NCBI GenBank assembly: GCA_035712665.1
Contig: DASTAN010000151.1
Location: forward strand, 1-51,064
Source of the DNA: Gemmatimonadales bacterium
GTDB taxonomy: Bacteria > Gemmatimonadota > Gemmatimonadetes > Gemmatimonadales > GWC2-71-9
Length of the DNA: 51,064 nt
Direction of reading: 5' to 3'
Part shown: one piece after another, positions 1-51,064 of the stretch
How positions within the stretch are numbered: position 1 is the first letter of the stretch
How the letters are laid out: every line of letters starts with the position of its first letter
Translations under genes and position numbers: made by a program
The notes under the pieces: generated by a model
What the model was told of the DNA's origin: nothing
Database searches by the model: none
Seen by the model: only the letters and a program-made list of their open reading frames with translations

Positions 1-2
1 GG

Positions 3-152
3 TGGGTCTTCGAGACGCGCTTCACCCTGCCGCTCGTCCCGATGAGCGCGCTCGCCCTCGGCCTCGCGGCGCTGACGACCGTGGTCGGGCTGTGGAGTTC
101 GCAGGATGTACTGGACAGACCACCACTGGAAGTGCTGAGTCGCGAAGGGTGA
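3..152 (+). CDS. C-terminal fragment of an FtsX/MacB-like ABC transporter permease (gene starts upstream of window)
   Basis: Frame open from window edge to TGA 150-152 reads WVFETRFTLPLVPMSALALGLAALTTVVGLWSSQDVLDRPPLEVLSREG: a last TM helix plus a ...PPLEVL(R/S)xE tail typical of FtsX-family permeases. Absent from the ORF track because it has no start codon in the window. Confidence 0.45.
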   Translation, partial: WVFETRFTLPLVPMSALALGLAALTTVVGLWSSQDVLDRPPLEVLSREG

Positions 153-234
153 GGAGTGAGGGGCAAGGGGGCCACCCCCCACCCCCCTCACCCCTCACCC
201 CTCACCCCTCACCTTTTCACCATTCACCGTTCAC
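147..234. repeat. Heptamer-array hairpin R1
   Basis: GGGTGAGGAGTGAGGGG (147-164) faces CCCCTCA x4 (184-213), followed by a TTCACC(A/G) tract to 234. The unit length is 7 nt. Confidence 0.85.
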
Positions 235-251
235 TCTCCGGAGGTCCCGCC

Positions 252-2750
252 TTGCTTCAATCCCGTTCTGCTGCCGCCCTTGTCGCGGCCCTGCTCTCCC
301 TCGGCGCCTGTGCGAAGGGTGCCAAGCCCGCGCCGACGCCGGCGCCTGCCGCGGGCGGTGCCGCAAACGGCGCGGCGCGCCCTGCCGGGGCCCCGGGCGC
401 CGGTGGTGCCGCCGCCGCCCGCACCGGCCCGAAGGCCTACAAGGACGTGATCACCGACAAGGCGAAGTCGGATGAGGGGGCGATCACGATCCACCAGGTC
501 GGCGACAAGTGGTACTACGAGATCCCGCGCGCGATGCTGGGCCGCGAGTTCCTCGTCGTCTCGCGCATCGCCAAGACCGCCGGCGGCCTCGGCTACGGCG
601 GCGAGGAGAACAACACCGACGTCGTGCGGTTCGAGCGCGTCGGCGACAAGGTCTACCTGCGGCAGGTGTCGTACAGCACGGTGGCCGATTCGACCAAGCC
701 GATCGCGCAGGCGGTGAAGAACTCGAACTTCGAGCCGATCGTCTTCGGCTTCGACGTGCAGGCGTACGGCAAGGACTCGAGCGCCGTCGTCGAGGTCGGG
801 CCGCTGCTCACCACCGACGTCGCGATGCTTGGCCTCCCGGCCGGCGCGAAGACGCAGTACCAGGTCCGCCGCCTCGATCCGGCGCGCACCTTCATCTCGG
901 CGATCCGCTCGTACCCGCGGAATGTCGAGCATCGCGTCGTGATGACGTACGACGCCGGGCGCCCGCCGTCGAACGCCTCGACCGGCTCGATCTCGCTCGA
1001 GATGAACCACTCGATGCTGCTGCTCCCGGAGACGCCGATGATGGCGCGCCTCTATGACGAGCGCGTCGGCTACTTCGGGCTCTCGCAGACCGACTACGGC
1101 CGCGAGGAGCAGCGCACGATCGCCCGGCGCTACATCTCGCGCTGGCGCCTCGAGCCGAAGGACACCGCCGCCTTCCTCCGCGGCGAGCTCGTCGAGCCGG
1201 TGAAGCCGATCATCTACTACATCGACCCGGCGACGCCCGAGAAGTGGCGTCCGTACCTGATCCAGGGCGTGAACGACTGGCAGAAGGCGTTCGAGGCCGC
1301 CGGCTTCAAGAACGCCATCATCGGCAAGCTGCCGCCGACGCCCGAGGAGGATCCGGAGTTCTCGACCGAGGACGCGCGCTACAGCGTGATCCGCTACTTC
1401 GCGTCGGACATCGAGAACGCGTACGGGCCGAGCATCACCGACCCGCGCTCGGGCGAGATCCTCGAGTCGCACATCGGCTGGTATCACAACGTGATGAACC
1501 TGCTCCGGAACTGGTACCTGGTGCAGACCGCCGCGATCAACCCGAAGGCGCGCGGCGTGCAGTTCGATGACGCGGTGATGGGCGAGCTCATCCGCTTCGT
1601 CTCGGCGCACGAGGTCGGCCACACCCTCGGCCTGCCGCACAACATGAAGGCGTCGTCGTCCTATCCGGTCGACTCGCTCCGGAGCCCGACCTTCACGAAG
1701 ACGATGGGCACCGCGCCGTCGATCATGGACTACGCGCGCTTCAACTACGTCGCGCAGCCGGGCGATGGCGACGTCGGCCTGATGCCGCAGGTCGGGCCGT
1801 ACGACAAGTACAGCATCATGTGGGGCTACCGCCCGATCCTCGACGCGAAGACCCCGGACGACGAGAAGCCGACGCTCGACAAGTGGATCCGCGACCGCGC
1901 CGGCGACCCGATGTACCGCTTCGGCGACCCGTCGGGGACCGACCCGGGCTCGCAGACCGAGGACCTCGGCGATGACGGCGTCAAGGCGAGCAGCTACGGC
2001 ATCGCGAACCTGAAGCGCATCATGCCGAAGCTCCTCGAGTACAGCTACGAGCCGCGCGCCGACTTCGCGCAGCTGCGCGAGATGTACGGCCAGGTCGCGG
2101 GACAGTGGAACCGCTACATGGGCCACGTCCTCACGATCGTCGGCGGCATCGACTGGACCCGCAAGAACACCGACCAGCCGGGTGCGGCCTACACCGCGAT
2201 CCCGCGCGAGCGGCAGAAGGCGGCGGTCGCGTTCCTCACCGAGCAGGCGCTCCAGACGCCGGCCTGGATGATGGAGGCGCCGATCCTCGAGCGCATCGGC
2301 GTGCAGGGCTCGACCGAGCGCGTGAAGGGCTTCATGGTGAGCGTCCTCAACCGGCTCCTCGACCCGTCGCGGATGGCGCGCCTGGCCGAGCTGTCGGCGG
2401 TGGCCGACGGCGGGTACCCGCTGCCCGAGTACCTGGCCGACGTGCGGAACGGGGTCTGGACCGAGCTCGGCAACGGCCGCAACCCGGACCTCTACCGTCG
2501 GGCGCTGCAGCGCGCGTGGGTCGAGCGGATGGAGTACCTGATGACCGAGGAGCTGCCGCCGATCCCGGCGCAGTTCGCCGGCCGCATCGCCCCGAACCCC
2601 GACGTGTCGCTGAGCGACATCCGGCCGCTCGCGCGTCGCGAGCTGGAGACGGTGCGGGCGCGCCTCCGCACCGCGGGCGGCGACGCGGTGACCCGCGCGC
2701 ACTACGCGGATCTCGTGGCCCGGATCACGCAGGTGCTGGAGCCGAAGTGA
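252..2750 (+). CDS. Secreted/lipoprotein zinc-dependent metalloprotease (DUF4953/DUF5117-type)
   Basis: ORF 156-2750. Contains the HEVGHTLGLPHN zinc motif. I prefer in-frame TTG 252, preceded by GGAGG (240-244), giving the signal peptide MLQSRSAAALVAALLSLGAC. The residues encoded by 156-251 are just translated heptamer repeat (PHPSPLTPH). Confidence 0.85.
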   Translation: MLQSRSAAALVAALLSLGACAKGAKPAPTPAPAAGGAANGAARPAGAPGAGGAAAARTGPKAYKDVITDKAKSDEGAITIHQVGDKWYYEIPRAMLGREFLVVSRIAKTAGGLGYGGEENNTDVVRFERVGDKVYLRQVSYSTVADSTKPIAQAVKNSNFEPIVFGFDVQAYGKDSSAVVEVGPLLTTDVAMLGLPAGAKTQYQVRRLDPARTFISAIRSYPRNVEHRVVMTYDAGRPPSNASTGSISLEMNHSMLLLPETPMMARLYDERVGYFGLSQTDYGREEQRTIARRYISRWRLEPKDTAAFLRGELVEPVKPIIYYIDPATPEKWRPYLIQGVNDWQKAFEAAGFKNAIIGKLPPTPEEDPEFSTEDARYSVIRYFASDIENAYGPSITDPRSGEILESHIGWYHNVMNLLRNWYLVQTAAINPKARGVQFDDAVMGELIRFVSAHEVGHTLGLPHNMKASSSYPVDSLRSPTFTKTMGTAPSIMDYARFNYVAQPGDGDVGLMPQVGPYDKYSIMWGYRPILDAKTPDDEKPTLDKWIRDRAGDPMYRFGDPSGTDPGSQTEDLGDDGVKASSYGIANLKRIMPKLLEYSYEPRADFAQLREMYGQVAGQWNRYMGHVLTIVGGIDWTRKNTDQPGAAYTAIPRERQKAAVAFLTEQALQTPAWMMEAPILERIGVQGSTERVKGFMVSVLNRLLDPSRMARLAELSAVADGGYPLPEYLADVRNGVWTELGNGRNPDLYRRALQRAWVERMEYLMTEELPPIPAQFAGRIAPNPDVSLSDIRPLARRELETVRARLRTAGGDAVTRAHYADLVARITQVLEPK

Positions 2751-2754
2751 CGTA

Positions 2755-2892
2755 GGGGCCGCAGGCCGTAAGCCGCAGGCCTCAGGGGAGTGAACAGTGA
2801 ACGGTGAATGGTGAACGGGACTCCTGTTCACCGTTCACCGTTCACCGTTTACCGCCCCGCCCCCCTCACCCCTCTCCCCTCACCCCTCACCT
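2755..2892. repeat. Heptamer-array hairpin R2
   Basis: GCCGCAG/GCCGTAA units run 2755-2786. GTGAACA GTGAACG GTGAATG GTGAACG (2790-2818) faces TGTTCAC CGTTCAC CGTTCAC CGTTTAC (2825-2852), followed by a CCCCTCA tract to 2892. It lies between the metalloprotease stop and the fabI start. Confidence 0.9.
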
Positions 2893-2930
2893 GCCTATCT
2901 TTTCGGCCAGACTTCAACCGAGGGCAGGCC

Positions 2931-3842
2931 ATGCTGGGCATCGATCTCCGGGGCAAGCGGGCGTTCGTGGCGGGTGTCGCCGACGATGGCGGGTTCGGCT
3001 TCGCGATCGCCAAGGCGCTGGCCGAGGCGGGGGCGACGGTCTGCGTCGGGACCTGGCCGCCGGCGATGGGGATCTTCGAGAACCTCCTCGAGCGCGGCAA
3101 GATCGCCGACTCGCTCAAGTTCGCCGACGGGAGCTCGATGGCGTTCGAGCGCGTCTACCCGCTCGATGCGGCCTTCGACACCCTCGAGGATGCCCCGGCC
3201 GAGATCCGCGAGAACAAGCGCTACCGCGAGCGCGGCGACTTCTCGATCGCCGGCGTAGCAGAGCGGCTCCGGGCCGATTTCGGTGACCAGCCGCTCGACA
3301 TCCTGGTGCACTCGCTCGCCAACGGCCCCGAGGTGAAGAAGCCGCTGCTCGAGACCTCGCGGCGCGGCTATCTCGAGGCCGTCTCGGTGTCAGCCTACTC
3401 GAACGTCGCGCTGCTGCGCACGCTCGGGCCGATGATGCGCCCGGGCGGGGTGGTGCTGTCGCTGACCTACATGGCCGGCGAGCGGGTGATTCCGGGCTAC
3501 GGTGGCGGGATGTCGAGCGCGAAGGCGGCGCTCGAGGCGGATACGCGCACGTTGGCCTACGAGGCGGGGCGGAAGTGGGGCATCCGCGTGAACACCATCT
3601 CGGCGGGACCGTACGCCTCGCGCGCGGCGAGCGCCATCGGCTTCATCGACACGATGATCCGCTACTGCAAGACCAACAGTCCGCTCACGCGCGACTTCGA
3701 GGCGACCGACGTCGGCCACACGGCGGCGTTCCTCGCTTCGCCGCTGGCCGCGGCGATCACCGGCAGCACGGTGTACGTCGACAACGGCTACCACGCGATG
3801 GGGATGGCGGTCGAGCCTCCCGCGCCGCCGGCGGCCGAGTGA
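2931..3842 (+). CDS. fabI: Enoyl-[acyl-carrier-protein] reductase (NADH), FabI
   Basis: Within ORF 2808-3842. The N-terminus from ATG 2931 is [35 protein letters not shown] (SDR glycine-rich fold). Also has ...[26 protein letters not shown] and ...RVNTISAGP, typical of FabI. Confidence 0.88.
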
Positions 3843-4207
3843 CGGCGCGGCTCGCGGCCACGCTCGGCGCGCTCTTCGGGGGGCTCGCGGTGGCGCTCGG
3901 CGCGTTCGGCGCGCACGCGCTCCGCGCACGGCTCGAGGCACGCGACCTCGAGATCTTCGAGACCGCGGTGCGCTACCAGATGTATCACGCGCTGGCGCTG
4001 TTCGCGGCCGCGTGGCTCCTCGACCGGGGCATCGCGCAGGCGAGCGGGGCGGCGTGGGGGTTCACGATCGGCACGCTGATCTTCTCGGGATCGCTCTACC
4101 TGATGGTCGCCACCGGGATGCGCTGGCTGGGGGCCGTCACCCCGATCGGCGGCGTCGCGATGATCGTCGGGTGGTGCATCCTCGTGGTCGCAGCGCGGCG
4201 GCTGTAG
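3839..4207 (+). CDS. DUF423 (YgdD-like) small inner-membrane protein
   Basis: GTG 3839 overlaps the fabI TGA (GTGA). The 122-aa product has four hydrophobic helices (LGAFGAHAL..., YQMYHALAL...), the DUF423 signature. The upstream part of ORF 3575-4207 overlaps fabI out of frame. Confidence 0.75.
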
Positions 4208-4214
4208 CCGCTGC

Positions 4215-4297
4215 GGAGATCGGCGATCGGCGATCCGAGATCGGAGGTCCCGTGTCGCCTGTCCCCTCTGATCTCCGATCTCTGATCTCGGATCTCC
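4215..4297. repeat. Heptamer-array hairpin R3
   Basis: GGAGATCGGCGATCGGCGATCCGAGATCGGAG (4215-4246) faces CTCTGATCTCCGATCTCTGATCTCGGATCTCC (4266-4297). Confidence 0.9.
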
Positions 4298-4412
4298 TCT
4301 GGCACGACTTCCCATCCTCCAGTCGATCCCATCGGTTCCGTCCGCGGCCCCCTGTCGTCTGGGCTGCACCGCGTGCTGCCACGGACCGTTCGACATCTCC
4401 CCGGGCGAGGCG

Positions 4413-4880
4413 ATGCTGGTCCACGCGGCCGTGGCCGCGTTGACGCCGACGGTGCGTGAGGGTGTGCGCGATCGGGCGGGGACGCAGCTCGAGGCGATGC
4501 GCGCGCGGCTGCCCGATTGGGGGGCGCCCTGGGACGTGGCGGCGCTCGACGAGGCGACCTTCGACGATCTCGTCGCTGCCTTGGCGGGAGCGCCCTGCCC
4601 TGCGCTGGACCCTGCGAGCGGGGCCTGCCTGATCCACGAGTCGCGACCGAGCACCTGTCGCTTGATGGGGATGTCGGTCGTCACGGTCGACGGCGGGGTC
4701 CTCGAGAACGCTTGCCCGATCCAGGACGCGTTCCCGGGCTATGCCGAGCTGCCGCCGGTGGCGTTTGACCTGGAGGCCATGGAGGAGGCGCTGGAGGAGC
4801 AGGATGCGGCCGCGCACGCGGAGGGGTGGGTCATGACGACGATCGCGGGTGCCGTAGCGGCGGAGATCCGAGATCAGTGA
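4413..4880 (+). CDS. YkgJ/UPF0153-family cysteine-cluster protein (start uncertain, probably upstream)
   Basis: Contains ...CPALDPASGACLIHESRPSTCRLMG..., typical of the CxxCxxCC family. The N-terminal cluster CRLGCTACCHGPF is encoded in frame at 4353-4391, upstream of the first ATG. No ATG/GTG/TTG occurs after the in-frame stop at 4269-4271; the only candidate is CTG 4299. Confidence 0.7.
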   Translation: MLVHAAVAALTPTVREGVRDRAGTQLEAMRARLPDWGAPWDVAALDEATFDDLVAALAGAPCPALDPASGACLIHESRPSTCRLMGMSVVTVDGGVLENACPIQDAFPGYAELPPVAFDLEAMEEALEEQDAAAHAEGWVMTTIAGAVAAEIRDQ

Positions 4881-4987
4881 TCTGAGATCGGAGCGTAAGG
4901 GACAAGGGACCTGGGACAAGCGACAACCGTCATCCCGAGCAACGCGAGGGATCGCGGGATGCCGAACACTCCGATCTCGGATCTCCG
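4862..4987. repeat. Heptamer-array inverted repeat R4 with internal GGGACAA-type units and a REP-like core
   Basis: GGAGATCCGAGATCAGTGATCTGAGATCGGAG (4862-4893) faces CTCCGATCTCGGATCTCCG (4969-4987). The spacer carries TAAGGGA CAAGGGA CCTGGGA units and GTCATCCCGAGCAACGCGAGGGATC. The left arm encodes the last residues of the YkgJ-like gene. Confidence 0.85.
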
Positions 4988-5005
4988 CTCTCACTTCTCC
5001 AAACA

Positions 5006-5034
5006 GAAACGGCTCCCTCATCGGGAGCCGTTTC
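5006..5034 (-). terminator. Rho-independent terminator downstream of the PEP-CTERM gene (bidirectional hairpin)
   Basis: Perfect 12-bp stem GAAACGGCTCCC / GGGAGCCGTTTC with a 5-nt loop. On the minus strand it is followed by TGTTTGG. It lies 22 nt after the stop at 5057. Confidence 0.7.
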
Positions 5035-5056
5035 GATTGTCAGGCAACGGGCCTGC

Positions 5057-5857
5057 TCAGACTGCGTTCTTCTTCCGGCGACGCGAGGCGGCAAGGCCAA
5101 CCAGGCCAGTCGCCAGCAGCGTCATCGTGGCCGGCTCGGGGACGACTTCGTTCGGGTCGCCCGGATCGTCGCCCTCGCCGCAGGCCCAGCCACTGGTGGC
5201 GTCATTCAGACCCACCGACTGATCGGAGTAGCAGAGGTACCCGGTGGACAGACCCTCCGGCCCCGCCTGCTGATGGAGCTGGAGCGAGATCGCTTGGGCA
5301 TTCAGCGGCGCGAACGACCCGCCGACATACCACATGAACTGCGCGTATCCACCGCTGGTGATGTTGATCCACGGGGTGGTGAACCCGCCCGGGCAGCTCG
5401 TCTCGAGATCGCTGCAGAAGGCGTCGCCCTGACCGGTGGTCCGGAAGCCGTCGCCGGTGTTGGGGCCGGGGATGTCAGTGTCGGGCGCCCAGTCGATCTC
5501 GTTGCCGCCGAGAAGCGCCTGCCAGCCGTTGCCGACCGCGGTGCCACGCGAGCCGCCAGCCGCACCGACGCCGCCGAGAGCGATCGCCGTGGTGGACGAG
5601 TTGGCGAAGGTGCCGTCGAAGCCCGCCCGGTTCCAGTAGCGCAGCTCCATCCACCCGTTGCTGTACCGGAACAGCGAGGCCGAGGCGCAGGTGCTGAAGG
5701 TCGCGCTGAATCCGGTCCCGGACTGCGAACAGACATTCGTCCAGGTCAGGTTGTAGCTGGAGAGCGAATTATCGAAGGCGGAGGGCGCCGACTGCGCCTG
5801 CACCGGAGCGGCCCCGAGGACCACCGCGCCAACCACTGCACCAAGAACACGCTTCAT
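5057..5857 (-). CDS. PEP-CTERM sorting-domain secreted protein
   Basis: N-terminal signal peptide MKRVLGAVVGAVVLGAAPVQAQ. The C-terminus VPEPATMTLLATGLVGLAASRRRKKNAV shows the PEP motif, a TM helix and a basic tail. Confidence 0.85.
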   Translation of the reverse strand: MKRVLGAVVGAVVLGAAPVQAQSAPSAFDNSLSSYNLTWTNVCSQSGTGFSATFSTCASASLFRYSNGWMELRYWNRAGFDGTFANSSTTAIALGGVGAAGGSRGTAVGNGWQALLGGNEIDWAPDTDIPGPNTGDGFRTTGQGDAFCSDLETSCPGGFTTPWINITSGGYAQFMWYVGGSFAPLNAQAISLQLHQQAGPEGLSTGYLCYSDQSVGLNDATSGWACGEGDDPGDPNEVVPEPATMTLLATGLVGLAASRRRKKNAV

Positions 5858-5908
5858 AACGCCGCTCCATCGCGACTAGGGGATGTACCGCAGGATGCTT
5901 AATCACAC

Positions 5909-5924
5909 AGCAGGCCGCGTGCCA
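5909..5924 (-). promoter_or_regulatory. Candidate sigma-54 (-24/-12) promoter for the PEP-CTERM gene
   Basis: The minus strand reads TGGCACGCGGCCTGCT versus the consensus TGGCACG-N4-TTGCW, with only one mismatch (T to C at the first T of TTGC). It lies about 50 nt upstream of ATG 5857. Confidence 0.5.
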
Positions 5925-6080
5925 CCGAAATGACCTCGTTAAGCCATTGCCAGACAACGACTTGCCAAACGTCATCACCCGGGTGTGCCGACAATTATCG
6001 CGACCCAGCCACACGAAGTGATGCGACCTTGCAACACATTTAGCGACCGGTCAACCGTTGCCTCGCTGCGACACCCTCGG

Positions 6081-6170
6081 GTCTCCGATCGCCGATCGCC
6101 CCGCTCCCCACGAAAAAGGGGCCCCCACCCGGGAGCCCCTCTCACCACTCACGACTGCCGACTCACCACT
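6081..6170. repeat. Short heptamer tracts R5 flanking the cox terminator
   Basis: GTCTCCGATCGCCGATCGCC (6081-6100) and CTCACCA CTCACGA CTGCCGA CTCACCA (6141-6168). The latter overlaps the ctaF stop. Confidence 0.6.
6113..6140 (-). terminator. Rho-independent terminator of the cta (cytochrome oxidase) operon
   Basis: The minus strand reads AGGGGCTCCC-GGGT-GGGGGCCCCT followed by TTTTT. This is a 10-bp stem (one G-U pair) with a 4-nt loop, about 23 nt after the ctaF stop. Confidence 0.8.
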
Positions 6171-6525
6171 GGCCGGACGGCCACCACAGCCCGCGGTTGT
6201 ACGCGAACAGCACGATCATCGCCATGATCACGATCGCGGCGATCACCAGGCTGAAGGCGAACAGCCAGCTCAGCAGCTTCATGTCGAACTTCAGGTGCAT
6301 GTAGAACATCGCCACGAACCAGAACTTGAAGGCCGAGAGGAGCAGCAGGATCTCGACGAACCACGGCCCGATGCTGGTCGCCATCGACCCGAAGCTCTCC
6401 TTCATCGTCCCGAAGCACGCCTCGTAGAGGAGCACTTCGAGCGCGGTGAGGGCGAAGAGCACCACCGCCACCTGGATGTACTTGCCGGCGTTCGACTCGC
6501 CGTGCGCGTCAGCGTGTGCAGCCAT
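6163..6525 (-). CDS. ctaF: Cytochrome c oxidase subunit IV (caa3/Bacillus-type, CtaF)
   Basis: 120 aa with three TM helices. The N-terminus MAAHADAHGESNAGKYIQVAVVLFALTALEVLLYE is typical of prokaryotic COX4. It is the last gene of the ctaCDEF order. Confidence 0.8.
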   Translation of the reverse strand: MAAHADAHGESNAGKYIQVAVVLFALTALEVLLYEACFGTMKESFGSMATSIGPWFVEILLLLSAFKFWFVAMFYMHLKFDMKLLSWLFAFSLVIAAIVIMAMIVLFAYNRGLWWPSGQW

Positions 6526-6528
6526 CGG

Positions 6529-7143
6529 TCAGCGCCCCAGGCTCATGAGGTAGACGACGGGGAAGATGATGATCCAGACCACGTCCACGAAGTGCCAGTA
6601 GAGCGCGGCGATCTCGAGGTTGAGCGCCTTCTTCGGCGGCAGGTCGCCCTTGATCGCATCCTTCAGCACCGTCGCGAGCCAGAGCGTGCCCAGCGCGACG
6701 TGGGTGCCGTGGAAGCCGGTCAGGGTGTAGAACGCCGAGCCGAAGAGGTTGGTCGAGTACCCCAGCCCCTTGTGGTAGAAGTGCCAGAACTCGTAGACCT
6801 GCATCCCGGCGAAGAAGAGGCCGCAGAGCACCGTGAGCGAGAGCCAGGTGAGCAGCTTCTTCCGGTTCCCCTGCTGCGCCCCGTCCAGCGCCATCACGAC
6901 GAAGAACGACGAGAAGAGGAGCACCGCGGTGCCGCCCGTGACGAGCGGCACCTCGAAGATGTCCTTCGGCCCCGGCCCCGTCCCCGTGCTGTCCCGATAG
7001 ACCATGAAGGTCGAGATCAGCGTCGCGAAGAAGAGGCACTCGGACGCGATGAACGTCCAGATGGCCAGCTTGCGGTTGTCGATCGGCAGCGACGTGTGGT
7101 GCGCGTGCGCGTCGTGCCCGTGGTCCAGCGCGGCGGTCGTCAT
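6529..7143 (-). CDS. ctaE: Cytochrome c oxidase subunit III
   Basis: 204 aa with heme-copper oxidase subunit III features: ...FFATLISTF..., ...FYTLTGFHGTHVALG..., ...ALYWHFVDVVWIIIFPVVYL. Confidence 0.92.
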   Translation of the reverse strand: MTTAALDHGHDAHAHHTSLPIDNRKLAIWTFIASECLFFATLISTFMVYRDSTGTGPGPKDIFEVPLVTGGTAVLLFSSFFVVMALDGAQQGNRKKLLTWLSLTVLCGLFFAGMQVYEFWHFYHKGLGYSTNLFGSAFYTLTGFHGTHVALGTLWLATVLKDAIKGDLPPKKALNLEIAALYWHFVDVVWIIIFPVVYLMSLGR

Positions 7144-7156
7144 CGTGGCCGCCTCC

Positions 7157-9013
7157 TCAGTGATGCGTGGCGTGGGCGTCGACCGGCTCGTACGCCCACT
7201 TGAAGATGCCGAAGACCGTGAGCGCGAACCCGACGATCGTCACCGGCCCGAACGGGAACGCCCACGTGTGCTTGATCATGAAGCCGACGAAGAAGACGAG
7301 GATGCCGATCGAGACGATCAGCGGCCACCACGACGGCCCCGGCATGTGGATCCCCTTGCCGTCGACCAGCGCCGGCTCCGGCAGCTGCCGGGTCCCCGCC
7401 GCGCGCTTCATCGCCCAGACCGGATCCTTCTCGGCGACGACCGGCTCCTCGGCGAAGTTCCACTCCTGCGGCGGCGACGGGATCGTCCACTCGAGGGTGG
7501 CGCCGTTCCACGGGTCGGCCGGCGCGCGCTCGTCGCTCCGCCAGGTCTTGATCACGTTCCACATGAACACCAGCAGCGACCCGGCGAGGAGGAACGCCCC
7601 GACCGTCGCCATCAGGTTGTAGATGTCGAACCCGAGCCCGCCCGGATAGGTGTAGATGCGGCGCGGCATCCCGAGCAGCCCGGCGAAGTGCATCGGGAAG
7701 AAGGTCAGGTTGAACGCGATCATCATCAGCCAGAAGTGGAGCTTGCCGAGCCCCTCGTCGAGCATCTTGCCGAACATCTTCGGCCACCAGTAGTACGCAC
7801 CCGCCGTCAGCGCGAAGATCGACCCGCCGAAGAGCACGTAGTGGAAGTGCGCCACGACGAAGTACGTGTCGGTCTGCTGCAGGTCGGCCGGCGCCACCGC
7901 GTGCATCACGCCCGAGAGGCCGCCCATGATGAACATCGCGATGAAGCCGATCGAGAAGTACATCGGCGTCTTCAGCTGGACCGAGCCGCCCCAGATGGTG
8001 CCGATCCAGTTGAAGATCTTCACGCCGGTCGGGATCGCGATCAGCATCGTCGCGAGCGAGAAGAACGAGTCGGCGAGCGGCCCCATCCCGGTCGAGAACA
8101 TGTGGTGCGACCACACGCCGAAGCCGAGGAAGGCGATGAACGAGCTCGAGAAGACCATCGCGCTGTAGCCGAAGAGCGGCTTCCGCGAGAAGACCGGGAG
8201 GATCTCCGAGATGATCCCGAACGCCGGCAGGATCAGGATGTACACCTCGGGATGCCCGAACACCCAGAACAGGTGCTGCCAGAGCATCGGGTCGCCGCCG
8301 CCGGCCACGCTGAAGAACGACGTGCCGAAGAGGCGGTCGGCCATCAGCAGGATCAGCGCGACGGTGATCACCGGGAACGCCAGGAGCACCAGCACCTGCG
8401 TGATCAGCGTCGTCCAGACGAACATCGGCATCCGCATCAGCGTCATGCCGCGGGCGCGCATGTTGAGGATCGTCGTGAAGAAGTTCACGCCGGCCGCGAG
8501 CGAGGCGATGCCCAGGATCTGCAGGCCGATGACCCAGAAGTCCATGTTGACGCCCGGCGAGTACTGCCGGCTCGACAGCGGCGCGTAGCCGAACCACCCG
8601 CCGTTGGGTGCGCCCCACAGGAACGACGCGTTGAGGAAGAGCCCGCCCAGCACGAACACCCAGAGCGACATCGCGTTGAGCCGCGGGAAGGCGACGTCAC
8701 GCGCGCCGATGAGGAGCGGGATGAAGAAGTTGAAGAACATCGCGCTGAGCGGCATCACGGCGAGGAAGATCATCGTCGTGCCGTGCATCGTGAACAGCTG
8801 GTTGTAGAGCTCGGGCGAGACCAGGCTCGCCTCGGGCTTCGCCAGCTGGGCGCGGATGATGAGCGCCTCGACGCCGCCGATCAGGAAGAAGAGGAACGCC
8901 CACGCGCCGTACATGATGCCGATCTTCTTGTGATCGACCGTCGTGAGCCAGTCCACCAGCACGCTCCGCTTCGCCACGTGGGCGTGCGCGGGCTCGAGCA
9001 CCGTCGTTGCCAT
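7157..9013 (-). CDS. ctaD: Cytochrome c oxidase subunit I
   Basis: ORF 7157-9070. Shows WFFGHPEVYILILPAFG-like (FWVFGHPEVYILILPAFG), HHMF and VAHFHYVL motifs. ATG 9013 (MATTVLEP) follows GGAG and lies 19 nt after the ctaC stop. Confidence 0.95.
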   Translation of the reverse strand: MATTVLEPAHAHVAKRSVLVDWLTTVDHKKIGIMYGAWAFLFFLIGGVEALIIRAQLAKPEASLVSPELYNQLFTMHGTTMIFLAVMPLSAMFFNFFIPLLIGARDVAFPRLNAMSLWVFVLGGLFLNASFLWGAPNGGWFGYAPLSSRQYSPGVNMDFWVIGLQILGIASLAAGVNFFTTILNMRARGMTLMRMPMFVWTTLITQVLVLLAFPVITVALILLMADRLFGTSFFSVAGGGDPMLWQHLFWVFGHPEVYILILPAFGIISEILPVFSRKPLFGYSAMVFSSSFIAFLGFGVWSHHMFSTGMGPLADSFFSLATMLIAIPTGVKIFNWIGTIWGGSVQLKTPMYFSIGFIAMFIMGGLSGVMHAVAPADLQQTDTYFVVAHFHYVLFGGSIFALTAGAYYWWPKMFGKMLDEGLGKLHFWLMMIAFNLTFFPMHFAGLLGMPRRIYTYPGGLGFDIYNLMATVGAFLLAGSLLVFMWNVIKTWRSDERAPADPWNGATLEWTIPSPPQEWNFAEEPVVAEKDPVWAMKRAAGTRQLPEPALVDGKGIHMPGPSWWPLIVSIGILVFFVGFMIKHTWAFPFGPVTIVGFALTVFGIFKWAYEPVDAHATHH

Positions 9014-9032
9014 CGTCGTCAGTCTCCCCGGC

Positions 9033-10166
9033 TCACTGCAAGGTCCGGAGGTACGCGACGAGCGCGTCACCCTCCGCGTCGGTCATCGGGAGGTTCGGCA
9101 TCTTCACGCCGACCTTCACGCCCTGCGGGTCCATGATCCAGCGCTTGAGGTTCGCGTCGGTGTTCGCCATCCACCCGGCCGCGATCATCTTCCGCGAGCC
9201 GATGCCGGCGAGGTTCGGGCCGACCGCGACCTTCGGCGTGTTCACCGACTTCACCGCGTGGCACCCGGCGCAGCCCTTCGCCGTGAAGAGCTTCTCGCCC
9301 TCGAGCGCCTTCGGATCCACCGCCTGCGCGAGGACCGCGGGCGCGGCGGAGTCGACGGCCATCGGGCCGGACGCCGCGAGCGCCGTGCTGTCGGCCATCG
9401 GGGCCGGCGGCGGCACCAGCGGCATCGTGTCGGTCTGCATCCGGGTGACCCACGCCTCGAAGTCGCCCGGCGCGTCGGCCATCACGTAGAAGAGCATCTT
9501 GCCGTGCTGGATGCCGCAGAACTCGGCGCACGCGCCCGGGTACGCCCCCGACGCCTTTGCCGTGAACCAGATCCGCGTCTCGCGGTTCGGGAAGACGTCG
9601 CGCTTCCCGGCGAACTGCGGGATCCAGAACGAGTGGAGCACGTCCACCGTCTTCATCCGGAGGTCGATCGTCCGGCCGACCGGGACGTGAAGCTCGTTCG
9701 CGGTGCGGATGCCGAGCTCCGGGTAGTGGAACTCCCACCACCACTGGTGGCCCGTCACCTCGACCTTGAGCGGCTCGCCGCCCTCGGCCGTCGCGGCCGG
9801 GATCTCGGCCGTCTTGAAGATGGTCTGCACCGTCGGCACCGCCACGAACGCGAGCACCGCGGCGGGGATCACCGTCCAGATGATCTCCACCACGGTGCTG
9901 CCGTGGATCTGCTTCGGCTCGGGATCGTCCGGCTTCCCGCGGAACTTGAAGACCGCCCAGAGCAGGCCGGCCTCCACCACCACGAAGATCACCGTCGCCC
10001 ACCAGACCGTCTTCATGAAGACGGCGTCGACCAGCTCCGCGAAGTCACCCTTCGGCGAAAGCGTCGACTGCGGATACTCCCCGGCGCAGCCTGCCAGCGC
10101 CAGGGCGAAGATCACCATCAGCGCCTGCGGCAGAAGCCGCCGCGACGGCGCGCGAAGCAGTCCCAT
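9033..10166 (-). CDS. ctaC: Cytochrome c oxidase subunit II fused to a C-terminal cytochrome c domain (caa3-type)
   Basis: ORF 9033-10217. The CuA site is HSFWIPQFAGKRD...CAEFCGIQHGKM and the C-terminal heme motif is CAGCH. I prefer ATG 10166, which gives the lipoprotein signal MGLLRAPSRRLLPQALMVIFALALAGC. GTG 10217 would place the start inside a perfect palindrome. Confidence 0.9.
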   Translation of the reverse strand: MGLLRAPSRRLLPQALMVIFALALAGCAGEYPQSTLSPKGDFAELVDAVFMKTVWWATVIFVVVEAGLLWAVFKFRGKPDDPEPKQIHGSTVVEIIWTVIPAAVLAFVAVPTVQTIFKTAEIPAATAEGGEPLKVEVTGHQWWWEFHYPELGIRTANELHVPVGRTIDLRMKTVDVLHSFWIPQFAGKRDVFPNRETRIWFTAKASGAYPGACAEFCGIQHGKMLFYVMADAPGDFEAWVTRMQTDTMPLVPPPAPMADSTALAASGPMAVDSAAPAVLAQAVDPKALEGEKLFTAKGCAGCHAVKSVNTPKVAVGPNLAGIGSRKMIAAGWMANTDANLKRWIMDPQGVKVGVKMPNLPMTDAEGDALVAYLRTLQ

Positions 10167-10200
10167 CAATGTCTGGATCCCCAATGCGGGTTCCGGTCGC

Positions 10201-10220
10201 CTTGTGAAGACGTTCACAAG
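10201..10220. promoter_or_regulatory. Perfect palindrome CTTGTGAA-GACG-TTCACAAG (CRP/FNR-family-like TGTGA-N6-TCACA site) in the cta leader
   Basis: 8-bp perfect arms read directly from the sequence. The core matches the classical CRP half-sites TGTGA/TCACA with 6-nt spacing. It sits between the predicted promoter (10238-10266) and ATG 10166. Confidence 0.5.
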
Positions 10221-10237
10221 AGGATTGAAGCGCGTGG

Positions 10238-10266
10238 AGAATAGCGCGGATCGAGCGGAGGGTCAA
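10238..10266 (-). promoter_or_regulatory. Candidate sigma-70-type promoter of the cta operon
   Basis: The minus strand reads TTGACC, a 17-nt spacer, then TATTCT. The -35 box is at 10266-10261 and the -10 box at 10243-10238. Confidence 0.45.
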
Positions 10267-10284
10267 GCAAAGTTGACCGCCGTG

Positions 10285-10920
10285 TCAACGTGGGTTGACG
10301 CCCCCGGACCACGCGCCCAGCGGGAGATCGAACGCAATCGGATCGGTCACCGTGTACGAGAAGTGCCACCACTCCTGGTCGTAGTTGACGAACCCCTCGG
10401 CGGCCATCGCCGCCACCAGACGCTGGCGATTCGCGGCCACCATCCCCGAGGCGTTCGCGGTATGGGCCCACCCCGAGAACTCGTCGTACGGCGTCCCCAT
10501 CGGCAGCTCGACCCCGGTGGCGAGGTCGACGAGCGTGAGGTCGACGGCGACCCCCTGATTGTGGCGCGAGCGACGGGCGATGTAGCCGTCGTCGAGGAGG
10601 TCGGTCCGGCCGACCCGCTCCGCCCAGTCGACCATCGCCAGCGTCGCCCGCACCGGCCGGTACCCGTCGAAGACCTTGAGGCCGAGTCCCTCGCGGGCCA
10701 GACGCGCCTGGACCCGACCGAGCGCCTCGGCCGCCTCGCGCCGGAGCAGCACGATCGGCCGCTCGTAGCCCGGGAGCGGGGCCCAGGTGAAGTTGTTCGA
10801 CCCGGCATACCGGACCTCCTGCCGGATCGCGGGGTCGATCGGCGCCAGCAGGCGGAACGCCGGGGGGCTGGCCGTGGCGCAGCCGGTGGTCAGGGCGAGC
10901 GGGAGCCAGAGGTGGCGCAT
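10285..10920 (-). CDS. ddpX: D-alanyl-D-alanine dipeptidase (VanX/DdpX, peptidase M15D), exported
   Basis: Within ORF 10285-10995. From ATG 10920 it reads MRHLWLPLALTTGCA (signal/lipobox). Also has ...VRYAGSNNF..., FDGYRP, SRHNQGVAVDLTL and WWHFSY, characteristic of the VanX family. Confidence 0.85.
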   Translation of the reverse strand: MRHLWLPLALTTGCATASPPAFRLLAPIDPAIRQEVRYAGSNNFTWAPLPGYERPIVLLRREAAEALGRVQARLAREGLGLKVFDGYRPVRATLAMVDWAERVGRTDLLDDGYIARRSRHNQGVAVDLTLVDLATGVELPMGTPYDEFSGWAHTANASGMVAANRQRLVAAMAAEGFVNYDQEWWHFSYTVTDPIAFDLPLGAWSGGVNPR

Positions 10921-10931
10921 GCGCGGGGACC

Positions 10932-11010
10932 GGTGAGGGGTAAGGAGTGAGGGGTAAGGGGGGAACGGTAATCCCGGAGCCCCCTTACCCCTCACCCCTC
11001 ACCCCTCACC
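10932..11010. repeat. Heptamer-array hairpin R6
   Basis: GGTGAGGGGTAAGGAGTGAGGGGTAAGGGGGG (10932-10963) faces CCCCTTACCCCTCACCCCTCACCCCTCACC (10981-11010). It occupies most of the divergent ddpX/greA intergenic region. Confidence 0.9.
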
Positions 11011-11032
11011 ACAGTATCTTTCTCGCCATCCA

Positions 11033-11075
11033 GTTCCACGGCCCGACCCCCCGGTTTGGCCGTGGGTCCTTTTTT
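11033..11075 (+). terminator. Terminator-like hairpin plus T6 in the greA leader
   Basis: CCACGGCC (11036-11043) pairs with GGCCGTGG (11058-11065), with inner ACC/GGT pairs, followed by GTCC and TTTTTT (11070-11075). No plus-strand gene lies upstream. It is 25 nt before the greA ATG. Confidence 0.45.
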
Positions 11076-11100
11076 CGTCCCAATGCCCAAGGAGCGGACG

Positions 11101-11577
11101 ATGATCAACGAGATGCGGGAGAAGCTCGGCAAGGAGATCGCCGAGCTGACCCACGAGCTCGCGGTGACCCTGCCCCAGGCGATCGCGACGGCCGTCGAGA
11201 TGGGCGACCTTCGCGAGAACTCGGAATACAAGTCGGCCCTCGAGCGCCAGCAGTTCGTGCAGGCGCGCCTCGGCCAGCTGCATCAGCGCCTCAACCAGCT
11301 GACCCAGCTGGCCAACACCGAGGCCCCGCTCGACCGCGTCGGCCTCGGCTCGAAGGTCGTCGTCGAGGATCTCGCCACCGGCGAGCGTGAGGAGTACACC
11401 CTCGTCCTTGCCGAGATGATGGACATCGACGCCGGGCACATCTCGCTCGCCTCCCCCCTCGGCCGTGCCCTGAAGGACACCGCGGTCGGCGATGAGGTCG
11501 CCCTGCAGCTCCCGACGATGCGCCGGAAGCTCAAGGTCATCGAGCTGGTCACCGTCCACGCGATGCTCTCGGAGTAG
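11101..11577 (+). CDS. greA: Transcription elongation factor GreA
   Basis: Within ORF 11056-11577. ATG 11101 follows AAGGAG. Contains MGDLRENSEYKSALERQQFVQARLGQL (coiled-coil with acidic tip) and a C-terminal FKBP-like domain ...GLGSKVVVEDL...ISLASPLGRALKD... Confidence 0.9.
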   Translation: MINEMREKLGKEIAELTHELAVTLPQAIATAVEMGDLRENSEYKSALERQQFVQARLGQLHQRLNQLTQLANTEAPLDRVGLGSKVVVEDLATGEREEYTLVLAEMMDIDAGHISLASPLGRALKDTAVGDEVALQLPTMRRKLKVIELVTVHAMLSE

Positions 11578-11583
11578 CCGGCC

Positions 11584-11958
11584 GTGGACGCGATCCCGAA
11601 GGAACTGCTCGTCGTCGGCGACCGTGTGCTCATCACTCCGGAAGAGGGCGACGAGCAGCGGACCCGGGTCGGGCTCTACCTCCCGGCCACCGCGATCGAC
11701 GCCCAGCAGGTCCAGAGCGGGATGATCATCGCCACCGGCCCCGGCGACCCGCTCCCCGATCCGTCGGTGTTCGGTGACGAGCCGTGGCGGGCCGAGGAGC
11801 GGACCCCGCGCCACCGCCCGATGCAGGCCCGGGTTGGCGACACCGCCATCTTCTTCCGGAAGGCGGCGGTCGAGATCTCCTTCGAGGAGCGGCGCTATCT
11901 CGTCGTCCCCCAGGCGGCGATCCTGGTCCTCGTCCGCGATCGAATCCCGCTCCCCTAA
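11584..11958 (+). CDS. GroES/Cpn10-family protein (atypical, with insertion)
   Basis: GTG start 6 nt after greA. Shows the Cpn10 pattern LLVVGDRVLITPEEGDEQRTRVGLYLPATA...SGMIIATGPG...ARVGDTAIFF...YLVVPQAAILVLV. Confidence 0.65.
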   Translation: MDAIPKELLVVGDRVLITPEEGDEQRTRVGLYLPATAIDAQQVQSGMIIATGPGDPLPDPSVFGDEPWRAEERTPRHRPMQARVGDTAIFFRKAAVEISFEERRYLVVPQAAILVLVRDRIPLP

Positions 11959-11991
11959 CCAGCGGCGTGCCCCCGTGCGCTATCTTGGCGC

Positions 11992-13638
11992 ATGAGCACA
12001 TTCCCGTCCCTCGGCCTCGCGCCCGCCCTCTGCGACGCGCTGGCCACCCTCGGCTACGAAGAACCAACCCCGATCCAGGCCGAGGCGATCCCGGCGCTGC
12101 TCGCCGGGCGCGACCTCCTCGGTCAGGCGGCCACCGGCACCGGCAAGACCGCCGCCTTCGCCCTCCCGCTGCTGCAGCGCCTCGGCACCGGCAGCGTGGC
12201 ACCGTCGCGCCCCACCATCCTCGTCCTCGCCCCGACCCGCGAGCTCGCGATGCAGGTCGCCGAGGCGTTCCACCGCTACGGCCGCGCGATGGGTTCGTCG
12301 GTGGTCCCGATCTACGGGGGGCAGGCGTTCGACCAGCAGATCCGCATCCTCCGCCGCGGCGTGCACGTCGTCGTCGCGACGCCGGGACGCGCGCTCGATC
12401 ACCTGCGTCGCGGCACCCTCGATCTCGCCAACCTCGGTGCGATCGTCCTCGACGAGGCCGACGAGATGCTCGACATGGGCTTCGCCGACGAGATCGAGGC
12501 GATCCTCGATGCGGCGCCAGAGGTGCGACAGACGGCACTCTTCTCCGCGACGATGGCGCCCCGGATCGCGAAGATCGCCGAGCGGCACCTGAGCGATCCG
12601 GTGCGCATCAGCATCGCGCGCGCCGCCCCGATCGCGGGCGAGGCGCCGAAGGTCCGCCAGACGGCGTACCTCATCGCGCGGCCGCACAAGGTCGCAGCCC
12701 TGGGGCGCATCCTCGACCTCGAGTCGCCGGAGCTGGCGATCGTCTTCTGCCGCACGCGCACCGAAGTCGACACCCTCACCGAGACGCTGGGCGGGCACGG
12801 CTATCGTGCCGAGGCGCTCCACGGCGGGATGACGCAGGACGCGCGCGATCGCGTGATGAAGCGCACGCGCGCGGGCAACGTCGACCTCCTGATCGCGACC
12901 GACGTCGCCGCGCGCGGGCTCGACATCGAGCAGCTCTCGCACGTGGTGAACTACAACGTCCCCGAGTCGCCGGCCGCCTATGTCCATCGCATCGGACGCA
13001 CCGGGCGAGCGGGGCGTGAGGGCGTCGCGATCACGCTGGTCGAGCCGCGCGAGCATCGCCTGCTCCGGAACATCGAGGCGGCGACGCGCTCGCGCGTGAC
13101 GATGGCCCAGCTGCCCACGGTGATGGACGTGCAGGCGAAGCGCCTTGGCCTCACCACCGAGGCGGTGCGCGAGGCGATCGCGGCGGGTGGCACCGAACGG
13201 TACCGCGCGGTGGTCGAGGCGCTCACCGACGCGCACGACCTGATGGAAATCGCGATGGCGGCGCTGCAGCTCGCCCACGAACGGGAGCACGGCACCGGCA
13301 CCGACGAGGACGAGGCGATCGACCTCGCCCCGCCGGCGGCACCGAAGGGCGACAAGGCGAAGGGCGCGCCGCGCCCGAAGCGGAACGCCGGCTTCTCGCG
13401 GATCTACATCGGGGCGGGCCGCAAGAACAACCTGCGCCCGGCCGACCTGGTCGGGGCGATCGTCAACGAGGCGAAGGTGCCGGCGAAGGAGATCGGCACG
13501 ATCGAGATCACCGATCGCTTCGCGCTGGTCGAGCTGCCGGAGGAGAAGGTGAACGGCGTGATCGCGGCGTTGCGTGCCAGCACCATCAAGGGGAAGCGGC
13601 TCACCGTGCGGCGTGACCTCGCCGGCGGTTCGCGCTAG
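11992..13638 (+). CDS. DEAD-box ATP-dependent RNA helicase (DeaD/CsdA-like with DbpA-type C-terminal RNA-binding domain)
   Basis: Shows the Q-motif, ATGTGKTAAF, DEAD (LDEADEML), SAT and HRIGRTGRAG. The C-terminus reads FSRIYIGAGRKNNLRPADLVGAI...IEITDRFALVELPEE. Confidence 0.93.
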   Translation: MSTFPSLGLAPALCDALATLGYEEPTPIQAEAIPALLAGRDLLGQAATGTGKTAAFALPLLQRLGTGSVAPSRPTILVLAPTRELAMQVAEAFHRYGRAMGSSVVPIYGGQAFDQQIRILRRGVHVVVATPGRALDHLRRGTLDLANLGAIVLDEADEMLDMGFADEIEAILDAAPEVRQTALFSATMAPRIAKIAERHLSDPVRISIARAAPIAGEAPKVRQTAYLIARPHKVAALGRILDLESPELAIVFCRTRTEVDTLTETLGGHGYRAEALHGGMTQDARDRVMKRTRAGNVDLLIATDVAARGLDIEQLSHVVNYNVPESPAAYVHRIGRTGRAGREGVAITLVEPREHRLLRNIEAATRSRVTMAQLPTVMDVQAKRLGLTTEAVREAIAAGGTERYRAVVEALTDAHDLMEIAMAALQLAHEREHGTGTDEDEAIDLAPPAAPKGDKAKGAPRPKRNAGFSRIYIGAGRKNNLRPADLVGAIVNEAKVPAKEIGTIEITDRFALVELPEEKVNGVIAALRASTIKGKRLTVRRDLAGGSR

Positions 13639-14039
13639 CGGCGGAGATCGACCAGCGTCAGGTCGAAGATCAGCACGGCGTCGGGCGGCACGGCACCGGC
13701 GCCCTTCGGGCCATAGCCCAGATGCGGCGGGACGAGCAGCCGACGTCGCCCGCCGACCCGCATCCCGCGCACCCCGGCATCCCAGCCGGGGATCACCGTG
13801 CCGGCCCCGACCCGGAAACGGAACGGCTCGCGATCGGTGGCACTGAAGATCGTCGCGTCGGCGAGCTGCCCGACGAAGTGCACCGCCACCGAATCGCCCT
13901 CGCCCACCTGCGGCCCGTCACCCGGCTGTACATCCTGGTAGTAGATGCCGCGGGGCGTGCGGACCAGCGAGTCGAGCGGCAGGCCAAGCTTTGGCGAGAG
14001 ATTCCACCCCGAGAACGGCACGATGGGACGCAGGGTCAT
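13635..14039 (-). CDS. FKBP-type peptidyl-prolyl cis-trans isomerase (probably exported; true start likely upstream)
   Basis: FKBP core: YYQDVQPGDGPQVGEGDSVAVHFVGQLADATIFSATDREPFRFRVGAGTVIPGWDAGVRGMRVGGRRRLLVPPHLGYG. An in-frame signal peptide SRLALSLALALGAAPCGAQG is encoded at 14040-14099, with only CTG 14102 available as a start. Confidence 0.85.
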   Translation of the reverse strand: MTLRPIVPFSGWNLSPKLGLPLDSLVRTPRGIYYQDVQPGDGPQVGEGDSVAVHFVGQLADATIFSATDREPFRFRVGAGTVIPGWDAGVRGMRVGGRRRLLVPPHLGYGPKGAGAVPPDAVLIFDLTLVDLRR

Positions 14040-14098
14040 CCCCTGCGCCCCACACGGTGCGGCGCCGAGCGCCAGGGCGAGCGACAGCGCGAGTCGGC

Positions 14099-14632
14099 TC
14101 AGGCGGCCCCGGCCTCCTCGAAGGCGTCATCGGTCGCGAGCGCCGCCTCGAAGGCATCGCGCGCCTCGTCACTGAAGCAGGCGATGATCAGGCTCGGCGG
14201 GCACTGGCCCGTCGCCAGCTGCTCGCGCGCCGCCCGCACGATGATGCGCGCGGCCCGATCGATCGGGAAGCCGAAGATCCCGGTCGCGATCGCCGGCAGT
14301 GCCGCGCTCTCGGCGCGGTGCATGTGGGCCAGCAGCAGTGCCGCGCGGACCGCCTTCGCGAGCAGCTCGTCCTCGCCGCGATCCCCGCCCTGCCACACCG
14401 GTCCGACCGCGTGGACGACGAAGCGACTCGGCAGCGAGAACGCGGCCGTGATCCGCGCCTCGCCGGTCGGGCAGAAGCCGATCCGCTCGCAGGCCTCGGC
14501 GAGTTCCGGCCCGGCCGCGGCGTGGATCGCGGCCGAGACCCCGGCTCCGGGGAGCAGGCGTTCGTTGGCGGCGTTGATGATGGCGTCGACGGGGAGCGTG
14601 GTGATGTCCACCAGCTTGGTGACAATCGACAT
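14099..14632 (-). CDS. Macro-domain protein (O-acetyl-ADP-ribose deacetylase, YmdB-like)
   Basis: Contains DITTLPVDAIINAANERLLPGAGVSAAIHAAAGPEL...HAVGPVW...LPAIATGIFGFP, which are macro-domain ADP-ribose binding motifs. Confidence 0.85.
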   Translation of the reverse strand: MSIVTKLVDITTLPVDAIINAANERLLPGAGVSAAIHAAAGPELAEACERIGFCPTGEARITAAFSLPSRFVVHAVGPVWQGGDRGEDELLAKAVRAALLLAHMHRAESAALPAIATGIFGFPIDRAARIIVRAAREQLATGQCPPSLIIACFSDEARDAFEAALATDDAFEEAGAA

Positions 14633-14685
14633 GCGGGCCTCCTTCAGTGCAGCAGGTCAAGCTCGCGGGCGCCAATCGCCCGTCA

Positions 14686-14699
14686 CGTGTTGCAACACG
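14686..14699. promoter_or_regulatory. Perfect 14-bp palindrome CGTGTTGCAACACG in a divergent intergenic region
   Basis: Read directly from the sequence. It lies 54 nt upstream of the macro-domain gene start (14632, minus) and 175 nt upstream of ATG 14874 (plus). Candidate operator. Confidence 0.35.
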
Positions 14700-14873
14700 C
14701 AACATCGCAGTCGAGTAGAGATGTGTCAGGTTAGCCCGAAATGACCCGCTTGGGAACCCGTGTGACCGGATCGGGACCACCTGGGTGCGGGCTGCAGGAG
14801 TACCGCTTGTCACGGGGTGTCGCGATCTTTTGCCGGTCAATCGTTAGGCATCTTCCGACACGGAGCCGTCGCC

Positions 14874-15188
14874 ATGGACCGCATTCCCCACCAGATCGAC
14901 CTCGCCACTGCCAAGACGATGATCGCGGCCGCCAAGGCGAAGACCCCGACCGCGCCGAATGCGTGGTGGTTCGACCGCGAGATTCTCGACGTGATTCTCG
15001 CCCAGAAGGACGTGACCGGCCTGCGGATCTACATCGGCGCCACGCAGGAGGGGGCGATGCAGCCGATCCTCGTCGGGACGACCGGCGAGGGGGCGACGGG
15101 GTCGGATCTCGCCGAGGGAGTGATCGGGGAGGAAGCGCTGCCGTGCCCGACCTTCTGTGACAAGAACTCGCCGCTGGGACCGGCGTGA
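14874..15188 (+). CDS. Hypothetical small protein (104 aa)
   Basis: Within ORF 14817-15188. ATG 14874 follows GGAG. Codon usage is good (GC3-rich). The C-terminal CPTFC pair is the only motif. Its stop overlaps the next gene's start (GTGA). Confidence 0.55.
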   Translation: MDRIPHQIDLATAKTMIAAAKAKTPTAPNAWWFDREILDVILAQKDVTGLRIYIGATQEGAMQPILVGTTGEGATGSDLAEGVIGEEALPCPTFCDKNSPLGPA

Positions 15189-15862
15189 CGCTCGAGCTGG
15201 AGGCCCTTCTGACCTCGGCGCGGGCCCCGGCGATGGCGATGACCGTCGCGAGCATCGCAACGGTGGTCGCGATCGGCGATCCGCGTCATCCCCGCCTTCG
15301 CCAGTGGCGTTGGTTGTGGCTCTTCCTTGTCCTGAACGCCGTGTTCAACAGCCGGTCGTTTCTGCCGCAGGAGTGGGCGGCGCCGTTCGGCAGGATCACC
15401 ACGAGCGTCGGACGTCTCCTGTACATGCCGCCCCTCCTGCTCGGACTGGCATCCATCATTGCGCACGGAGGGTACCGGCGTTATGCGCGGATCGGCGCGT
15501 TCGTCCTCGCCATGCAGCTGGTGGCGGCGCTGTTCGTGGGTGGCATCCTGCCGACGGGGGTGCCCATCCTCCGAACCGTTATCTCGACAGTGATCATCCT
15601 GGCAGTGGCCGCGCCTGCGGTCATCGCGAGGCTTCCGCGTGTCCGCGGCAGCATCCTCCAGGATCCGCCGATGATGGCCGCCATCGCGGCACTGTTGGCC
15701 TACGGGTCGCCGCTACTGTTCTCGCCAGCAGCGGCCGGACGAGGAACGGCAACCCCGGAGTACATCACGCTGCTGTGGCTCCGCAATCTCAGCTGGATCC
15801 TTGCCTATGCCATCTGGTGGTACGCCTTCCTCAAGGCACGCCGGGAGGAGCGCCCGGCCTGA
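15185..15862 (+). CDS. Hypothetical polytopic membrane protein (about 6 TM)
   Basis: 225 aa with repeated hydrophobic helices (WLWLFLVLNAVF, LLYMPPLLLGLASII, AFVLAMQLVAALFVGGIL, VISTVIILAVAAPAVI, MMAAIAALLAYGSPLLF, LSWILAYAIWWYAFL). It is translationally coupled to 14874-15188 and sits 23 nt before the kinase gene. Confidence 0.6.
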   Translation: MTLELEALLTSARAPAMAMTVASIATVVAIGDPRHPRLRQWRWLWLFLVLNAVFNSRSFLPQEWAAPFGRITTSVGRLLYMPPLLLGLASIIAHGGYRRYARIGAFVLAMQLVAALFVGGILPTGVPILRTVISTVIILAVAAPAVIARLPRVRGSILQDPPMMAAIAALLAYGSPLLFSPAAAGRGTATPEYITLLWLRNLSWILAYAIWWYAFLKARREERPA

Positions 15863-15885
15863 GGCCCAGCGGCTAGACTTCAGCA

Positions 15886-16590
15886 ATGGACGATCTCTTC
15901 CTCGTCGGGCTCCTCTCGCTCGTTGGCGGCGCGATTCTCGTCGCGACGCTGGTCGGGGTGATGGTGCTGCATCAGCGTCGCCTGGTCGCCTCGGCGCGCC
16001 GCTGGGGCCGCAAGCTGCTCGCGGCGCAGGACGCCGAGCGGGCCCGGATCGCCGCCGACCTGCACGACGACGTGGTGCAGCGGCTGACGCACGCGGGAAT
16101 GCTCGCCGCACGCGGCGAGGGCGACGCCGCCCACGCCACGATCGACACGATCGCCGCGGACCTGCGCTCGCTCGCGCGGGAGCTCCATCCTGCCGCCATT
16201 GACCGGGTGACGCTGGCGCAAGGACTCGAATCCCTGGTGCGCGAGGTGGCGACGGCGGCCGAGCTGCAGGTGCGGACGCGCATCGAGCCGATCACGGAGC
16301 CATCGCTCGAGGTGAAGCGCGCGGCCTATCGGATGGTGCAGGAAGCCCTCCGCAACGCCGTCAATCACGCCGGCGCGAGCGAACTCGAGCTGGTGGTGGT
16401 GCCGAGCGGCGCCGGGGTGTTGGTCGAGCTGCGCGATGACGGTCAGGGATTCGACGTCGGCGCGGCGGAAGCCGAATCGTTCGGCCTCCGCACCATGCGC
16501 GAGCGGGTGGAGACCGTCGGTGGGCGCTTCAGCATCACCAGCGCCGACGGCGAGGGGACCGCGATCAGCGCGCTGTTCGGCGGGGGTTAA
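15886..16590 (+). CDS. Sensor histidine kinase, HisKA_3/HATPase_c (NarX/LiaS-type), single N-terminal TM, no sensor domain
   Basis: Contains LAAQDAERARIAADLHDDVVQRL (HisKA_3 H-box), ...EALRNAVNHAGA... (N-box) and ...DDGQGF...GLRTMRERV...GG. No response regulator is seen in the window. Confidence 0.82.
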   Translation: MDDLFLVGLLSLVGGAILVATLVGVMVLHQRRLVASARRWGRKLLAAQDAERARIAADLHDDVVQRLTHAGMLAARGEGDAAHATIDTIAADLRSLARELHPAAIDRVTLAQGLESLVREVATAAELQVRTRIEPITEPSLEVKRAAYRMVQEALRNAVNHAGASELELVVVPSGAGVLVELRDDGQGFDVGAAEAESFGLRTMRERVETVGGRFSITSADGEGTAISALFGGG

Positions 16591-17567
16591 CCCCCGAACT
16601 CCCCCGCGAGAGCAGTGCGCGTCCGCTCCAGCAGCTTGATCGTGCGGCGGATCCCTTCGGGCTCGGGCAGCCGCTGCCCCTCGTACTCGACGCCGATCCA
16701 GCCGCGGAACCCCGCCCCGAGCACCAGCCGCAGCATCCGCGCGTAGTCGATGTCGACCTCCTCGCCGTCGTCACGGAAGTCGTGGCTCTTGGCGCTCACC
16801 GCCGCCGCCATCGGCATCATCTCCTCGACGCCGCGATAGGCATCGTACCGCTCGGTGGACGATACGGTGAAGTTGCCGAAATCCGGAAGGGTGCCGAGGA
16901 GCGGATGATCCGCGCGCTTGAGCACCTCCACCAGCCACGACGCGCGCGACGAGTAGCCGCCGTGGTTCTCGACCACCACCCGGAGCTTGAACTCTTCCGC
17001 CCGCTCGGCCAGCCGCCGGAGCCCGTCGGCCGCGAGCTTCGCCTGCTCCTCCGGCGTGCCCCGACTCTGCGCGTTGACGCGGATCATCGCGCAGCCAAGT
17101 CGTGACGCACAGCGCAGCCACCGGACGTGGTTCTCGATCGCCCTGGCGCGCGCCGCCTCGTCGGGATCGCCGAGCGCCCCCTCGAGGTCGCACATGATGA
17201 GGTGGTGGTAGACCCCCTCGCCCTTGGCACGGCGGTCGAGTTCGCCGAGCCACTTCGCGTCATCGGCCTTGCCGTACATCATCGTGTTGACGTACTCGAC
17301 CGCCTCGAGCCCGTACTCGCGTCGCGCAATGACCGGGAAATCGACCGGGAGTGCCGCCCCCTGCCAGAGCCGGTCGGGGTCGCTCCTGAAGAGCGCTTCC
17401 CGCTCGCTCCACGGCAGCGACAGTGCCTTCCCGAAGAAGGTGCGATGCAGCGACCACTGCGCGAGCGAGATGCGGAACAACGGTGCCTCCCGCGCGGCGA
17501 GACGATGCGGCATGGCCGCGGCCGCGGCGGCGGCGGCCATGAATTCGCGACGTGACAGGGACATCAT
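16587..17567 (-). CDS. Sugar phosphate isomerase/epimerase (xylose-isomerase-like TIM barrel) with twin-arginine signal
   Basis: Only the last 326 codons of ORF 16587-18272 are used. ATG 17567 ([18 protein letters not shown]) overlaps the upstream stop (ATGA). Shows TIM-barrel features ...IRVNAQ..., VVVENHGGY, GWIGVEYEG. Confidence 0.75.
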   Translation of the reverse strand: MMSLSRREFMAAAAAAAAMPHRLAAREAPLFRISLAQWSLHRTFFGKALSLPWSEREALFRSDPDRLWQGAALPVDFPVIARREYGLEAVEYVNTMMYGKADDAKWLGELDRRAKGEGVYHHLIMCDLEGALGDPDEAARARAIENHVRWLRCASRLGCAMIRVNAQSRGTPEEQAKLAADGLRRLAERAEEFKLRVVVENHGGYSSRASWLVEVLKRADHPLLGTLPDFGNFTVSSTERYDAYRGVEEMMPMAAAVSAKSHDFRDDGEEVDIDYARMLRLVLGAGFRGWIGVEYEGQRLPEPEGIRRTIKLLERTRTALAGEFGG

Positions 17568-19156
17568 CCCTCCGGGGAGACGGGCCGCACGGGAACGCCG
17601 GCACGATCGGCCGTGCGCTCGCCGTGCTCGAGTGCGAGCACGCCATTGACCGCGACGGCCACGATGCCGACCGGGTACCGGAACGGATCGTCGTAGGTCG
17701 CGCGATCGTTGACGGTGGCAGCATCGAGGACGACGATATCGGCGGGCGCGCCCACCGCGATCCGTCCGCGATCGAGCCGCAGCCGCGACGCGGGGAGCCC
17801 GCTCATCTTGTGGATCGCCGAGGCGAGCGAGAGCGTGCCGCGCTCGCGCACATAGCGGCCGAGGACGCGCGGGAACGAGCCGATGCCGCGCGGGTGCGGC
17901 GCACCGCGCCGCGTCGGGCCATCGATCGCGAACGCGCCGCCATCGCTGCAGACCATCCCGAGCCGATGCGCGAGGATGCGCTCGAGGTTCGCCTCGCTCA
18001 TCGCGAAACCGACCATCCCGACACTGCCGCGATTGCGGGTGATGAGTCCGACCGCCGCCTCGTACGGATCCTCGTTGCGGGCGGCGGCCCACGTGCCGAG
18101 ACGCTTCCCCTCGACGTCGCTGTCCTGCGCCTCGCGCACCGACGTGACCTGCACGTTGTCCCAGCCGCCGATCAGCTCGACCTTGGCGAGGGTCGCCTCG
18201 CGGATCCGTGCCGCGGTGGTCGAATCCTCGAGCCGTGCCAGGAAGGCATCGGTGCCGCCGTCGCGGCTCCACACCGGGAAGAGGTTGGTGAGCCCGGTCT
18301 GGTACGCGAGGTAGGGATAGCGGTCGAAGGCGATGCGCACGCCGCGGCGCTCGGCGGCCTCGATCGTCGTGAACACCTCATCGAGCACGCCCCAGTTGCG
18401 CGGCCCCTGGGTCTTGAGGTGCGAGATCTGCACGCCGCATCCCGCCCGCTCGCCGACGGCGATCGTCTCGCGGATCGCGTCGAGAAGGCGATCGTCCTCG
18501 TTCCGCATGTGGGAGGCGTACACGAGACCGCGGGTCGCCAACGGACGGGCCAGGGCGACGAGCTCGTCCGGACTCGCGAAGGCACCGGGGGTGTACTCGA
18601 GCCCTGACGACGCGCCGCACGCGCCCCCCGCGAGGGCCCGCTCGACGAGCTGCACCATCCGCGCGAGCTCATCCGGCGTGGCGGGGCGATCGTCCGCGCC
18701 CACGACCCCGCCGCGCACGGTGCCGAGGCCGACCATCGTCGCCACGTTCACGGCGGGGCGGATCGTCTCGAGCTTGGCGAAGTAGTCGCCGACCTCCAGC
18801 CGCGAGCCGCCATCCTGCCCCGCCACGATCGTGGTGATCCCCTGGCGGATGACCGACTCGGCCCGCGGATCGCTCTCGAGCGAGCCGTCGCCGTGCGAGT
18901 GGATGTCGACGAACCCTGGCGCCACGACGAGCCCACGCGCCTCGACCTCCCGGGTGCCTCGGCCAAGGGACGGGGCGAGGGCGGCGATGCGACCGCTCCG
19001 GACACCGACATCCACGGCGCGCGCCGCGCTGCCGAGGCCGTCGTGCACCGACCCGCCACGGATGACGAGGTCGAAGTCGGCCCGTCGCGCGTGCACGAAC
19101 GGGGCAGCCGGGAGAAGCGCCGCCGAGGCGGCCACGAAGTCACGACGCGAGAGCAC
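17564..19156 (-). CDS. N-acyl-D-amino-acid deacylase (D-aminoacylase), amidohydrolase superfamily, Tat signal
   Basis: GTG start giving [15 protein letters not shown]. Contains [10 protein letters not shown], ...YASHMRNE... and ...ISHLK..., typical of D-aminoacylases. Confidence 0.85.
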
Positions 19157-19170
19157 GGGATCAACCTCGC

Positions 19171-19290
19171 GGGAGGCGGAGGGTGGAGGGTGGAGGGCTG
19201 GAACGGATCCGAGGAATCTACCCGCCCTTCACCCTTCAGCCGTCGCCCTCCACCCTTGACGTTCCGTCCCCCACCCCGTACCCTTCTTCC
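19171..19290. repeat. Heptamer-array inverted repeat R7 (GGAGGGT family)
   Basis: GGAGGCGGAGGGTGGAGGGTGGAGGGC (19172-19198) faces CCCTTCACCCTTCAGCCGTCGCCCTCCACCCTT... (19224-19290). It lies between the divergent D-aminoacylase and cspA genes. Confidence 0.8.
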
Positions 19291-19310
19291 AGCGCAGAAA
19301 GTTCAGCACA

Positions 19311-19342
19311 GGGCCTGGACGCGATTCGTGTCCGGCCCTTTT
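19311..19342 (+). other. Hairpin plus T4 in the region upstream of cspA (leader structure or orphan terminator)
   Basis: GGGCC(T)GGAC pairs with GTCCGGCCC, with a 9-nt loop, followed by TTTT (19339-19342). It is 118 nt before the cspA ATG. Confidence 0.35.
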
Positions 19343-19459
19343 GACTTTCTCGCCGCGCCAACGCGGGGGCGCACACGACCCGCAATTGGTACCGGCCGTC
19401 GGTGTGGACGCGATCTCGCACCCCTGGCAGTCAGTACATCAACACACCAGGAGTGCAGC

Positions 19460-19669
19460 ATGCGTATCACCGGCACGGTCAAGTGGTTCAACGACGCCAA
19501 GGGCTTCGGTTTCATCACCCCGGAGAACGGCTCGAAGGATTGCTTCGTCCACCATTCGGCCATCCAGGGCAGCGGCTTCAAGACGCTGGCCGAGGGTGAG
19601 CGGGTTGAGTTCGACATGGTCCAGGGCCAGAAGGGCCCGGCGGCCGAGAACGTCGCCCGCCTCGGCTGA
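19460..19669 (+). CDS. cspA: Cold-shock protein (CspA family)
   Basis: [65 protein letters not shown] carries the RNP1 (KGFGFI) and RNP2 (VFVHH-like) motifs. An AGGAG SD lies upstream. It is embedded in spurious ORF 18893-19669. Confidence 0.96.
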
Positions 19670-19711
19670 AGTCAGCCGGAGCACAATCGCGAGCTGCGGC
19701 TCGTGACCAAG

Positions 19712-19743
19712 GCGCCACCCCGATTCGTCGGGGTGGCGCTTTT
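19712..19743 (+). terminator. Rho-independent terminator of cspA
   Basis: GCGCCACCCCG-ATTCGT-CGGGGTGGCGC (11-bp perfect stem) followed by TTTT. Confidence 0.85.
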
Positions 19744-19796
19744 GGCATCCGGGACGCGATATCTTTCCCCGCATCCTTTCACATGAGAGCACTCCC

Positions 19797-21611
19797 GTGA
19801 CGAGCGCAGCCCGCGGCCTCGCGTTGGCCGGCCTGTTCCTCCCCGCCTCTCTCGCCGCCCAGGGCCCCGCCCGCCCCGTGTTCGTGGACGGGCAGGCACA
19901 GGTCGTCCCCGCCTTCGCCGACTCGACCCAGTGGATCCGCGAGCGGCTCTGGGTCGAGACCTCCTTCGACTCGGATGGCGATGGACGCCTTGATCGCGTG
20001 CACGTGGATGTGGTGCGGCCGCGCCAGACCGCGACCGAGGGGCTCAAGGTCCCGGTGATCTATGAGACCTCGCCCTACTTCGCCGGCACGAGCGGCCCAC
20101 GCCAGTTCCTCTGGGACGTGCGCCAGGAGCTCGGCGCCGAATCGCCGACGCGCACCACGCAGCCGGCGATCCCCTTCCAGCCGAACCGGACGGTCATCTC
20201 GACCTCGCAGGTGCGGACCTGGGTCCCGCGTGGCTTCGCGGTGGTGCACAGCGAGTCGCCGGGGACCGGCCTCTCGCAGGGCTGCCCGACGATCGGCGGC
20301 GACAACGAGGCGCTCGCGCCGAAGGCGGTCGTGGATTGGCTCAACGGGCGCGCCAAGGGCTTCACCGCGCCGGTCGGCGGCACCGAGGTGAGCGCCACCG
20401 CGTGGAGCACCGGCAAGGTCGGGATGACCGGCACCTCGTTCAACGGCACGCTGCCGCTGGCGGCCGCGACGACCGGCGTCGCCGGGCTCGAGGCGATCAT
20501 CCCGATCGCACCGAACACCTCGTACTACCACTACTACCGCTCGAACGGCCTCGTGCGGCACCCCGGCGGCTGGCTGGGCGAGGACATCGACTTCCTCTAC
20601 GACTTCGTCCACAGCGGCCCGATGGAACGGCGCGCGTGGTGCAACGCCAACGTGCGCGATGGCGAGATGGCCGCGGGCCGCGACCGCCGCACCGGCGACT
20701 ACAACCCGTTCTGGCGCGGGCGCGACTACCTGCCGAAGGTCGGCGGCGTGAAGGCGGCGGTGCTGATGGCGCACGCCTTCAACGACTGGAACGTGGTGCC
20801 GGAGCACTCGCTCCGCATCAGCACGGCGCTCAAGGCGCGCGGCATCCCGGTGCAGCAGTTCTACCACCAGGGCGGCCACGGCGGCGAGCCGCCGCTCACG
20901 CTGATGAACCGCTGGTTCTCGCGCTACCTGTACGGCATCGAGAACGGCGTCGAGCGCGACGCGAAGGCGTGGATCGTCCGCGAGGGCAAGCCGCGCACCG
21001 AGCCGACGCCGTATGCCGACTTCCCGAACCCGGCCGCGCGTCGCGTCGTGTGGCACCTCTCGGGCGACGGGCGCGGCATCGGCACGCTCGGTCCCGCACG
21101 CGGGCGCGGCACGCAGCAGCTGGTGGACAACGTCGACCTCGCGGGCGGCGAGCTCGCCGCATTGGCGACCTCGCCGAACCGCCTCCTCTTCGCGACGCCG
21201 GAACTCACGGCGCCGCTGCACCTGTCGGGGACGGCGCAGCTCACGATCCGGATGGCCGCGAACGTGCGCGCGGTGAACCTCTCCGCCTGGCTGGTGACGC
21301 TGCCGTGGGAAGGTCGCCCGACCTCGCTCGCGAGCGTGGTGACGCGCGGCTGGGCCGATCCGCAGAACCATCGCAGCCTCAAGGCGGGCGGCAACTACGA
21401 CGCGATGCAGCCCGGCGAACCGCTCGTGCCGGGGCGCTTCGTCGAGTTCACCTTCGACCTGCAGCCCGACGACCAGATCATCCCCGCCGGCAAGCGCCTG
21501 GCGCTGATGATCTTCTCGAGCGATCGCGACTTCACCCTCTGGCCGACCCCGGGATCGGTGCTCGCGGTGGACCTCGCGCGGACGTCGCTGGCGCTGCCGG
21601 TGGTGCGGTAA
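19797..21611 (+). CDS. Xaa-Pro dipeptidyl-peptidase / CocE-NonD family serine hydrolase (peptidase S15), secreted
   Basis: Signal peptide MTSAARGLALAGLFLPASLAAQG. Contains DRVHVDVVRP..., the nucleophile elbow GMTGTSFNG, and a C-terminal beta-sandwich domain. Confidence 0.82.
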   Translation: MTSAARGLALAGLFLPASLAAQGPARPVFVDGQAQVVPAFADSTQWIRERLWVETSFDSDGDGRLDRVHVDVVRPRQTATEGLKVPVIYETSPYFAGTSGPRQFLWDVRQELGAESPTRTTQPAIPFQPNRTVISTSQVRTWVPRGFAVVHSESPGTGLSQGCPTIGGDNEALAPKAVVDWLNGRAKGFTAPVGGTEVSATAWSTGKVGMTGTSFNGTLPLAAATTGVAGLEAIIPIAPNTSYYHYYRSNGLVRHPGGWLGEDIDFLYDFVHSGPMERRAWCNANVRDGEMAAGRDRRTGDYNPFWRGRDYLPKVGGVKAAVLMAHAFNDWNVVPEHSLRISTALKARGIPVQQFYHQGGHGGEPPLTLMNRWFSRYLYGIENGVERDAKAWIVREGKPRTEPTPYADFPNPAARRVVWHLSGDGRGIGTLGPARGRGTQQLVDNVDLAGGELAALATSPNRLLFATPELTAPLHLSGTAQLTIRMAANVRAVNLSAWLVTLPWEGRPTSLASVVTRGWADPQNHRSLKAGGNYDAMQPGEPLVPGRFVEFTFDLQPDDQIIPAGKRLALMIFSSDRDFTLWPTPGSVLAVDLARTSLALPVVR

Positions 21612-21615
21612 GTCA

Positions 21616-21713
21616 TAGGCCTTAGGCCTTAGGCCTTTAGCCTTAGGCCTTAGGCCTTAGGCCTTGAGCCTTGAGCCCTGAGGCCTGAGGCCTGAGCCCT
21701 GAGCCCTGAGACC
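21616..21713. repeat. 14-unit tandem heptamer array R8 (TAGGCCT drifting to TGAGCCC)
   Basis: Units read TAGGCCT x3, TTAGCCT, TAGGCCT x3, TGAGCCT, TGAGCCC, TGAGGCC x2, TGAGCCC x2, TGAGACC. It starts 5 nt after the S15 peptidase stop. Confidence 0.95.
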
Positions 21714-21734
21714 CTACGCCTTCCCGGAGTGTCA

Positions 21735-22190
21735 ATGACGATCGTCCTGGGTCTGCTGCGGCAGCTCGCGGCCTCGCACGACGGCGAGCCGTGGTACGGT
21801 CGCTCGCGTCGGGCCCTGCTGCGCGGCGTGTCAGCCGCTGACGCTGCCGCGACGCCGATCGCGGGTGCGCCGAGCATCTGGGGGACGGTGTTGCACCTCA
21901 CGGCGTGGACGCGCGAGGTGACGCGTCGGCTGCAGGGCAGCGCGCCGGGCGAGCCGGCGGAGGGGGACTGGCCGCCGGTGCCCGCCCCGACCGATCGCGC
22001 GTGGCGTCAGGCGCGCGCGGCACTGGGCGCGGCCCATGCCGACCTGCTCCGCGTGGCGCAGGGCCTGTCCGCGCGCGAGCTCGAACTCCCGGTCGGCAAC
22101 GGCGTCACGCGCGGGGAGATGCTGGTTGGGGTCGCGCAGCACGATGCCTACCACGCCGGACAGATCGCGTTGTTGAAGAAGGCGCTCTAG
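21735..22190 (+). CDS. DinB-family (four-helix bundle) protein
   Basis: ORF 21729-22190. ATG 21735 follows GGAG. Contains ...IWGTVLHLTAWTREV... and ...VAQHDAYHAGQIALLKK, typical of the DinB_2/DinB superfamily. Confidence 0.75.
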   Translation: MTIVLGLLRQLAASHDGEPWYGRSRRALLRGVSAADAAATPIAGAPSIWGTVLHLTAWTREVTRRLQGSAPGEPAEGDWPPVPAPTDRAWRQARAALGAAHADLLRVAQGLSARELELPVGNGVTRGEMLVGVAQHDAYHAGQIALLKKAL

Positions 22191-22193
22191 CCT

Positions 22194-22221
22194 CTCACGA
22201 CTCACGACCCACGACTCACAT
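22194..22221. repeat. Short heptamer tract R9 (CTCACGA x2, CCCACGA, CTCACAT)
   Basis: Reverse orientation of the GTGAGTC family. It lies between the convergent DinB and DUF1905 genes and overlaps the DUF1905 stop. Confidence 0.75.
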
Positions 22222-22494
22222 CAGCCTGTAGACAATCCGCACCGTCACCGCGTCGCCGTCACCCTTGGTGCCGCGGACGTGCTTCGGCACGGCGAGCAAG
22301 GTGCGGACCCCCTTGTCGCGCCAGGTGCTGGTCTCCCACGTGTGACCGTCCACGGTCGCCGTGACCGGCGTTCGACCCCAGCCCTCGGTCGTGGTCGGCG
22401 CATGCTCCTCGGGGATCGTCGCGAAGTGCCAGCCGCCCTTCCCCGCCGTGCGGAAGAGCACGCTGATGAACTCGCCGGAGTCGTACTGCATCAC
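22216..22494 (-). CDS. DUF1905-domain protein
   Basis: 92 aa. GKGGWHFATIPEE...VTATVDGHTWETS...LAVPKHVRGTKGDGDAVTVRI matches the DUF1905 pattern. Confidence 0.7.
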   Translation of the reverse strand: MMQYDSGEFISVLFRTAGKGGWHFATIPEEHAPTTTEGWGRTPVTATVDGHTWETSTWRDKGVRTLLAVPKHVRGTKGDGDAVTVRIVYRLM

Positions 22495-22784
22495 CCACGC
22501 CCCGACCGCTCGACCGCGCGCAGGTAACGATTCGCGACGGTTTCGAGTCGGTCATCCTCGCGTTCGATCGCCTCGTCGCGGAGCTGCGTCACCTCGGCCA
22601 CGAGGTGCGGCGCACCCCACGCCGTGCCGGTGGCCGACTCGGCCGACGCGATCTCGCCGATGCGCGCCGCCTCGAGCAGCGCGCGCGCCACCGCCAGCGC
22701 ATATCCGGGATCATCGCTCGACGGCAGCGGCCAGCGCGGCCCGGGGCGATCGCCGTCGTCCTCCTTCACGAAGGCGCGGGACAT
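22491..22784 (-). CDS. Hypothetical protein (97 aa)
   Basis: C-terminal part of ORF 22491-23240 starting at ATG 22784 (MSRAFVKEDDGDRPGPRWPLP...). Its start overlaps the upstream stop and its stop overlaps the DUF1905 start, so it is embedded in an operon. No motif recognised. Confidence 0.5.
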   Translation of the reverse strand: MSRAFVKEDDGDRPGPRWPLPSSDDPGYALAVARALLEAARIGEIASAESATGTAWGAPHLVAEVTQLRDEAIEREDDRLETVANRYLRAVERSGRG

Positions 22785-23431
22785 CAGCGCGCGACCAGCC
22801 GGCGATCGAGATAGCGTCCCCACGGGCCCAGGAGCCAGAGCGCGAGTGCACTCCACGCCACGGCTGTTGCCGAGGGCGGCGGCGGGGCCCACGGCTGGCT
22901 GACCCACATCGCGAGGAAGAGGAGCAACAGCGCCATGAACGCGATGACGCCTGCCCGCGTGGTGAAGCGGAACCCGCGCTGGTGTGCCCACACGGCTCCG
23001 AGCAGCAGGCCGCCTTCCAGGACGAAGGTTGCCCCGCGGCTGTTCCACACGCCGAGCCCGACCAGTGGCCCGCCGTTCCAGAGCGGCAGGTCGGGGCGGT
23101 GCACGATGGCGTCGAGTACCCAGTGGCTGGCGACCAGGGCACCAGTCATCAGCGCCGCGCGTGGGCCGAGGCCGAACCGTCGCGTGAGCATCGCGACCAG
23201 CACGCTCCAGCCGAGCACCGCGATGACGCCGTGGGTCCACGGGTAGTGCACGAACGCGAGGTTGGTGAAGGCCGTGTCGCCGGGATGCACCTCGACGCGC
23301 TCAACGCCGGCGAGGAGGAGGATCGGCCAGATCAGGTCGAGCCAGAACGCCGCCAGCAGCGCGACCCAGAGCGGGACAGCCGGTTCGACGCGCCGGGCGA
23401 CGAGGGCAGCACCCAGGTGTCCGATGAGCAT
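22784..23431 (-). CDS. Membrane-bound metal-dependent hydrolase-like protein (YdjM/DUF457-like)
   Basis: 215 aa from ATG 23431 (MLIGHLGAALVARR...). It is polytopic, with conserved His/Asp positions (HPGD, HYPWTHG, SHWVLDAIVH). The rest of ORF 22784-24346 overlaps the PBP gene out of frame. Confidence 0.55.
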   Translation of the reverse strand: MLIGHLGAALVARRVEPAVPLWVALLAAFWLDLIWPILLLAGVERVEVHPGDTAFTNLAFVHYPWTHGVIAVLGWSVLVAMLTRRFGLGPRAALMTGALVASHWVLDAIVHRPDLPLWNGGPLVGLGVWNSRGATFVLEGGLLLGAVWAHQRGFRFTTRAGVIAFMALLLLFLAMWVSQPWAPPPPSATAVAWSALALWLLGPWGRYLDRRLVAR

Positions 23432-23475
23432 CCTCGATCTCCTCTCGGCGCGTGGGGCGACGCGCCGGCAGGAGA

Positions 23476-25626
23476 CTACCTGAGATCGGCGATCGCCGCC
23501 AGTCGGTCGCGCAGCGCCTCCTTGAGCGCGCGGCCGGCGGCGCGCCGCAGCGCCTCGATCGCCTGCTCCGCGGCCTCGTCGCCGCTCCAGTCGGGCATCT
23601 CGAAGTGGAGACAGCCGCCCCCGTCCGTCGGCGCAGTGCCCTCGAGGAAGTACTCCTCGCGGCCGCACGGCTCCAGCCACGTCCCGGGGCCGTAGCCTTC
23701 CTCGAGCCCCTCGGGCATCGCGAAGGCGTCGTCGCCCTCGACCCCGATCTCGCGCAGGAACCGCGCGACGATCGGCACGGCGACTGCCCCGCCGGAACGA
23801 CCGATCGGCGCGCCATCGTCGTGGCCAACCCAGAGCCCGACGACGAGCGTCGGCGTGTATGCCAGGAACCAGCCGTCGCGAAAGCCGTTCGAGGTTCCGG
23901 TCTTCCCCGCCACGCCATCGCTGTCGATCTCCTCCCCGAGTCGTCGCGCCGTACCGTGATCCACCACGCCCTGCAGCGCGGAGGTCACGAGCCAGGTGAC
24001 GGCCGGATCGGCCACCCGCCGAGTCCGCGGTGCGTCGGCCGCGACGGTGACGCCGCCGTAGCTGCGTCGGCCAAGCAGCAGTCGCGGCTCGGCGAGCACC
24101 CCGCCGGTCGCGAACACGCCGTACGCGCGGGCGAGTTCCAGCGGCGTCACCTCGGCGCTGCCCAGCGCGAGACTCGGCACGCGCGGCATCGGGCTCGCGA
24201 TGCCCACCCGTTGCGCCGTGCTGGCGATCCGCTCGGGACCCAACTGGAGACCGATGCGCGCGAAGGGGAGGTTGAGCGACTGCTCGAGCGCCTCGCGCAG
24301 CGTCACCTCCCCGCGAAACGACTCGTCGTAGTTGGTCGGCTCCCACGCCGCCCCGCGCCCGGTCTCGACGCGCAGCGGCGCATCCTCGAGCGTCGACGCG
24401 AGCGTATAGGCAGGGGCGTCGTCGCGTGAAGGCCGCTCGAGCGCCGCGAGGGCGACGATCGGCTTGAAGGCGCTCCCCGGCTGGCGTCGCGCCTGCACCG
24501 CTCGGTTGAACTGCGACCGGCCGTAGTCCCGACCGCCGACCATCGCGAGCACGTCCCCGGTCCGCGGGTCGAGCGCCACCAACGCCGCTTCCGCGCGCGG
24601 GAGCCCGAGGCGTGCCAGTCCATCGCGCACCGCCCGCTCCGCCGCACGCTGCAGCCCCGGGTCGAGCGTGGTGTAGATCGCCACGCCCCGCGAGCCGGCC
24701 TGCGGACGACCGCTGCTGCGCACGTGGTCGACGAAGTGCCGCGCCTCGAGCGTGCGGAGGGGCGTCACGCGTCGCGGGATCGGCGCGCGTCGCGCACGCG
24801 CCGCGTCGTCCGGGTCGAGACGACCCTGCTCGACCATCAGTCGCAGCACAAGATCGCGCCGCGCCCGCGCATTCTCGGGATGCCGCGACGGGACGTGACG
24901 ATTCGGGGCGTGGATCATCCCGGCGAGCAGCGCCGCATCGGCCACCGACAGCTCCGTCACCGAGCGGCCGAGATGGTAGCGCGCGGCCGCCCCGACGCCG
25001 TGAATCGGTCGGCCACCATCCTGCCCGAGATACACTTCGTTGAGATAGGCCTCGAGGATGGCGCGCTTGTCGTGGCGCGCCTCGAGCACCAGCGCCATCG
25101 CGGCCTCGCGGGCCTTGCGGAGCGGGGTGCGATCGGCCGAAAGAAAGAGGTTCTTCGCGAGCTGCTGCGTGATCGTCGAGCCGCCCTCCGCAATGCCGCC
25201 CGCGCGCACGTTGGCGACGAAGGCCCCCGCGATGCGGCGCGGGTCGAGGCCGTGATGGGAGAGGAAGCGCTGGTCCTCGATCGCCAGGACAGCATCGACC
25301 AGCACCTCGGGCATGTCGTCGAGCGCCACGACGAGCCGTGCCTCGAGCGGGGCACCGTCGAGCGAACCGATCGGTACCGGACGCACCGGCTCCCCGTCGT
25401 CACGCCACGCGACAGGACGCGTGTAGAGGGCACTCGGGAGTCGCGTTTCCGGCGCGCCCAGCTCGGCCCGGACGAACGCCTCGACCCAGATCACCACGGA
25501 GCCGGCGACCACCAGCCCCACCGTCCAGCGACGGATCCGGCGCCACGGCCAGCGGCTGCGGAAGGCCGCCGCGGCCTGCCGCGCCGTGGCCCACCGATCC
25601 TGTCGGGGTGTCTCCTCGGGAGTCAT
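23476..25626 (-). CDS. Class A penicillin-binding protein (glycosyltransferase GT51 + transpeptidase; PBP1A/1C-like)
   Basis: N-terminal TM anchor. GT51 motifs AIEDQRFLSHHGLD, GGSTITQQLAKN and RKAREA. Transpeptidase motifs SAFKP and KTGTS. Confidence 0.9.
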   Translation of the reverse strand: MTPEETPRQDRWATARQAAAAFRSRWPWRRIRRWTVGLVVAGSVVIWVEAFVRAELGAPETRLPSALYTRPVAWRDDGEPVRPVPIGSLDGAPLEARLVVALDDMPEVLVDAVLAIEDQRFLSHHGLDPRRIAGAFVANVRAGGIAEGGSTITQQLAKNLFLSADRTPLRKAREAAMALVLEARHDKRAILEAYLNEVYLGQDGGRPIHGVGAAARYHLGRSVTELSVADAALLAGMIHAPNRHVPSRHPENARARRDLVLRLMVEQGRLDPDDAARARRAPIPRRVTPLRTLEARHFVDHVRSSGRPQAGSRGVAIYTTLDPGLQRAAERAVRDGLARLGLPRAEAALVALDPRTGDVLAMVGGRDYGRSQFNRAVQARRQPGSAFKPIVALAALERPSRDDAPAYTLASTLEDAPLRVETGRGAAWEPTNYDESFRGEVTLREALEQSLNLPFARIGLQLGPERIASTAQRVGIASPMPRVPSLALGSAEVTPLELARAYGVFATGGVLAEPRLLLGRRSYGGVTVAADAPRTRRVADPAVTWLVTSALQGVVDHGTARRLGEEIDSDGVAGKTGTSNGFRDGWFLAYTPTLVVGLWVGHDDGAPIGRSGGAVAVPIVARFLREIGVEGDDAFAMPEGLEEGYGPGTWLEPCGREEYFLEGTAPTDGGGCLHFEMPDWSGDEAAEQAIEALRRAAGRALKEALRDRLAAIADLR

Positions 25627-25683
25627 CGCCGGCCTCCAGGGCTGTTGCGAGTCCTCCCTTACCCGATCAGGGGCTCGGGGGTT

Positions 25684-26211
25684 TCACGTTGCAACAGTGG
25701 AACGGTAGATCGAGATCGCCGTGTCCCCCCAGACCTTCCGGAGTGCTGGCCTCGGCAGGGAGTGGTCCGGGGCGTGCTCGACGGCAAGGAGACGGGCGAA
25801 CCGGCTCGCCTGCCACGCGGCCACGATGCGATCCAGGATCTTCGAGCCGTACGGCGGATCGGCGAAGGCGAGATCGTACCGATCCGCCGTCAGGGCCTCG
25901 ACAAACGGGACCGCATCCTTCGCGAAGACCCGCGTCACGTCGCGCAGGCGAAGTGCCGCGATGTTGGCCTTGAGGGCGTGCAGCGAGGCGGGACGGAACT
26001 CCACGAAGTCGGCGCGCGCCGCGCCGCGCGAGATCGCTTCGAGGCCGAGCGCTCCGGTGCCGGCGCAGAGGTCGAGCACCCGCGCGCCGCGCACGTCATC
26101 GCCGAGGAGGGTGAGGAGGCCATCGCGCGTCGCTTCGGCGGTGGGCCGCACCCGCTGGTCTGCCGGCGGCGTGAGGTGTCGTCCGGCCAGCTTGCCCTTC
26201 ACGATCCGCAT
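25684..26211 (-). CDS. rsmD: 16S rRNA (guanine966-N2)-methyltransferase RsmD
   Basis: Within ORF 25684-26262. From ATG 26211 it reads MRIVKGKLAGRHL..RPT. Contains VLDLCAGTGALGLEAISRGA and the DPPY motif (FADPPYG). Confidence 0.88.
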   Translation of the reverse strand: MRIVKGKLAGRHLTPPADQRVRPTAEATRDGLLTLLGDDVRGARVLDLCAGTGALGLEAISRGAARADFVEFRPASLHALKANIAALRLRDVTRVFAKDAVPFVEALTADRYDLAFADPPYGSKILDRIVAAWQASRFARLLAVEHAPDHSLPRPALRKVWGDTAISIYRSTVAT

Positions 26212-26231
26212 CGCGGCTCCCTGACGTGCGA

Positions 26232-26269
26232 GACGCCGGTGGCGGGGAGGAGTCCCCGCCACCGGCGTC
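26232..26269 (-). terminator. Strong hairpin between the LVIVD gene and rsmD (no U-tract)
   Basis: GACGCCGGTGGCGGGG-AGGAGT-CCCCGCCACCGGCGTC, a 16-bp perfect stem. It may be a terminator, attenuator or RNA-stability element. Confidence 0.45.
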
Positions 26270-26289
26270 CCGAATCTACCATCGTGCGA

Positions 26290-28266
26290 TCAGCTCTTGG
26301 TCGCGAGCTCCCGCACCGTCGCGGCCAGCGTGCGCACCTTCGCCGCGTCGCGCGAGTTGCCCGCGTCGCGATCGAGCTCGCCGGCAAGCGTGCGGAGCGC
26401 CGTCGCGCGCTCCTGCGAACCCGCGCGCTCAGCGGCGGTGAGCGCCTCGCGCACCGCGGCGATGCGACCGGCGTTGAGCCCGCCCGATCGCGCGAGCTGG
26501 TCGACATACGCCTTGGCGAGCACGAAGGTCGTCGGCCAGACGTACTTCGGCTGGCCCTGGGCGTTGAGGTGGCCGAGCTTCACCGTCTTCGACGCGTCGA
26601 TCTCGTTCTGCGTCAGCATCGGGCTCGGGGTCAGTTCGAGCACGTCGAGCCCGCGACCGATCTCCGAGCTGACGATCAGGCCGTTGTACCAGTAGACCGA
26701 CCACGAGCCGGCGTTGCCCATCCGGGTGCCGTCGATCGGGCCACGATCGAAGAAGGCGATCTCGACCGGCTTGCTGACGTCGGTCCAGTCGAACACGGTG
26801 AGGCCGCCCTGGTAGAACGCCTGCACCATCACGTCACGGCCCGGGATCGGGATCAGCGACCCGTTGTGCGCCACGCAGTTCTCAAGCGGCGTCTGCTCGG
26901 CCGGCATCTTGTAGTACGACTTGAAGACCATCTTCCGGTTCTGGATCGCGAAGAGCGCGTTGGCGCCCCACTGCGGCGGATCGCCGGCGCGGCACTTCGG
27001 CTGGCCGCCGCCGCCCCACTCGTCCGAGAAGAGCACCTTGGTGCCGTCGTTGTTGAACGTCGCCGAGTGCCAGTACGAGAAGTTCGAGTCGGCCACCGCA
27101 TCCACGCGCACCGGGTTCGCCGGGTCACGGATGTCGAGCAGCAGGCCGTAGCCCTCGCAGGCGCCGCCGGCCATGCCGATCGCCGGGTACACGGTGATGT
27201 CATGGCACTGGTTCGGGCCCGGGCGCGGGCCGCTCTGCTGGCCCTCGGAGCGCCCCATCATCCGGGAGATCAGTGTCGGGATGTAGGCGCGGAACGCCGC
27301 CGAGTCGGCCGCCGTCGCCGCGCCCGTGCCGCCGCGGGCCTTCACGATGCTGTCGAGCTGGGGGCGCACGAAGCCGGCCGGGAGGAGCATCTCCTCGCCG
27401 CCGATCGTGGCGACGAACGCACCCGCCGCCTTGGCCTTGGCGATCTCCGCCTTGTCCACCGGCGACGCGCCGTGCCCCTTCGCCTCGGTGAGCCCCTCGA
27501 AGATCCGCGGCGAGGTCACGATCGCGGCCGCCGACGGGTTCTTGAGCGGGACCTTGATGACCTCGATGCGGAACATCGCCGAGTTCGGGCCCTCGCGCGT
27601 GCAGCCCGGGAGCTCGTCGGCCGGGCGGATGCCGGCCGAGCCCGAGATGTACACGTAGACGTTCTCCTTGTCCTTCGGATCCTCGAGCACCGTGTGGGTG
27701 TGCGAGCCGCGGCAGGTCTGCACGTTGCCGACGTTCTTCGGGTTGCGGATGTCGCTGATGTCGAAGATGCGCAGGCCGCGGAGACGGTCCTTGCTCACCG
27801 CGGTGCGGATCGGCTGGTCGCCGCAGTCGAGGCGGCCGGTGAGCCCCTCGCCCGAGATGAAGAGCAGGTTCCCGTAGACCGACACGTCGCTCTGCGAGGC
27901 CGGGCAGTAGTAGTCGGTCACCAGCGTCGGCTTGGTCGGGGTCGAGATGTCCCAGATCTGCCAGCCGTTGTAGTTGCCCTGGATCGCGTAGTTGCCGATG
28001 AAGGCGAGGTCCGAGTTGGTCGAGCTCTCGAAGCGCGGCGGCGACTTCGTGTTCGAGAGCAGCTTCATGTTCCAGGACGCCTCGCCGGCGTCATAGCGCC
28101 CGGCCTTCAGGCCGACGCGCGGATCCGGCGTGGGCCGGTTGACCACCAGGCCGGCCGGGGCCGGGGCGGCGGCACCGGTGCCGGACGTGCTCGATGCGCA
28201 CGCGGTGGCGCCGAGCAGGCCCATCGCCAGCAGCGGCAGGCGACGGGAAGCACGAACAGCAGACAT
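26290..28266 (-). CDS. LVIVD-repeat beta-propeller lipoprotein
   Basis: 658 aa from ATG 28266 (GAGGAG SD), reading MSAVRASRRLPLLAMGLLGATAC (lipobox). Shows repeated WQIWDISTP, LRIFDISDIRNP, LLLDIRDPANP, LTVFDWTDVSKP and GLDVLEL motifs. The upstream 243 codons of ORF 26290-28995 overlap the DUF305 gene. Confidence 0.75.
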   Translation of the reverse strand: MSAVRASRRLPLLAMGLLGATACASSTSGTGAAAPAPAGLVVNRPTPDPRVGLKAGRYDAGEASWNMKLLSNTKSPPRFESSTNSDLAFIGNYAIQGNYNGWQIWDISTPTKPTLVTDYYCPASQSDVSVYGNLLFISGEGLTGRLDCGDQPIRTAVSKDRLRGLRIFDISDIRNPKNVGNVQTCRGSHTHTVLEDPKDKENVYVYISGSAGIRPADELPGCTREGPNSAMFRIEVIKVPLKNPSAAAIVTSPRIFEGLTEAKGHGASPVDKAEIAKAKAAGAFVATIGGEEMLLPAGFVRPQLDSIVKARGGTGAATAADSAAFRAYIPTLISRMMGRSEGQQSGPRPGPNQCHDITVYPAIGMAGGACEGYGLLLDIRDPANPVRVDAVADSNFSYWHSATFNNDGTKVLFSDEWGGGGQPKCRAGDPPQWGANALFAIQNRKMVFKSYYKMPAEQTPLENCVAHNGSLIPIPGRDVMVQAFYQGGLTVFDWTDVSKPVEIAFFDRGPIDGTRMGNAGSWSVYWYNGLIVSSEIGRGLDVLELTPSPMLTQNEIDASKTVKLGHLNAQGQPKYVWPTTFVLAKAYVDQLARSGGLNAGRIAAVREALTAAERAGSQERATALRTLAGELDRDAGNSRDAAKVRTLAATVRELATKS

Positions 28267-28319
28267 CAGCAGCTCCTCGGGTGAAGCGGGATGGAACGGG
28301 GACACGAACGTCGGGAACG

Positions 28320-28967
28320 TCACTGGCCGGCGGCGCGAAAGATGAGCTCGGCGAGCATCCGCTCCATCCGGGCCACTTCCGTGCGCTGGTCGACCTGCAC
28401 GTCGGTGGCGAAGCGGAAGACCCCCTCGTCCTGCGCCGCGCCATCGGTCGCGAAGAGGCGATCGACCATCGTGATCGCCCCGCTGTGGTGCTGGATCATG
28501 AACTTCAGGAACAGCCGGTCGAAGGCCTCGCCGCGGGCGGCCTCGAGCTCCGCGAGCTGCGCCGGCGACAGCATCCCCATCATCGGCGCGTGCTCGGCGT
28601 GGGCGCCGTGCCCCATCATCGCATGCTCGGGATCGGGAATCGGCTGGCGACGGTCGCCAAGCCAGACCTGCATCAGCCGGATCTCGTCCTGCTGCGCGTT
28701 GATGATGCGGGCGGCCAGCCGCTGGATCGTCGGCGAGGCCTCGTGCGTCGGCGCCCAGCGCGAGATCAGGATCGCCTGCGCGTGGTGCCCGATCATGTCG
28801 GACATGAAGCGGACGTCGGCGGCAGTATAGGGATAGCGGGCGCTGTCGGCCTGCGCCTTGGCGATGGCGGCCGGGGTGCTCTCCGGCAACGGTGCGACCG
28901 TCTGGGCGACGGTCCGCGCCGGGATCGCGAGCAGCAGGATCCCGGCGCCCCACACGAACGGATTCAC
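28320..28967 (-). CDS. DUF305-family (ferritin-like, CopM-related) periplasmic protein with His/Met-rich insert
   Basis: GTG 28967 follows GAAGGAG and gives a signal peptide VNPFVWGAGILLLAIPARTVAQ. Two DUF305 half-motifs are present (FMSDMIGHHAQAI; FLKFMIQHHSGAI). The linker is EHAMMGHGAHAEHAPMMGM (28572-28628). Confidence 0.8.
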   Translation of the reverse strand: MNPFVWGAGILLLAIPARTVAQTVAPLPESTPAAIAKAQADSARYPYTAADVRFMSDMIGHHAQAILISRWAPTHEASPTIQRLAARIINAQQDEIRLMQVWLGDRRQPIPDPEHAMMGHGAHAEHAPMMGMLSPAQLAELEAARGEAFDRLFLKFMIQHHSGAITMVDRLFATDGAAQDEGVFRFATDVQVDQRTEVARMERMLAELIFRAAGQ

Positions 28968-29049
28968 GCGACCACGTCTCCTTCGAGTCGACCACTCGGG
29001 GGTAGCAGAATGGTACGTCCGATCAGACGCCCGGGTTGGCCGGATGGTT

Positions 29050-32000
29050 TCACTGGGGTCCCTGCCCCTGCCACGGTTGCGGGGGGAGCGGCCGCTGCCG
29101 CGGGAAGACCTCCGCGAGCGTCCCTGCATCATACATCCGACCGCCCTTCATCACGAAGCGGATGTTGTTGGTCTCCCGCAGGTTGACGAGCGGGTTGCCG
29201 CCCAGCACCACGAGGTCCGCCAGCTTCCCCGGCTCGAGCGAGCCGAGGTCATCCCCGAACCCGATCGCCTCCGCCCCGAGGATGGTCGCGGTCCGGAGCG
29301 CATCGTGCGGCGTCATCCCCCCCGCCGCCATGCTCCAGAGCTCCCACTGGTAGCCGAGCCCCTGCAGCTGGCCGTGCGCGCCGACCCCCATCCGGCCCCC
29401 GGCCTCGACGACGCGCTTCGCGAACGCCGCGTGCTTCGGGAAGACGAACTCCTCGTCACGGAACCAGCCGCCGGGGCCCGGGCCGACCCCCTGCCCGCGC
29501 CGGCGGGTCTTCGCGTCGAGCTCGGCCTCGGGGGTGAACGCGCGGAGCTTCGCGTCGCGGTAGGGGTTCTCGCGGGTGTACCACCATTCCTCGCCGAACG
29601 GGCCGCCGTACGAGACGAGCAGCGTCGGCGAGTTGGTCGTGCCGCTCTCGACGAGGAGCGTCGCGACATCCCCGAAGAGCGGGGCGATCGGCAGCGCGTG
29701 CTCGATCCCCGGGTAGCCGTCGATCGCGTGCGTCAGGTCGAGCTTGAAGTCGAGCCCGCCCTCGGTCGTCGGCATGATGCCGAGTTCCTTCGCGGCCATG
29801 ATGATCCACTGCCGCTGCTGGCGGTTGCCGCTCATGTACATCTTGAGCGTCTTGGTGTCGTAGTATGTCGCGTACCGCTTGAGCACGCGCCGCGCGTGGT
29901 CGAGATCCTTGATCGCCTCGTTGGCGAAGACGCCCGGGCCGGTCGAGTAGATGCGCGGGCCGATCAGGTCGCCGGTCTCGACGCGATCCTGGTAGGTGAG
30001 GACGTCGGTCGTCGCGGTCTGCGGATCGCGCGTGGTGGTGACGCCGTACGCGAGCGTGGCGAGATACTGCCACACCTGCCCGGTGTGCACGGCCGGCACC
30101 AGCCACTGCGGATGGTAGTGCGTGTCCACGAAGCCGGGGACGATGGTTGCCCCCGCGAGATCGCGCACCTCGGCACCCTCCGGGATCGCGACGCTGCCGC
30201 TCGGCCCGACCGCCGCGATGCGATGGCCACGGATCACGAGATCGCCGCGCTCGATGACCTCGGTCCCCTTCATCGTGATGATCCGTGCGTTGCGCAGCGC
30301 GATCGTCCCGGTCGGCACGTCACGCGTCGCCGTCACCGCCACGCGTCGCTCGTCGGGGAGGTAGCCCTTGGGTGCGCTCTTCGCGCTGTCCGGCTTCGCG
30401 GCACTATCGGGCTTCGCCGTGCTGTCGGGCTTCGCCCTGGCCGCGGCCTTCTTCGCCGCCGCGAGCGAGTCCTCGACGACCTTCGCGCGATCGAGGTCGT
30501 AGCTCCAGACCGCGTTGCCGAGCGACCAGAGGATGCGACGACCATCGGCCGACCACGACGGGAACTCGCCGCCGACCTCGTTGAGCTGCTTCACCGGCAC
30601 CGAGGCGGTCGCCGGGTTCGCGACCGAGACCGTCGGTGCCGTCGCGCCGACCTGCGGCACGGTGACGGTGTAGAGATCCATCCCGACCTGCGCCAGCGCG
30701 AGATCCCCGCGCGGTGCCATCCGGATCAGTGCGGCAGGCGGCGGCGTCGGGTTCGCCTCGCTGCCGAGGATCGCAGGCATGTCGGGGCCATGGTGGTCGT
30801 CGACCCAGTTGCGCGCAGGCGGGAGCGGGCCGGTGACCTTGAGGTGCGTCTTCTCGTCGGTGCCGTCCCAGCGGAACGAGACCAGGCCCGTGGCTGGGCT
30901 GTAGGCGTAGATTCGCGCGGCATCACTGGTGAAGTGCGGTGCGTACCGTCCGTTGGCCGGCGCGATGACCGTGGCCGCGCCGCCCGCGCGCGGGAACCAG
31001 ACAAACTCGGCCGTCGGCGTGATGGTGCTGAAGAAGCCGAGGGCCTCGCGCAGCTCGCGCGCCGGGGCGCGCACGGTGACGAGTCGCGCACCATCGGGCG
31101 ACCACGCCGGCGCCTGATAGTACGCGGCGGCGCTGGAGATCGCGGTCGCGCGACCGCCCGCGGCGGGGACCGTCATCACCTGGCCCCCGCTGGCGTCATC
31201 CCACGTCACGAACGCGATCGTGCCGCCATCCGGCGACCAGCTTGGCTGGTACTCGCCGACGGCCTGCGTGGTGAGGCGACGGGGCGTGCCGTTCGGCCAG
31301 TCCATCACGTAGAGCTTCGCGAGGGCACTGAACGCCAGGCGCTTGCCGTCAGGCGACAGCTGCGCGTCGCGGATCTGGCGCGCGGTGAAGGTCGTGCCGT
31401 CGTCGACCGTGTAGCGGGACTTCACCTCGGGGCCGAGCGCCAGCGACACGTTCGCCGTGAACGGGATCGGGGTCGGCGTGCCGCCGGCCACCGGAATGCG
31501 CCAGAAGCCGCCGTTGTAGCTCGCGATCACGAAGCGCGAGTCGGGCGTGAAGCTGTAGCCCGGCAGCACGTCGAGCGGGGCACGGCTCTCCTGGTCATCG
31601 CGCTGCACCGGATAGGCCAGCCAGCGCTCCTCGCCGGTGGCGAGCTCGCGGAGGCGAAGGCCGCTCTCGGCATCGTAGCGCGTGCCGTAGACCAGCCACT
31701 TTCCGTCGGGCGAGAGCGCGGGGCGGAAGGCCGAGCCGTAGCGGGTGGTGATGACGGTGGACTGGCCGCGCTCGCGATCGTACACGGCGAGCTGGTACTG
31801 CGGGAAGATCGCGTTGTACTGCCAGTCGCCGGTGCGCTGGGCGTAGTAGATGCGGCGGCCGTCGGGGCCGAACGCGGGACCGAGCGTCTTGAGCGTGGCC
31901 GGTTCGCTGATGAGCGGGAGACCGTTGCCGCCCTCGACGTGATAGAGCCAGAGCTTCGCCGCGCCGCCGAGCGGCCCGCCGGAGCGTGACGCGACGATGT

Positions 32001-32442
32001 AGCGACCATCGGGCGTCCACTCGGGCGAGTGGTAGAGCTGCTCGTTGCCCTTGGTGAGCTGCAGCGTGTCGCGCCGGTCGAGCGACATGATCCAGAGATT
32101 CTCGCCGCCCGAGCGATCGGAGACGAAGACGATCCGCTTCCCGTCCGGCGAGAAGCGCGGCTGGGCATTGTAGGCCATCCCGCTCGTGAGCGGCGTCGCC
32201 GTGCCGCCGGCACTCGGCATCGTGTACAGCTGCCCGAGCAGGTCGAAGACCAGCGTGCCCCCATCCGGCGAGACATCGACCGACATCCACGACCCCTCGG
32301 TCGTGGTGAAGGTGGCCGTGCGCCCCACGGCGAGGGGGAGCGGTGCCTTGGTCGTCGTGTCCTTCGCAGCCTGGGCAGGCAGGAGAAGCGGCGCGGTCAG
32401 GGCACACGCCAGGGCGGCGCGGCGGGCGATGGTCAGCACCAT
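29050..32442 (-). CDS. TolB-like beta-propeller / amidohydrolase fusion protein, secreted
   Basis: ORF 29050-32484. ATG 32442 gives MVLTIARRAALACALTAPLLLPAQA. The N-terminal half has WD40-like propeller repeats (FSPDGKRIVF, WTPDGRYIV, LSPDGKWLVY, WSPDGGTIAF, WSPDGARLV, WSADGRRILW). The C-terminal half has amidohydrolase motifs (GFVDTHYHP, ...IEHA...). Confidence 0.85.
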   Translation of the reverse strand: MVLTIARRAALACALTAPLLLPAQAAKDTTTKAPLPLAVGRTATFTTTEGSWMSVDVSPDGGTLVFDLLGQLYTMPSAGGTATPLTSGMAYNAQPRFSPDGKRIVFVSDRSGGENLWIMSLDRRDTLQLTKGNEQLYHSPEWTPDGRYIVASRSGGPLGGAAKLWLYHVEGGNGLPLISEPATLKTLGPAFGPDGRRIYYAQRTGDWQYNAIFPQYQLAVYDRERGQSTVITTRYGSAFRPALSPDGKWLVYGTRYDAESGLRLRELATGEERWLAYPVQRDDQESRAPLDVLPGYSFTPDSRFVIASYNGGFWRIPVAGGTPTPIPFTANVSLALGPEVKSRYTVDDGTTFTARQIRDAQLSPDGKRLAFSALAKLYVMDWPNGTPRRLTTQAVGEYQPSWSPDGGTIAFVTWDDASGGQVMTVPAAGGRATAISSAAAYYQAPAWSPDGARLVTVRAPARELREALGFFSTITPTAEFVWFPRAGGAATVIAPANGRYAPHFTSDAARIYAYSPATGLVSFRWDGTDEKTHLKVTGPLPPARNWVDDHHGPDMPAILGSEANPTPPPAALIRMAPRGDLALAQVGMDLYTVTVPQVGATAPTVSVANPATASVPVKQLNEVGGEFPSWSADGRRILWSLGNAVWSYDLDRAKVVEDSLAAAKKAAARAKPDSTAKPDSAAKPDSAKSAPKGYLPDERRVAVTATRDVPTGTIALRNARIITMKGTEVIERGDLVIRGHRIAAVGPSGSVAIPEGAEVRDLAGATIVPGFVDTHYHPQWLVPAVHTGQVWQYLATLAYGVTTTRDPQTATTDVLTYQDRVETGDLIGPRIYSTGPGVFANEAIKDLDHARRVLKRYATYYDTKTLKMYMSGNRQQRQWIIMAAKELGIMPTTEGGLDFKLDLTHAIDGYPGIEHALPIAPLFGDVATLLVESGTTNSPTLLVSYGGPFGEEWWYTRENPYRDAKLRAFTPEAELDAKTRRRGQGVGPGPGGWFRDEEFVFPKHAAFAKRVVEAGGRMGVGAHGQLQGLGYQWELWSMAAGGMTPHDALRTATILGAEAIGFGDDLGSLEPGKLADLVVLGGNPLVNLRETNNIRFVMKGGRMYDAGTLAEVFPRQRPLPPQPWQGQGPQ

Positions 32443-32510
32443 GTCGGGAGGTCCTTGGCTGGGATGTCGGGAAGCGGTGACCAATCTACGCCGGGACCGG
32501 AAATTCGTTT

Positions 32511-32564
32511 CCCCCTCACCCCTGACCCCTCACCCCTGACCCCGATCACCATTGACCGTTCACT
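32511..32564. repeat. Heptamer tract R10 (CCCCTCA/CCCCTGA then CACC(A/G)TT units)
   Basis: CCCCCTCACCCCTGACCCCTCACCCCTGACCCCGATCACCATTGACCGTTCAC. It lies in the divergent region between the amidohydrolase fusion and the TSCPD-like ORF. Confidence 0.8.
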
Positions 32565-32613
32565 GTTTCGGCGTATCTTCGGTGTAAACCAAACAAAAAC
32601 CGAAGAGAACGCC

Positions 32614-32775
32614 ATGACCCCGCCCACCGCCGCCCTGCGTCTCGCCCCCACGACGTATCGCCCCGCACCCAACCCCCTGATTGCGGCCACCTCCTGCCCG
32701 GAATGCGCTTCCCCGGTGGTGCGCCAGTCCGGATGCGCCACCTGCCCAACCTGCGGCTGGGGGAAGTGCGGCTGA
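32614..32775 (+). CDS. Small Cys-rich protein (53 aa), TSCPD-like zinc-ribbon/4-Cys motif
   Basis: MTPPTAALRLAPTTYRPAPNPLIAATSCPECASPVVRQSGCATCPTCGWGKCG. The TSCPE...GC..C..CGW..C pattern is the same as the TSCPD tail of class II ribonucleotide reductases. Its stop overlaps the radical SAM start (ATGA). It is hidden in spurious ORF 32029-32775. Confidence 0.6.
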   Translation: MTPPTAALRLAPTTYRPAPNPLIAATSCPECASPVVRQSGCATCPTCGWGKCG

Positions 32776-33806
32776 TGACCACCCTCACCACGGCCGGGCG
32801 CCGGACCCTGGCGGCGGCCAGCCAGTTCACCGAACTCGGCGCGCGGGGCGAGGTGCGCTTCCTCGGCATCCAGCCGCGCAGCGTGCTCAACGCCCCCTCG
32901 AGCACCGGGATGGCGTTCTGGTCGCTCAACCCGTACGTCGGCTGCGAGTTCGGCTGCGCGTACTGCTACGCCCGGCGCACGCATCGCTGGACGGTCGAGA
33001 AGGCCGCCAACACCCCGGGGGCCTGCGCAGCCGTGCGCGAAGCGGCCACGTTGCCGAGTGCGCACGCCTTCGAGCGGCGCATCCTCGTCAAGGAGAACGC
33101 CGAGGCGTTGCTCCGTCGGGCGCTCCCGGCGGGGCGCGCCGAGGCGCTCCCCATCGTCATCGGTTCGGCCACCGATCCCTACCAGCCGGCCGAACGCCGG
33201 TTCCGGCTGACGCGGTCGGTGCTCGAGGTCTTCCGCGCCCACGAGGGCTACAAGCTCACGCTCATCACCAAGTCCGCGTTGGTGGCGCGCGATGCATCCC
33301 TGCTCGCGGAGATCGGTCGGCGACACGACGTGTCGGTGTACGTCTCGCTGGCGTCGCTCGATGGCGCGCTGCTCCGCTGCCTCGAGCCCCGGACGCCGGC
33401 GCCGCACGCACGGCTCCGGGCGATGCGCCAGCTCGCCGATGCCGGCGTGCGGGTGGGCGTCCTGATCGCGCCGGTGCTCCCCGGGCTGACGGACAGTCGT
33501 GGCGCGCTGCGGGCGCTGCTTGCCGCGGCGCGTGATGCGGGGGCCCGGATGGCGGGCGGCGGGCCGCTCCGGATGGGCCCGGCGACCCGACACGTGCTGC
33601 TCCCCTGGCTCGACGAGCATCGCCCGGCGCTGGCACGTCGCTACCGTCGACACTTCGCCAATCGACAGGGGGTCGAGCCGTCGTATGCCGCAGCCCTCGC
33701 CGAGCGGATGGCGACGCTGCAGGCCGAGCTGGGCTATGACGTGAAGGATGGGATGCGGCGGGAGCGGCCAACGCGGGCAGGTGCACAGACCGAGCTCTTC
33801 GCATGA
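32775..33806 (+). CDS. Radical SAM protein, PA0069/SplB-like (COG1533) family
   Basis: Within ORF 32703-33806. ATG 32775. Contains LNPYVGCEFGCAYCYAR (CxxxCxxC cluster), ...SATDPYQPAE..., ...LITKSALV.... Confidence 0.82.
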   Translation: MTTLTTAGRRTLAAASQFTELGARGEVRFLGIQPRSVLNAPSSTGMAFWSLNPYVGCEFGCAYCYARRTHRWTVEKAANTPGACAAVREAATLPSAHAFERRILVKENAEALLRRALPAGRAEALPIVIGSATDPYQPAERRFRLTRSVLEVFRAHEGYKLTLITKSALVARDASLLAEIGRRHDVSVYVSLASLDGALLRCLEPRTPAPHARLRAMRQLADAGVRVGVLIAPVLPGLTDSRGALRALLAAARDAGARMAGGGPLRMGPATRHVLLPWLDEHRPALARRYRRHFANRQGVEPSYAAALAERMATLQAELGYDVKDGMRRERPTRAGAQTELFA

Positions 33807-33880
33807 CGGAGACCGGAGACCAGCGATCGGAGATCAGGGGGTGCACCTCCGATCTCCGATCGCCGATCGCTCATCTCCGG
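33807..33880. repeat. Heptamer-array hairpin R11
   Basis: CGGAGACCGGAGACCAGCGATCGGAGATCAGGGGG - TGCA - CCTCCGATCTCCGATCGCCGATCGCTCATCTCCG. It lies between convergent genes, so it may act as a bidirectional terminator. Confidence 0.9.
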
Positions 33881-33884
33881 CGCA

Positions 33885-35780
33885 TCAGCGCCGCGCGCAG
33901 GGCTGGTCCAGCGCCGGCCGCGTCGCCTGGTTCCCCAGCTCGACGGCGAGTTCGTGGATGAACTGCGTGATCGTCGCGTAGTGCGGATAGTCGATGTACT
34001 GCGGCTCGTCGGTCACCTGGTGGTAGTCCGCGTGCAGCCCGGTGAAGAAGAAGACGATCGGGATGCACTTCTCGGCGTACCGGGTGTGGTCGCTGCGGCC
34101 GTAGAGGTTGTTGTAGCCGGGCCAGCGGACGACGCCGTTGACGTTGGTGCCCAGCGTCGGGTCGTCGAAGCGGTCGTCGAGATGGATCGGCGTCGTGCGC
34201 TTGGCGTTCACCGCCTCGAGCGTCGCGCCGAGTGACCGGCTGAGGCGGTTCGCCCCGAGGACGCCGACGTAGGTGTCGCCGCCGCCGATCACGTCCTCGG
34301 CCCGGCCGCGCCCGACCATGTCGATGTTGATCGTCGTCACGATCGAGTCGACCGGCACCGTCGGGTTCGAGGCGAAATGCCGCGAGCCGTGCATCCCCGA
34401 CTCTTCGGCCGTGTGCCACACGAAGACCATCGAGCGCTTCGGCTTCACCGGCATCGCCTGGATCGCTTCGGCGATCTCGAGCACGGCCATCGAGCCCGAG
34501 CCGTCATCATCGGCCCCGTTGTTGATCGAGTCCATCCGCGCCGGACGGATCGCACGGAGGGCGGCGACGTCCACCGGCGGCAGCGCGGCCGCGAGGGCCG
34601 GCGATACCGGCAGCAGGTCACCGGTGAGCATCTGGGCCCGGAGGCGGATCATCGCCGCGGCACGCGCCGAGTCGTGCTCGACCGGCGTGCTGCGGAAGCC
34701 GACGTGGTCGTTGTGCGCACCCAGCACGACGTACTGGCCGCGCAGCGCCGGGTCGGAGCCCGGGATCATCGCCACGACGTTGCGGCCGTAGTTGGTCGGC
34801 GTCTCCATCCACTGGTACGTCGCGCTGACCGCGCGGCCGGCGGTGCCAGGCGTCGCGTTCGCGAGCGGCATCCCGAGCAGCGCCGATGCGGCCGAGCTCG
34901 TGAGGCGGAACTGCTGCGGCGGGGCCGGCGGCGCGGCCGCGGGGCCACGACCTGTGGCCGCCTGCTGCCCACCGTTCACCGAATCGACGAACGCCTGCGC
35001 GCGCGCGGCGGTCATCCCGCTCGGCATCATCCCGCCGATGAGGGCCCCCTGGCGCACCACGCCGACGCCGCCCTTCCCGTCGCTCACCAGCACGTCGCCT
35101 GCCACCACGCTGCGCTTCGCGTCCGCGGCGTTGAACGTCGCCATCGGCTCGTTGATCGCGGCGCGCTGTGCCGGCGTCAGCGCATCGAGGTTCACGGTGG
35201 CGATCGCCGCCGCCTCGCGCAGGCGCTGCATCCAGGCCCCGGCAAAACCGCCACGCCCGCCGGTCGGCGCCGGTGTGGCGCCGGCGGCGAGGATCACGAA
35301 CTTCCCCTTCGCCTGGTCGGGCGTGATCATCGTCGTCGTGTCACCCGACACGCCGCCGTAGATGACCGGGACGTTCTTCATCGGGGCCGGCGCGCGGGTG
35401 CCCGGGACCGGGACGAAGTCGTCGTTGAACCGGAGCGTCGCGCCACGCGTGGCAAGCGTCGTCTTCGCGCCGAACTTGCGCTGGATGTACGGCAACGTCT
35501 GGAAATAGCCGCCGTTGTCGCCAGCCGGCGCGATGCCGAGGCGCTGCAGTTCGCGCGCGATGTAGTTCGTGCCGCGCTCGTTGCCGACGCGGCCCGACTG
35601 GCGGCCCTCCATCGAGTCATCGGCGAAGATGTACAGCCGGGTCATCAGGTCGGCGGCCGTGACCGCGCCGGTCGTCGGCCGCGGGGCCAGCTTCTCGGGA
35701 TAGCCGTAGGTGTTGAGCGGGGCCTGCGCCGACACCGGCGCAGCGAGGAGGAGCAGCAGGGACGGCAGCAGGCGACGCAC
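33885..35780 (-). CDS. M28-family aminopeptidase, secreted
   Basis: ORF 33885-35873. GTG 35780 gives VRRLLPSLLLLLAAPVSAQA. Contains LGAHNDHVG, DDDGSG, EESGMHGS and DYH motifs. Confidence 0.85.
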   Translation of the reverse strand: MRRLLPSLLLLLAAPVSAQAPLNTYGYPEKLAPRPTTGAVTAADLMTRLYIFADDSMEGRQSGRVGNERGTNYIARELQRLGIAPAGDNGGYFQTLPYIQRKFGAKTTLATRGATLRFNDDFVPVPGTRAPAPMKNVPVIYGGVSGDTTTMITPDQAKGKFVILAAGATPAPTGGRGGFAGAWMQRLREAAAIATVNLDALTPAQRAAINEPMATFNAADAKRSVVAGDVLVSDGKGGVGVVRQGALIGGMMPSGMTAARAQAFVDSVNGGQQAATGRGPAAAPPAPPQQFRLTSSAASALLGMPLANATPGTAGRAVSATYQWMETPTNYGRNVVAMIPGSDPALRGQYVVLGAHNDHVGFRSTPVEHDSARAAAMIRLRAQMLTGDLLPVSPALAAALPPVDVAALRAIRPARMDSINNGADDDGSGSMAVLEIAEAIQAMPVKPKRSMVFVWHTAEESGMHGSRHFASNPTVPVDSIVTTINIDMVGRGRAEDVIGGGDTYVGVLGANRLSRSLGATLEAVNAKRTTPIHLDDRFDDPTLGTNVNGVVRWPGYNNLYGRSDHTRYAEKCIPIVFFFTGLHADYHQVTDEPQYIDYPHYATITQFIHELAVELGNQATRPALDQPCARR

Positions 35781-35841
35781 GGAAGAACCCCTGAGGAATG
35801 AGGAGATGGCTTCTATACGAGGGCGAGTGCCGGGACGTTGA

Positions 35842-35899
35842 GGCGATCGGCGATCGGAGATCCGAGGGCGCACCCTCCGATCTCCGATCGCCGATCGCC
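35842..35899. repeat. Heptamer-array hairpin R12
   Basis: GGCGATCGGCGATCGGAGATCCGAGGG - CGCA - CCCTCCGATCTCCGATCGCCGATCGCC, a near-perfect palindrome. Confidence 0.92.
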
Positions 35900-35903
35900 C
35901 ATC

Positions 35904-36383
35904 TCAGCCGCCCGGCACCTGCCTGCGCATGACAGTCAGTCGTGCGGGCCGCTTCAATTTGTGCGGATCGGGAAACGGCCGCTCCCCCACCGTCGTGAAG
36001 CCGAATTTCGCGTAGAATCCCGGGAGCTCCGATCGGAGATCGACGACCTCGATCTCCTCCTCCACGCAGCCCTGCTCGTGCGCCCAGACATCGATCGCCG
36101 CGAGCAGGGTCCGGGCGTGTCCCTTCCCCTGCGCCGCCGGATCCACCGAGAGCATCCCGAACCAGCACCGCCCCTCACGAACCGCCACGTGAACAGCGGC
36201 CGCGAGCCGGCCCGGCGCGTGATCCACCACGAGGAACGCCGATTGCGGGGCCGAGCAACGGGCGGTGACATCCGCCGCCGAGGTCCGGTCGCCGTTGATG
36301 AAGAAATCCTCGACGCGGTAGGCCGCGTTGACGACGCGGACGACCTCGGCGATATCGTCAGGAGTGGCGTGGCGTGCGTGCAC
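35904..36383 (-). CDS. GNAT-family N-acetyltransferase
   Basis: 159 aa with a GTG start. Contains ...WFGMLSVDPAAQGKGHARTLLAAI... (acetyl-CoA binding Q/RxxGxG/A-like) and ...FYAKFGF. Confidence 0.8.
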   Translation of the reverse strand: MHARHATPDDIAEVVRVVNAAYRVEDFFINGDRTSAADVTARCSAPQSAFLVVDHAPGRLAAAVHVAVREGRCWFGMLSVDPAAQGKGHARTLLAAIDVWAHEQGCVEEEIEVVDLRSELPGFYAKFGFTTVGERPFPDPHKLKRPARLTVMRRQVPGG

Positions 36384-36400
36384 GGGGAGAAGTTACAGCC

Positions 36401-37198
36401 ATGCGCATCCTGGCTGCGGTCCTCCTCCTTCCGGTCCTGCTCGCGGCGCAGGCTCCGATGCCGCTGGCGGTAGGCGAGACCTTCACTCTCGCCTCACAGG
36501 CCCTCGGCGAGACCCGCACGATCAACGTCTATGCACCACCGGGCCATCCGTTGCGCGGCGGCCCTCCCCTCCCGGTGCTGGTGATGCCCGATGGCGGCCT
36601 CGCGGAGGACTTCCTCCACGTCGCGGGGCTGGTGCAGGTCGGCGCCGGCAACGGCACGATGCGCCCGATGCTGCTCGTCGGCATCGAGAACACCGCCCGG
36701 CGACGCGATCTCACCGGCCCGACGACCGTTGCGGGGGACAGCGCCATCGCCCCCGTCGTCGGCGGATCGGCGGCCTTTCGCCGCTTCCTGCGTGACGAGC
36801 TGCTCCCCGTGATCGCCGAGCGCTACGGCGTCACCGATCAGCGCGCGATCGTCGGCGAGTCGCTCGCCGGACTCTTCGTGCTCGAGACCCTGTTCGTCGA
36901 GCCGGACCTGTTCGACACCTTCATCGCGATCGACCCCTCGCTCTGGTGGAACGACGGCGCGCTGGTGCGTGCCGCGTCCTCGCGCGGTGCGATGACTGGC
37001 ACGCAGGGCGAGACGGTCGTGATCGCCCACAGCGACCAGGCCGAGATCGCGGCCGCCTCCGCGGCCCTCGCGGCGTCGCTGCGCGGGAGCCGGCACGTCA
37101 CGACGCACCTGCTGCCGTTCCCGCGGGAGACACACGCCACGATCTATCATCCCGCGGCACTGGCGGCATTCCGCCTGGTGCTGGCCCCGCTTCCCTGA
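36401..37198 (+). CDS. Secreted alpha/beta hydrolase (putative esterase family)
   Basis: Within ORF 36374-37198. ATG 36401 gives MRILAAVLLLPVLLAAQA. The GESLAG nucleophile elbow is present. DPSLWW is typical of the esterase_D/enterochelin-esterase-like fold. Confidence 0.72.
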   Translation: MRILAAVLLLPVLLAAQAPMPLAVGETFTLASQALGETRTINVYAPPGHPLRGGPPLPVLVMPDGGLAEDFLHVAGLVQVGAGNGTMRPMLLVGIENTARRRDLTGPTTVAGDSAIAPVVGGSAAFRRFLRDELLPVIAERYGVTDQRAIVGESLAGLFVLETLFVEPDLFDTFIAIDPSLWWNDGALVRAASSRGAMTGTQGETVVIAHSDQAEIAAASAALAASLRGSRHVTTHLLPFPRETHATIYHPAALAAFRLVLAPLP

Positions 37199-37218
37199 CG
37201 CCGCACGCCGAGCGCCCC

Positions 37219-38892
37219 GTGTCCATTCCCTCCGATATCGCCATCGCGCAGGCTGCCACCCTCCGGCGCATCACCGACGTGGCCGCCGACATCGGTCTTG
37301 GCCCCGACGACATCGACCCGCACGGTCACTACATGGCGAAGCTGCCGCTCGCGCTCGCCGAGCGACCGGCCAAGGGAAGGCTGGTACTCGTGACCGCGAT
37401 CTCGCCGACCCCGGCGGGCGAGGGGAAGAGCACGGTGAGCGTCGGCCTCGCGCAGGCGCTCCGGCGGATGGGGACCAATGCCGTGCTCGCGATCCGCGAG
37501 CCGAGTCTCGGCCCGGTCTTCGGCGTGAAGGGCGGCGCCGCGGGCGGCGGCTACGCCCAGGTGCTGCCGATGGAACAGATCAACCTGCACTTCACCGGCG
37601 ACTTCCACGCGATCGCGTCGGCCCACGCGCTGCTCTCCGCGATGATCGACAACTCGCTGCAGCAGGGCAACCCGACCGACCTCGACCCGCGGCGCATCAC
37701 CTGGCCGCGCACCATCGACATGAACGATCGCGCGCTGCGGCACGCCGTCATCGGCCTCGGCGGCGCGGCCCACGGCATCCCGCGCGAGGAGCGCTGGGTG
37801 ATCGTCCCCGCGAGTGAGATCATGGCGATCGTGGCGCTGTCGAGTTCGCTCGCCGACCTGCGCGCGCGCCTCGGCCGCATCATCGTGGGGCGCACCGCCG
37901 GTGCCGAGCGGCTGCCGGTGCGCGCCGCCGATCTCGGGGCCAGCGATGCGATGGCCATCCTCCTCAAGGACGCCCTGCGTCCGAACCTGGTGCAGACCCT
38001 CGAGGGTGGTCCGGCCCTCGTCCACGCCGGGCCATTCGGCAACATCGCGCACGGCTGCAACTCGATCGTCGCGACGCGGAGTGCGCTCGCGCTTGGCGAT
38101 GTCGTGATCACCGAGGCAGGCTTCGGCTCCGACCTGGGCGCCGAGAAGTTCTTCGACATCAAGTGCCGCGTCGGCGGGCTGCGGCCCGAGGCGGCGGTGC
38201 TCGTGGCGACGATCCGCTCGCTCAAGATGCAGGGCGGTGCCGCGAAGAACGCGCTCGGCATCGAGAACCTCGAGGCGCTGCGGCGCGGCCTGCCGCACCT
38301 GGCGCATCACGTCCGCAACGTGCGCCAGTTCGGGGTGCCGGTGGTGGTGGCAATCAATCGCTTCGTCGCCGACACGCCGGCCGAGGTCGCGATGCTGCAG
38401 GCCTACGGCGAGGAGATCGGCGTCGAGGTGGTGCACTGCGATGTCTGGGCGAGGGGCGGCGAGGGCGGCCTCGCCCTTGGCGAGGCGGTGCTCCGCACGC
38501 TGGCCGAAGGGCAGGCCGACTTCCACCCGCTCTACGATGCCGCGCTGCCGATCAAGGAAAAGATCCTGGCCGTCGCGCAGCGAGTCTACGGCGCCGAGGG
38601 CGTGGACTACACCACCGCGGCCGCGCGCGCGATCGAGGATCTCGAGGCGATCGGGATGGGCGCGACACCGGTCTGCATCGCCAAGACGCAGTATTCGCTC
38701 ACGGATGACCCGACCCGCCTTGGCGTCCCGAGCGGCTTCCGCATCACCATCACCGAAGTCACCGGATCCGCGGGCGCGGGCTTCGTCGTCGCGAAGGCCG
38801 GCGACATCATGACGATGCCCGGCCTGCCCAAGGTCCCGGCCGCGGTCGGGATGCGGATCGGCGTGGACGGCCGGGTCGACGGGCTGTCCTGA
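37219..38892 (+). CDS. fhs: Formate--tetrahydrofolate ligase
   Basis: Within ORF 36946-38892, with GTG at 37219. Contains SDIAIAQ..., TPAGEGKSTVSVGL, GGAAGGGYAQV, HAGPFANIAHG-like (HAGPFGNIAHGCNS) and CIAKTQYSLTDDP. Confidence 0.95.
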   Translation: MSIPSDIAIAQAATLRRITDVAADIGLGPDDIDPHGHYMAKLPLALAERPAKGRLVLVTAISPTPAGEGKSTVSVGLAQALRRMGTNAVLAIREPSLGPVFGVKGGAAGGGYAQVLPMEQINLHFTGDFHAIASAHALLSAMIDNSLQQGNPTDLDPRRITWPRTIDMNDRALRHAVIGLGGAAHGIPREERWVIVPASEIMAIVALSSSLADLRARLGRIIVGRTAGAERLPVRAADLGASDAMAILLKDALRPNLVQTLEGGPALVHAGPFGNIAHGCNSIVATRSALALGDVVITEAGFGSDLGAEKFFDIKCRVGGLRPEAAVLVATIRSLKMQGGAAKNALGIENLEALRRGLPHLAHHVRNVRQFGVPVVVAINRFVADTPAEVAMLQAYGEEIGVEVVHCDVWARGGEGGLALGEAVLRTLAEGQADFHPLYDAALPIKEKILAVAQRVYGAEGVDYTTAAARAIEDLEAIGMGATPVCIAKTQYSLTDDPTRLGVPSGFRITITEVTGSAGAGFVVAKAGDIMTMPGLPKVPAAVGMRIGVDGRVDGLS

Positions 38893-38895
38893 GCG

Positions 38896-39387
38896 CTACT
38901 GCGTCGGCGCCATCGCGCGGATCTGCGCGACGACCGAGTCGGCGAGCGCGTTCGGAATCGGGATCGTGAGGTTGTACTGCACGATCTTCCATCCGGCCTC
39001 GTCCTTCCGGAGCACGCCGGTCCCGCGGGTCTCGCCGTAGTTCGCGTTCTGCAGCCGCTCGTCGAACCACGCGGTGTGCCCGTCGGCATCAAGGAAGACG
39101 TGGCGCTCGGTCTTGTCGTACGTCCATCCCTTGGACTGGCTGGCGTAGCCGCGGAACTGGTCCACCGTCCACCGCTCGGTGGCGTCGGTGCCGAAGAAGA
39201 CCGCGTCGGTCGCGAAGAGATCGAAGTAGCGGTCGAAGTCCCCGGCCGCGGCCAGGGTGTGCAGCGCGGTGAGGACGCTGTCCACCGCGGCGGTCTCGGT
39301 CGCGGTGTCGACGGCGGGCGGTTCGGCCGCGGGGGCGCACGCCCCGACCAGCGAGGCGGCGAGCAGCAGGGCAACGTGACGGCGCAT
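38896..39387 (-). CDS. NTF2/SnoaL-like (DUF4440-type) lipoprotein
   Basis: 163 aa from ATG 39387, reading MRRHVALLLAASLVGAC (lipobox). Contains ...AAGDFDRYFDLFATDAVFFGTDATERW...GWKIVQYNLTIPIPN, an NTF2-fold pattern. Its start overlaps the stop of the LLM gene. Confidence 0.55.
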   Translation of the reverse strand: MRRHVALLLAASLVGACAPAAEPPAVDTATETAAVDSVLTALHTLAAAGDFDRYFDLFATDAVFFGTDATERWTVDQFRGYASQSKGWTYDKTERHVFLDADGHTAWFDERLQNANYGETRGTGVLRKDEAGWKIVQYNLTIPIPNALADSVVAQIRAMAPTQ

Positions 39388-40433
39388 CAGGGACTCCCGG
39401 CGGTGGTGGGATCGAGGAGGGCGTGCACGCGCGGGATCACCGCGGTGCCATAGAGGTCGATGCAGCGCAGCAACGCGTCGTGCGGCAGCGTCCCGGCGCT
39501 GTACTTGAGGTCGAACCGTTGGACGCCGAGCGCCCCGACCGTCGCCGCGATGCGCTGCGCGACCGTGTCGGGGGAGCCGACGTAGAGCGATCCGTGCTCG
39601 CACTCGTGATCGAACTGGCCACGGGACATCGGTGCCCAGCCGCGCTCGGCACCGATGCGGGCCATCATCTCGCGGAACGGCGGCCAGAAGGTCTCGCGCG
39701 CCGCGGCATCGGTGTCGGCGACGAAGCCGGGCGAATGCATCCCCACCGGCAGCACCGGGCGCCCGAACTCGCCGAGCGAGCGGTGATAGAGCTCGACATA
39801 GGGCACGAACCGCCGGGGATCGCCGCCGATGATCGCCAACATCAGCCCGAGGCCGTGGCGCGCGGCACGCACCACCGACTTCGGGGAGCCGCCGACACCG
39901 ACCCAGGTGGTGAGCGGCGTGCGCTCGACGGTGGGATAGACGCGCTGCGCGACGAGGGGGCCGCGCGTCTGGCCCCGCCACGTCACCGCTTCCTGGGTCA
40001 GCAACTGCACGAGAAGCTCGAGCCGCTCCTCGAAGAGGAGCTCGTATGCCTCGAGCGGCAGCCCGAAGAGCGGGAACGACTCGGTGAACGAGCCGCGGCC
40101 GACGATGATCTCCGCGCGGCCGTTCGCGACGGCATCGAGCGTCGCGAACCGCTGGAAGACACGTACCGGGTCATCGGATGACAGCACCGTCACCGCGCTG
40201 CCGAGCCGGATCCGCTCGGTGCGCGCCGCGATCGCCGCGAGCACGACCTCCGGCGCGGAGATCGCGAAATCGGCGCGGTGATGCTCGCCGACCCCGAAGA
40301 ACGCGACACCGACGCGGTCGGCCAGTTCCGCCTCGGCGATCACGTCGCGGATGACCTGCGCGTGCGACCGGACGGTGCCATCCGCATCGCGGGTGATGTC
40401 ACCGAAGGTGTCGAGGCCGAGCTGGAGCGCCAT
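39387..40433 (-). CDS. LLM-class (luciferase-like) flavin-dependent oxidoreductase
   Basis: 348 aa from ATG 40433, reading MALQLGLDTFGDITRD.... Contains ...FGVGEHH... and ...LLAIIGG.... The 51 codons upstream in ORF 39387-40586 are translated heptamer repeat (LTTHDSR). Confidence 0.8.
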   Translation of the reverse strand: MALQLGLDTFGDITRDADGTVRSHAQVIRDVIAEAELADRVGVAFFGVGEHHRADFAISAPEVVLAAIAARTERIRLGSAVTVLSSDDPVRVFQRFATLDAVANGRAEIIVGRGSFTESFPLFGLPLEAYELLFEERLELLVQLLTQEAVTWRGQTRGPLVAQRVYPTVERTPLTTWVGVGGSPKSVVRAARHGLGLMLAIIGGDPRRFVPYVELYHRSLGEFGRPVLPVGMHSPGFVADTDAAARETFWPPFREMMARIGAERGWAPMSRGQFDHECEHGSLYVGSPDTVAQRIAATVGALGVQRFDLKYSAGTLPHDALLRCIDLYGTAVIPRVHALLDPTTAGSP

Positions 40434-40436
40434 GAA

Positions 40437-40489
40437 AGTCGTGAGTCGTGAGTCGTGAGTCGTGAGTCGTGAGTCGTGAGTCGTCAGAC
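40437..40489. repeat. Tandem heptamer array R13: (GTGAGTC) x6 perfect
   Basis: Six identical units at 40441-40482 with degenerate flanks. It begins 4 nt upstream of the LLM start codon and lies about 95 nt downstream of the regulator stop. Confidence 0.95.
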
Positions 40490-40582
40490 GTGCTGGTCGA
40501 GGACGATCTGCCACCCTTGGGCCGGGTCCCCGGCGAACGGGGCGGAGCCGAGCGCCTCGCAGAACTGGCGCGACGCGACAGG

Positions 40583-42637
40583 TCATCCCGGTGATGGTGC
40601 TTCAGCCTCGAGCATCTGGGCAGTGGCGTGATCGACCATGGCGAGATCCTCGGGCGTGTGGGCCCACCGCGCCGCGAGATCGAGCCAGTGGAGCGCCTCG
40701 GCGTTCGCCCCGACGGTCCGTGCCGCCTCCATCGCACGCATCGCGTGCGTGTAGGCGAGACCGGCCTCCTCGCCACGATCAGCATGGTAGGCCACCTCAC
40801 CGGCGTCCGGCGACTGCCGGTTGATCCGCGCCACTTCCACCGTCGCAAGCGCGATCGCTCGATGGACCTCGCGACGTCGGGCGGCCCCCACGGACGCCAG
40901 CACGACCGACGCGATGAGCGGATGCGCACAGACGTACCGGCTGTCAGCCTCGCCGACCAGGCAGCGTTGCCGCAGGGCATCGCAGACCATTGCGACTCGG
41001 AGGCGTGACTGGCCGTGGACGAGCGAGAGCACATCGGCACCGCAGCCGTGATCGTGGGCCGCGATGGTCGTCAGCAAGGCCTGCTGCTCGCGCGGGAGCC
41101 GCCCGATGCGTTGGGCAATGGCATCGTGCACCGACGGCGGAACCGCACAGCCCAGGACGTCGGCATCCTCGCGATCCGAGAGCCGCCACTCCCCGGTCGC
41201 GGCATCGATGGAGATGCAGCCCTCGGCGAGCCACGTCTTGAGCAGCTCGACGACGTAGAACGGGTTGCCGTGCGTGATTTCGTGCACGCGCCGGGCCAGG
41301 CGATGTGCTGCCGACGCGGAGCGCATGCGCCCGAGGTCTCGGACGATCTCCTCGACATCGGCCACCGCCAGCGGTGCCAGCTCGGCGCGCACGGCCCCGG
41401 GCAGGGTCCGCAGCGCGCGCGCGACGCGGAGCCCCGGTGCATCGTGTTCCTCGTGCCCCAGCGCCAGGGCCACGACCCAGAGCACCGGTGCGCGATCCAT
41501 GCGGCGCACGAGGTAGTGCAGCATCGCCGTGGATTCGGGGTCGCACCAATGGAAGTCGTCGATCACCACCAGAAGTGGTTGGTCGTCGGCGATCGCGGTC
41601 AGCACGTCGGCCACGGCCTCTTCGAGAATGGCAAAGCCCGGTTCGCCCTCATGGACGGCGAGACTCGGGAAGCGCCGACGCACGTCAGGGAGCACCCGCG
41701 CGATGATGCCGAGTGCGATCGGGTCTGCCCCCGCCACACCGGGACACGCGAGCGCCCCGCGCAACAATTCCAGCATCAACCCGATCTGCGTGGTGCGCTC
41801 GGACTCGTAGGCCTGCGTGCGAAGCACCTGACCATGCTGCGTCGACACCCACCGTGCGAAGTCGTCGGTCAGGCGCGTCTTTCCCGTGCCGATCTCGCCC
41901 TCGATGACCGCGACCCGTGGCGTGCCGTGCGTGACCCGATCCCATCCCTGGAGCAGCGTCTCCCACACGGGCGCGCGTCCGGCAAGCCCGGCCTTGAAGT
42001 CCGGTGGCACCGCCTGCCAGCGATCGCCGTCCGATGCAGGGGGCGTTGGCTGCGCAGCGAGGAGATTCGCCTCGGCCATGAGCCGAGCGGCCTCGGTCGG
42101 GTCGGAGGCGACCAGCATCCACCGTTCCCCGATTGCGAGAGCCTGCCGCCAGTCCCCGCGTGCAATCGCCTCGGCACCCGCCGCGGCCGCCACCCGACCG
42201 TACCGGGCGATCAAGTCGCCTCGAACGGCATCGGCCCAGTCGTCGAAGTCCGGACAGTGTCGTGGAGTGAACCCTTCGAGGAACCGTCCCGCCTCGATCG
42301 CGACGGCCGCGGACGGACTGGTCTTGGCGAATTCGAGAAACTGCCGGGCGTCACACGACACCCCGTCCACGAGACCGACACGCGCCCGCTCGATCTGGAT
42401 GTGGTCACCGAGATGCTGGCGCAGCGTCTTCAGCGCCTGGCGAAGGGAGGCGTTCGCCTTGCCATCGGGTGACTCGCCCCACAGCAACGATGCCAAATGC
42501 TCACGGGAATGGAATCCCGGTTCCATCGCGAGGTACGCGACCAGCGCCATCGCCTTCGTCGGCAAGGCCACGGGGGACGATGGGTCCGGGATGTGAATGG
42601 CCGGCGGACCACAGAGCGTGAGCTGGATCGTGGGCAT
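40583..42637 (-). CDS. SARP/AfsR-like transcriptional regulator (OmpR-type wHTH + BTAD + P-loop NTPase + helical C-terminal domain)
   Basis: The N-terminus ...KAMALVAYLAMEPGFHSREHLASLLWGE...LRQALKTLRQHLG... is a wHTH, followed by a BTAD-like helical region. The Walker A motif is GEIGTGKTRL and Walker B-like is LLVVIDDFHW. It is divergent from the peptide genes. Confidence 0.8.
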   Translation of the reverse strand: MPTIQLTLCGPPAIHIPDPSSPVALPTKAMALVAYLAMEPGFHSREHLASLLWGESPDGKANASLRQALKTLRQHLGDHIQIERARVGLVDGVSCDARQFLEFAKTSPSAAVAIEAGRFLEGFTPRHCPDFDDWADAVRGDLIARYGRVAAAAGAEAIARGDWRQALAIGERWMLVASDPTEAARLMAEANLLAAQPTPPASDGDRWQAVPPDFKAGLAGRAPVWETLLQGWDRVTHGTPRVAVIEGEIGTGKTRLTDDFARWVSTQHGQVLRTQAYESERTTQIGLMLELLRGALACPGVAGADPIALGIIARVLPDVRRRFPSLAVHEGEPGFAILEEAVADVLTAIADDQPLLVVIDDFHWCDPESTAMLHYLVRRMDRAPVLWVVALALGHEEHDAPGLRVARALRTLPGAVRAELAPLAVADVEEIVRDLGRMRSASAAHRLARRVHEITHGNPFYVVELLKTWLAEGCISIDAATGEWRLSDREDADVLGCAVPPSVHDAIAQRIGRLPREQQALLTTIAAHDHGCGADVLSLVHGQSRLRVAMVCDALRQRCLVGEADSRYVCAHPLIASVVLASVGAARRREVHRAIALATVEVARINRQSPDAGEVAYHADRGEEAGLAYTHAMRAMEAARTVGANAEALHWLDLAARWAHTPEDLAMVDHATAQMLEAEAPSPG

Positions 42638-42672
42638 GCCTGATCGGGGGAGAGGAAGACATAGGTTAGCGC

Positions 42673-42713
42673 GTTTTCACGATCTCCGGAAGGGTTTTCA
42701 CGATTCTTTCACG
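42673..42713 (+). promoter_or_regulatory. Three direct TTTCACG heptamer repeats (starts 42675, 42696, 42707; spacing 21 and 11 nt) in the divergent promoter region
   Basis: GTTTTCACGAT occurs twice (42673-42683 and 42694-42704), plus TTTCACG at 42707-42713. The phasing of one and two helical turns matches the way SARP regulators bind direct heptamers. Confidence 0.5.
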
Positions 42714-42783
42714 GCCCCTCCCCATCGTTGGCGCAGTTGGTTCGCTGGTGCCACAGCCCATACCCCTCGCAAGGAGCATCGCC

Positions 42784-42936
42784 ATGTCGTCCAAGAACAC
42801 CCCGATCGTCAAGATCACGCTGAACAAGCAGCAGCAGGAGCAGGTCAAGCAGGAGATCGGGAAGGACGCCGAGGCGATCGAGCTGCCGGTGAGCGAGCTC
42901 GAGGAGCGTATCGTCCCGCGCTTCTTCGGCATCTGA
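42784..42936 (+). CDS. Small peptide P1 (50 aa), candidate leader-containing precursor
   Basis: MSSKNTPIVKITLNKQQQEQVKQEIGKDAEAIELPVSELEERIVPRFFGI. AAGGAG lies 7 nt upstream of the ATG. It is a paralogue of P2. Confidence 0.7.
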   Translation: MSSKNTPIVKITLNKQQQEQVKQEIGKDAEAIELPVSELEERIVPRFFGI

Positions 42937-43001
42937 CACCGTCGGCCGCCGATTCCACGATCCCAGAACGCACCATCACCACCCCTGCAAGGAGCCCGAC
43001 G

Positions 43002-43160
43002 ATGTCCTCCAAGAACAATCAGGTCGTCAAGATCACGCTCAGCCAGGCCCAGAAGGATCAGATCAAGCAGGAGACCGGCAAGGACGCCGAGGCGATCGAG
43101 CTGCAGGTAAGTGAGCTCGAGGAGCGCATCGTCCCGCGCTGGTTCGGCAGCATGATGTAG
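43002..43160 (+). CDS. Small peptide P2 (52 aa), candidate leader-containing precursor
   Basis: MSSKNNQVVKITLSQAQKDQIKQETGKDAEAIELQVSELEERIVPRWFGSMM. AAGGAG lies 7 nt upstream of the ATG. It is hidden in spurious ORF 42597-43160. Confidence 0.7.
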   Translation: MSSKNNQVVKITLSQAQKDQIKQETGKDAEAIELQVSELEERIVPRWFGSMM

Positions 43161-43165
43161 TCGAC

Positions 43166-43224
43166 CCGCGACCGACACCGGTCGCGGACGAGGCCGGCTG
43201 GGGCACTGCCCTGGCCGGCCTCGT
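43166..43224 (+). terminator. Two tandem hairpins after the peptide genes (candidate attenuator/partial terminator)
   Basis: Hairpin 1: CCGCGACCG-ACAC-CGGTCGCGG (43166-43187). Hairpin 2: ACGAGGCCGGC ... GCCGGCCTCGT (43188-43224), with inner GGGCA/TGCCC pairing, followed by GTGTCGTGTGG. Confidence 0.5.
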
Positions 43225-43300
43225 GTCGTGTGGCCAATTGCGCATGGCCGCAGGGTGATGCAATTTCGAGCATCTCTCCTTCCTTGACCAGCCCATCCTC

Positions 43301-45142
43301 GTGACAGCTCCCCTTCCCGACGAGTCCTCCCGACTCCGTCGCCTGCGGCAGGTCTCGGTCGCGCTGTTTGCGGGCCTCGACCAGACACGTGCCGTCAGCA
43401 CCGCACTCGAGGGCGCGCGGGAGCTGCTCGGCGCGGATGGCGCCTCGTTCTGGGCCCGGGAGGGGCAGGCGCTGACCTGCCAGCTGGCCCACGGCGCCGA
43501 CAGCGAGGCGCTCCTCGGGACCACGTGGCCCGCCGTGGTGCTGCTCACGCCGGACGTGGCGGGGCTCGTGCTCGTCACGCCGCTCGTGATCGATGACACC
43601 GAGGTCGGTGCGCTGCGCGTCACCCGAGGCGCAGACGAGTCCGCTCAGCCCTTCTCGACAACCGACGCCGTCCTCCTTCAGGACCTCGCAGACAGCCTGT
43701 CGGCAGCGCTCGCGACGGCGATCGCGGCGGAGGCGATGGCCGGGCCTGCCCCGCCGCAGGACTTGACGCTCGTGCTCCAGATGAGCCAGGAGATCGGTTC
43801 CTCGCTCGACCTGGACCGGGTGTGCAAGACCGTGGTGAACCTCGCCGCGCGGGCGGTCTCGTTCGATCGCGGGGCGGTCGCCCTGTACGACAACGGGCGC
43901 TGCGAAGTCCGGGCCGTGGCCGGCAGTGACGTGCACGATGCGGCCTCGCCCGCGATGCAGGACCTTGCGGTGCGCGCGGGATGGGCCGCCGGTGTCGGCA
44001 CGCGATTCTACCTGTCGGATCGGCACGCGCCGCGAACCGATGCGGAGCGGATCTTCCTCCAGATCTTCGCGCAGGACCTCGAGACCGCCGGCGTCGAAAG
44101 CGGGCTGTACCTCCCGCTCCGGGATGATGAGGGCGTCGTCGGGATCCTCGTCTTCGAGGCGGAGCGCGCGGATTTCGTCACCGAGGCGCAGCAGGAACTG
44201 GTGACGATCCTCGCCAACCAGACAACCGTGGCGATCCGGAACGCCCAGCTCTATGCGCGCGTGCCGATGGCGGATGCGCTGAGCTCCCTGACCGTGAAGC
44301 GGCAGCAGTTCCTCGCGATCCCTCGTCGCAAGCGACGCCTGGCCGGCGGCCTCGCGCTGGTGGTGCTGGCGTTGTTGTCATTGGTGCGCTGGCCGCTGCG
44401 CGTCCCGGCGGTGGCGCCGACCTTCCGGCCGGTGCGACAGGCCGCCGTGCGCCCGGCTGTCCCTGGCGTGGTGGAGGAGGTCTTCGTGCGCGAGGGCAGC
44501 ATGGTCGCGGCAGGTGCGCCCGTCGCGCGGTTGCGCGATCTGGAGGCACGGGCCACCCGCGCGGCGTTGGCGGCCGACATCGCCGCGGCCGAGCGGGCCG
44601 CGTCGCTCGCCGCCGCCCGGCAGGATGCCGCGAGCGAGCGCCTGCAGCGGCTGCGGGCCGCGACACTTCGCGAGGAACTGGCGGTCGAGACCGCGCGGGC
44701 CGAGCAGTTGGTGCTGCGCGCCCCGATCGCCGGGATGGTCCTCACGCCCCGCCCGGAGGAGCGCGTCGGGGCGGGCGTGGCCCCGGGCGAGACGATCATG
44801 TCGCTCGGACAGCTCGATTCGCTGGATCTCGACTTCGGCGTGGCGCAGCACGAGGTCGATCGGGTAAGCATCGGTGCCACGGTCCGCCTGCGCGTGGATG
44901 CCCTCCCCTCGCGAACCTTCACCGGGACCGTGCATCGCGTCGGTGCGATGGCGACGATGCACGGCACGGAGCCGCTCTTCCCGATCCTCGCACGCATCGC
45001 CAACCCGGAGGGGCATCTCCGGCCTGGCATGGCACCGCACGCACGCGTGCTCACCGCCCCGATGTCCGTCCTCGGACGGGCCGTGCGCACGCCGTGGCGT
45101 CGACTGCAGCTCTTCTGGTGGAGGATCTGGTCATGGGCTTGA
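43301..45142 (+). CDS. GAF-GAF-TM-HlyD fusion protein (cytoplasmic tandem GAF domains, one TM helix, periplasmic membrane-fusion/HlyD-type domain)
   Basis: 613 aa with a GTG start. GAF-like segments include ...LLGADGASFWAREGQ...IDDTEVGALRV... and ...SLDLDRVCKTVVNLAARAVSFDRGAVALYD...LYLPLRDDEGVVGILVFEA.... The TM helix is LAGGLALVVLALLSLV. The HlyD part is ...VVEEVFVREGSMVAAGAPVARL...coiled coil...LRAPIAGMV...GTVHRV.... Confidence 0.75.
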   Translation: MTAPLPDESSRLRRLRQVSVALFAGLDQTRAVSTALEGARELLGADGASFWAREGQALTCQLAHGADSEALLGTTWPAVVLLTPDVAGLVLVTPLVIDDTEVGALRVTRGADESAQPFSTTDAVLLQDLADSLSAALATAIAAEAMAGPAPPQDLTLVLQMSQEIGSSLDLDRVCKTVVNLAARAVSFDRGAVALYDNGRCEVRAVAGSDVHDAASPAMQDLAVRAGWAAGVGTRFYLSDRHAPRTDAERIFLQIFAQDLETAGVESGLYLPLRDDEGVVGILVFEAERADFVTEAQQELVTILANQTTVAIRNAQLYARVPMADALSSLTVKRQQFLAIPRRKRRLAGGLALVVLALLSLVRWPLRVPAVAPTFRPVRQAAVRPAVPGVVEEVFVREGSMVAAGAPVARLRDLEARATRAALAADIAAAERAASLAAARQDAASERLQRLRAATLREELAVETARAEQLVLRAPIAGMVLTPRPEERVGAGVAPGETIMSLGQLDSLDLDFGVAQHEVDRVSIGATVRLRVDALPSRTFTGTVHRVGAMATMHGTEPLFPILARIANPEGHLRPGMAPHARVLTAPMSVLGRAVRTPWRRLQLFWWRIWSWA

Positions 45143-46116
45143 GGCTGTTCGCCCCGTGGGGTGCCGTGTGCGTCGTCCTTGCCACCCCGATCCTGGCGTG
45201 CGGCGGCACCCCGCCGACGCCGGACGCGGCGGCGCAATCCGCGGACACCGCGCCATTCCAGGCCGAATCAGCCACGACGGAGGTCGGGCTCGCCTTGCCG
45301 GCGCAGGCCTACGTGGAGCACGATGCGGTGATCGCCGCCCGATCGTCGGGGGTGGTCGAATCGTTGTTCGTCGACATCGGCAGTCCGGTCGAGGCCGGCG
45401 CGCGCCTCGCCCAGATCGAGCAGGCGGATCAACGCATCGAACTGGCGCGCGCGGAAGCGGCGCGCGACCAGGGGGCGCGCACCGTGGCCCGCGCCCGTGC
45501 GCTTCGGGACGCGCAAGGCATCAGCGCCGCCGAGGCGGAGGAGATCGAGTTCGCCTTCCGACGCGCGGACCTCGAGGTGCAGCGCGCCCGCCGGGCGATC
45601 GAACTGACCCGCATCGTGGCGCCCTTCGCGGGCCGGGTCGTGGCGCGCTACGTCCAGCCCGGACGCCTCGTGAGCGCTGGCGACACGTTGTTCCGCATCG
45701 CCGAGGCGGAGCCGCTGCTCGCCCGGGTCCGGGTGCCCGAGGCCGCCGCCCGCGGCGTGCGCGTGGGAACGGCCATCGAGGCCGTCACGGAGCGCGGCGA
45801 CCGCATCACCGGATCGGTGCAGACCGTGGCCCCGGCGCTCGACGCGGCGAGCGGCACGCGAGAGGTGATCGTCCGGCTGGGCCGGTCCGCCGCCCTGATG
45901 CCGGGCTCCGCGATCTCGGTGCTGGTGGGGCGCGAATCGCGCCGAGTCCTGGCGGTTCCCGCCGAGGCGATCAGTGCCGACGGCTTCGTGCTGGTGCGCA
46001 ACGGCGACCGGACGGTGATGCGCGCCGTGGTGCTGGGCCAGCGGCTGGGGGACGGGCGAGTCGAGGTCATCAGCGGCGTGCACGCCGGCGAGCGCCTCGC
46101 CCGGCCCGCACGGTAG
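45133..46116 (+). CDS. Membrane-fusion (efflux adaptor, HlyD/RND-MFP family) lipoprotein
   Basis: Within ORF 45094-46116. ATG 45133 follows GGAGGA and overlaps the upstream gene by 10 nt. Reads MGLRLFAPWGAVCVVLATPILAC (lipobox). Contains ...GVVESLFVDIGSPVEAGARLAQIE...coiled coil...IVAPFAGRVVARYV...GSVQTVAPALDAASGTREV.... Confidence 0.8.
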   Translation: MGLRLFAPWGAVCVVLATPILACGGTPPTPDAAAQSADTAPFQAESATTEVGLALPAQAYVEHDAVIAARSSGVVESLFVDIGSPVEAGARLAQIEQADQRIELARAEAARDQGARTVARARALRDAQGISAAEAEEIEFAFRRADLEVQRARRAIELTRIVAPFAGRVVARYVQPGRLVSAGDTLFRIAEAEPLLARVRVPEAAARGVRVGTAIEAVTERGDRITGSVQTVAPALDAASGTREVIVRLGRSAALMPGSAISVLVGRESRRVLAVPAEAISADGFVLVRNGDRTVMRAVVLGQRLGDGRVEVISGVHAGERLARPAR

Positions 46117-46122
46117 CCCTCG

Positions 46123-48177
46123 GTGATGCGCGGACCAACCTTGGTGCCCGGGGTGGTGCTCATCGAGCAGAACTACCGCGACCAGCTGACGTTCGTGCTG
46201 AAGGATCCCCAAACCCAGAAGTACTACCGCTTTCGACCGGCCGAGGCCGAGATCATCCGCACCTTCGACGGCAGCCGCACCGTCGAGGAGATCGTGCAGC
46301 ACCTTGCCGACCGCGGACGCGCCCTCTCGACGGCCACCATCGAGGGGTTCGCCCGCACGCTGTCGCGCCTCGGGCTGCTGGAGCGCACGCTCGCGGAGCG
46401 CACCGAGCACCAGCTCGAGCGGTTGCGCACCGAGCGCCGGCAACAGCGCTCGCTCTTCCGCGGCGAGTGGCTGCGCATGCGGTGGGGCTTCACCGGAGCC
46501 AACGTCTTTTTCGACCGATGGATGCCCGCCGTCCGCTGGTGCTTCACGCCCGCGTTCGTGGCGGGCTCGCTGCTGCTCTTCCTGGCCTATGCGTGGATCA
46601 TCGCGAGCCAGTGGTCCGACTTCCAGGCGGCTGTCGCGGCCACGTTCGCGCCGGCGGTCTTCTCCTGGGGCACCGTCGGCATGCTGGTCGCCACCCTGCT
46701 GGTGCTCACGCTGATCCACGAACTGGGCCACGGCTTCGCGTGCAAGCACTTCGGCGGCGAGGTACACGAGCTTGGCTTCATGCTGCTCTACTTCACGCCG
46801 GCGTTCTACTGCAACGTGAACGATGCGTGGAGTTTCCCCGCCCTCCGCTCCCGCCTGTGGGTCACGCTCGCCGGCACCTGGATCGAGCTGACGGTCTCCG
46901 CATTGGCCGCGATCGTCTGGTTCGTGGTCCACCCCGACACGGCGCTGTCGCAATGGGCTCTTGCGGCGATGCTGATCGGCGGCTTCATGGCGATCGTCAC
47001 CAACGGCAACCCCTTGTTGCCGCTCGATGGATACTTCGCTCTCTCGGACTATCTGGAGATGCCGAACCTGCGGCATCGGGCGAGCGCGCACGTGACGTGG
47101 TGGGTTCGGCGGCACGTCCTGAAGCTTGACCTGCCGGAGCCGGACGTGGCGCCGAACGAGCGCCGCACCCTGCTCCTGTATGGCTTCGCCGCGATGGCGT
47201 ACATCACCGGGCTCGCGGTCCTCATCGGCAGCAAGGTGATCCATTGGGTGGCGGCGATGGCCGGATTCGCGGTGGCCGCGCTCGTCCTGCTCGTGGTGCT
47301 GGCCACGATCCTCCCTCGCATGACGGCGTTCTGGCGAGGTTCGCTGGCGGCACTGCGTGCGCAGGTCGGCGGAACCCGGTGGCGGCAGGGGCGGCGCTGG
47401 CTCGGCATCACCGGCGGCCTCACGCTGCTCATCTCGGCAGTGCTCCCGTGGCGACTGCAAACTTTCGGCGAGTTCGTGGTGGCACCGCAGCGGTCGGCCG
47501 TCCTGCTCGCCCCCGATAGCGGGGTGGTGGTAGCGGTATACCCGACCACCGGCACCTCTGTGTCGGCCGGCACACCGGTGCTGCGTCTGCTCGATTTCGG
47601 GCTGGTGCAGGCCTCGGCTAGCCAGCGCCGCCTCGGGGACTCCCTCGGTCTGGAGGCGCTCGTGGCACGAGCACGGGCCCTGCCGGGCATCGAGGCGGTG
47701 CGGCAGGCGGAGGCCGCATCCGCCGGGGCGAACCTCGCACGGACGAACCTCCGCCGTGACCAAGGCGTCGTTCGTGCACCGTTCGACGGGACAGTGATCA
47801 CAACGCGACCCGAGGAGCTTCTCGGGCGACAGGTCGCCCCCGGTGACACGCTGCTGGTCATCGCCGACCTGATGGGCCTCGAGGCGCGGATCAGCCTCCG
47901 GTCGGCCGGAGCCTCCCAGATCGTCCCAGGCGGTCGCGTGCGGCTGATCTCGGCGCAGGCGGCCGACCACCCCGTGGAAGGAGTCGTTCGCGAGGTGGCC
48001 CCCGCGGGCATCGGCGCCGCGGGCGGGGCGGTCGAGGTCCGGATGACCCTTGCCGACGATGCGCCGCTTCGGGCGGGAGCCACGGGGATGGCGCGCGTGG
48101 AGTGGGGGCGGTCGACCCTCCTGGGCTCCCTCTGGTGGGCGGTGCGCTCCCGCATTCGCAACGACCTGCTGCTCTAG
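46123..48177 (+). CDS. Tri-partite protein: PqqD-like (RRE-type) N-terminal domain + M50 site-2-protease membrane core + C-terminal HlyD-like domain
   Basis: 684 aa. The N-terminus LTFVLKDPQTQKYYRFRPAEAEIIRTFDGSRTVEEIVQHLADRG follows the PqqD pattern. HELGH is at 46717-46731 and NPLLPLDG at 47008-47031, which are the two M50 signature motifs within TM helices. The C-terminal part has ...VVVAVYPTTGTSVSAGTPVLRL...VRAPFDGTVI...GVVREVAP... (biotinyl/lipoyl-like and barrel segments of HlyD proteins). Confidence 0.75.
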   Translation: MMRGPTLVPGVVLIEQNYRDQLTFVLKDPQTQKYYRFRPAEAEIIRTFDGSRTVEEIVQHLADRGRALSTATIEGFARTLSRLGLLERTLAERTEHQLERLRTERRQQRSLFRGEWLRMRWGFTGANVFFDRWMPAVRWCFTPAFVAGSLLLFLAYAWIIASQWSDFQAAVAATFAPAVFSWGTVGMLVATLLVLTLIHELGHGFACKHFGGEVHELGFMLLYFTPAFYCNVNDAWSFPALRSRLWVTLAGTWIELTVSALAAIVWFVVHPDTALSQWALAAMLIGGFMAIVTNGNPLLPLDGYFALSDYLEMPNLRHRASAHVTWWVRRHVLKLDLPEPDVAPNERRTLLLYGFAAMAYITGLAVLIGSKVIHWVAAMAGFAVAALVLLVVLATILPRMTAFWRGSLAALRAQVGGTRWRQGRRWLGITGGLTLLISAVLPWRLQTFGEFVVAPQRSAVLLAPDSGVVVAVYPTTGTSVSAGTPVLRLLDFGLVQASASQRRLGDSLGLEALVARARALPGIEAVRQAEAASAGANLARTNLRRDQGVVRAPFDGTVITTRPEELLGRQVAPGDTLLVIADLMGLEARISLRSAGASQIVPGGRVRLISAQAADHPVEGVVREVAPAGIGAAGGAVEVRMTLADDAPLRAGATGMARVEWGRSTLLGSLWWAVRSRIRNDLLL

Positions 48178-48190
48178 GCCGCCCTGTTAA

Positions 48191-50506
<2,316 letters not shown>

Positions 50507-50508
50507 GC

Positions 50509-50609
50509 CGTGAGTCGTGAGTCGTGAGTCGTGCGTCGTGAGTGAACGGTGAACGGGAGCGATCCTGTTCACCGTTCGCTTTTGGCGGTGCACCGCCTCA
50601 CCCCTCACC
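50509..50609. repeat. Composite heptamer region R14 (GTGAGTC units, GTGAACG hairpin, CCCCTCA units)
   Basis: GTGAGTC x3 plus GTGCGTC (50510-50537), the GTGAACGGTGAACGGG / CCTGTTCACCGTTCGC hairpin, then CCTCACCCCTCACC (50596-50609), which overlaps the tautomerase stop. Confidence 0.9.
50542..50584 (+). terminator. Rho-independent terminator of katG, built from GTGAACG heptamers
   Basis: GTGAACGGTGAACGGG-AGCGAT-CCTGTTCACCGTTCGC followed by TTTT (50580-50583). Confidence 0.75.
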
Positions 50610-50813
50610 TGTTGCCCCCTGCTGGGCCCGCCACTCATCGGTCAGCATCCCCGCGAAGCCCCAGTCCTCGTCGGCGATCTCCTGGATGACAATGTGCGTG
50701 TGCTCCGGCTTCTTGCCGAGGTGCCGCACGAGGCTGTCGGTGATGTCGCGCACCAGCGCGGCCTTCTGGGCACGGGTGGCCCCGCGAGTGATCTGGACAT
50801 TGACGTAGGGCAC
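50598..50813 (-). CDS. 4-oxalocrotonate tautomerase-family protein
   Basis: MPYVNVQITRGATRAQKAALVRDITDSLVRHLGKKPEHTHIVIQEI... has the N-terminal catalytic Pro1 and the beta-alpha-beta pattern of the tautomerase superfamily. Confidence 0.85.
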   Translation of the reverse strand: MPYVNVQITRGATRAQKAALVRDITDSLVRHLGKKPEHTHIVIQEIADEDWGFAGMLTDEWRAQQGATGEG

Positions 50814-50827
50814 AGAGACCTCGACAA

Positions 50828-50909
50828 AGGGTGAAGGGTGAAGGGTGGAGGGTGGAGAGCGAAGCGTGAAGGGTGAACGGCAATGAGCGGCAGCTGGTTC
50901 CTGTTCACC
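50828..50909. repeat. Heptamer tract R15 (GGGTGAA/GGGTGGA units, then GTGAACG...TGTTCAC)
   Basis: AGGGTGAAGGGTGAAGGGTGGAGGGTGGAGAGCGAAGCGTGAAGGGTGAACGG ... CCTGTTCACC. Confidence 0.8.
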
Positions 50910-51064
50910 GGAGTCGCTGATCTCCCCTCTCCTCCGGCAGGGCTCGCTGCGCCACCGTGATCGTCGTTCCCGCAGCCACGGCCCCGAAGCCGCCGGCGAT
51001 CACGAGATCCATCAGCCAGTCCGAGGCCGGCAGCATCGGTTCGCCCGCCAGGAGCCTGGGAACG
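50905..51064 (-). CDS. 3' end of an unidentified gene (start outside window)
   Basis: The minus-strand frame is open from the window edge to TGA (50907-50905), reading ...DWLMDLVIAGGFGAVAAGTTITVAQRALPEERGDQRLR. It has one hydrophobic helix and no recognisable family. Confidence 0.3.
   Translation of the reverse strand, partial: VPRLLAGEPMLPASDWLMDLVIAGGFGAVAAGTTITVAQRALPEERGDQRLR

Follow-up and report, generated by a model that had tools for sequence, protein, structure and literature searches.

Dense heptanucleotide repeat arrays in the intergenic DNA of an uncultured Gemmatimonadales clade

Most intergenic spacers in a 51,064-nucleotide stretch of the chromosome of an uncultured soil Gemmatimonadales bacterium (70% GC; hereafter the window) carry tandem arrays of 7-nt units. 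Such arrays are confined to one clade, made up of relatives at about 70% protein identity or above. We read them, with a probability of about 0.55, as heptanucleotide simple-sequence arrays of the STRR or long-SSR type that have expanded over most intergenic DNA of this clade and are remodelled in place. They are best read as something other than copies of a fixed mobile element.

Periodicity, placement and units of the arrays

The initial annotation proposed at least 15 intergenic heptamer sites. Tandem Repeats Finder, run on the window, called period-7 arrays at all 15, in agreement with a reading of the sequence. A strict lag-7 scan of the window gave 15 runs (615 nt), against none for periods 4, 5 and 8 to 12 and one for period 6; among the periods compared, the enrichment is limited to period 7. 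With a relaxed scan we obtained 19 arrays, covering 687 nt or 1.35% of the window, where 100 block shuffles gave a mean of 0.82 and a maximum of 5. Array density is about three per 10 kb.

Placement was judged on a gene map built from GC3 and Pfam matches. On this map all arrays are intergenic or reach no further into a gene than its stop codon or final few codons. Of some 21 spacers at least 40 nt long, about 15 bear arrays, and all three orientation classes first described are represented: 4 of 4 convergent, 7 of 11 co-directional and 3-4 of 5-6 divergent spacers. The spacers of a peptide locus (42.6-48.3 kb), already described as lacking arrays, have none by Tandem Repeats Finder or the relaxed scan. 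Neighbouring genes show no common functional theme in their Pfam matches, and neither an Rfam match nor a tRNA was found.

A typical array has four to five units. Several units recur across sites (CCCCTCA at five sites, GTGAAC at five, GAGATC at six and GTGAGTC at four), and at least ten related heptamers are present in this DNA. Many share a G-N-G-A core (GTGA, GCGA, GAGA; TCNC on the opposite strand), which TAGGCCT, GCCGCAG, GACGATA and CGACCAT lack. Several unit families do exist, as originally listed, but they are not independent: most units differ from one another by one or two substitutions (GTGAGGG, GTGAAGG, GTGAACG, GCGAACA, GTGAGTC and others), and families swap at one site between close strains.

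Hairpins and polarity at individual sites

Facing inverted arrays, said from the outset to predominate and to form hairpins, are found at 9-10 of the 15 sites, with stems of 20-35 bp; about half of the arrays stand alone, without a facing arm. Fold energies range from -33 to -68 kcal/mol and z-scores from -3.9 to -10.2. Orientation is nearly invariant: the purine-rich arm lies 5' and the pyrimidine-rich arm 3' in 25 of 27 pairs found algorithmically, and in all of the roughly 22 genuine hairpins. Such strict polarity could mean function rather than filter. At four gene ends, the stop codon lies inside the first array unit. Neither this polarity, nor the restriction to one clade, nor the concerted change of the two arms had been mentioned in the initial annotation.

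The first hairpin (144-234; -48 kcal/mol, z -6.0) opposes a purine-rich arm, GGGTGAGG/AGTGAGG (144-171), to a pyrimidine-rich arm of four to six CCCCTCA units (172-216) followed by three TTCACC (216-234); its first unit includes the TGA stop codon (150-152) of the upstream permease gene. At 2757-2892, four GCCGCAG-type units (2757-2786) precede a hairpin of four GTGAACG (2788-2818) and four GTTCACC (2823-2855; -52.6 kcal/mol, z -10.2) and then four CCCCTCA units (2860-2892), with a TATCTT (2896) 4 nt beyond their end. The hairpin at 4213-4297 (-46.9 kcal/mol, z -3.9) joins five GGAGATC/GGCGATC units to 4.6 GATCTCC units and is one of several whose stems contain uncompensated mismatches, here at the variable unit positions. 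At 4862-4992, four AAGGGAC units (4897-4926) lie between outer arms of GAGATC type (4862-4893) and CTCCGAT (4969-4992), the site overlapping the last five codons and the stop codon (4878-4880) of a CxxCxxCC-domain gene. Three CCGATCG units (6080-6100) and four CTCACNA units (6138-6170; GTGAGTC type on the minus strand, containing the COX4 stop codon at 6163-6165) enclose an ordinary GC hairpin with an A/T tract (6105-6133).

The strongest fold (-68.3 kcal/mol, z -9.1) is at 10932-11013, in the divergent spacer between an M15 peptidase gene (minus strand) and greA (plus strand), where four GGTGAGG/GGTAAGG units face four CCCCTCA units and a TATCTT follows at 11015. That arrays reach promoter regions, as had been proposed, is also seen at two other sites. 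Four GGAGGGT (19174-19200), facing five degenerate CCCTTCA/CCCTCCA units (19225-19257), lie directly 5' of the csp transcript start: csp RNA contigs begin at about 19301, right after an array region extending over 19171-19290. At 32511-32564 (plus strand), 4.6 CCCCTCA/CCCCTGA units are followed by CACCATTGACCGTTCAC, and the last units supply the TTGACC of a promoter-like TTGACC-16-TATCTT.

The array at 21612-21722 (about 15 units, TAGGCCT and then TGAGCCC/TGAGGCC), which begins 4 nt past the stop codon of an S15 peptidase gene, folds on itself because its unit is nearly self-complementary (AGGCCT; -61.8 kcal/mol, z -5.6). Four GTGAGTC units on the minus strand (22193-22221) occupy an entire 25-nt convergent spacer, the first containing the DUF1905 stop codon (22216-22218). 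A hairpin of GGAGAC/GCGATC/GGAGATC against CTCCGAT/CGCCGAT (33807-33879; -46.4 kcal/mol, z -5.3) lies in the convergent spacer of a radical-SAM gene (plus strand) and an M28 peptidase gene (minus strand). It shares 91% identity over 56 nt, loop included, with the hairpin at 35850-35905. The latter belongs to a site (35841-35905; -58.6 kcal/mol, z -8.6) that begins at the stop codon of a GNAT gene and in which GGCGATC, GGCGATC and GGAGATC face their exact mirror, unit variants included.

A single array of eight AGTCGTG units (40434-40492; CGACTCA on the minus strand) stops 3 nt short of the ATG (40433) of a luciferase-like monooxygenase gene. Past the katG stop codon, the site at 50504-50609 has five CGTGAGT units, a hairpin of two GTGAACG against GTTCACC/GTTCGC followed by TTTT (50542-50588; -32.7 kcal/mol, z -6.8), and two CCTCACC units (50591-50609) overlapping the last codons of a 4-OT tautomerase gene (50598-50813, minus strand). 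Upstream of the start of that gene, seven AAGGGTG/GAGGGTG units (50825-50909) are followed by GTGAACGG ... CCTGTTCACC.

Clade restriction, variation between strains and competing readings

In relatives sharing 70% protein identity or more, 192 kb of loci hold 56 arrays. None was found in 13 other Gemmatimonadota loci of equal GC (172 kb), and outgroup loci hold 16 in 1,186 kb. Sister Gemmatimonadota share the gene order yet are without arrays.

Within the clade the arrays are hypervariable. In the orthologous spacers FtsX> <lipase, OmpA> <AI-2E and DUF4953> adh, hairpin units differ by species, or a plain GC hairpin is present alone. The related sequence L179 shares 91.7% identity with the window; it retains one hairpin family and carries a different one right after the same M28 stop codon. 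Strains about 98% identical have a different family after the same stop codon (seen at single contig ends only), a pattern closer to replacement than to gradual drift. L001 and L083 carry GGAACGGCCCCCTCGCGAGGGGGCCGTTTCAC at a site occupied by GTGAAC.../GTTCAC... arrays in the window, L002, L004 and L084. The comparison of copy number between strains suggested initially reveals polymorphism: a near-identical strain is 7 nt shorter within 50231-50809, and GTGAAC units number four in the window and three in L002. Most telling is the pair L083 and L097, 99.26% identical over 10,024 nt. In a 705-nt alignment, 22 of 25 differing columns fall inside one 80-nt hairpin whose flanks are 100% identical, about 50-fold more difference inside than outside. 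There, GAAGCGA/TCGCTTC has taken the place of GAAGAGA/TCTCTTC across several units in both arms; rare variants occupy mirrored positions, both sides having changed in 5 of 25 pairs.

These data bear first on the possibility, tentative but the best placed of the alternatives, that the arrays are selected cis-elements, general transcript-end devices of the clade whose structure is conserved while the sequence drifts. They might act as REP/BIME-like stabilisers of mRNA 3' ends, as factor-dependent or U-tract-independent bidirectional terminators, or as insulators between transcription units. Orthologous spacers keep hairpins despite unit replacement, with compensatory change in both arms; in some species a heptamer hairpin stands exactly at the ordinary terminator hairpin of relatives. 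The filling of all four convergent spacers of the window, the constant polarity (G-rich arm 5', C/U-rich arm 3') and z-scores down to -10 point the same way. However, arrays also occur in divergent spacers and upstream of transcript starts, where there is nothing to terminate, about half are unpaired, several stems hold uncompensated unit mismatches (as at 4213-4297), and sister Gemmatimonadota of the same gene order do without them. Furthermore, no array hairpin in the window passes a stem-plus-T-run scan, in keeping with the earlier view that the arrays are not simply terminators. The hairpin then given as an example of a terminator, 50542-50584, is only plausible as one: it precedes CUUUUGG and was not flagged by the scan.

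Spread as REPIN- or MITE-like mobile elements appears improbable. Each hairpin would then be a non-autonomous element dependent on a transposase (RAYT-type or other) from elsewhere in the genome, each family being one element lineage. The inverted-pair architecture is REPIN-like, one site holds different families in close strains, and identical units recur at many sites and reach high copy numbers in metagenomes, where arrays with these units are 10-50 times over-represented in contig depth. Such recurrence and depth are not an obvious outcome of a purely local origin; dispersal or a unit bias is needed. Yet loops, ends and lengths differ between sites, matches are limited to runs of the 7-nt unit, and we saw neither target-site duplications nor terminal motifs. 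Unit number varies, probably by slippage, and variants change in concert and in place between 100% identical flanks. Whole-element matches amount to two pairs; the members of each lie about 2-2.6 kb from one another on either side of one gene, an arrangement suggestive of local copying. All but a few ORFs of the window were submitted to Pfam and gave a match, and no submitted ORF matched a transposase family.

Somewhat more doubtful still is the view that the arrays bind a protein peculiar to the clade, one that recognises DNA or RNA in a register of 7 nt. A parallel would be the post-transcriptional regulator that has been suggested for the TAACTGA repeats of Beggiatoaceae (PMC4679880). The G-N-G-A core of many units, the usual four to five units, the constant orientation relative to genes and the one-clade distribution would suit such a protein. 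Against it, at least four units lack the core, neighbouring genes have no functional theme in common, and units are freely replaced at one site, a turnover that would defeat any sequence-specific reader.

G-quadruplex regulatory repeats, like the GGGAATC arrays of Xanthomonas and GGGGAYT arrays of Nostoc, are very unlikely here. Arrays of GGGGTGA, AAGGGTG and GGAGGGT do have at least four G3-4 tracts with loops of 3-4 nt, CCCCTCA arrays have almost exactly four units, and a parallel is described (PMC4692102); but most families (GTGAACG, GAGATCG, GTGAGTC, TAGGCCT, GAGAGAA, GACGATA) are unable to form G4, and the complementary C-rich arm usually facing the G-rich arm would compete with G4 folding.

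An assembly artefact of low-complexity reads, raised as a possibility in the initial annotation, has a negligible chance of being correct: metagenome contigs often break within arrays (ends of L002, L085 and L179) and De Bruijn contigs have tangled joints there, but independent assemblies from other runs cross the arrays exactly (in an unrelated public run, a contig of 2,509 nt covers 2300-4150 with no gap, and a 572-nt contig covers 50231-50809 with one mismatch and exactly seven letters missing), and NCBI, ENA, JGI and Logan MAGs and contigs from different pipelines carry them, including contigs of 0.45-1.1 Mb.

Proposed origin and relation to known repeats

For simple-sequence arrays remodelled in place, the patterns of variation suggest a mechanism in several steps. 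Slipped-strand replication in a 7-nt register would make and remodel the arrays, units being gained or lost and variants spreading along an array; polymerase slippage is the origin proposed for heptamer long SSRs (Mrazek 2007, as reported in PMC4679880 and PMC4692102). Nucleation may have taken place at or around existing GC-rich hairpins, namely terminator-type inverted repeats; this step draws on the GGAACGGCCCCCTCGCGAGGGGGCCGTTTCAC of L001 and L083, which stands where relatives have arrays. Complementarity of the arms, even for rare variants, would be kept by quasipalindrome correction, in which replication switches template between the inverted repeats of one molecule and so copies one arm onto the other; selection for pairing may assist. 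Now and then, a whole hairpin would be copied into a neighbouring spacer. Growth would be halted by selection at coding sequences, -10 elements and ribosome-binding sites, which would explain why arrays abut or supply stop codons. The surviving polarity may reflect the same filter: the purine-rich arm, offering GTG, GAGG and TGA/TAG in all three frames, would be tolerated after gene ends, and the pyrimidine-rich arm, with no start codon or SD-like run, before gene starts. The proposed mechanism does not account for the register of seven.

In E. coli genetics, a quasipalindrome template switch is a replication error at an imperfect inverted repeat: one arm serves as template for the other, and the match between them improves. 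Such mutagenesis would yield mirrored unit variants as found here. It is known, however, as a single-site mutational hotspot, whereas we propose a genome-wide upkeep of arrays; to our knowledge, no genome-wide process of this kind maintaining repeat arrays has been described.

The analogues named at first, STRR and REP/BIME elements, are reasonable: the former are dispersed intergenic 7-nt tandems, the latter intergenic hairpins and inverted pairs. The STRR of heterocystous cyanobacteria (Calothrix, Nostoc/Anabaena) similarly comprise several families per genome in many dispersed intergenic copies, and we know of no function for them. They belong to another phylum, at about 41% GC against 70% here, and have other units; in the Gemmatimonadales, at about three arrays per 10 kb, the facing pair of fixed purine-5'/pyrimidine-3' polarity dominates. 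We know of no description of concerted arm change in STRR. REP/BIME elements and REPINs of Enterobacteria and Pseudomonas also lie at 3' ends and in convergent spacers, often as inverted pairs, and their types can differ between orthologous spacers; a likely RNA effect, 3'-end protection, would match. REPs, however, are conserved 20-40-nt imperfect palindromes with no internal 7-nt periodicity, spread by RAYT transposases, whereas Gemmatimonadales sites have only the 7-nt unit in common.

The initial annotation knew of no multi-family heptamer system in a high-GC non-cyanobacterial genome; heptamers are in fact described in Burkholderia, Xanthomonas, actinobacteria and Geobacter. Heptanucleotide long SSRs are the commonest class in many genomes, including the first three (Mrazek 2007, as reported in PMC4679880 and PMC4692102). 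As those accounts present them, these and the Xanthomonas repeats resemble our arrays in being an over-represented, intergenic class of about four units at high GC, with length and sequence varying widely at the same gene pairs between close species and some inverted pairs. In Xanthomonas, GGGAATC arrays number about 185 and include inverted ones (Rehm et al. 2015, PMC4692102), and the Nostoc GGGGAYT arrays are partly inverted repeats (PMC4692102). The Xanthomonas arrays, however, form essentially one family (GGGNATC) at about 0.4 per 10 kb of a 5-Mb genome; the Gemmatimonadales have at least ten related units at about 8 times that density, mostly as hairpin pairs and mostly not G4-capable. 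Abundant, mostly intergenic and lineage-restricted arrays of two to six heptamers are also known from Beggiatoaceae (TAACTGA; MacGregor 2015, PMC4679880) and Geobacter metallireducens (49 elements of 4 x GGGACCG, and 5 x MTYCTGA; PMC2700814). These consist of one or two fixed units, almost exclusively direct, with no hairpin pairs; Beggiatoa TAACTGA, located just 5' of start codons, has one indirect set among 170 (PMC4679880).

Since heptamer repeats are known in Xanthomonas, Burkholderia, Geobacter and cyanobacteria, we claim no new system. The Gemmatimonadales arrays represent a repeat type that cyanobacteria and Xanthomonas also have, in an unusually dense and fast-evolving form; their 20-35-bp RNA hairpins may affect transcript ends in this clade, through REP/BIME-like 3'-end protection or insulation.

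Heptamer arrays in the intergenic spacers

Tandem 7-nt units had been described at 15 or more intergenic sites in the initial annotation, and Tandem Repeats Finder recovers period-7 arrays at all 15 sites that it lists. A strict lag-7 autocorrelation scan of the window yields 15 runs, and none at periods 4, 5 or 8-12. Relaxing the scan gives 19 period-7 arrays, covering 1.35% of the window, and no array at periods 4, 5, 8, 10 or 11; the same relaxed scan of 100 composition-preserving block shuffles gives 0.82 arrays (maximum 5). On a gene map based on third-position GC, Pfam matches and synteny, every array lies between genes, with coding overlap limited to a stop codon or a gene's final few codons. 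Of about 21 spacers of at least 40 nt, about 15 contain arrays, and all spacer classes are represented (4/4 convergent, 7/11 co-directional and 3-4 of 5-6 divergent). At least seven unit types are present in 51 kb. At 9 or 10 of the 15 sites an array stands opposite its reverse complement, and these facing-array hairpins have predicted folding energies between -33 and -68 kcal/mol (z-scores -3.9 to -10.2). The observation of heptamer arrays is confirmed; the interpretation first attached to it is supported in part.

The window has a GC content of 70% along its entire length and carries ordinary chromosomal genes: a DUF4953 met-zincin, a FabI-like reductase, a cytochrome oxidase operon, greA, a DeaD helicase, a cold-shock protein gene (csp), PBP1A, katG and several peptidases. 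Its closest protein relatives are MAGs labelled Gemmatimonadales, several with the same gene order, and near-identical DNA is found in soil, mine-tailings, sludge and pond metagenomes. Some gene models deserve comment. The long ORF 16587..18272 (-) overlaps an amidohydrolase ORF at 17564..19156 (-), and Pfam places a TAT signal at its residues 239-254, with an AP_endonuc_2 domain downstream of the signal; this xylose-isomerase-like gene therefore probably begins close to 17558, the portion of the ORF ahead of that point being spurious. ORFs 14817..15188, 15185..15862 and 22361..23695 have no Pfam match, and GC3 is coding-like over 14817-15862 and 22552-23475.

Arrays are absent from the internal spacers of the locus at 40583-48177, unlike most spacers of the window, as stated initially for 42.6-48.3 kb. 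This locus comprises an AAA_16/Trans_reg_C regulator (-), a small ORF at 42670-42936, a GAF-HlyD protein, a stretch at 45143-46116 and a PqqD-peptidase M50-HlyD protein. In appearance this is a locus for peptide export or maturation, and its array-free spacers would fit a recent acquisition.

The suspicion that the arrays might be assembly artefacts is refuted by contigs from independent runs, which we compared over the arrays at 2300-4150, 18900-21612 and 49300-50830. A 2.5-kb contig from an unrelated run covers 2300-4150 without a gap, and a second contig of 572 nt matches 50231-50809 with one mismatch and exactly 7 letters missing, a polymorphism of unit number between near-identical strains. 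Contig depth at array bins rises 10-50-fold in four metagenomes, which indicates that same-unit arrays are highly multi-copy there. MAG or metagenome contigs of the clade often terminate within heptamer arrays, as in the comparison loci L002 (1-60), L085 (6832-6873) and L179 (5600-5675). Such contig ends imply that the arrays fragment short-read assemblies, and heptamer arrays are probably under-represented in MAGs.

Distribution among relatives and concerted change of hairpin arms

The orthologous region was collected from 80 GTDB species genomes, several MAGs, a metagenome scan and a Logan contig; in the metagenome scan, based on the TRAHYADA pattern, 5 of 80 loci were orthologous and the rest were mostly unrelated genes. 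Period-7 arrays are limited to relatives with about 70% identity or more in the DUF4953 protein. These relatives carry 56 arrays in 192 kb scanned, against none in 172 kb from 13 other Gemmatimonadota loci of equal GC, which makes the feature specific to one lineage. Bacteroidota/Rhodothermales loci hold 16 arrays in 1,186 kb. Periods 5, 8, 10 and 11 are near zero in all groups, and this result, together with the group counts at equal GC, excludes base composition as the cause. Heptamer arrays also occur on unrelated metagenome contigs: L165 (8385-8454; 45% GC) has four GAATGAT facing three ATCATTC, likewise with purines 5' and pyrimidines 3', and L143 (1207-1241) and L099 (9891-9918) have four to five CTCCCGG units.

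At one and the same orthologous spacer, the units that make up the hairpin differ from species to species. Between the convergent FtsX and lipase genes we find GACGATA/TATCGTC in L001, GAGAGAA/TTCTCTC in L083 and AGGTGAA/TTTCACC in L085, while L084 and L087 have a short GC hairpin only. The convergent OmpA and AI-2E genes are separated in every species by an ordinary terminator, followed by GCGAACA, GTGAGTC, TAGGTCA or GCGAAG arrays facing their complements. Downstream of DUF4953 and before the adh gene, the unit is GTGAACG in the window, L002 and L004, GGGGTGA in L086 and L123, GTGACCA in L161, GACGTGA in L084 and GAGAGAA in L087; in L001 and L083 a plain hairpin, GGAACGGCCCCCTCGCGAGGGGGCCGTTTCAC, takes the place of the arrays, and its tail resembles a GTTTCAC/GTTCACC unit. 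Unit number also varies, with three GTGAAC units in L002 versus four in the window. At closer range, L179 shares 91.7% identity with the window across 5.7 kb and, upstream of the gene for the M28 peptidase, retains the hairpin of the GAGATC family. After the M28 stop codon, which is conserved, it carries a GTGACAC/GGGACAA hairpin versus the GGAGATC hairpin of the window, divergence beginning immediately 3' of the stop. Single contig ends from other runs hint at yet further families behind the DUF4953 and S15 peptidase genes in strains of about 98% identity, at repeats where de Bruijn contigs tangle.

The two arms of a hairpin change together. Loci L083 and L097 share 99.26% identity across 10,024 nt. 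A 705-nt alignment of the two has 25 differing columns, of which 22 lie within an 80-nt hairpin, a divergence about 50 times the background, and the flanks are 100% identical. Several units of the 5' arm change from GAAGAGA to GAAGCGA, the matching units of the 3' arm change from TCTCTTC to TCGCTTC, and each locus has a rare variant unit at mirrored positions of both arms. RNAalifold finds 5 of 25 pairs altered on both sides with pairing kept. In the window, the two arms of the hairpin at 35841-35905 mirror each other perfectly, unit variants included; the counterpart of this hairpin in L179 has one compensated and one uncompensated unit change. It is implausible that genomes whose flanks are identical acquired six or more compensating point mutations independently. 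Spread of a variant along the array by slippage, combined with template-switch copying between arms, would account for the L083/L097 pattern through known replication errors.

Polarity, gene boundaries and transcription signals

In all of some 22 genuine facing pairs from the window and relatives, the purine-rich arm is 5' and the pyrimidine-rich arm 3'. Algorithmic pairing gives 25 purine-5' cases out of 27, the other two being chance GATC matches within a gene. This order is invariant under reverse complementation and is hence a real asymmetry. About 12 of 13 single arrays obey the same geometry, which amounts to GTGA-type arrays lying 3' of stop codons and TCAC-type arrays 5' of start codons. 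Four genes end on the TGA of a first unit, which supplies their stop codon, and a fifth has its last five codons inside the array. Since 7 mod 3 = 1, three TGA-containing units put stops in all reading frames; pyrimidine arms contain neither an NTG start codon nor an SD-like run. Stop codons are a candidate cause of the polarity, confounded by their being purine-rich themselves, and the polarity is equally expected if arrays grew from the A-tract/T-tract flanks of bidirectional terminators.

The arrays had been judged not to be simply terminators, and a terminator scan (GC-rich stem-loop plus T run) indeed lists no array hairpin. The array at 50542-50588, proposed as one that doubles as a terminator, comes nearest with four T, but it too is absent from the list. 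Ordinary terminators are found next to arrays, at the csp 3' end, at 6105-6133 and at 5000-5035. Consensus scans of the window for sigma-70 promoters and terminators stay near shuffle expectation and serve as negative evidence only.

Metatranscriptome contigs offer good coverage for csp only (19461..19670, +), which has a GC hairpin with a T run of the ordinary type downstream. In two runs the csp contigs start at 19301, in one case directly behind an adapter, which points to a 5' UTR some 160 nt long. They begin right behind the array at 19171-19290, over which these contigs give no RNA depth, in agreement with the earlier placement of this array in a promoter region. Two 37-nt contigs from two runs match the GTGAGTC array. 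G-U asymmetry, that is, a hairpin pairing better on the transcribed strand, has mixed signs across sites. TATCTT is present five times in the window versus 1.3 expected (2896-2901, 11015-11020, 11981-11986, 19760-19765 and 32574-32579), always on the + strand and 11-129 nt ahead of the start of a + strand gene; three of the five copies lie just 3' of a pyrimidine arm. One copy is preceded by TTGACC at a 16-nt spacing (32552-32579), and TTATCTTT precedes the adh gene also in L002, L084, L086, L123 and L161. TATCTT is a candidate for a promoter element of the -10 type in this lineage.

Known repeat classes and possible origins

Reports of heptanucleotide repeats in scattered bacteria go back to 1990; to our knowledge, the origin of these repeats and their 7-nt register are still unexplained. 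STRR and GGGGAYT arrays are described in cyanobacteria. STRR1-3 in the strict sense are defined by the units of the cyanobacterial families and by a heterocystous cyanobacterial host, and the window units (GTGAGGG, GTGAACG, GAGATCG and others), in a Gemmatimonadales host, do not fit them. The window arrays have the traits of heptanucleotide long SSRs and STRR-type arrays: head-to-tail 7-nt units beyond chance length (19 versus 0.82), a dispersed and mostly non-coding distribution with several unit families per genome, and unit numbers that are polymorphic between strains. As Mrazek 2007 is quoted in PMC4679880 and PMC4692102, heptanucleotide long SSRs are the commonest class in many bacteria, and polymerase slippage was proposed for them. 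Xanthomonas has about 185 GGGAATC arrays per genome, of about four units, variable between species and sometimes inverted (PMC4692102); TAACTGA repeats are described in Beggiatoaceae (PMC4679880) and elements of 4 x GGGACCG in Geobacter (PMC2700814). The belief that no high-GC non-cyanobacterial parallel had been described is thus contradicted. Compared with these systems, the present one differs in its density (about three arrays per 10 kb, most spacers occupied), its many inter-convertible units, mostly paired arms and strict polarity, and in the direct evidence of concerted arm evolution and a sharp phylogenetic boundary. Our literature search for such repeats in Gemmatimonadota found no link.

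Other classes fit less well. Rfam 15 gives no match at gathering score in the window, which also contains no tRNA or tmRNA gene. A CRISPR array is rejected, the 7-nt units being contiguous as opposed to direct repeats of 23-47 nt with unique spacers of similar length, and so is a MITE, as the 15 sites share no ends and variant alleles have identical flanks without target-site duplication. GGGGTGA, AAGGGTG and GGAGGGT arrays have the at least four units with a G3-4 tract expected of G-quadruplex heptamer repeats of the Xanthomonas/Nostoc type, by sequence only; GTGAACG, GAGATCG, GTGAGTC, TAGGCCT and GCCGCAG arrays do not.

We favor, with a probability of roughly 55%, an origin of these STRR-like arrays by slippage in place and arm-to-arm copying around hairpins, with constraints from coding and translation acting as a filter. 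Slippage would spread unit variants along an array, template switching across the inverted repeat would copy one arm onto the other, and arrays would settle around hairpins where coding and translation tolerate them. The main rival, a selected REP-like role of the hairpins, is possible but less probable. The arrays form inverted doublets that fold as hairpins, as REP/BIME/REPIN elements do (about 22 in the window and relatives); a 20-40-nt imperfect palindrome of constant full-length sequence does not recur across the sites. A dedicated, clade-specific process producing the arrays, as opposed to passive slippage, appears unlikely. Less likely again are mobile REPIN-like elements. Compared all against all, the 15 sites have only unit runs in common, without shared ends or loops, and none of the ORFs submitted to Pfam from the 51-kb window is a transposase, such as a cognate RAYT (TnpA-REP) gene would encode. 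Two pairs are excepted, 33823-33877 with 35850-35905 (loop included) and 177-214 with 2855-2892, each pair flanking one gene about 2-2.6 kb apart (M28 peptidase and DUF4953 met-zincin); this arrangement suggests occasional local copying between neighboring spacers. That the arrays exist for a binding protein is the least probable of these views, with several units alternating at one orthologous spacer.

Slippage and arm copying remain our preferred reading. Were a dedicated process at work, it may take the form of a replication/repair enzyme variant or a nucleic-acid-binding protein of 7-nt register that writes and symmetrizes purine/pyrimidine-polar palindromes. The hairpins would then have taken over the terminator or insulator job in this lineage, as a self-renewing, sequence-agnostic class of intergenic punctuation. 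The clade is an extreme comparative case, with arrays in about 70% of spacers, strict polarity, a sharp phylogenetic on/off boundary at the same GC and gene order, and measurable concerted arm evolution. These features make it testable which replication/repair gene or binding protein differs from the array-free sisters. In practice, metagenome assemblies of abundant soil Gemmatimonadales break at the arrays, which also rewrite stop codons and gene 3' ends and lie on promoters, affecting annotation and possibly gene expression.

Follow-up and report, generated by a model that had tools for sequence, protein, structure and literature searches.

A putative cassette for leader-dependent intramembrane cleavage and export of ultrashort peptides in Gemmatimonadota

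A soil bacterium of the phylum Gemmatimonadota carries a cassette that, in our assessment, is probably a self-contained system for leader-dependent intramembrane cleavage and export of ultrashort, apparently unmodified peptides, which are probably signals. A peptide maturation and export cassette of this make-up appears to be previously undescribed. The conserved set, which recurs across Gemmatimonadota, comprises a SARP/STAND regulator, 1–3 small peptide genes, and a triad encoding a GAF-GAF-TM-HlyD protein, a lipoprotein adaptor, and an RRE-M50-HlyD fusion (Table 1). Gene content, synteny, the leader/core pattern, catalytic motifs, predicted topology, the conservation of operator and hairpin, and the absence of a linked pump were computed directly for the 51,064-nucleotide stretch of DNA analyzed here (the window) and its relatives. 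An initial annotation of this DNA had delineated the regulator, the two peptide ORFs, and the three large genes, all of which are present, and had proposed leader recognition by a PqqD-like/RRE domain, M50 cleavage, short-peptide export, and SARP control without a pump. At the level of sequence, this core proposal is supported by all the tests that we ran and is strengthened by the comparative data.

Table 1. Positions of the cassette and its features in the window
Feature	Position	Strand	Basis or remark
Large SARP-type regulator: OmpR-like wHTH, BTAD, AAA_16 (STAND) ATPase, helical C-terminal domain of ~280 aa	40583..42637	-	Pfam
Putative operator, three direct heptads TTTCACG	42675-42681, 42696-42702, 42707-42713 (whole 42675..42713)	+	spacing 21 + 11 nt
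-10-like CATCGT	42723-42728	+	9 nt downstream of heptads
Shine-Dalgarno AAGGAG sites	42771-42776 and 42989-42994	+	each 7 nt 5' of ATG
Precursor peptide 1, 50 aa	42784..42936	+	leader 1-45 ending ELEERIVP; leader HMM E = 3e-20
Predicted core RFFGI of peptide 1	42919-42933	+	cleavage rule from daptide papers
Degenerate heptad GATTCCACGAT	42951-42961		between the two peptide genes
Precursor peptide 2, 52 aa	43002..43160	+	leader 1-45; leader HMM E = 7e-21
Predicted core RWFGSMM of peptide 2	43137-43157	+	
Double GC-rich hairpin	43162..43228	+	3' of last precursor gene; MFE -58.5 kcal/mol, z = -6.1
GAF-GAF-TM-HlyD protein	43301..45142	+	Pfam GAF x2, HlyD_D23/HlyD_3; one TM
Lipoprotein periplasmic adaptor, AcrA/MacA-type MFP	45133..46116	+	TIGR01730 RND_mfp 149.3 bits, cutoff 94.9; Pfam HlyD_3, HlyD_D23
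RRE(PqqD-like)-M50 site-2-protease-HlyD fusion	46123..48177	+	NCBIfam, Pfam, AlphaFold, Foldseek, hydropathy
HELGH of M50 fusion	46717-46731	+	
NPLLPLDG of M50 fusion	47008-47031	+	

Precursor peptides and their association with the triad

The two peptide genes, annotated as paralogs with strong Shine-Dalgarno sites, do carry both sites and are 83% identical in DNA over 168 nt, with the similarity stopping at the core. For peptide 1, 93 homologs were found, and the peptides have in common a leader of 44–45 residues ending ELEERI(A/V)P, the consensus ELEERIAP being exact in 69 of 95. The cores that follow are 3–22 aa long (median 7) and hypervariable, with 90 unique sequences among the 95 peptides. 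Family-wide, they share a short length and a cationic/hydrophobic character, K or R is frequent at position 2, and some are tandem copies, such as the fourfold RKAMP of locus L109. The aromatic C-terminal tail that had been described holds for the window clade (RFFGI, RWFGSMM, RRMMGI, RPFMEI) and does not extend to the family. Between the window and relative L282, whose locus is 88% identical in DNA, the peptide genes differ by 8 synonymous and 3 nonsynonymous codon changes and the cores are identical; judged from sequence, purifying selection acts on the core among close relatives. The leader also has an extra N-terminal module, xVRIxLTPEQKxxVxxATGK, that is missing from the short leaders of M50 proteins without GAF/HlyD partners.

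Among the 57 related loci with sufficient flanking sequence, the triad is colinear in all 57, the regulator is divergent from and adjoins the cassette in 50, and 1–3 peptides matching the leader HMM occur in 54. This association of peptides with the triad is far above chance, and the peptide genes keep company with the triad despite shifts in position: in Longimicrobiales they lie downstream of it, and in L018 they are found on the opposite strand. Outside Gemmatimonadota, the triad is found in Acidobacteriota, Alteromonadaceae, Bdellovibrionota, Myxococcota, and one Chlamydiales MAG. Acidobacterial triads are paired with a different small-ORF family that has no ELE motif, so the pairing of triad and ELE-type leader is lineage-specific.

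Predicted machinery and its relation to known systems

The triad genes are tightly packed, the first two overlapping by 10 nt and the second and third separated by 6 nt. In Pfam, the last gene product scores 23.2 bits for PqqD (cutoff 23.4), 21.5 for Peptidase_M50 (cutoff 27.2), and 59.5 for HlyD_3. The weak PqqD and M50 scores are offset by the best NCBIfam match, NF041824 (daptide intramembrane metalloprotease; 201.6 bits, below the equivalog cutoff of 300; E = 2e-59; residues 16–405), by the catalytic motifs HExxH (H199, E200, H203) and NPLxPLDG (N296, P297, D302, G303), which show no variation among 16 close or 23 distant homologs, and by a beta3-alpha3 RRE fold at residues 12–82 of the AlphaFold model (pLDDT 78.8). 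On this evidence we retain the annotated fusion of PqqD-like, M50, and HlyD domains; a further NCBIfam match, to the YydH/LiaK family NF058609, is weak (45 bits, cutoff 225). Hydropathy predicts about 7 TM helices at residues 140–441, which would place the RRE in the cytoplasm and the HlyD domain in the periplasm. This C-terminal domain (442–665) is a MacA/AcrA-like adaptor with Foldseek matches to MacA, AcrA, and MexA at E about 1e-12.

The other two products likewise correspond to their annotation. The GAF-HlyD protein (AlphaFold model, pLDDT 82.9) has its TM segment at residues 347–365 by hydropathy and its GAF domains in the cytoplasm, with a mean pairwise identity of 0.35 for GAF1 and 0.69 for GAF2; its periplasmic adaptor has a Trp-rich C-terminal helix and an alpha-hairpin with helices of 26+26 residues, the same lengths as in the modeled M50 fusion. 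The membrane-fusion lipoprotein has a signal peptide with a hydrophobic N-terminus at residues 5–23 and the lipobox ILAC at Cys23.

As the initial annotation had noted for this locus, no pump or known modifying enzyme is linked: no ABC, RND, or MFS pump accompanies the triad in any lineage that we examined, and the neighborhood of the cassette in Gemmatimonadota loci has no conserved gene for a pump, a channel, or a modifying enzyme, with the window itself covering 51 kb of a genome that may encode such functions elsewhere. A TolC-family outer membrane channel gene does lie within the triad operon at three loci outside Gemmatimonadota (Algibacillus agarilyticus, an Alteromonadaceae MAG, and a Chlamydiales MAG), again without a pump. 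This supports the export reading and suggests that the missing partner is a pump and not necessarily a channel.

The architecture had been thought unplaceable in any described class, which is true in part. Both the leader motif and the RRE-M50 protein are homologous to their daptide counterparts, the leader and MpaP/DapP: both have a site-2 protease with an RRE at its N-terminus, ELExxxAP directly precedes the core, and several precursor genes stand in tandem at a locus. The motif in daptide leaders is ELExMEAP, and cleavage follows ELExxxxx irrespective of the residues at P1 and P1' (Ren et al., bioRxiv 10.1101/2023.03.08.531785; 10.1101/2025.07.11.664356). This homology fixes the likely site of cleavage, and with it the predicted products RFFGI and RWFGSMM. 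The locus is nevertheless not a daptide cluster, since it has neither the invariant C-terminal Thr nor DapB, DapC, DapD, or DapM, nor the ABC transporters with which daptide clusters co-occur. Its protease is instead fused to a periplasmic HlyD adaptor and accompanied by two other adaptors as well as by GAF domains in the cytoplasm, its cores are 3–22 aa long whereas daptides are aliphatic helices of ~20–30 aa, and it occurs in diderm phyla, whereas daptides come from Actinomycetota and Bacillota.

Three periplasmic adaptor modules with lipoyl, alpha-hairpin, and beta-barrel domains, one of them a lipoprotein above the TIGR01730 cutoff, recall MacAB-TolC, AcrAB-TolC, HlyBD-TolC, and the two-adaptor TriABC-OpmH. 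A cytoplasmic domain on an adaptor has a precedent in HlyD, whose cytoplasmic N-terminus binds substrate. Unlike in these tripartite systems, the M50 protease is the sole polytopic inner-membrane component. ComAB, LcnCD, and CvaAB, whose double-glycine substrates include peptide pheromones and bacteriocins, also couple leader recognition and cleavage to export with an HlyD-family partner, but through a C39 cysteine peptidase; here the enzyme is a zinc-dependent intramembrane M50 protease, fused to an adaptor and not to a pump, and neither an ABC domain nor a GG/GA cleavage motif is present. M50 intramembrane proteases make short bioactive peptides in the Eep (enterococcal pheromone) and YydH/LiaK (epipeptide) systems, as predicted here. 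However, Eep substrates are lipoprotein signal peptides, epipeptides need a radical-SAM epimerase and an ABC exporter, and both systems are without the RRE-ELE leader pair or the HlyD fusion.

Regulator, operator, and hairpin

The wHTH-BTAD-P-loop assignment of the regulator stands for the ATPase (AAA_16, 70.2 bits), falls just short for the wHTH (Trans_reg_C, 24.4 bits, just below cutoff), and is not reproduced for the BTAD, which Pfam did not detect in the window copy. Among 16 orthologs, AAA_16 is found in 16, BTAD in 13, and Trans_reg_C in 9, and the divergence of the regulator does not exceed that of the machinery proteins. Most Gemmatimonadales loci have an nTTCACG triplet with spacing 0/+21–22/+32–33, followed by yAnnnT, and L282 retains it; from this sequence pattern, we read the three heptads as a conserved SARP-type operator.

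The domain order, wHTH-BTAD-STAND ATPase-helical C-terminus, is that of AfsR-type large SARPs, and so are the direct heptad repeats with 11-nt phasing that end ~9 nt before a -10-like hexamer in the putative operator. Short Ser/Thr kinase genes adjoining the triad in 38 related Gemmatimonadota loci extend the likeness to AfsR/AfsK. The differences are that AfsR is an actinomycete protein, that the ATPase here matches AAA_16 and not NB-ARC, and that the window contains no Ser/Thr kinase gene. Other lineages have other regulators with the triad, such as a sigma54 activator in Acidobacteriota. A luciferase-like monooxygenase gene (39387-40586) adjoins the regulator in the window; no counterpart was found in related loci.

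The two stable hairpins annotated behind the peptide ORFs were matched in stability by none of 200 shuffles. At the equivalent position, 43 of 47 loci have a strong hairpin that outperforms a control from coding sequence, often with a U-tract after it; none follows the hairpin in the window. The element is likely an attenuator, a terminator, or an RNA-stabilizing element.

Alternative readings and proposed mechanism

If the same machinery instead matures and exports weapons, then the short cationic/hydrophobic peptides would be microcin- or bacteriocin-like antimicrobials. The hypervariability, net positive charge, and hydrophobicity of the cores, the several paralogous precursors at many loci, the predicted dedicated envelope-spanning exporter, and the membrane-active antimicrobial or hemolytic nature of daptides, the nearest characterized relatives, would all fit. 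We nonetheless regard this as unlikely. Unmodified cores of a predicted 3–7 residues would fall below the length of every known ribosomal bacteriocin. Across 80 loci, neither an immunity-like gene nor an ABC transporter for self-protection is conserved, which we count in favor of a signal over a toxin. The accessory genes (SARP/STAND regulator, Ser/Thr kinases, GAF domains, sigma54 activator) likewise suggest signal transduction.

We give still less credence to a true RiPP pathway, in which enzymes encoded elsewhere, or an unrecognized GAF/M50 activity, would modify the cores before or after cleavage, so that the real product would not be a plain peptide. RRE domains are typical of RiPP pathways, the nearest homolog sits in one, our view is limited to 51 kb of genome, and the monooxygenase gene lies beside the regulator. 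Yet that gene is peculiar to this locus, neither the 80 Gemmatimonadota loci nor the other phyla show a conserved modifying enzyme next to the cassette, and the cores have no conserved handle for modification: Cys is almost absent (2 of 703 core residues), and no Ser, Thr, or C-terminal residue is invariant.

It is very improbable that the leader is itself the functional molecule, for instance a small cytoplasmic regulator or adaptor binding the GAF domains or the SARP regulator, with M50 clipping the tail in regulated proteolysis and the HlyD triad exporting other cargo. In favor of this reading, the leader is far better conserved than the tail, its N-terminal module is restricted as described above, the GAF domains and RRE are both cytoplasmic, and in Alteromonadaceae a gene for a large repeat protein lies immediately 5' of the triad. 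Against it, a hypervariable tail behind a conserved leader, several paralogs that diverge mainly in their tails, and multicopy tandem cores together classically mark the tail as the product, cores are conserved among close relatives, and the leader has no detectable fold-family signal. A ribbon-helix-helix leader was tested and is unsupported.

Returning to cleavage and export of short peptides, we propose that the SARP/STAND regulator would bind the three nTTCACG heptads, which would replace a -35 element, and switch on the two precursor genes. The hairpin 3' of the second would curb read-through into the machinery genes and so leave precursor in excess. In the cytoplasm, the leader, ending ELEERI[A/V]P, would dock on the RRE of the M50 fusion, and its N-terminal module may dock on the GAF domains of the GAF-HlyD protein. 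The M50 active site, at the cytoplasmic face of the membrane, would then cut directly after Pro, the exact position being likely on the strength of daptide homology, and release RFFGI and RWFGSMM.

We infer export through the triad, a role for its GAF domains, and a biological role for the peptides as follows. The two anchored HlyD modules and the lipoprotein adaptor, with their matching alpha-hairpin lengths, may assemble into a conduit across the periplasm. Docked to an unlinked TolC-family channel, this conduit would take the peptide out of the cell, and the protease domain would occupy the place usual for an ABC, RND, or MFS pump. The predicted cytoplasmic orientation of the M50 active site counts against export, and we know of no case of product translocation by any S2P-family protease. 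Nor is a receptor for the hypervariable peptides evident. Once released, the peptides would most likely act as species-specific extracellular signals.

Conservation and surroundings of the cassette

All open reading frames proposed for this region in the initial annotation are present, including the 10-nt overlap and the 6-nt gap within the triad. When the six window proteins were compared by tblastn with 80 related loci and leader peptides were sought with an HMM, the triad was colinear in all 57 loci with enough flank. It was accompanied by the divergent regulator in 50 of them and by one to three leader peptides in 54. The cassette occurs in at least 80 species-level genomes and is a core-like feature of Gemmatimonadales. 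Its peptide genes keep company with the triad despite shifts in position: in Longimicrobiales they follow the M50 gene, in one locus (L018) they are encoded on the other strand, and in another (L079) they lie beyond the regulator.

Neither clustering of flanking ORFs nor inspection of two annotated contigs revealed any further conserved neighbor, including an ABC/RND/MFS transporter, an outer-membrane factor, or a modifying enzyme. The reported lack of a pump and a TolC-like channel beside the cassette likewise held for the window ORFs tested, among which we found no ABC/RND/MFS protein and no TolC-family outer-membrane factor. A gene for a luciferase-like monooxygenase (PF00296, 164.6 bits) adjoins the regulator gene at its 3' end. 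It was considered as a tailoring enzyme and rejected, and since no related locus carries a homolog, it probably has nothing to do with the cassette. The downstream katG is syntenic in the closest relatives only, so it falls outside the cassette. In L282, a related metagenome locus, 424 nt are missing relative to the window, so that the M50-HlyD gene runs at its 3' end into katG and the two are called as one 827-aa product; either a true deletion or an artefact of assembly could account for the gap. The window also contains intergenic period-7 tandem arrays of differing units, (AGTCGTG)x8, (CGTGAGT)x5, (TAGGCCT)x15, several CCCCTCA arrays, and (AAGGGTG)x7, and two arrays of one GTGAGTC unit flank the cassette and katG on both sides. 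We liken the period-7 arrays to the heptameric STRR repeats known from heterocystous cyanobacteria. An anti-phage defense system was rejected as an identity for the cassette, since PADLOC models matched none of five cassette proteins.

Coordinates of the cassette and of associated features in the window and in related loci (L-numbers, other genomes or metagenome contigs)
Feature	Locus	Position
SARP-type regulator	window	40583-42637 (-)
Peptide genes	window	42784-42936; 43002-43160
AAGGAG Shine-Dalgarno sequences	window	42771-42776; 42989-42994
TTTCACG heptads	window	42675; 42696; 42707
Hairpins after peptide gene 2	window	43162-43228
GAF-GAF-TM-HlyD gene	window	43301-45142
GAF1	window	43322-43738
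GAF2	window	43757-44257
Lipoprotein adaptor gene	window	45133-46116
RRE-M50-HlyD fusion gene	window	46123-48177
Luciferase-like monooxygenase	window	39387-40586 (-)
Period-7 arrays	window	40437-40492; 50509-50543; 21616-21722; 184-213; 2826-2891; 4214-4297; 10981-11010; 22194-22219; 32512-32543; 35875-35905; 50827-50877
424-nt gap	L282	~12765-12773 (= window 48074-48497)
Multi-core precursor, Gemmatimonadota	L109	8966-9220
Multi-core precursor, acidobacterial	L112	8255-8887 (-)
Extra leader-type peptide genes	L056	4687-4887; 15438-15746
Ser/Thr kinase genes, ~275 aa, kinase domain only	L015	10050-10883
	L016	7067-7891
	L036	1248-2126; 10056-10859
	~35 further loci	
Triad operon with OEP gene	L141	1811-7979
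	L126	4498-10656
	L114	334-6336
Acidobacterial small ORF, convergent with M50-HlyD	L125	10035-10301 (-)
	L131	8203-8508 (-)
	L133	7719-8195 (-)
	L140	8175-8606 (-)
	L142, L150, L154	
Second precursor family	L113	3927-5181
	L149	5293-5940
	L147	5486-5852
	L124, L158, L120, L115, L160, L146	

Leader peptides and their predicted protease

The final triad protein had been read as a PqqD-like domain, an M50 core, and a C-terminal HlyD-like domain. The HlyD_3 match was good, and the Pfam scores for the other two parts were marginal (PF05402, residues 1-126, 23.2 bits against a cutoff of 23.4; PF02163, 21.5 bits against 27.2). Both marginal assignments are backed by a longer profile match, by invariant motifs, and by a predicted RRE fold. 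NCBIfam NF041824, "daptide biosynthesis intramembrane metalloprotease", aligns over positions 11-373 of its 379 with residues 16-405 of the fusion, the RRE and protease, at 201.6 bits (E = 2e-59; equivalog cutoff 300), which as a profile match shows homology to the daptide protease and not equivalog status. HExxH (H199, E200, H203) and NPLxPLDG (N296, P297, D302, G303) are invariant in alignments of close and distant homologs, and the arrangement is that of the M50 family, with HExxH in one transmembrane helix and NxxPxxxxDG, which supplies the third zinc ligand, in a later one. The AlphaFold model (mean pLDDT 78.8) predicts a beta3-alpha3 RRE fold at residues 12-82, with strands at 12-18, 21-27, and 34-37 and helices at 39-47, 54-63, and 70-82. 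A PDB sequence search with the RRE-M50 part returned no match. The best relative of the fusion is 56% identical in the genome collection, metagenome contigs reach 65%, and relatives lie nearly all in Gemmatimonadales MAGs; an exhaustive search at E <= 1e-30 gathered a family of ~2,300 clusters (50% identity) from many phyla.

Both peptide genes have the strong Shine-Dalgarno sequence ascribed to them, 7 nt 5' of the ATG, and their paralogy is borne out by 83% DNA identity across 168 nt that stops at the C-terminal tail. We consider these genes real because their differences from L282 (88% DNA identity) are mostly synonymous (8 synonymous and 3 non-synonymous codons) and leave both cores identical. 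Among 95 homologs the leader follows the consensus M-x6-VRIxLTPEQKxxVxxxTGKDAEAxELxVxELEERIAP, with ELEERIAP as the final 8 residues in 69 and ELEERIVP in both window peptides. After the leader Pro the sequences diverge wholly, with no conserved tail position. The tails are 3-22 residues long (median 7), unique in 90 of the 95, and net cationic; K/R occupies position 2 in 44 of them, position 3 is hydrophobic, and Cys accounts for just 2 of the 703 tail residues. A search of 5.8 billion database proteins yielded six relatives, none of them named. The ParD/CopG-like look of the VRIELTPEQK..ATGK stretch raised the possibility of a ribbon-helix-helix fold, which was rejected when Pfam scans (41 members, E <= 10) and a PDB profile search gave low-complexity matches only, such as DUF1192 and the centrin N-terminus.

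In daptide precursors the core is immediately preceded by ELExMEAP, which is read by RRE domains, one of them fused to the intramembrane site-2 protease MpaP, and the products are cut after ELExxxxx whatever the P1 and P1' residues (10.1101/2023.03.08.531785; 10.1101/2025.07.11.664356). The window leaders and their homologs share this ELExxxxx motif. Since the leader motif and the homologous protease match the pair that defines daptide recognition and cleavage, a cut after Pro45 is predicted, which would release RFFGI and RWFGSMM, and we hold this cleavage step to be highly probable. The likeness does not extend further. Daptide precursors have an invariant C-terminal Thr, the substrate of oxidative decarboxylation, whereas the C-terminal residues of the window peptides are Ile and Met and only 3 of 95 homologs end in Thr. 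DapB (DUF-RRE), DapC (Fe-dependent ADH-type decarboxylase), DapD (aminotransferase), and DapM (methyltransferase) are missing from 39.4-50.5 kb, and none is conserved in the 80 related loci. Daptide clusters also co-occur with ABC transporters, whereas the window cassette has no linked one. Because these features are missing and the protease scores below the equivalog cutoff, the locus is not a daptide cluster.

If the tails are released as linear oligopeptides, a signaling role is possible, and we put it forward tentatively; we see no receptor for peptides as variable as these. Quorum sensing of the RRNPP type uses a cytoplasmic TPR receptor for the mature peptide after its re-import, and the cassette has no linked Opp genes. 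The peptides could alternatively be antimicrobial, but the tiny size of the cores and the lack of an immunity gene speak against this, and we think it unlikely. It is quite improbable that the cores are modified by unlinked enzymes. One Gemmatimonadota precursor (L109) repeats the core RKAMP four times before RKSF, and an acidobacterial precursor (L112) carries ARKAPF/ARKAPL repeats behind the same N-terminal leader module, so that both read as multi-core precursors. Such multi-copy cores, RKAMP x4 and the acidobacterial tandem arrays alike, argue that the tail is the product; the opposite reading, in which the leader is the functional molecule and is controlled by regulated proteolysis, is very improbable. 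Extra leader-type peptide genes also lie several kb from the triad in L056 and on separate contigs (JBGOSS010000017.1, JBGOSS010000019.1; L168, L198, L232), as orphan precursors that presumably share the triad machinery.

Adaptors and a probable route of export

The assignments of the two other triad proteins were sustained: the first matches two GAF domains, one TM segment, and HlyD_D23/HlyD_3, and the second scores 149 bits against RND_mfp (curated cutoff 94.9) and has a lipoprotein signal peptide ending in ILAC. By hydropathy, the M50 fusion has about seven TM segments separating its RRE from its HlyD domain, and its partner has one following the two GAF domains. These counts would therefore put the GAF domains, the RRE, and the M50 active site on the cytoplasmic side and the three adaptor modules in the periplasm. 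Residues 442-665 of the fusion match MacA, AcrA, MexA, and ZneB in Foldseek at E ~1e-12. The predicted models give both membrane-anchored adaptors alpha-hairpins of 26+26 residues (492-546 in the M50 fusion, 414-468 in the GAF-HlyD protein), and by sequence inspection the lipoprotein adaptor has a hairpin of comparable length. Such equal lengths would be compatible with co-assembly into one tunnel. Both membrane-anchored adaptors also have a conserved Trp-rich terminal helix (LFWWRIWSW and LWWAVRSRI). By mean pairwise identity, no domain of the cassette is better conserved than GAF2 (0.69), and its most variable globular domain is GAF1 (0.35).

Adaptors with an alpha-hairpin are common to the cassette, which has three such modules, and to tripartite efflux and type I secretion systems, but those systems have an energized ABC/RND/MFS transporter and none is linked here. 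Peptidase-coupled export through PCAT transporters uses a C39 peptidase-ABC fusion and a GG/GA leader, whereas the cassette has no C39 or ABC match and its leaders end in AP or VP. Among linked genes, no ABC/RND/MFS transporter is conserved in the loci from Gemmatimonadota, Acidobacteriota, Alteromonadaceae, or Chlamydiales.

Many Acidobacteriota also have the triad, and it recurs in Alteromonadaceae (the cultured Algibacillus agarilyticus among them), Bdellovibrionota/Oligoflexia, Myxococcota, and one Chlamydiales MAG. In A. agarilyticus, an Alteromonadaceae MAG, and the Chlamydiales MAG, a TolC-family OEP gene (145-186 bits) lies within the triad operon, and no pump is encoded there either. 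These operons are the strongest evidence for the triad as an envelope-spanning export device with the protease as its only polytopic inner-membrane part, and we consider export by the triad probable. We know of no S2P-family protease that translocates its own product. Both of these Alteromonadaceae loci encode a large protein of ADGSGS-type (Tcp10_C-like) repeats just upstream of the triad operon, which could be a different cargo.

In acidobacterial triads, a conserved gene for a sigma54-dependent activator adjoins a small ORF that begins M(T/S)IEKKSLIS.L.T.KKA, different from the leader-type peptides, and ends in tandem units of 5-6 residues (AAVQK x9, QVGLSK x9, GTLAK x10, NLGGK x7, GKLGTH x8). 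An MFS gene near the L131 triad was rejected as the missing pump, as it is not conserved in the other acidobacterial loci. A second precursor family, in Acidobacteriota, Verrucomicrobiota, Limnocylindrales, Bacteroidota, and some Gemmatimonadota, has a short leader, MxxLxLxxEELEQRIAP, and Gly/Ser/Asn/Pro-rich cores of 25-45 residues (for example, GSSPGFGPSNNGNPGNQVSNGAKPQPSGGH), encoded in tandem copies beside RRE-M50 genes that have neither the HlyD fusion nor a GAF-HlyD partner. Since these short-leader precursors occur without the triad, the extra N-terminal leader module co-occurs with the triad, and we suggest that the module may dock on the GAF domains.

Regulation and a model for the cassette

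The regulator had been read as a wHTH-BTAD-P-loop protein, of which the P-loop part is upheld by an AAA_16 match, the wHTH is weak (Trans_reg_C 24.4 bits, cutoff 26.2), and BTAD has no match in the window copy. Its orthologs match BTAD in 13 of 16 cases and Trans_reg_C in 9 of 16, so the SARP combination of an OmpR-type wHTH and BTAD is present, BTAD by way of the orthologs. The C-terminal 280 aa match no family and are no more variable than the remainder of the protein, and a PDB sequence search with the regulator was empty. SARP target promoters carry direct heptameric repeats phased at 11 nt that end ~8 nt before the -10 element. The divergent intergenic region has three TTTCACG heptads spaced by 21 and 11 nt and a -10-like CATCGT 9 nt 3' of the third, and an equally spaced nTTCACG triplet followed by yAnnnT recurs in most Gemmatimonadales loci and in L282. 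This array has the classical layout of a SARP promoter and is a putative operator. The cassette is adjoined in 38 Gemmatimonadota loci by one or two genes for short Ser/Thr kinases, directly 3' of the M50-HlyD gene in 30 and beside the regulator in 8, an arrangement that recalls AfsK/AfsR; no kinase-only gene of this ~275-aa type lies anywhere in the window.

The two stable hairpins noted after the second peptide gene were recovered (-58.5 kcal/mol, z = -6.1, 0 of 200 shuffles as stable). Across related loci the hairpin directly 3' of the last peptide gene beats a coding-region control in 43 of 47, many with a U-tract; the window hairpins have none, and the region after the window peptide genes gave no canonical terminator in an intrinsic-terminator scan. 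A hairpin after the precursor gene is the usual means of keeping precursor transcripts above those of the machinery.

In the model that we favor, the SARP regulator would activate transcription, the leader would dock on the RRE and possibly also on the GAF domains, the M50 protease would cut after the Pro at the cytoplasmic face of the membrane, and the oligopeptide would leave by way of the adaptor tunnel and a TolC-type channel whose gene is unlinked. Taken as a whole, this chain seems to us reasonably likely. The RRE-M50 leader peptidase, the periplasmic adaptors, and the SARP regulator are of known kinds; what is new is their combination, with a protease-adaptor fusion, three adaptors and no linked pump, and ultrashort, apparently unmodified predicted cores. 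Searches of literature outside the subscription journals turned up no account of this architecture, nor did we find a model dedicated to it in Pfam, NCBIfam, or PADLOC; in public annotations the large proteins appear as "efflux adaptor", "GAF domain protein", or "putative peptide zinc metalloprotease".

Ribosomal peptide signaling and protease-coupled peptide export are textbook matters for Gram-positive bacteria, and to our knowledge diderm phyla offer hardly any examples of either. Two groups abundant in soil are Gemmatimonadota and Acidobacteriota, and we know of almost no characterized cell-cell chemistry in them. The peptides are near-absent from protein databases although the cassette and the fusion family are widespread. 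If the model holds, the rule "cut after ELExxxxP" would predict hundreds of natural oligopeptides from genomes, an envelope-spanning adaptor/TolC assembly would operate without an ABC/RND/MFS motor, and the daptide leader/RRE-M50 pair would be extended to a far larger superfamily. A more far-reaching reading, which we regard as doubtful, is that the triad and a TolC-family channel constitute an unrecognized pump-less secretion machine of diderms, with the protease as both gate and inner-membrane component and cleavage licensing passage into the adaptor tunnel. The products of this machine in Gemmatimonadota would be linear oligopeptides of 3-10 residues, specific to each species, and they would feed back by way of the SARP/STAND regulator and, in many species, Ser/Thr kinases. 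If this pump-less reading is true, it would mean widespread quorum sensing by ribosomal peptides in Gram-negative soil phyla.

Follow-up and report, generated by a model that had tools for sequence, protein, structure and literature searches.

A PqqD-like domain, an M50 protease core and a HlyD-type adaptor module in a single chain, encoded beside short leader-bearing ORFs in Gemmatimonadota

The leader peptidase of the daptide pathway, MpaP/DapP, consists of an RRE fused N-terminally to a site-2 protease (bioRxiv 10.1101/2023.03.08.531785). Daptide precursors have hydrophobic helical cores with an invariant final Thr and a leader motif, ELExMEAP, with P at position -1, and their clusters encode MpaB, C, D and M together with ABC transporters and, in some cases, luciferase-like reductases (bioRxiv 10.1101/2023.03.08.531785). 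A second M50 protease, EpeP/YydH from the Bacillus subtilis epipeptide operon, was thought both to cleave and to export its peptide. Other ribosomal peptides are processed by membrane metalloproteases of the site-2 clan, namely TglG and TmoG (pearlins), which act as carboxypeptidases, and TmcP (TMcins), a 4-TM DUF3267 enzyme that cuts a membrane-inserted precursor. In the peptidase-containing ABC transporters, which operate with a HlyD-type adaptor and TolC on double-glycine (GG) leaders, a C39 cysteine protease is fused to the ABC ATPase. The adaptors MacA, AcrA, MexA, ZneB and EmrA are separate proteins, lipid- or single-TM-anchored, each serving a dedicated transporter. To our knowledge, no adaptor of the HlyD/MacA fold has been characterised that does without an inner-membrane transporter, and most also use an outer-membrane factor.

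The gene described here lies in a window of 51,064 nucleotides from a Gemmatimonadales bacterium (contig DASTAN010000151.1, assembly GCA_035712665.1). The ORF at 46123-48177 (+ strand) starts with GTG and encodes an RRE-M50-HlyD fusion protein of 684 residues, assigned from the ORF itself, Pfam and NCBIfam matches, an AF2 model and homologues; an ATG one codon downstream gives a 683-residue form, and public data hold a 100% identical protein (P0001). There are more than 1,065 close homologues, and a search at E <= 1e-30 reaches 5,191 clusters (50% identity), the best 150 of which are mostly 680-950 residues long and align end to end. Members come from the Gemmatimonadota, Acidobacteriota, Verrucomicrobiota, Nitrospirota, Ignavibacteriota, Planctomycetota and other phyla. 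With full-length homologues in thousands of clusters and on many closed contigs, an artefact of gene fusion or assembly is rejected. Public annotation describes family members only as "HlyD family adaptor" or "putative peptide zinc metalloprotease"; we found no member that has been studied, and a PDB sequence search with the whole protein gave no match. The AF2 model (mean pLDDT 85.7) has a beta-beta-beta-alpha-alpha-alpha N-domain, a helical transmembrane core and a lipoyl/alpha-hairpin/beta-barrel C-domain, with a pTM of 0.49 that leaves the mutual arrangement of these domains uncertain.

Residues ~5-88 (46135..46386, + strand) are assigned as a cytoplasmic RRE, or PqqD-like leader-recognition domain, from fold, Foldseek and profile matches. 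In two models DSSP places strands at residues 12-18, 21-28 and 33-37, then helices at 39-47, 54-63 and 70-82, so that the N-domain has the winged-helix fold expected of an RRE, three strands in a sheet and then three helices. When a model of residues 1-425 was submitted to Foldseek, the top six matches were leader-bound lasso-peptide RREs, TbiB1 and TfuB1, with target-normalised TM-scores of 0.66-0.74, rmsd values of 2.7-3.8 Å and a probability of 1.00. Pfam PqqD aligned with residues 25-65 at 19.9 bits (E 1e-3), under its cutoff of 23.4, and an N-terminal profile searched against the PDB matched PqqD 3g2b (E 0.016), PaaA (E 0.021), TfuB1 and PqqCD, four of the seven matches being RRE proteins. 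Binding of a leader by this domain is inferred, and is supported only by its strict co-occurrence with LEERIAP-tagged ORFs.

Residues ~118-405 (46474..47337, + strand) form a site-2/M50 intramembrane metalloprotease core, TM1-TM6, recognised from its motifs, an NCBIfam match, hydrophobic helices and charge bias. The zinc motif HELGH (residues 199-203; nt 46717-46731, + strand) is at the cytoplasmic end of helix 182-209, and the second motif, NGNPLLPLDG (residues 294-303; nt 47002-47031, + strand), comes after helix 274-294, which satisfies both motif criteria of site-2/M50 proteases, HExxH in a TM helix and an LDG motif in a later one. These HExxH and NxxPxxxLDG signatures are where the first-pass annotation had placed them, and 58 homologues show no variation at H199, E200, H203, N294, P297, D302 or G303. 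Pfam Peptidase_M50 (PF02163) matches residues 188-296 at 21.5 bits, under the 27.2 cutoff, and many close homologues carry a precomputed PF02163 match. The NCBIfam model for the daptide intramembrane metalloprotease (daptide_HExxH) aligns over residues 16-405 (E 2e-59, 201.6 bits, below its cutoff of 300), spanning positions 11-373 of its 379; the length of the model and the end of the alignment at residue 405 imply that the known enzyme lacks the adaptor. NCBIfam YydH/LiaK also matches, over residues 173-320 (E 8e-12). No solved site-2 protease appeared among the top 50 Foldseek matches of the 1-425 model. The other matches of that model, TRP channels and BAR domains, are helical noise.

The fusion protein has seven hydrophobic helices. 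The last, TM7 (residues ~425-441; 47395..47445, + strand), is recognised by its hydrophobicity and the charged loop before it, and is predicted to lead the chain into the periplasm; it is hydrophobic in all 58 homologues (median 17-residue Kyte-Doolittle value 2.24), and the loop has a median of 7 K+R residues. Over these homologues the median K+R counts are 28, 3, 8 and 7 in the predicted cytoplasmic segments and 1, 0, 1 and 1 in the periplasmic ones, a bias that assigns the HlyD module to the periplasm and, to the cytoplasm, the RRE together with the ends of TM2 and TM4 that carry HExxH and LDG, respectively. A 7-TM, N-in/C-out topology would therefore fit the positive-inside rule, although it is a prediction only. 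The first-pass annotation would have been refuted had the recognition domain and the active site fallen on opposite faces; the helices and the charge bias predict both on the cytoplasmic face and the C-terminus in the periplasm. From sequence evidence, then, the protease is a site-2-type zinc enzyme, whose active site (H199, E200, H203 and D302) is predicted to face the cytoplasm.

Residues 442-665 (47446..48117, + strand) form an adaptor module of HlyD/MacA type, which the predicted topology would place in the periplasm. The lipoyl, alpha-hairpin and beta-barrel elements that define HlyD adaptors are all present, the hairpin helices spanning residues 492-517 and 521-546 in the AF2 model. Pfam HlyD_3 matches residues 549-652 at 59.5 bits, exceeding its cutoff of 22.2, and HlyD_D23 matches residues 445-645 at 31.5 bits against a cutoff of 30. 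Foldseek with the full model returned MacA, AcrA, MexA, ZneB and EmrA at E values of 1e-13 to 1e-9. The fold is common to all of these, but here it forms the C-terminus of a 7-TM protease, and no separate membrane-proximal domain is seen. Longer relatives cover nearly the whole of the type-I-secretion HlyD model. The earlier proposal that PqqD-like, M50 and HlyD-type modules are combined in one chain is thus upheld by HMM and fold comparison.

The neighbours of the fusion gene are always short ORFs with a conserved LE(E/x)RI(A/V)P tag. In the window these are P1 (42784..42936, + strand; 50 residues, leader ending SELEERIVP, core RFFGI) and P2 (43002..43160, + strand; 52 residues, the same leader ending, core RWFGSMM), each identified from an AAGGAG 7-8 nt 5' of its ATG and from family membership. 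Both had been put forward as candidate substrates before related loci were compared, and that comparison confirms them as real, conserved ORFs: 58 of the 81 sources scanned (80 related loci and the window) contain 104 such precursors, one to three per locus in the Gemmatimonadota cassette and each of about 50 residues, and public data contain at least 3,956 proteins of the family. The Gemmatimonadota leader is conserved and ends in ELEERIAP, and the core is hypervariable. Cores are 3-22 residues long (median 7), with just two Cys among all core residues of the 104 precursors, and a C-terminal Thr occurs in only three of them; P1 ends in I and P2 in M. Some cores are better conserved than their own leaders, as with GMAYRPWQGLD, which does not differ between three loci whose leaders show 84-87% identity. 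About 30 leader residues (vRIxLTpEQKxxvxxaTGKdAEA) are conserved in Gemmatimonadota and missing from the short-leader relatives of other phyla. In at least five such phyla the same LE(x)RIAP tag is found near the N-terminus of an ORF adjoining the homologue (Verrucomicrobiia, Nitrospirota, Ignavibacteriota, Acidobacteriota, Eisenbacteria and Planctomycetota), where it is followed by 23-88 residues of low-complexity sequence or by a protein of 1,491 residues. Across 2.2 million six-frame residues, 121 of 124 tag matches were on the strand of the protease gene. NCBIfam and Pfam assigned no family to the precursors or to the tagged cargo of other phyla, and a literature search for "LEERIAP" returned unrelated text only.

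The Gemmatimonadota cassette is compact, with five or six genes in the order divergent SARP/AAA regulator, precursors, GAF-HlyD, lipoprotein HlyD and, last, RRE-M50-HlyD. The regulator (40583..42637, - strand) is of SARP type, with a winged helix and an AAA_16/STAND region (Pfam Trans_reg_C and AAA_16); homologous cassettes have a regulator with BTAD and AAA_16, and a SARP-type regulator is present in 42 of the 81 sources, a count limited by the available flank. The GAF-GAF-TM-HlyD protein (43301..45142, + strand; 613 residues) matches Pfam GAF in two stretches, HlyD_D23 and HlyD_3, and is kept in related loci. The other adaptor (45094..46116, + strand) matches TIGR01730 RND_mfp at 149 bits, above cutoff, and is conserved in 80 of the 81 sources; it is a periplasmic adaptor with a signal peptide and a lipobox-like ILAC, its likely start is the ATG at 45133, and its N-terminus reads MGLRLFAPWGAVCVVLATPILACGG. 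Three direct TTTCACG(A/G) boxes, 21 and 11 nt apart, lie upstream of P1 (42675..42714, + strand) and a fourth upstream of P2 (42953-42961). The 51-kb window contains three exact TTYCACGAT matches, all within these boxes, where 0.29 are expected, and other loci have the same array 5' of the first precursor. A double stem-loop 3' of the P2 stop codon (43162..43228, + strand; -58.5 kcal/mol, z = -6.1 against shuffles) is probably an attenuating terminator that separates the precursors from the machinery genes. A sigma-70 promoter scan of the cassette found no sites. Across the 80 loci the conserved cassette encodes no modifying enzyme, no ABC or RND transporter and no outer-membrane factor, and Pfam and NCBIfam detect no C39 or ABC domain in any cassette protein. 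The loci examined from other phyla likewise show neither an inner-membrane transporter (ABC, RND or MFS) nor an outer-membrane factor. Nor was a transporter or TolC found among the ten largest ORFs of positions 1-36,000 of the window, which are a met-zincin, PBP1, an amidohydrolase, an M28 peptidase and similar proteins. A PADLOC scan gave nothing meaningful, and an anti-phage defence system was dropped from consideration.

Like MpaP/DapP, its best NCBIfam match, the fusion protein has an N-terminal RRE followed by an M50 core, and, as in daptides, there are several precursors per locus with an acidic ELExxxAP leader motif and Pro at -1. Unlike MpaP/DapP, it carries an adaptor module; and in contrast to daptide clusters the locus lacks modifying enzymes and has three HlyD-type proteins, and its cores, of 3-22 residues, vary in their last residue. 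A daptide cluster is rejected on the sub-equivalog score, the lack of a C-terminal Thr and the missing modifying enzymes. Like EpeP/YydH, the fusion protein is an intramembrane protease of the M50 type, and the maturation of a small ribosomal peptide, which EpeP/YydH performs, is inferred for it; EpeP/YydH, however, has neither RRE nor adaptor and acts in a monoderm host on a radical-SAM-epimerised substrate. None of TglG, TmoG and TmcP has an RRE plus an adaptor. The peptidase-containing ABC exporters also have a leader-removing protease inside an envelope-spanning export apparatus, whereas here an M50 metalloprotease is fused to the adaptor itself, no ATPase is encoded and the leader is of LEERIAP type, ending in RIAP or RIVP; the resemblance is one of logic only. 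The first-pass annotation had known of no characterised example. For the adaptor fusion and the cassette this still stands, neither having a described example in the literature searched, but the RRE-protease half is the known MpaP architecture. Full-text searches, which left out most subscription journals, gave no description of an M50-HlyD or RRE-M50-HlyD protein, and no paper in the same set (few subscription journals) contained "HlyD" and "site-2 protease" together.

On balance we lean towards the view that the fusion protein handles both processing and export for a small ribosomal-peptide cassette, acting as a leader-guided cleave-and-export device. The RRE would bind the leader of P1 and P2, although there are no binding data, and the protease would cut straight after the Pro of ELEERIVP, a site inferred solely by analogy with the homologous enzyme MpaP, whose leader motif ELExMEAP ends at P(-1). 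Cleavage at this site would release the C-terminal peptides RFFGI and RWFGSMM, and the fused adaptor, the GAF-HlyD protein and the lipoprotein HlyD may form a periplasmic conduit that passes them outward, on the same logic as the peptidase-containing ABC exporters, except that the protease is a metalloprotease and there is no ATPase. Transcription of the precursors is probably under the control of the SARP/STAND regulator, acting as a driver at the TTTCACG repeats, and the cytoplasmic GAF domains probably gate the apparatus; both roles are inferred. The peptides are short, Cys-free and without a modifying enzyme in the cassette, and are more likely to be signals than antibiotics, which is the weakest step of the proposal. 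The cleavage site, export and the function of the products are all inferences, and the coupling of cleavage to export that the first-pass annotation had suggested is a reasonable inference from the architecture that has not been shown. The domains and predicted topology, the link to MpaP, the precursors with their leaders and cores, the EpeP precedent, the conservation of the cassette, the generality of the tag and the longer relatives that match the type-I-secretion HlyD model count in favour of the cleave-and-export device. Against it, the conserved cassette has no energy source, inner-membrane translocator or outer-membrane factor, and we know of no structural precedent for export through or beside an M50 core. 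A core of 3-5 residues would make an unusually short secreted product, and docking on the RRE would not by itself call for a leader anywhere near as long and conserved as that of Gemmatimonadota, which may therefore have a function of its own. The sub-cutoff Pfam scores for M50 and PqqD, the absence of a solved S2P from the Foldseek matches and the pTM of 0.49 also weigh against it.

The reliance of characterised adaptors of this fold on a transporter, the lack of an encoded energy source, and structural matches to MacA, AcrA, MexA and EmrA, which act in transporter complexes, would suit a protein that only removes the leader, its adaptor and the two others docking on an unlinked ABC, MFS or RND transporter and a TolC-like channel. 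ABC transporters do co-occur with daptide clusters. We consider this possible but unlikely, as there is no linked transporter gene in the 80 Gemmatimonadota-dominated loci or in the other-phyla loci examined, and the covalent fusion of adaptor to protease is hard to explain if the partner is a different membrane protein; unlinked partners are not excluded.

The ~30 conserved leader residues that other phyla's short-leader relatives lack, together with the conserved regulator and GAF sensor, could instead point to regulated proteolysis with an intracellular output, signalling being the classical role of site-2 proteases. The conserved N-terminal 45 residues would then be the functional part, partnering for example the SARP/STAND regulator or the GAF domains, while the short tail would be a mere cleavage handle, and the adaptor modules would anchor or sense the envelope. 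We judge this improbable, given that loci have several paralogous precursors with differing cores, that some cores outdo their leaders in conservation and none is shorter than three residues, that elsewhere than in Gemmatimonadota the stretch following the tag is the large part, up to 1,491 residues, and that three periplasmic adaptor modules would be left without a role. A daptide-like or otherwise modified RiPP, with its modifying enzymes encoded elsewhere and the fusion protein an MpaP orthologue, has the least to recommend it and is very improbable. The daptide protease is the best NCBIfam match and the leader motif is in the same register as ELExMEAP, but the score is under the equivalog cutoff, the Thr that is invariant in daptides ends so few cores, and none of the loci has a conserved decarboxylase, aminotransferase or methyltransferase nearby. 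The luciferase-like, oxidoreductase-type ORF at 39387-40586, which recalls the reductases of some daptide clusters, is not conserved in related loci.

If the cleave-and-export device is real, it would be a new way of moving leader-tagged peptides or proteins across a Gram-negative envelope, LEERIAP would be a simple sequence tag for finding cargo in genomes, and abundant, little-studied soil bacteria would make thousands of short peptides, whether signals or antagonists, from cassettes without a modifying enzyme. The size of the family, in clusters and precursors alike, adds to its interest, and the compact cassette and predicted products of exact mass make the hypothesis directly testable. 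A bolder reading, which we hold as speculative and rather doubtful when taken whole, is that RRE-M50-HlyD proteins constitute a previously unrecognised way of secretion, independent of an ATPase, in diderms from many phyla. The RRE would read the N-terminal LE(x)RIAP tag, S2P cores tethered to adaptors and arranged in a ring would remove it and provide passage through the inner membrane, and the fused adaptor would bridge to the outer membrane, with cargo anywhere between a tripeptide and a protein of over 1,400 residues. Gemmatimonadota would use it for families of very short, linear signal peptides, which the co-encoded STAND/SARP regulator would read, amounting to peptide quorum sensing in a Gram-negative phylum.

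Reading of the sequences alone, which is also the basis for the luciferase-like oxidoreductase above, suggests a formate-tetrahydrofolate ligase and KatG among the other ORFs near the cassette. When flanking ORFs of the 80 loci were clustered, the only conserved cluster beyond the regulator was a downstream one in 15 loci; in the one locus inspected, and on the same basis, its sequences are Ser/Thr-kinase-like.

The ORF at 46123-48177 (+ strand) encodes a protein with a three-module architecture, in which an RRE, an M50 protease and a HlyD-type adaptor form one chain. It opens with GTG and has 684 open codons; an ATG one codon downstream gives a 683-residue form that is 100% identical to a public protein (P0001). 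The HExxH and NxxPxxxLDG signatures that the first-pass annotation had seen in the membrane core are HELGH (residues 199-203) and NGNPLLPLDG (residues 294-303), and His199, Glu200, His203, Asn294, Pro297, Asp302 and Gly303 are invariant in an alignment of the fusion protein with 57 homologues of 45-65% identity (58 sequences in all). Pfam matches to HlyD_3 (residues 549-652, 59.5 bits, curated cutoff 22.2) and HlyD_D23 (445-645, 31.5 bits, cutoff 30) exceed their cutoffs, and those to Peptidase_M50 (188-296, 21.5 bits, cutoff 27.2) and PqqD (25-65, 19.9 bits, cutoff 23.4) do not. The NCBIfam daptide intramembrane metalloprotease model NF041824 aligns from position 11 to 373 of 379 with residues 16-405 (201.6 bits, E 2e-59, cutoff 300), and the YydH/LiaK epipeptide protease model matches residues 173-320 (E 8e-12, cutoff 225).

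A full-length AF2 model built from the 58-sequence alignment (mean pLDDT 85.7, pTM 0.49) has an N-domain of three strands (12-18, 21-27/28 and 33/34-37) followed by helices 39-47, 54-63 and 70-82, then a helical membrane core that includes a beta-hairpin (214-232), and a C-terminal unit whose beta-strands are broken by two 26-residue helices (492-517 and 521-546). Searched against the PDB with Foldseek, it matched MacA, AcrA, MexA, ZneB and EmrA (E 1e-13 to 1e-9), in keeping with the HlyD-like C-terminus expected earlier. The proposed PqqD-like N-terminus also found structural support: for a second model of residues 1-425 (pLDDT 85.1) the top six matches were the lasso-peptide RREs TbiB1 (5v1v, 5v1u) and TfuB1 (6jx3), all solved leader-bound, with target-normalised TM-scores of 0.66-0.74. 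An N-domain profile gave seven weak matches to PDB sequences, including PqqD (3g2b), PaaA, TfuB1 and PqqCD. No solved site-2 protease was among the Foldseek matches of the 1-425 model, so the assignment to M50 is based on the HMM matches together with the two invariant motifs. The protein has seven hydrophobic helices, and across the 58 sequences the median K+R content is 28, 3, 8 and 7 in predicted cytoplasmic segments and 1, 0, 1 and 1 in predicted periplasmic ones. From this bias the cytoplasmic side is predicted to hold the RRE together with the ends of TM2 and TM4 that carry HExxH and LDG, respectively, and the periplasm the adaptor module, the arrangement that the first-pass model called for.

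The fusion gene ends a co-directional series that begins with two precursor genes, P1 (42784-42936, +; leader ...SELEERIVP, core RFFGI) and P2 (43002-43160, +; leader ...SELEERIVP, core RWFGSMM), each with AAGGAG 7-8 nt ahead of its ATG. These are followed by a GAF-GAF-TM-HlyD protein (43301-45142, +) and by an adaptor (45094/45133-46116, +) that has a signal peptide and an ILAC motif resembling a lipobox. Divergently oriented to this series, 40583-42637 encodes a regulator whose domains are a winged helix and AAA_16. The sequence TTYCACGAT occurs three times in the 51-kb window (0.29 expected), twice upstream of P1, once upstream of P2 and nowhere else; counting a third box, TTTCACGG, those before P1 are spaced by 21 and 11 nt. 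Direct repeats of (A/T)TTCACG lie at 42675-42683, 42696-42704, 42707-42714 and 42953-42961. A TTTCACG box array also precedes the first precursor in related loci (L001, L002, L004, L012, L040, L060 and others), and the spacings of ~21-22 and 11 nt are conserved across Gemmatimonadota loci. The repeats are likely binding sites of the divergent SARP/BTAD regulator. A very stable double stem-loop (43162-43228; -58.5 kcal/mol, z = -6.1) separates the P2 stop codon from the GAF-HlyD gene; it is consistent with attenuation by which precursor transcripts would outnumber those of the machinery genes. An ORF abutting the regulator (39387-40586, -) resembles a luciferase-like flavin oxidoreductase, judged by the look of its sequence only; it is not conserved beside the cassette in related loci and is therefore probably no part of the system.

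Scanning one genome per species gave 127 relatives. The best 80, which we analysed, are almost all from Gemmatimonadota; the weakest of them include Longimicrobiales and a single locus each from Planctomycetota and Deltaproteobacteria. One to three precursors per gene were present in 58 of 81 sources (the 80 loci plus the window), 104 in all; most of the remaining sources had too little flank. The leader consensus is ...vRIxLTpEQKxxvxxaTGKdAEAxElsVxELEERIAP. The cores are hypervariable and 3-22 residues long (median 7). About half of them have K/R at position 2, position 3 is hydrophobic, and all cores together contain only two Cys. By gene calls and Pfam, two homologous contigs carry a BTAD/AAA_16 regulator, a ~50-residue precursor, GAF-HlyD, HlyD and the fusion, each flanked by genes unrelated to those of the other contig, and clustering of all large ORFs revealed no other conserved gene in the 80 loci. 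One ORF cluster lies directly 3' of the cassette in 15 loci; in L066 (8718-12164), the only one of these that was inspected, two Ser/Thr-kinase-like ORFs follow, one of 856 residues (read from sequence alone).

The family extends much further. The fusion profile matched 5,191 clusters at E <= 1e-30 among 1.84 billion representative proteins, the best 150 being mostly 680-950 residues long and matching the whole profile, and a precursor profile found at least 3,956 proteins of ~50 residues, unnamed or misnamed. Longer relatives occur in Blastocatellia, Verrucomicrobiia, Ignavibacteriota, Acidobacteriota, Nitrospirota and Eisenbacteria; like the fusion protein they carry a sub-threshold daptide-protease signature, and their adaptor part aligns with almost the whole type-I-secretion HlyD model. 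Adjoining ORFs encode a short N-terminal leader with the LE(x)RIAP tag (LxVEELEERIAP, LELEKLEeRIAP), then 23-88 low-complexity residues rich in G/N/P/S. Such ORFs lie at L084 2086-3739 (five in tandem), L086 613-960, L089 5717-5896, L090 5666-5839 and L091 5568-5819, in Verrucomicrobiia, Ignavibacteriota, Nitrospirota, Eisenbacteria and Acidobacteria. Directly 3' of the Planctomycetota homologue, L077 8186-12661 encodes an acidic, repeat-rich protein of 1,491 residues (N-terminus MSEQKTKGKKKVSGIDVGKKKLEDRIAP), a putative, very large tag-bearing cargo. The tag is rare: in the 2.2 million residues of the six-frame translation of all loci it occurs 124 times, 121 of them on the protease-gene strand. 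The fusion is strictly paired with LE(x)RIAP-tagged ORFs, its presumed substrates. Proteins of 331-336 residues encoded directly 3' of the fusion gene in an Ignavibacteriota and an Acidobacteria genome (L086 3791-4801 and L091 8596-9591) are 51% identical. Neither Pfam, NCBIfam nor the PDB gives a match for them, and they may be one more conserved part of that subtype. In the Acidobacteria locus, the tagged ORF is preceded by genes for a TPR-CHAT protein and a subtilase (Peptidase_S8) at L091 867-5520.

The RRE-protease half of the fusion is of a known kind, that of the daptide leader peptidase MpaP, and the adaptor half has a known fold. A daptide system was rejected for the cassette, as protease score, C-terminal Thr and enzymes all fail the daptide tests. 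The covalent RRE-M50-adaptor fusion, a cassette without ATPase or modifying enzyme, and the cross-phylum tag were not found described in the searchable literature or curated family libraries, and no joint mention of HlyD and a site-2 protease was found in that literature. It is possible, though less likely than not, that the system is a distinct secretion route.

By homology, the RRE would dock the precursor leader and the M50 site would cut after its Pro, as inferred from MpaP. That RRE-site-2 protease removes the daptide leader, in which P(-1) is the last residue of the ELExMEAP motif (10.1101/2023.03.08.531785); the register in the cassette is E(-8) L(-7) E(-6) E(-5) R(-4) I(-3) V/A(-2) P(-1). 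Judged from the architecture, the fused adaptor may form a periplasmic conduit, joined in Gemmatimonadota by two paralogous adaptors, which would couple cleavage to export. Such leader-guided logic is common to peptidase-containing ABC exporters, and the M50 protease EpeP has been suggested to be both protease and exporter. Cleavage with export by the fusion lacks an energy source, a linked outer-membrane channel and a known passage through the M50 core, and the main rival is translocation by unlinked transporters. No ABC transporter or outer-membrane factor was found near the homologues in the examined loci from other phyla.

In a second rival reading it is the leader, long and conserved in Gemmatimonadota, that would act inside the cell as an effector. 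In some precursors the core is no less conserved than the variable stretch of its own leader, which argues that the core would be the selected product: three loci with leaders 84-87% identical share the core GMAYRPWQGLD unchanged, and RMVAP is likewise unchanged at 68% leader identity. The least secure step concerns what the core peptides do: we favour a signal over an antibiotic, because they are short and Cys-free and their cassette has a dedicated STAND-type regulator but lacks any modifying enzyme.

Elsewhere in the window, four families of heptanucleotide tandem repeats are scattered, in several cases visibly at the ends of genes: (GTGAGTC)n at 40437-40484 and 50509-50533, (CCCCTCA)n at 184-213, 2876-2891 and 10987-11010, (GGCCTTA)n at 21616-21665, and (CGATCGC/CGATCTC)n at 6082-6100, 33853-33870 and 35842-35899. 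They are similar to the short tandemly repeated heptamers of cyanobacteria.
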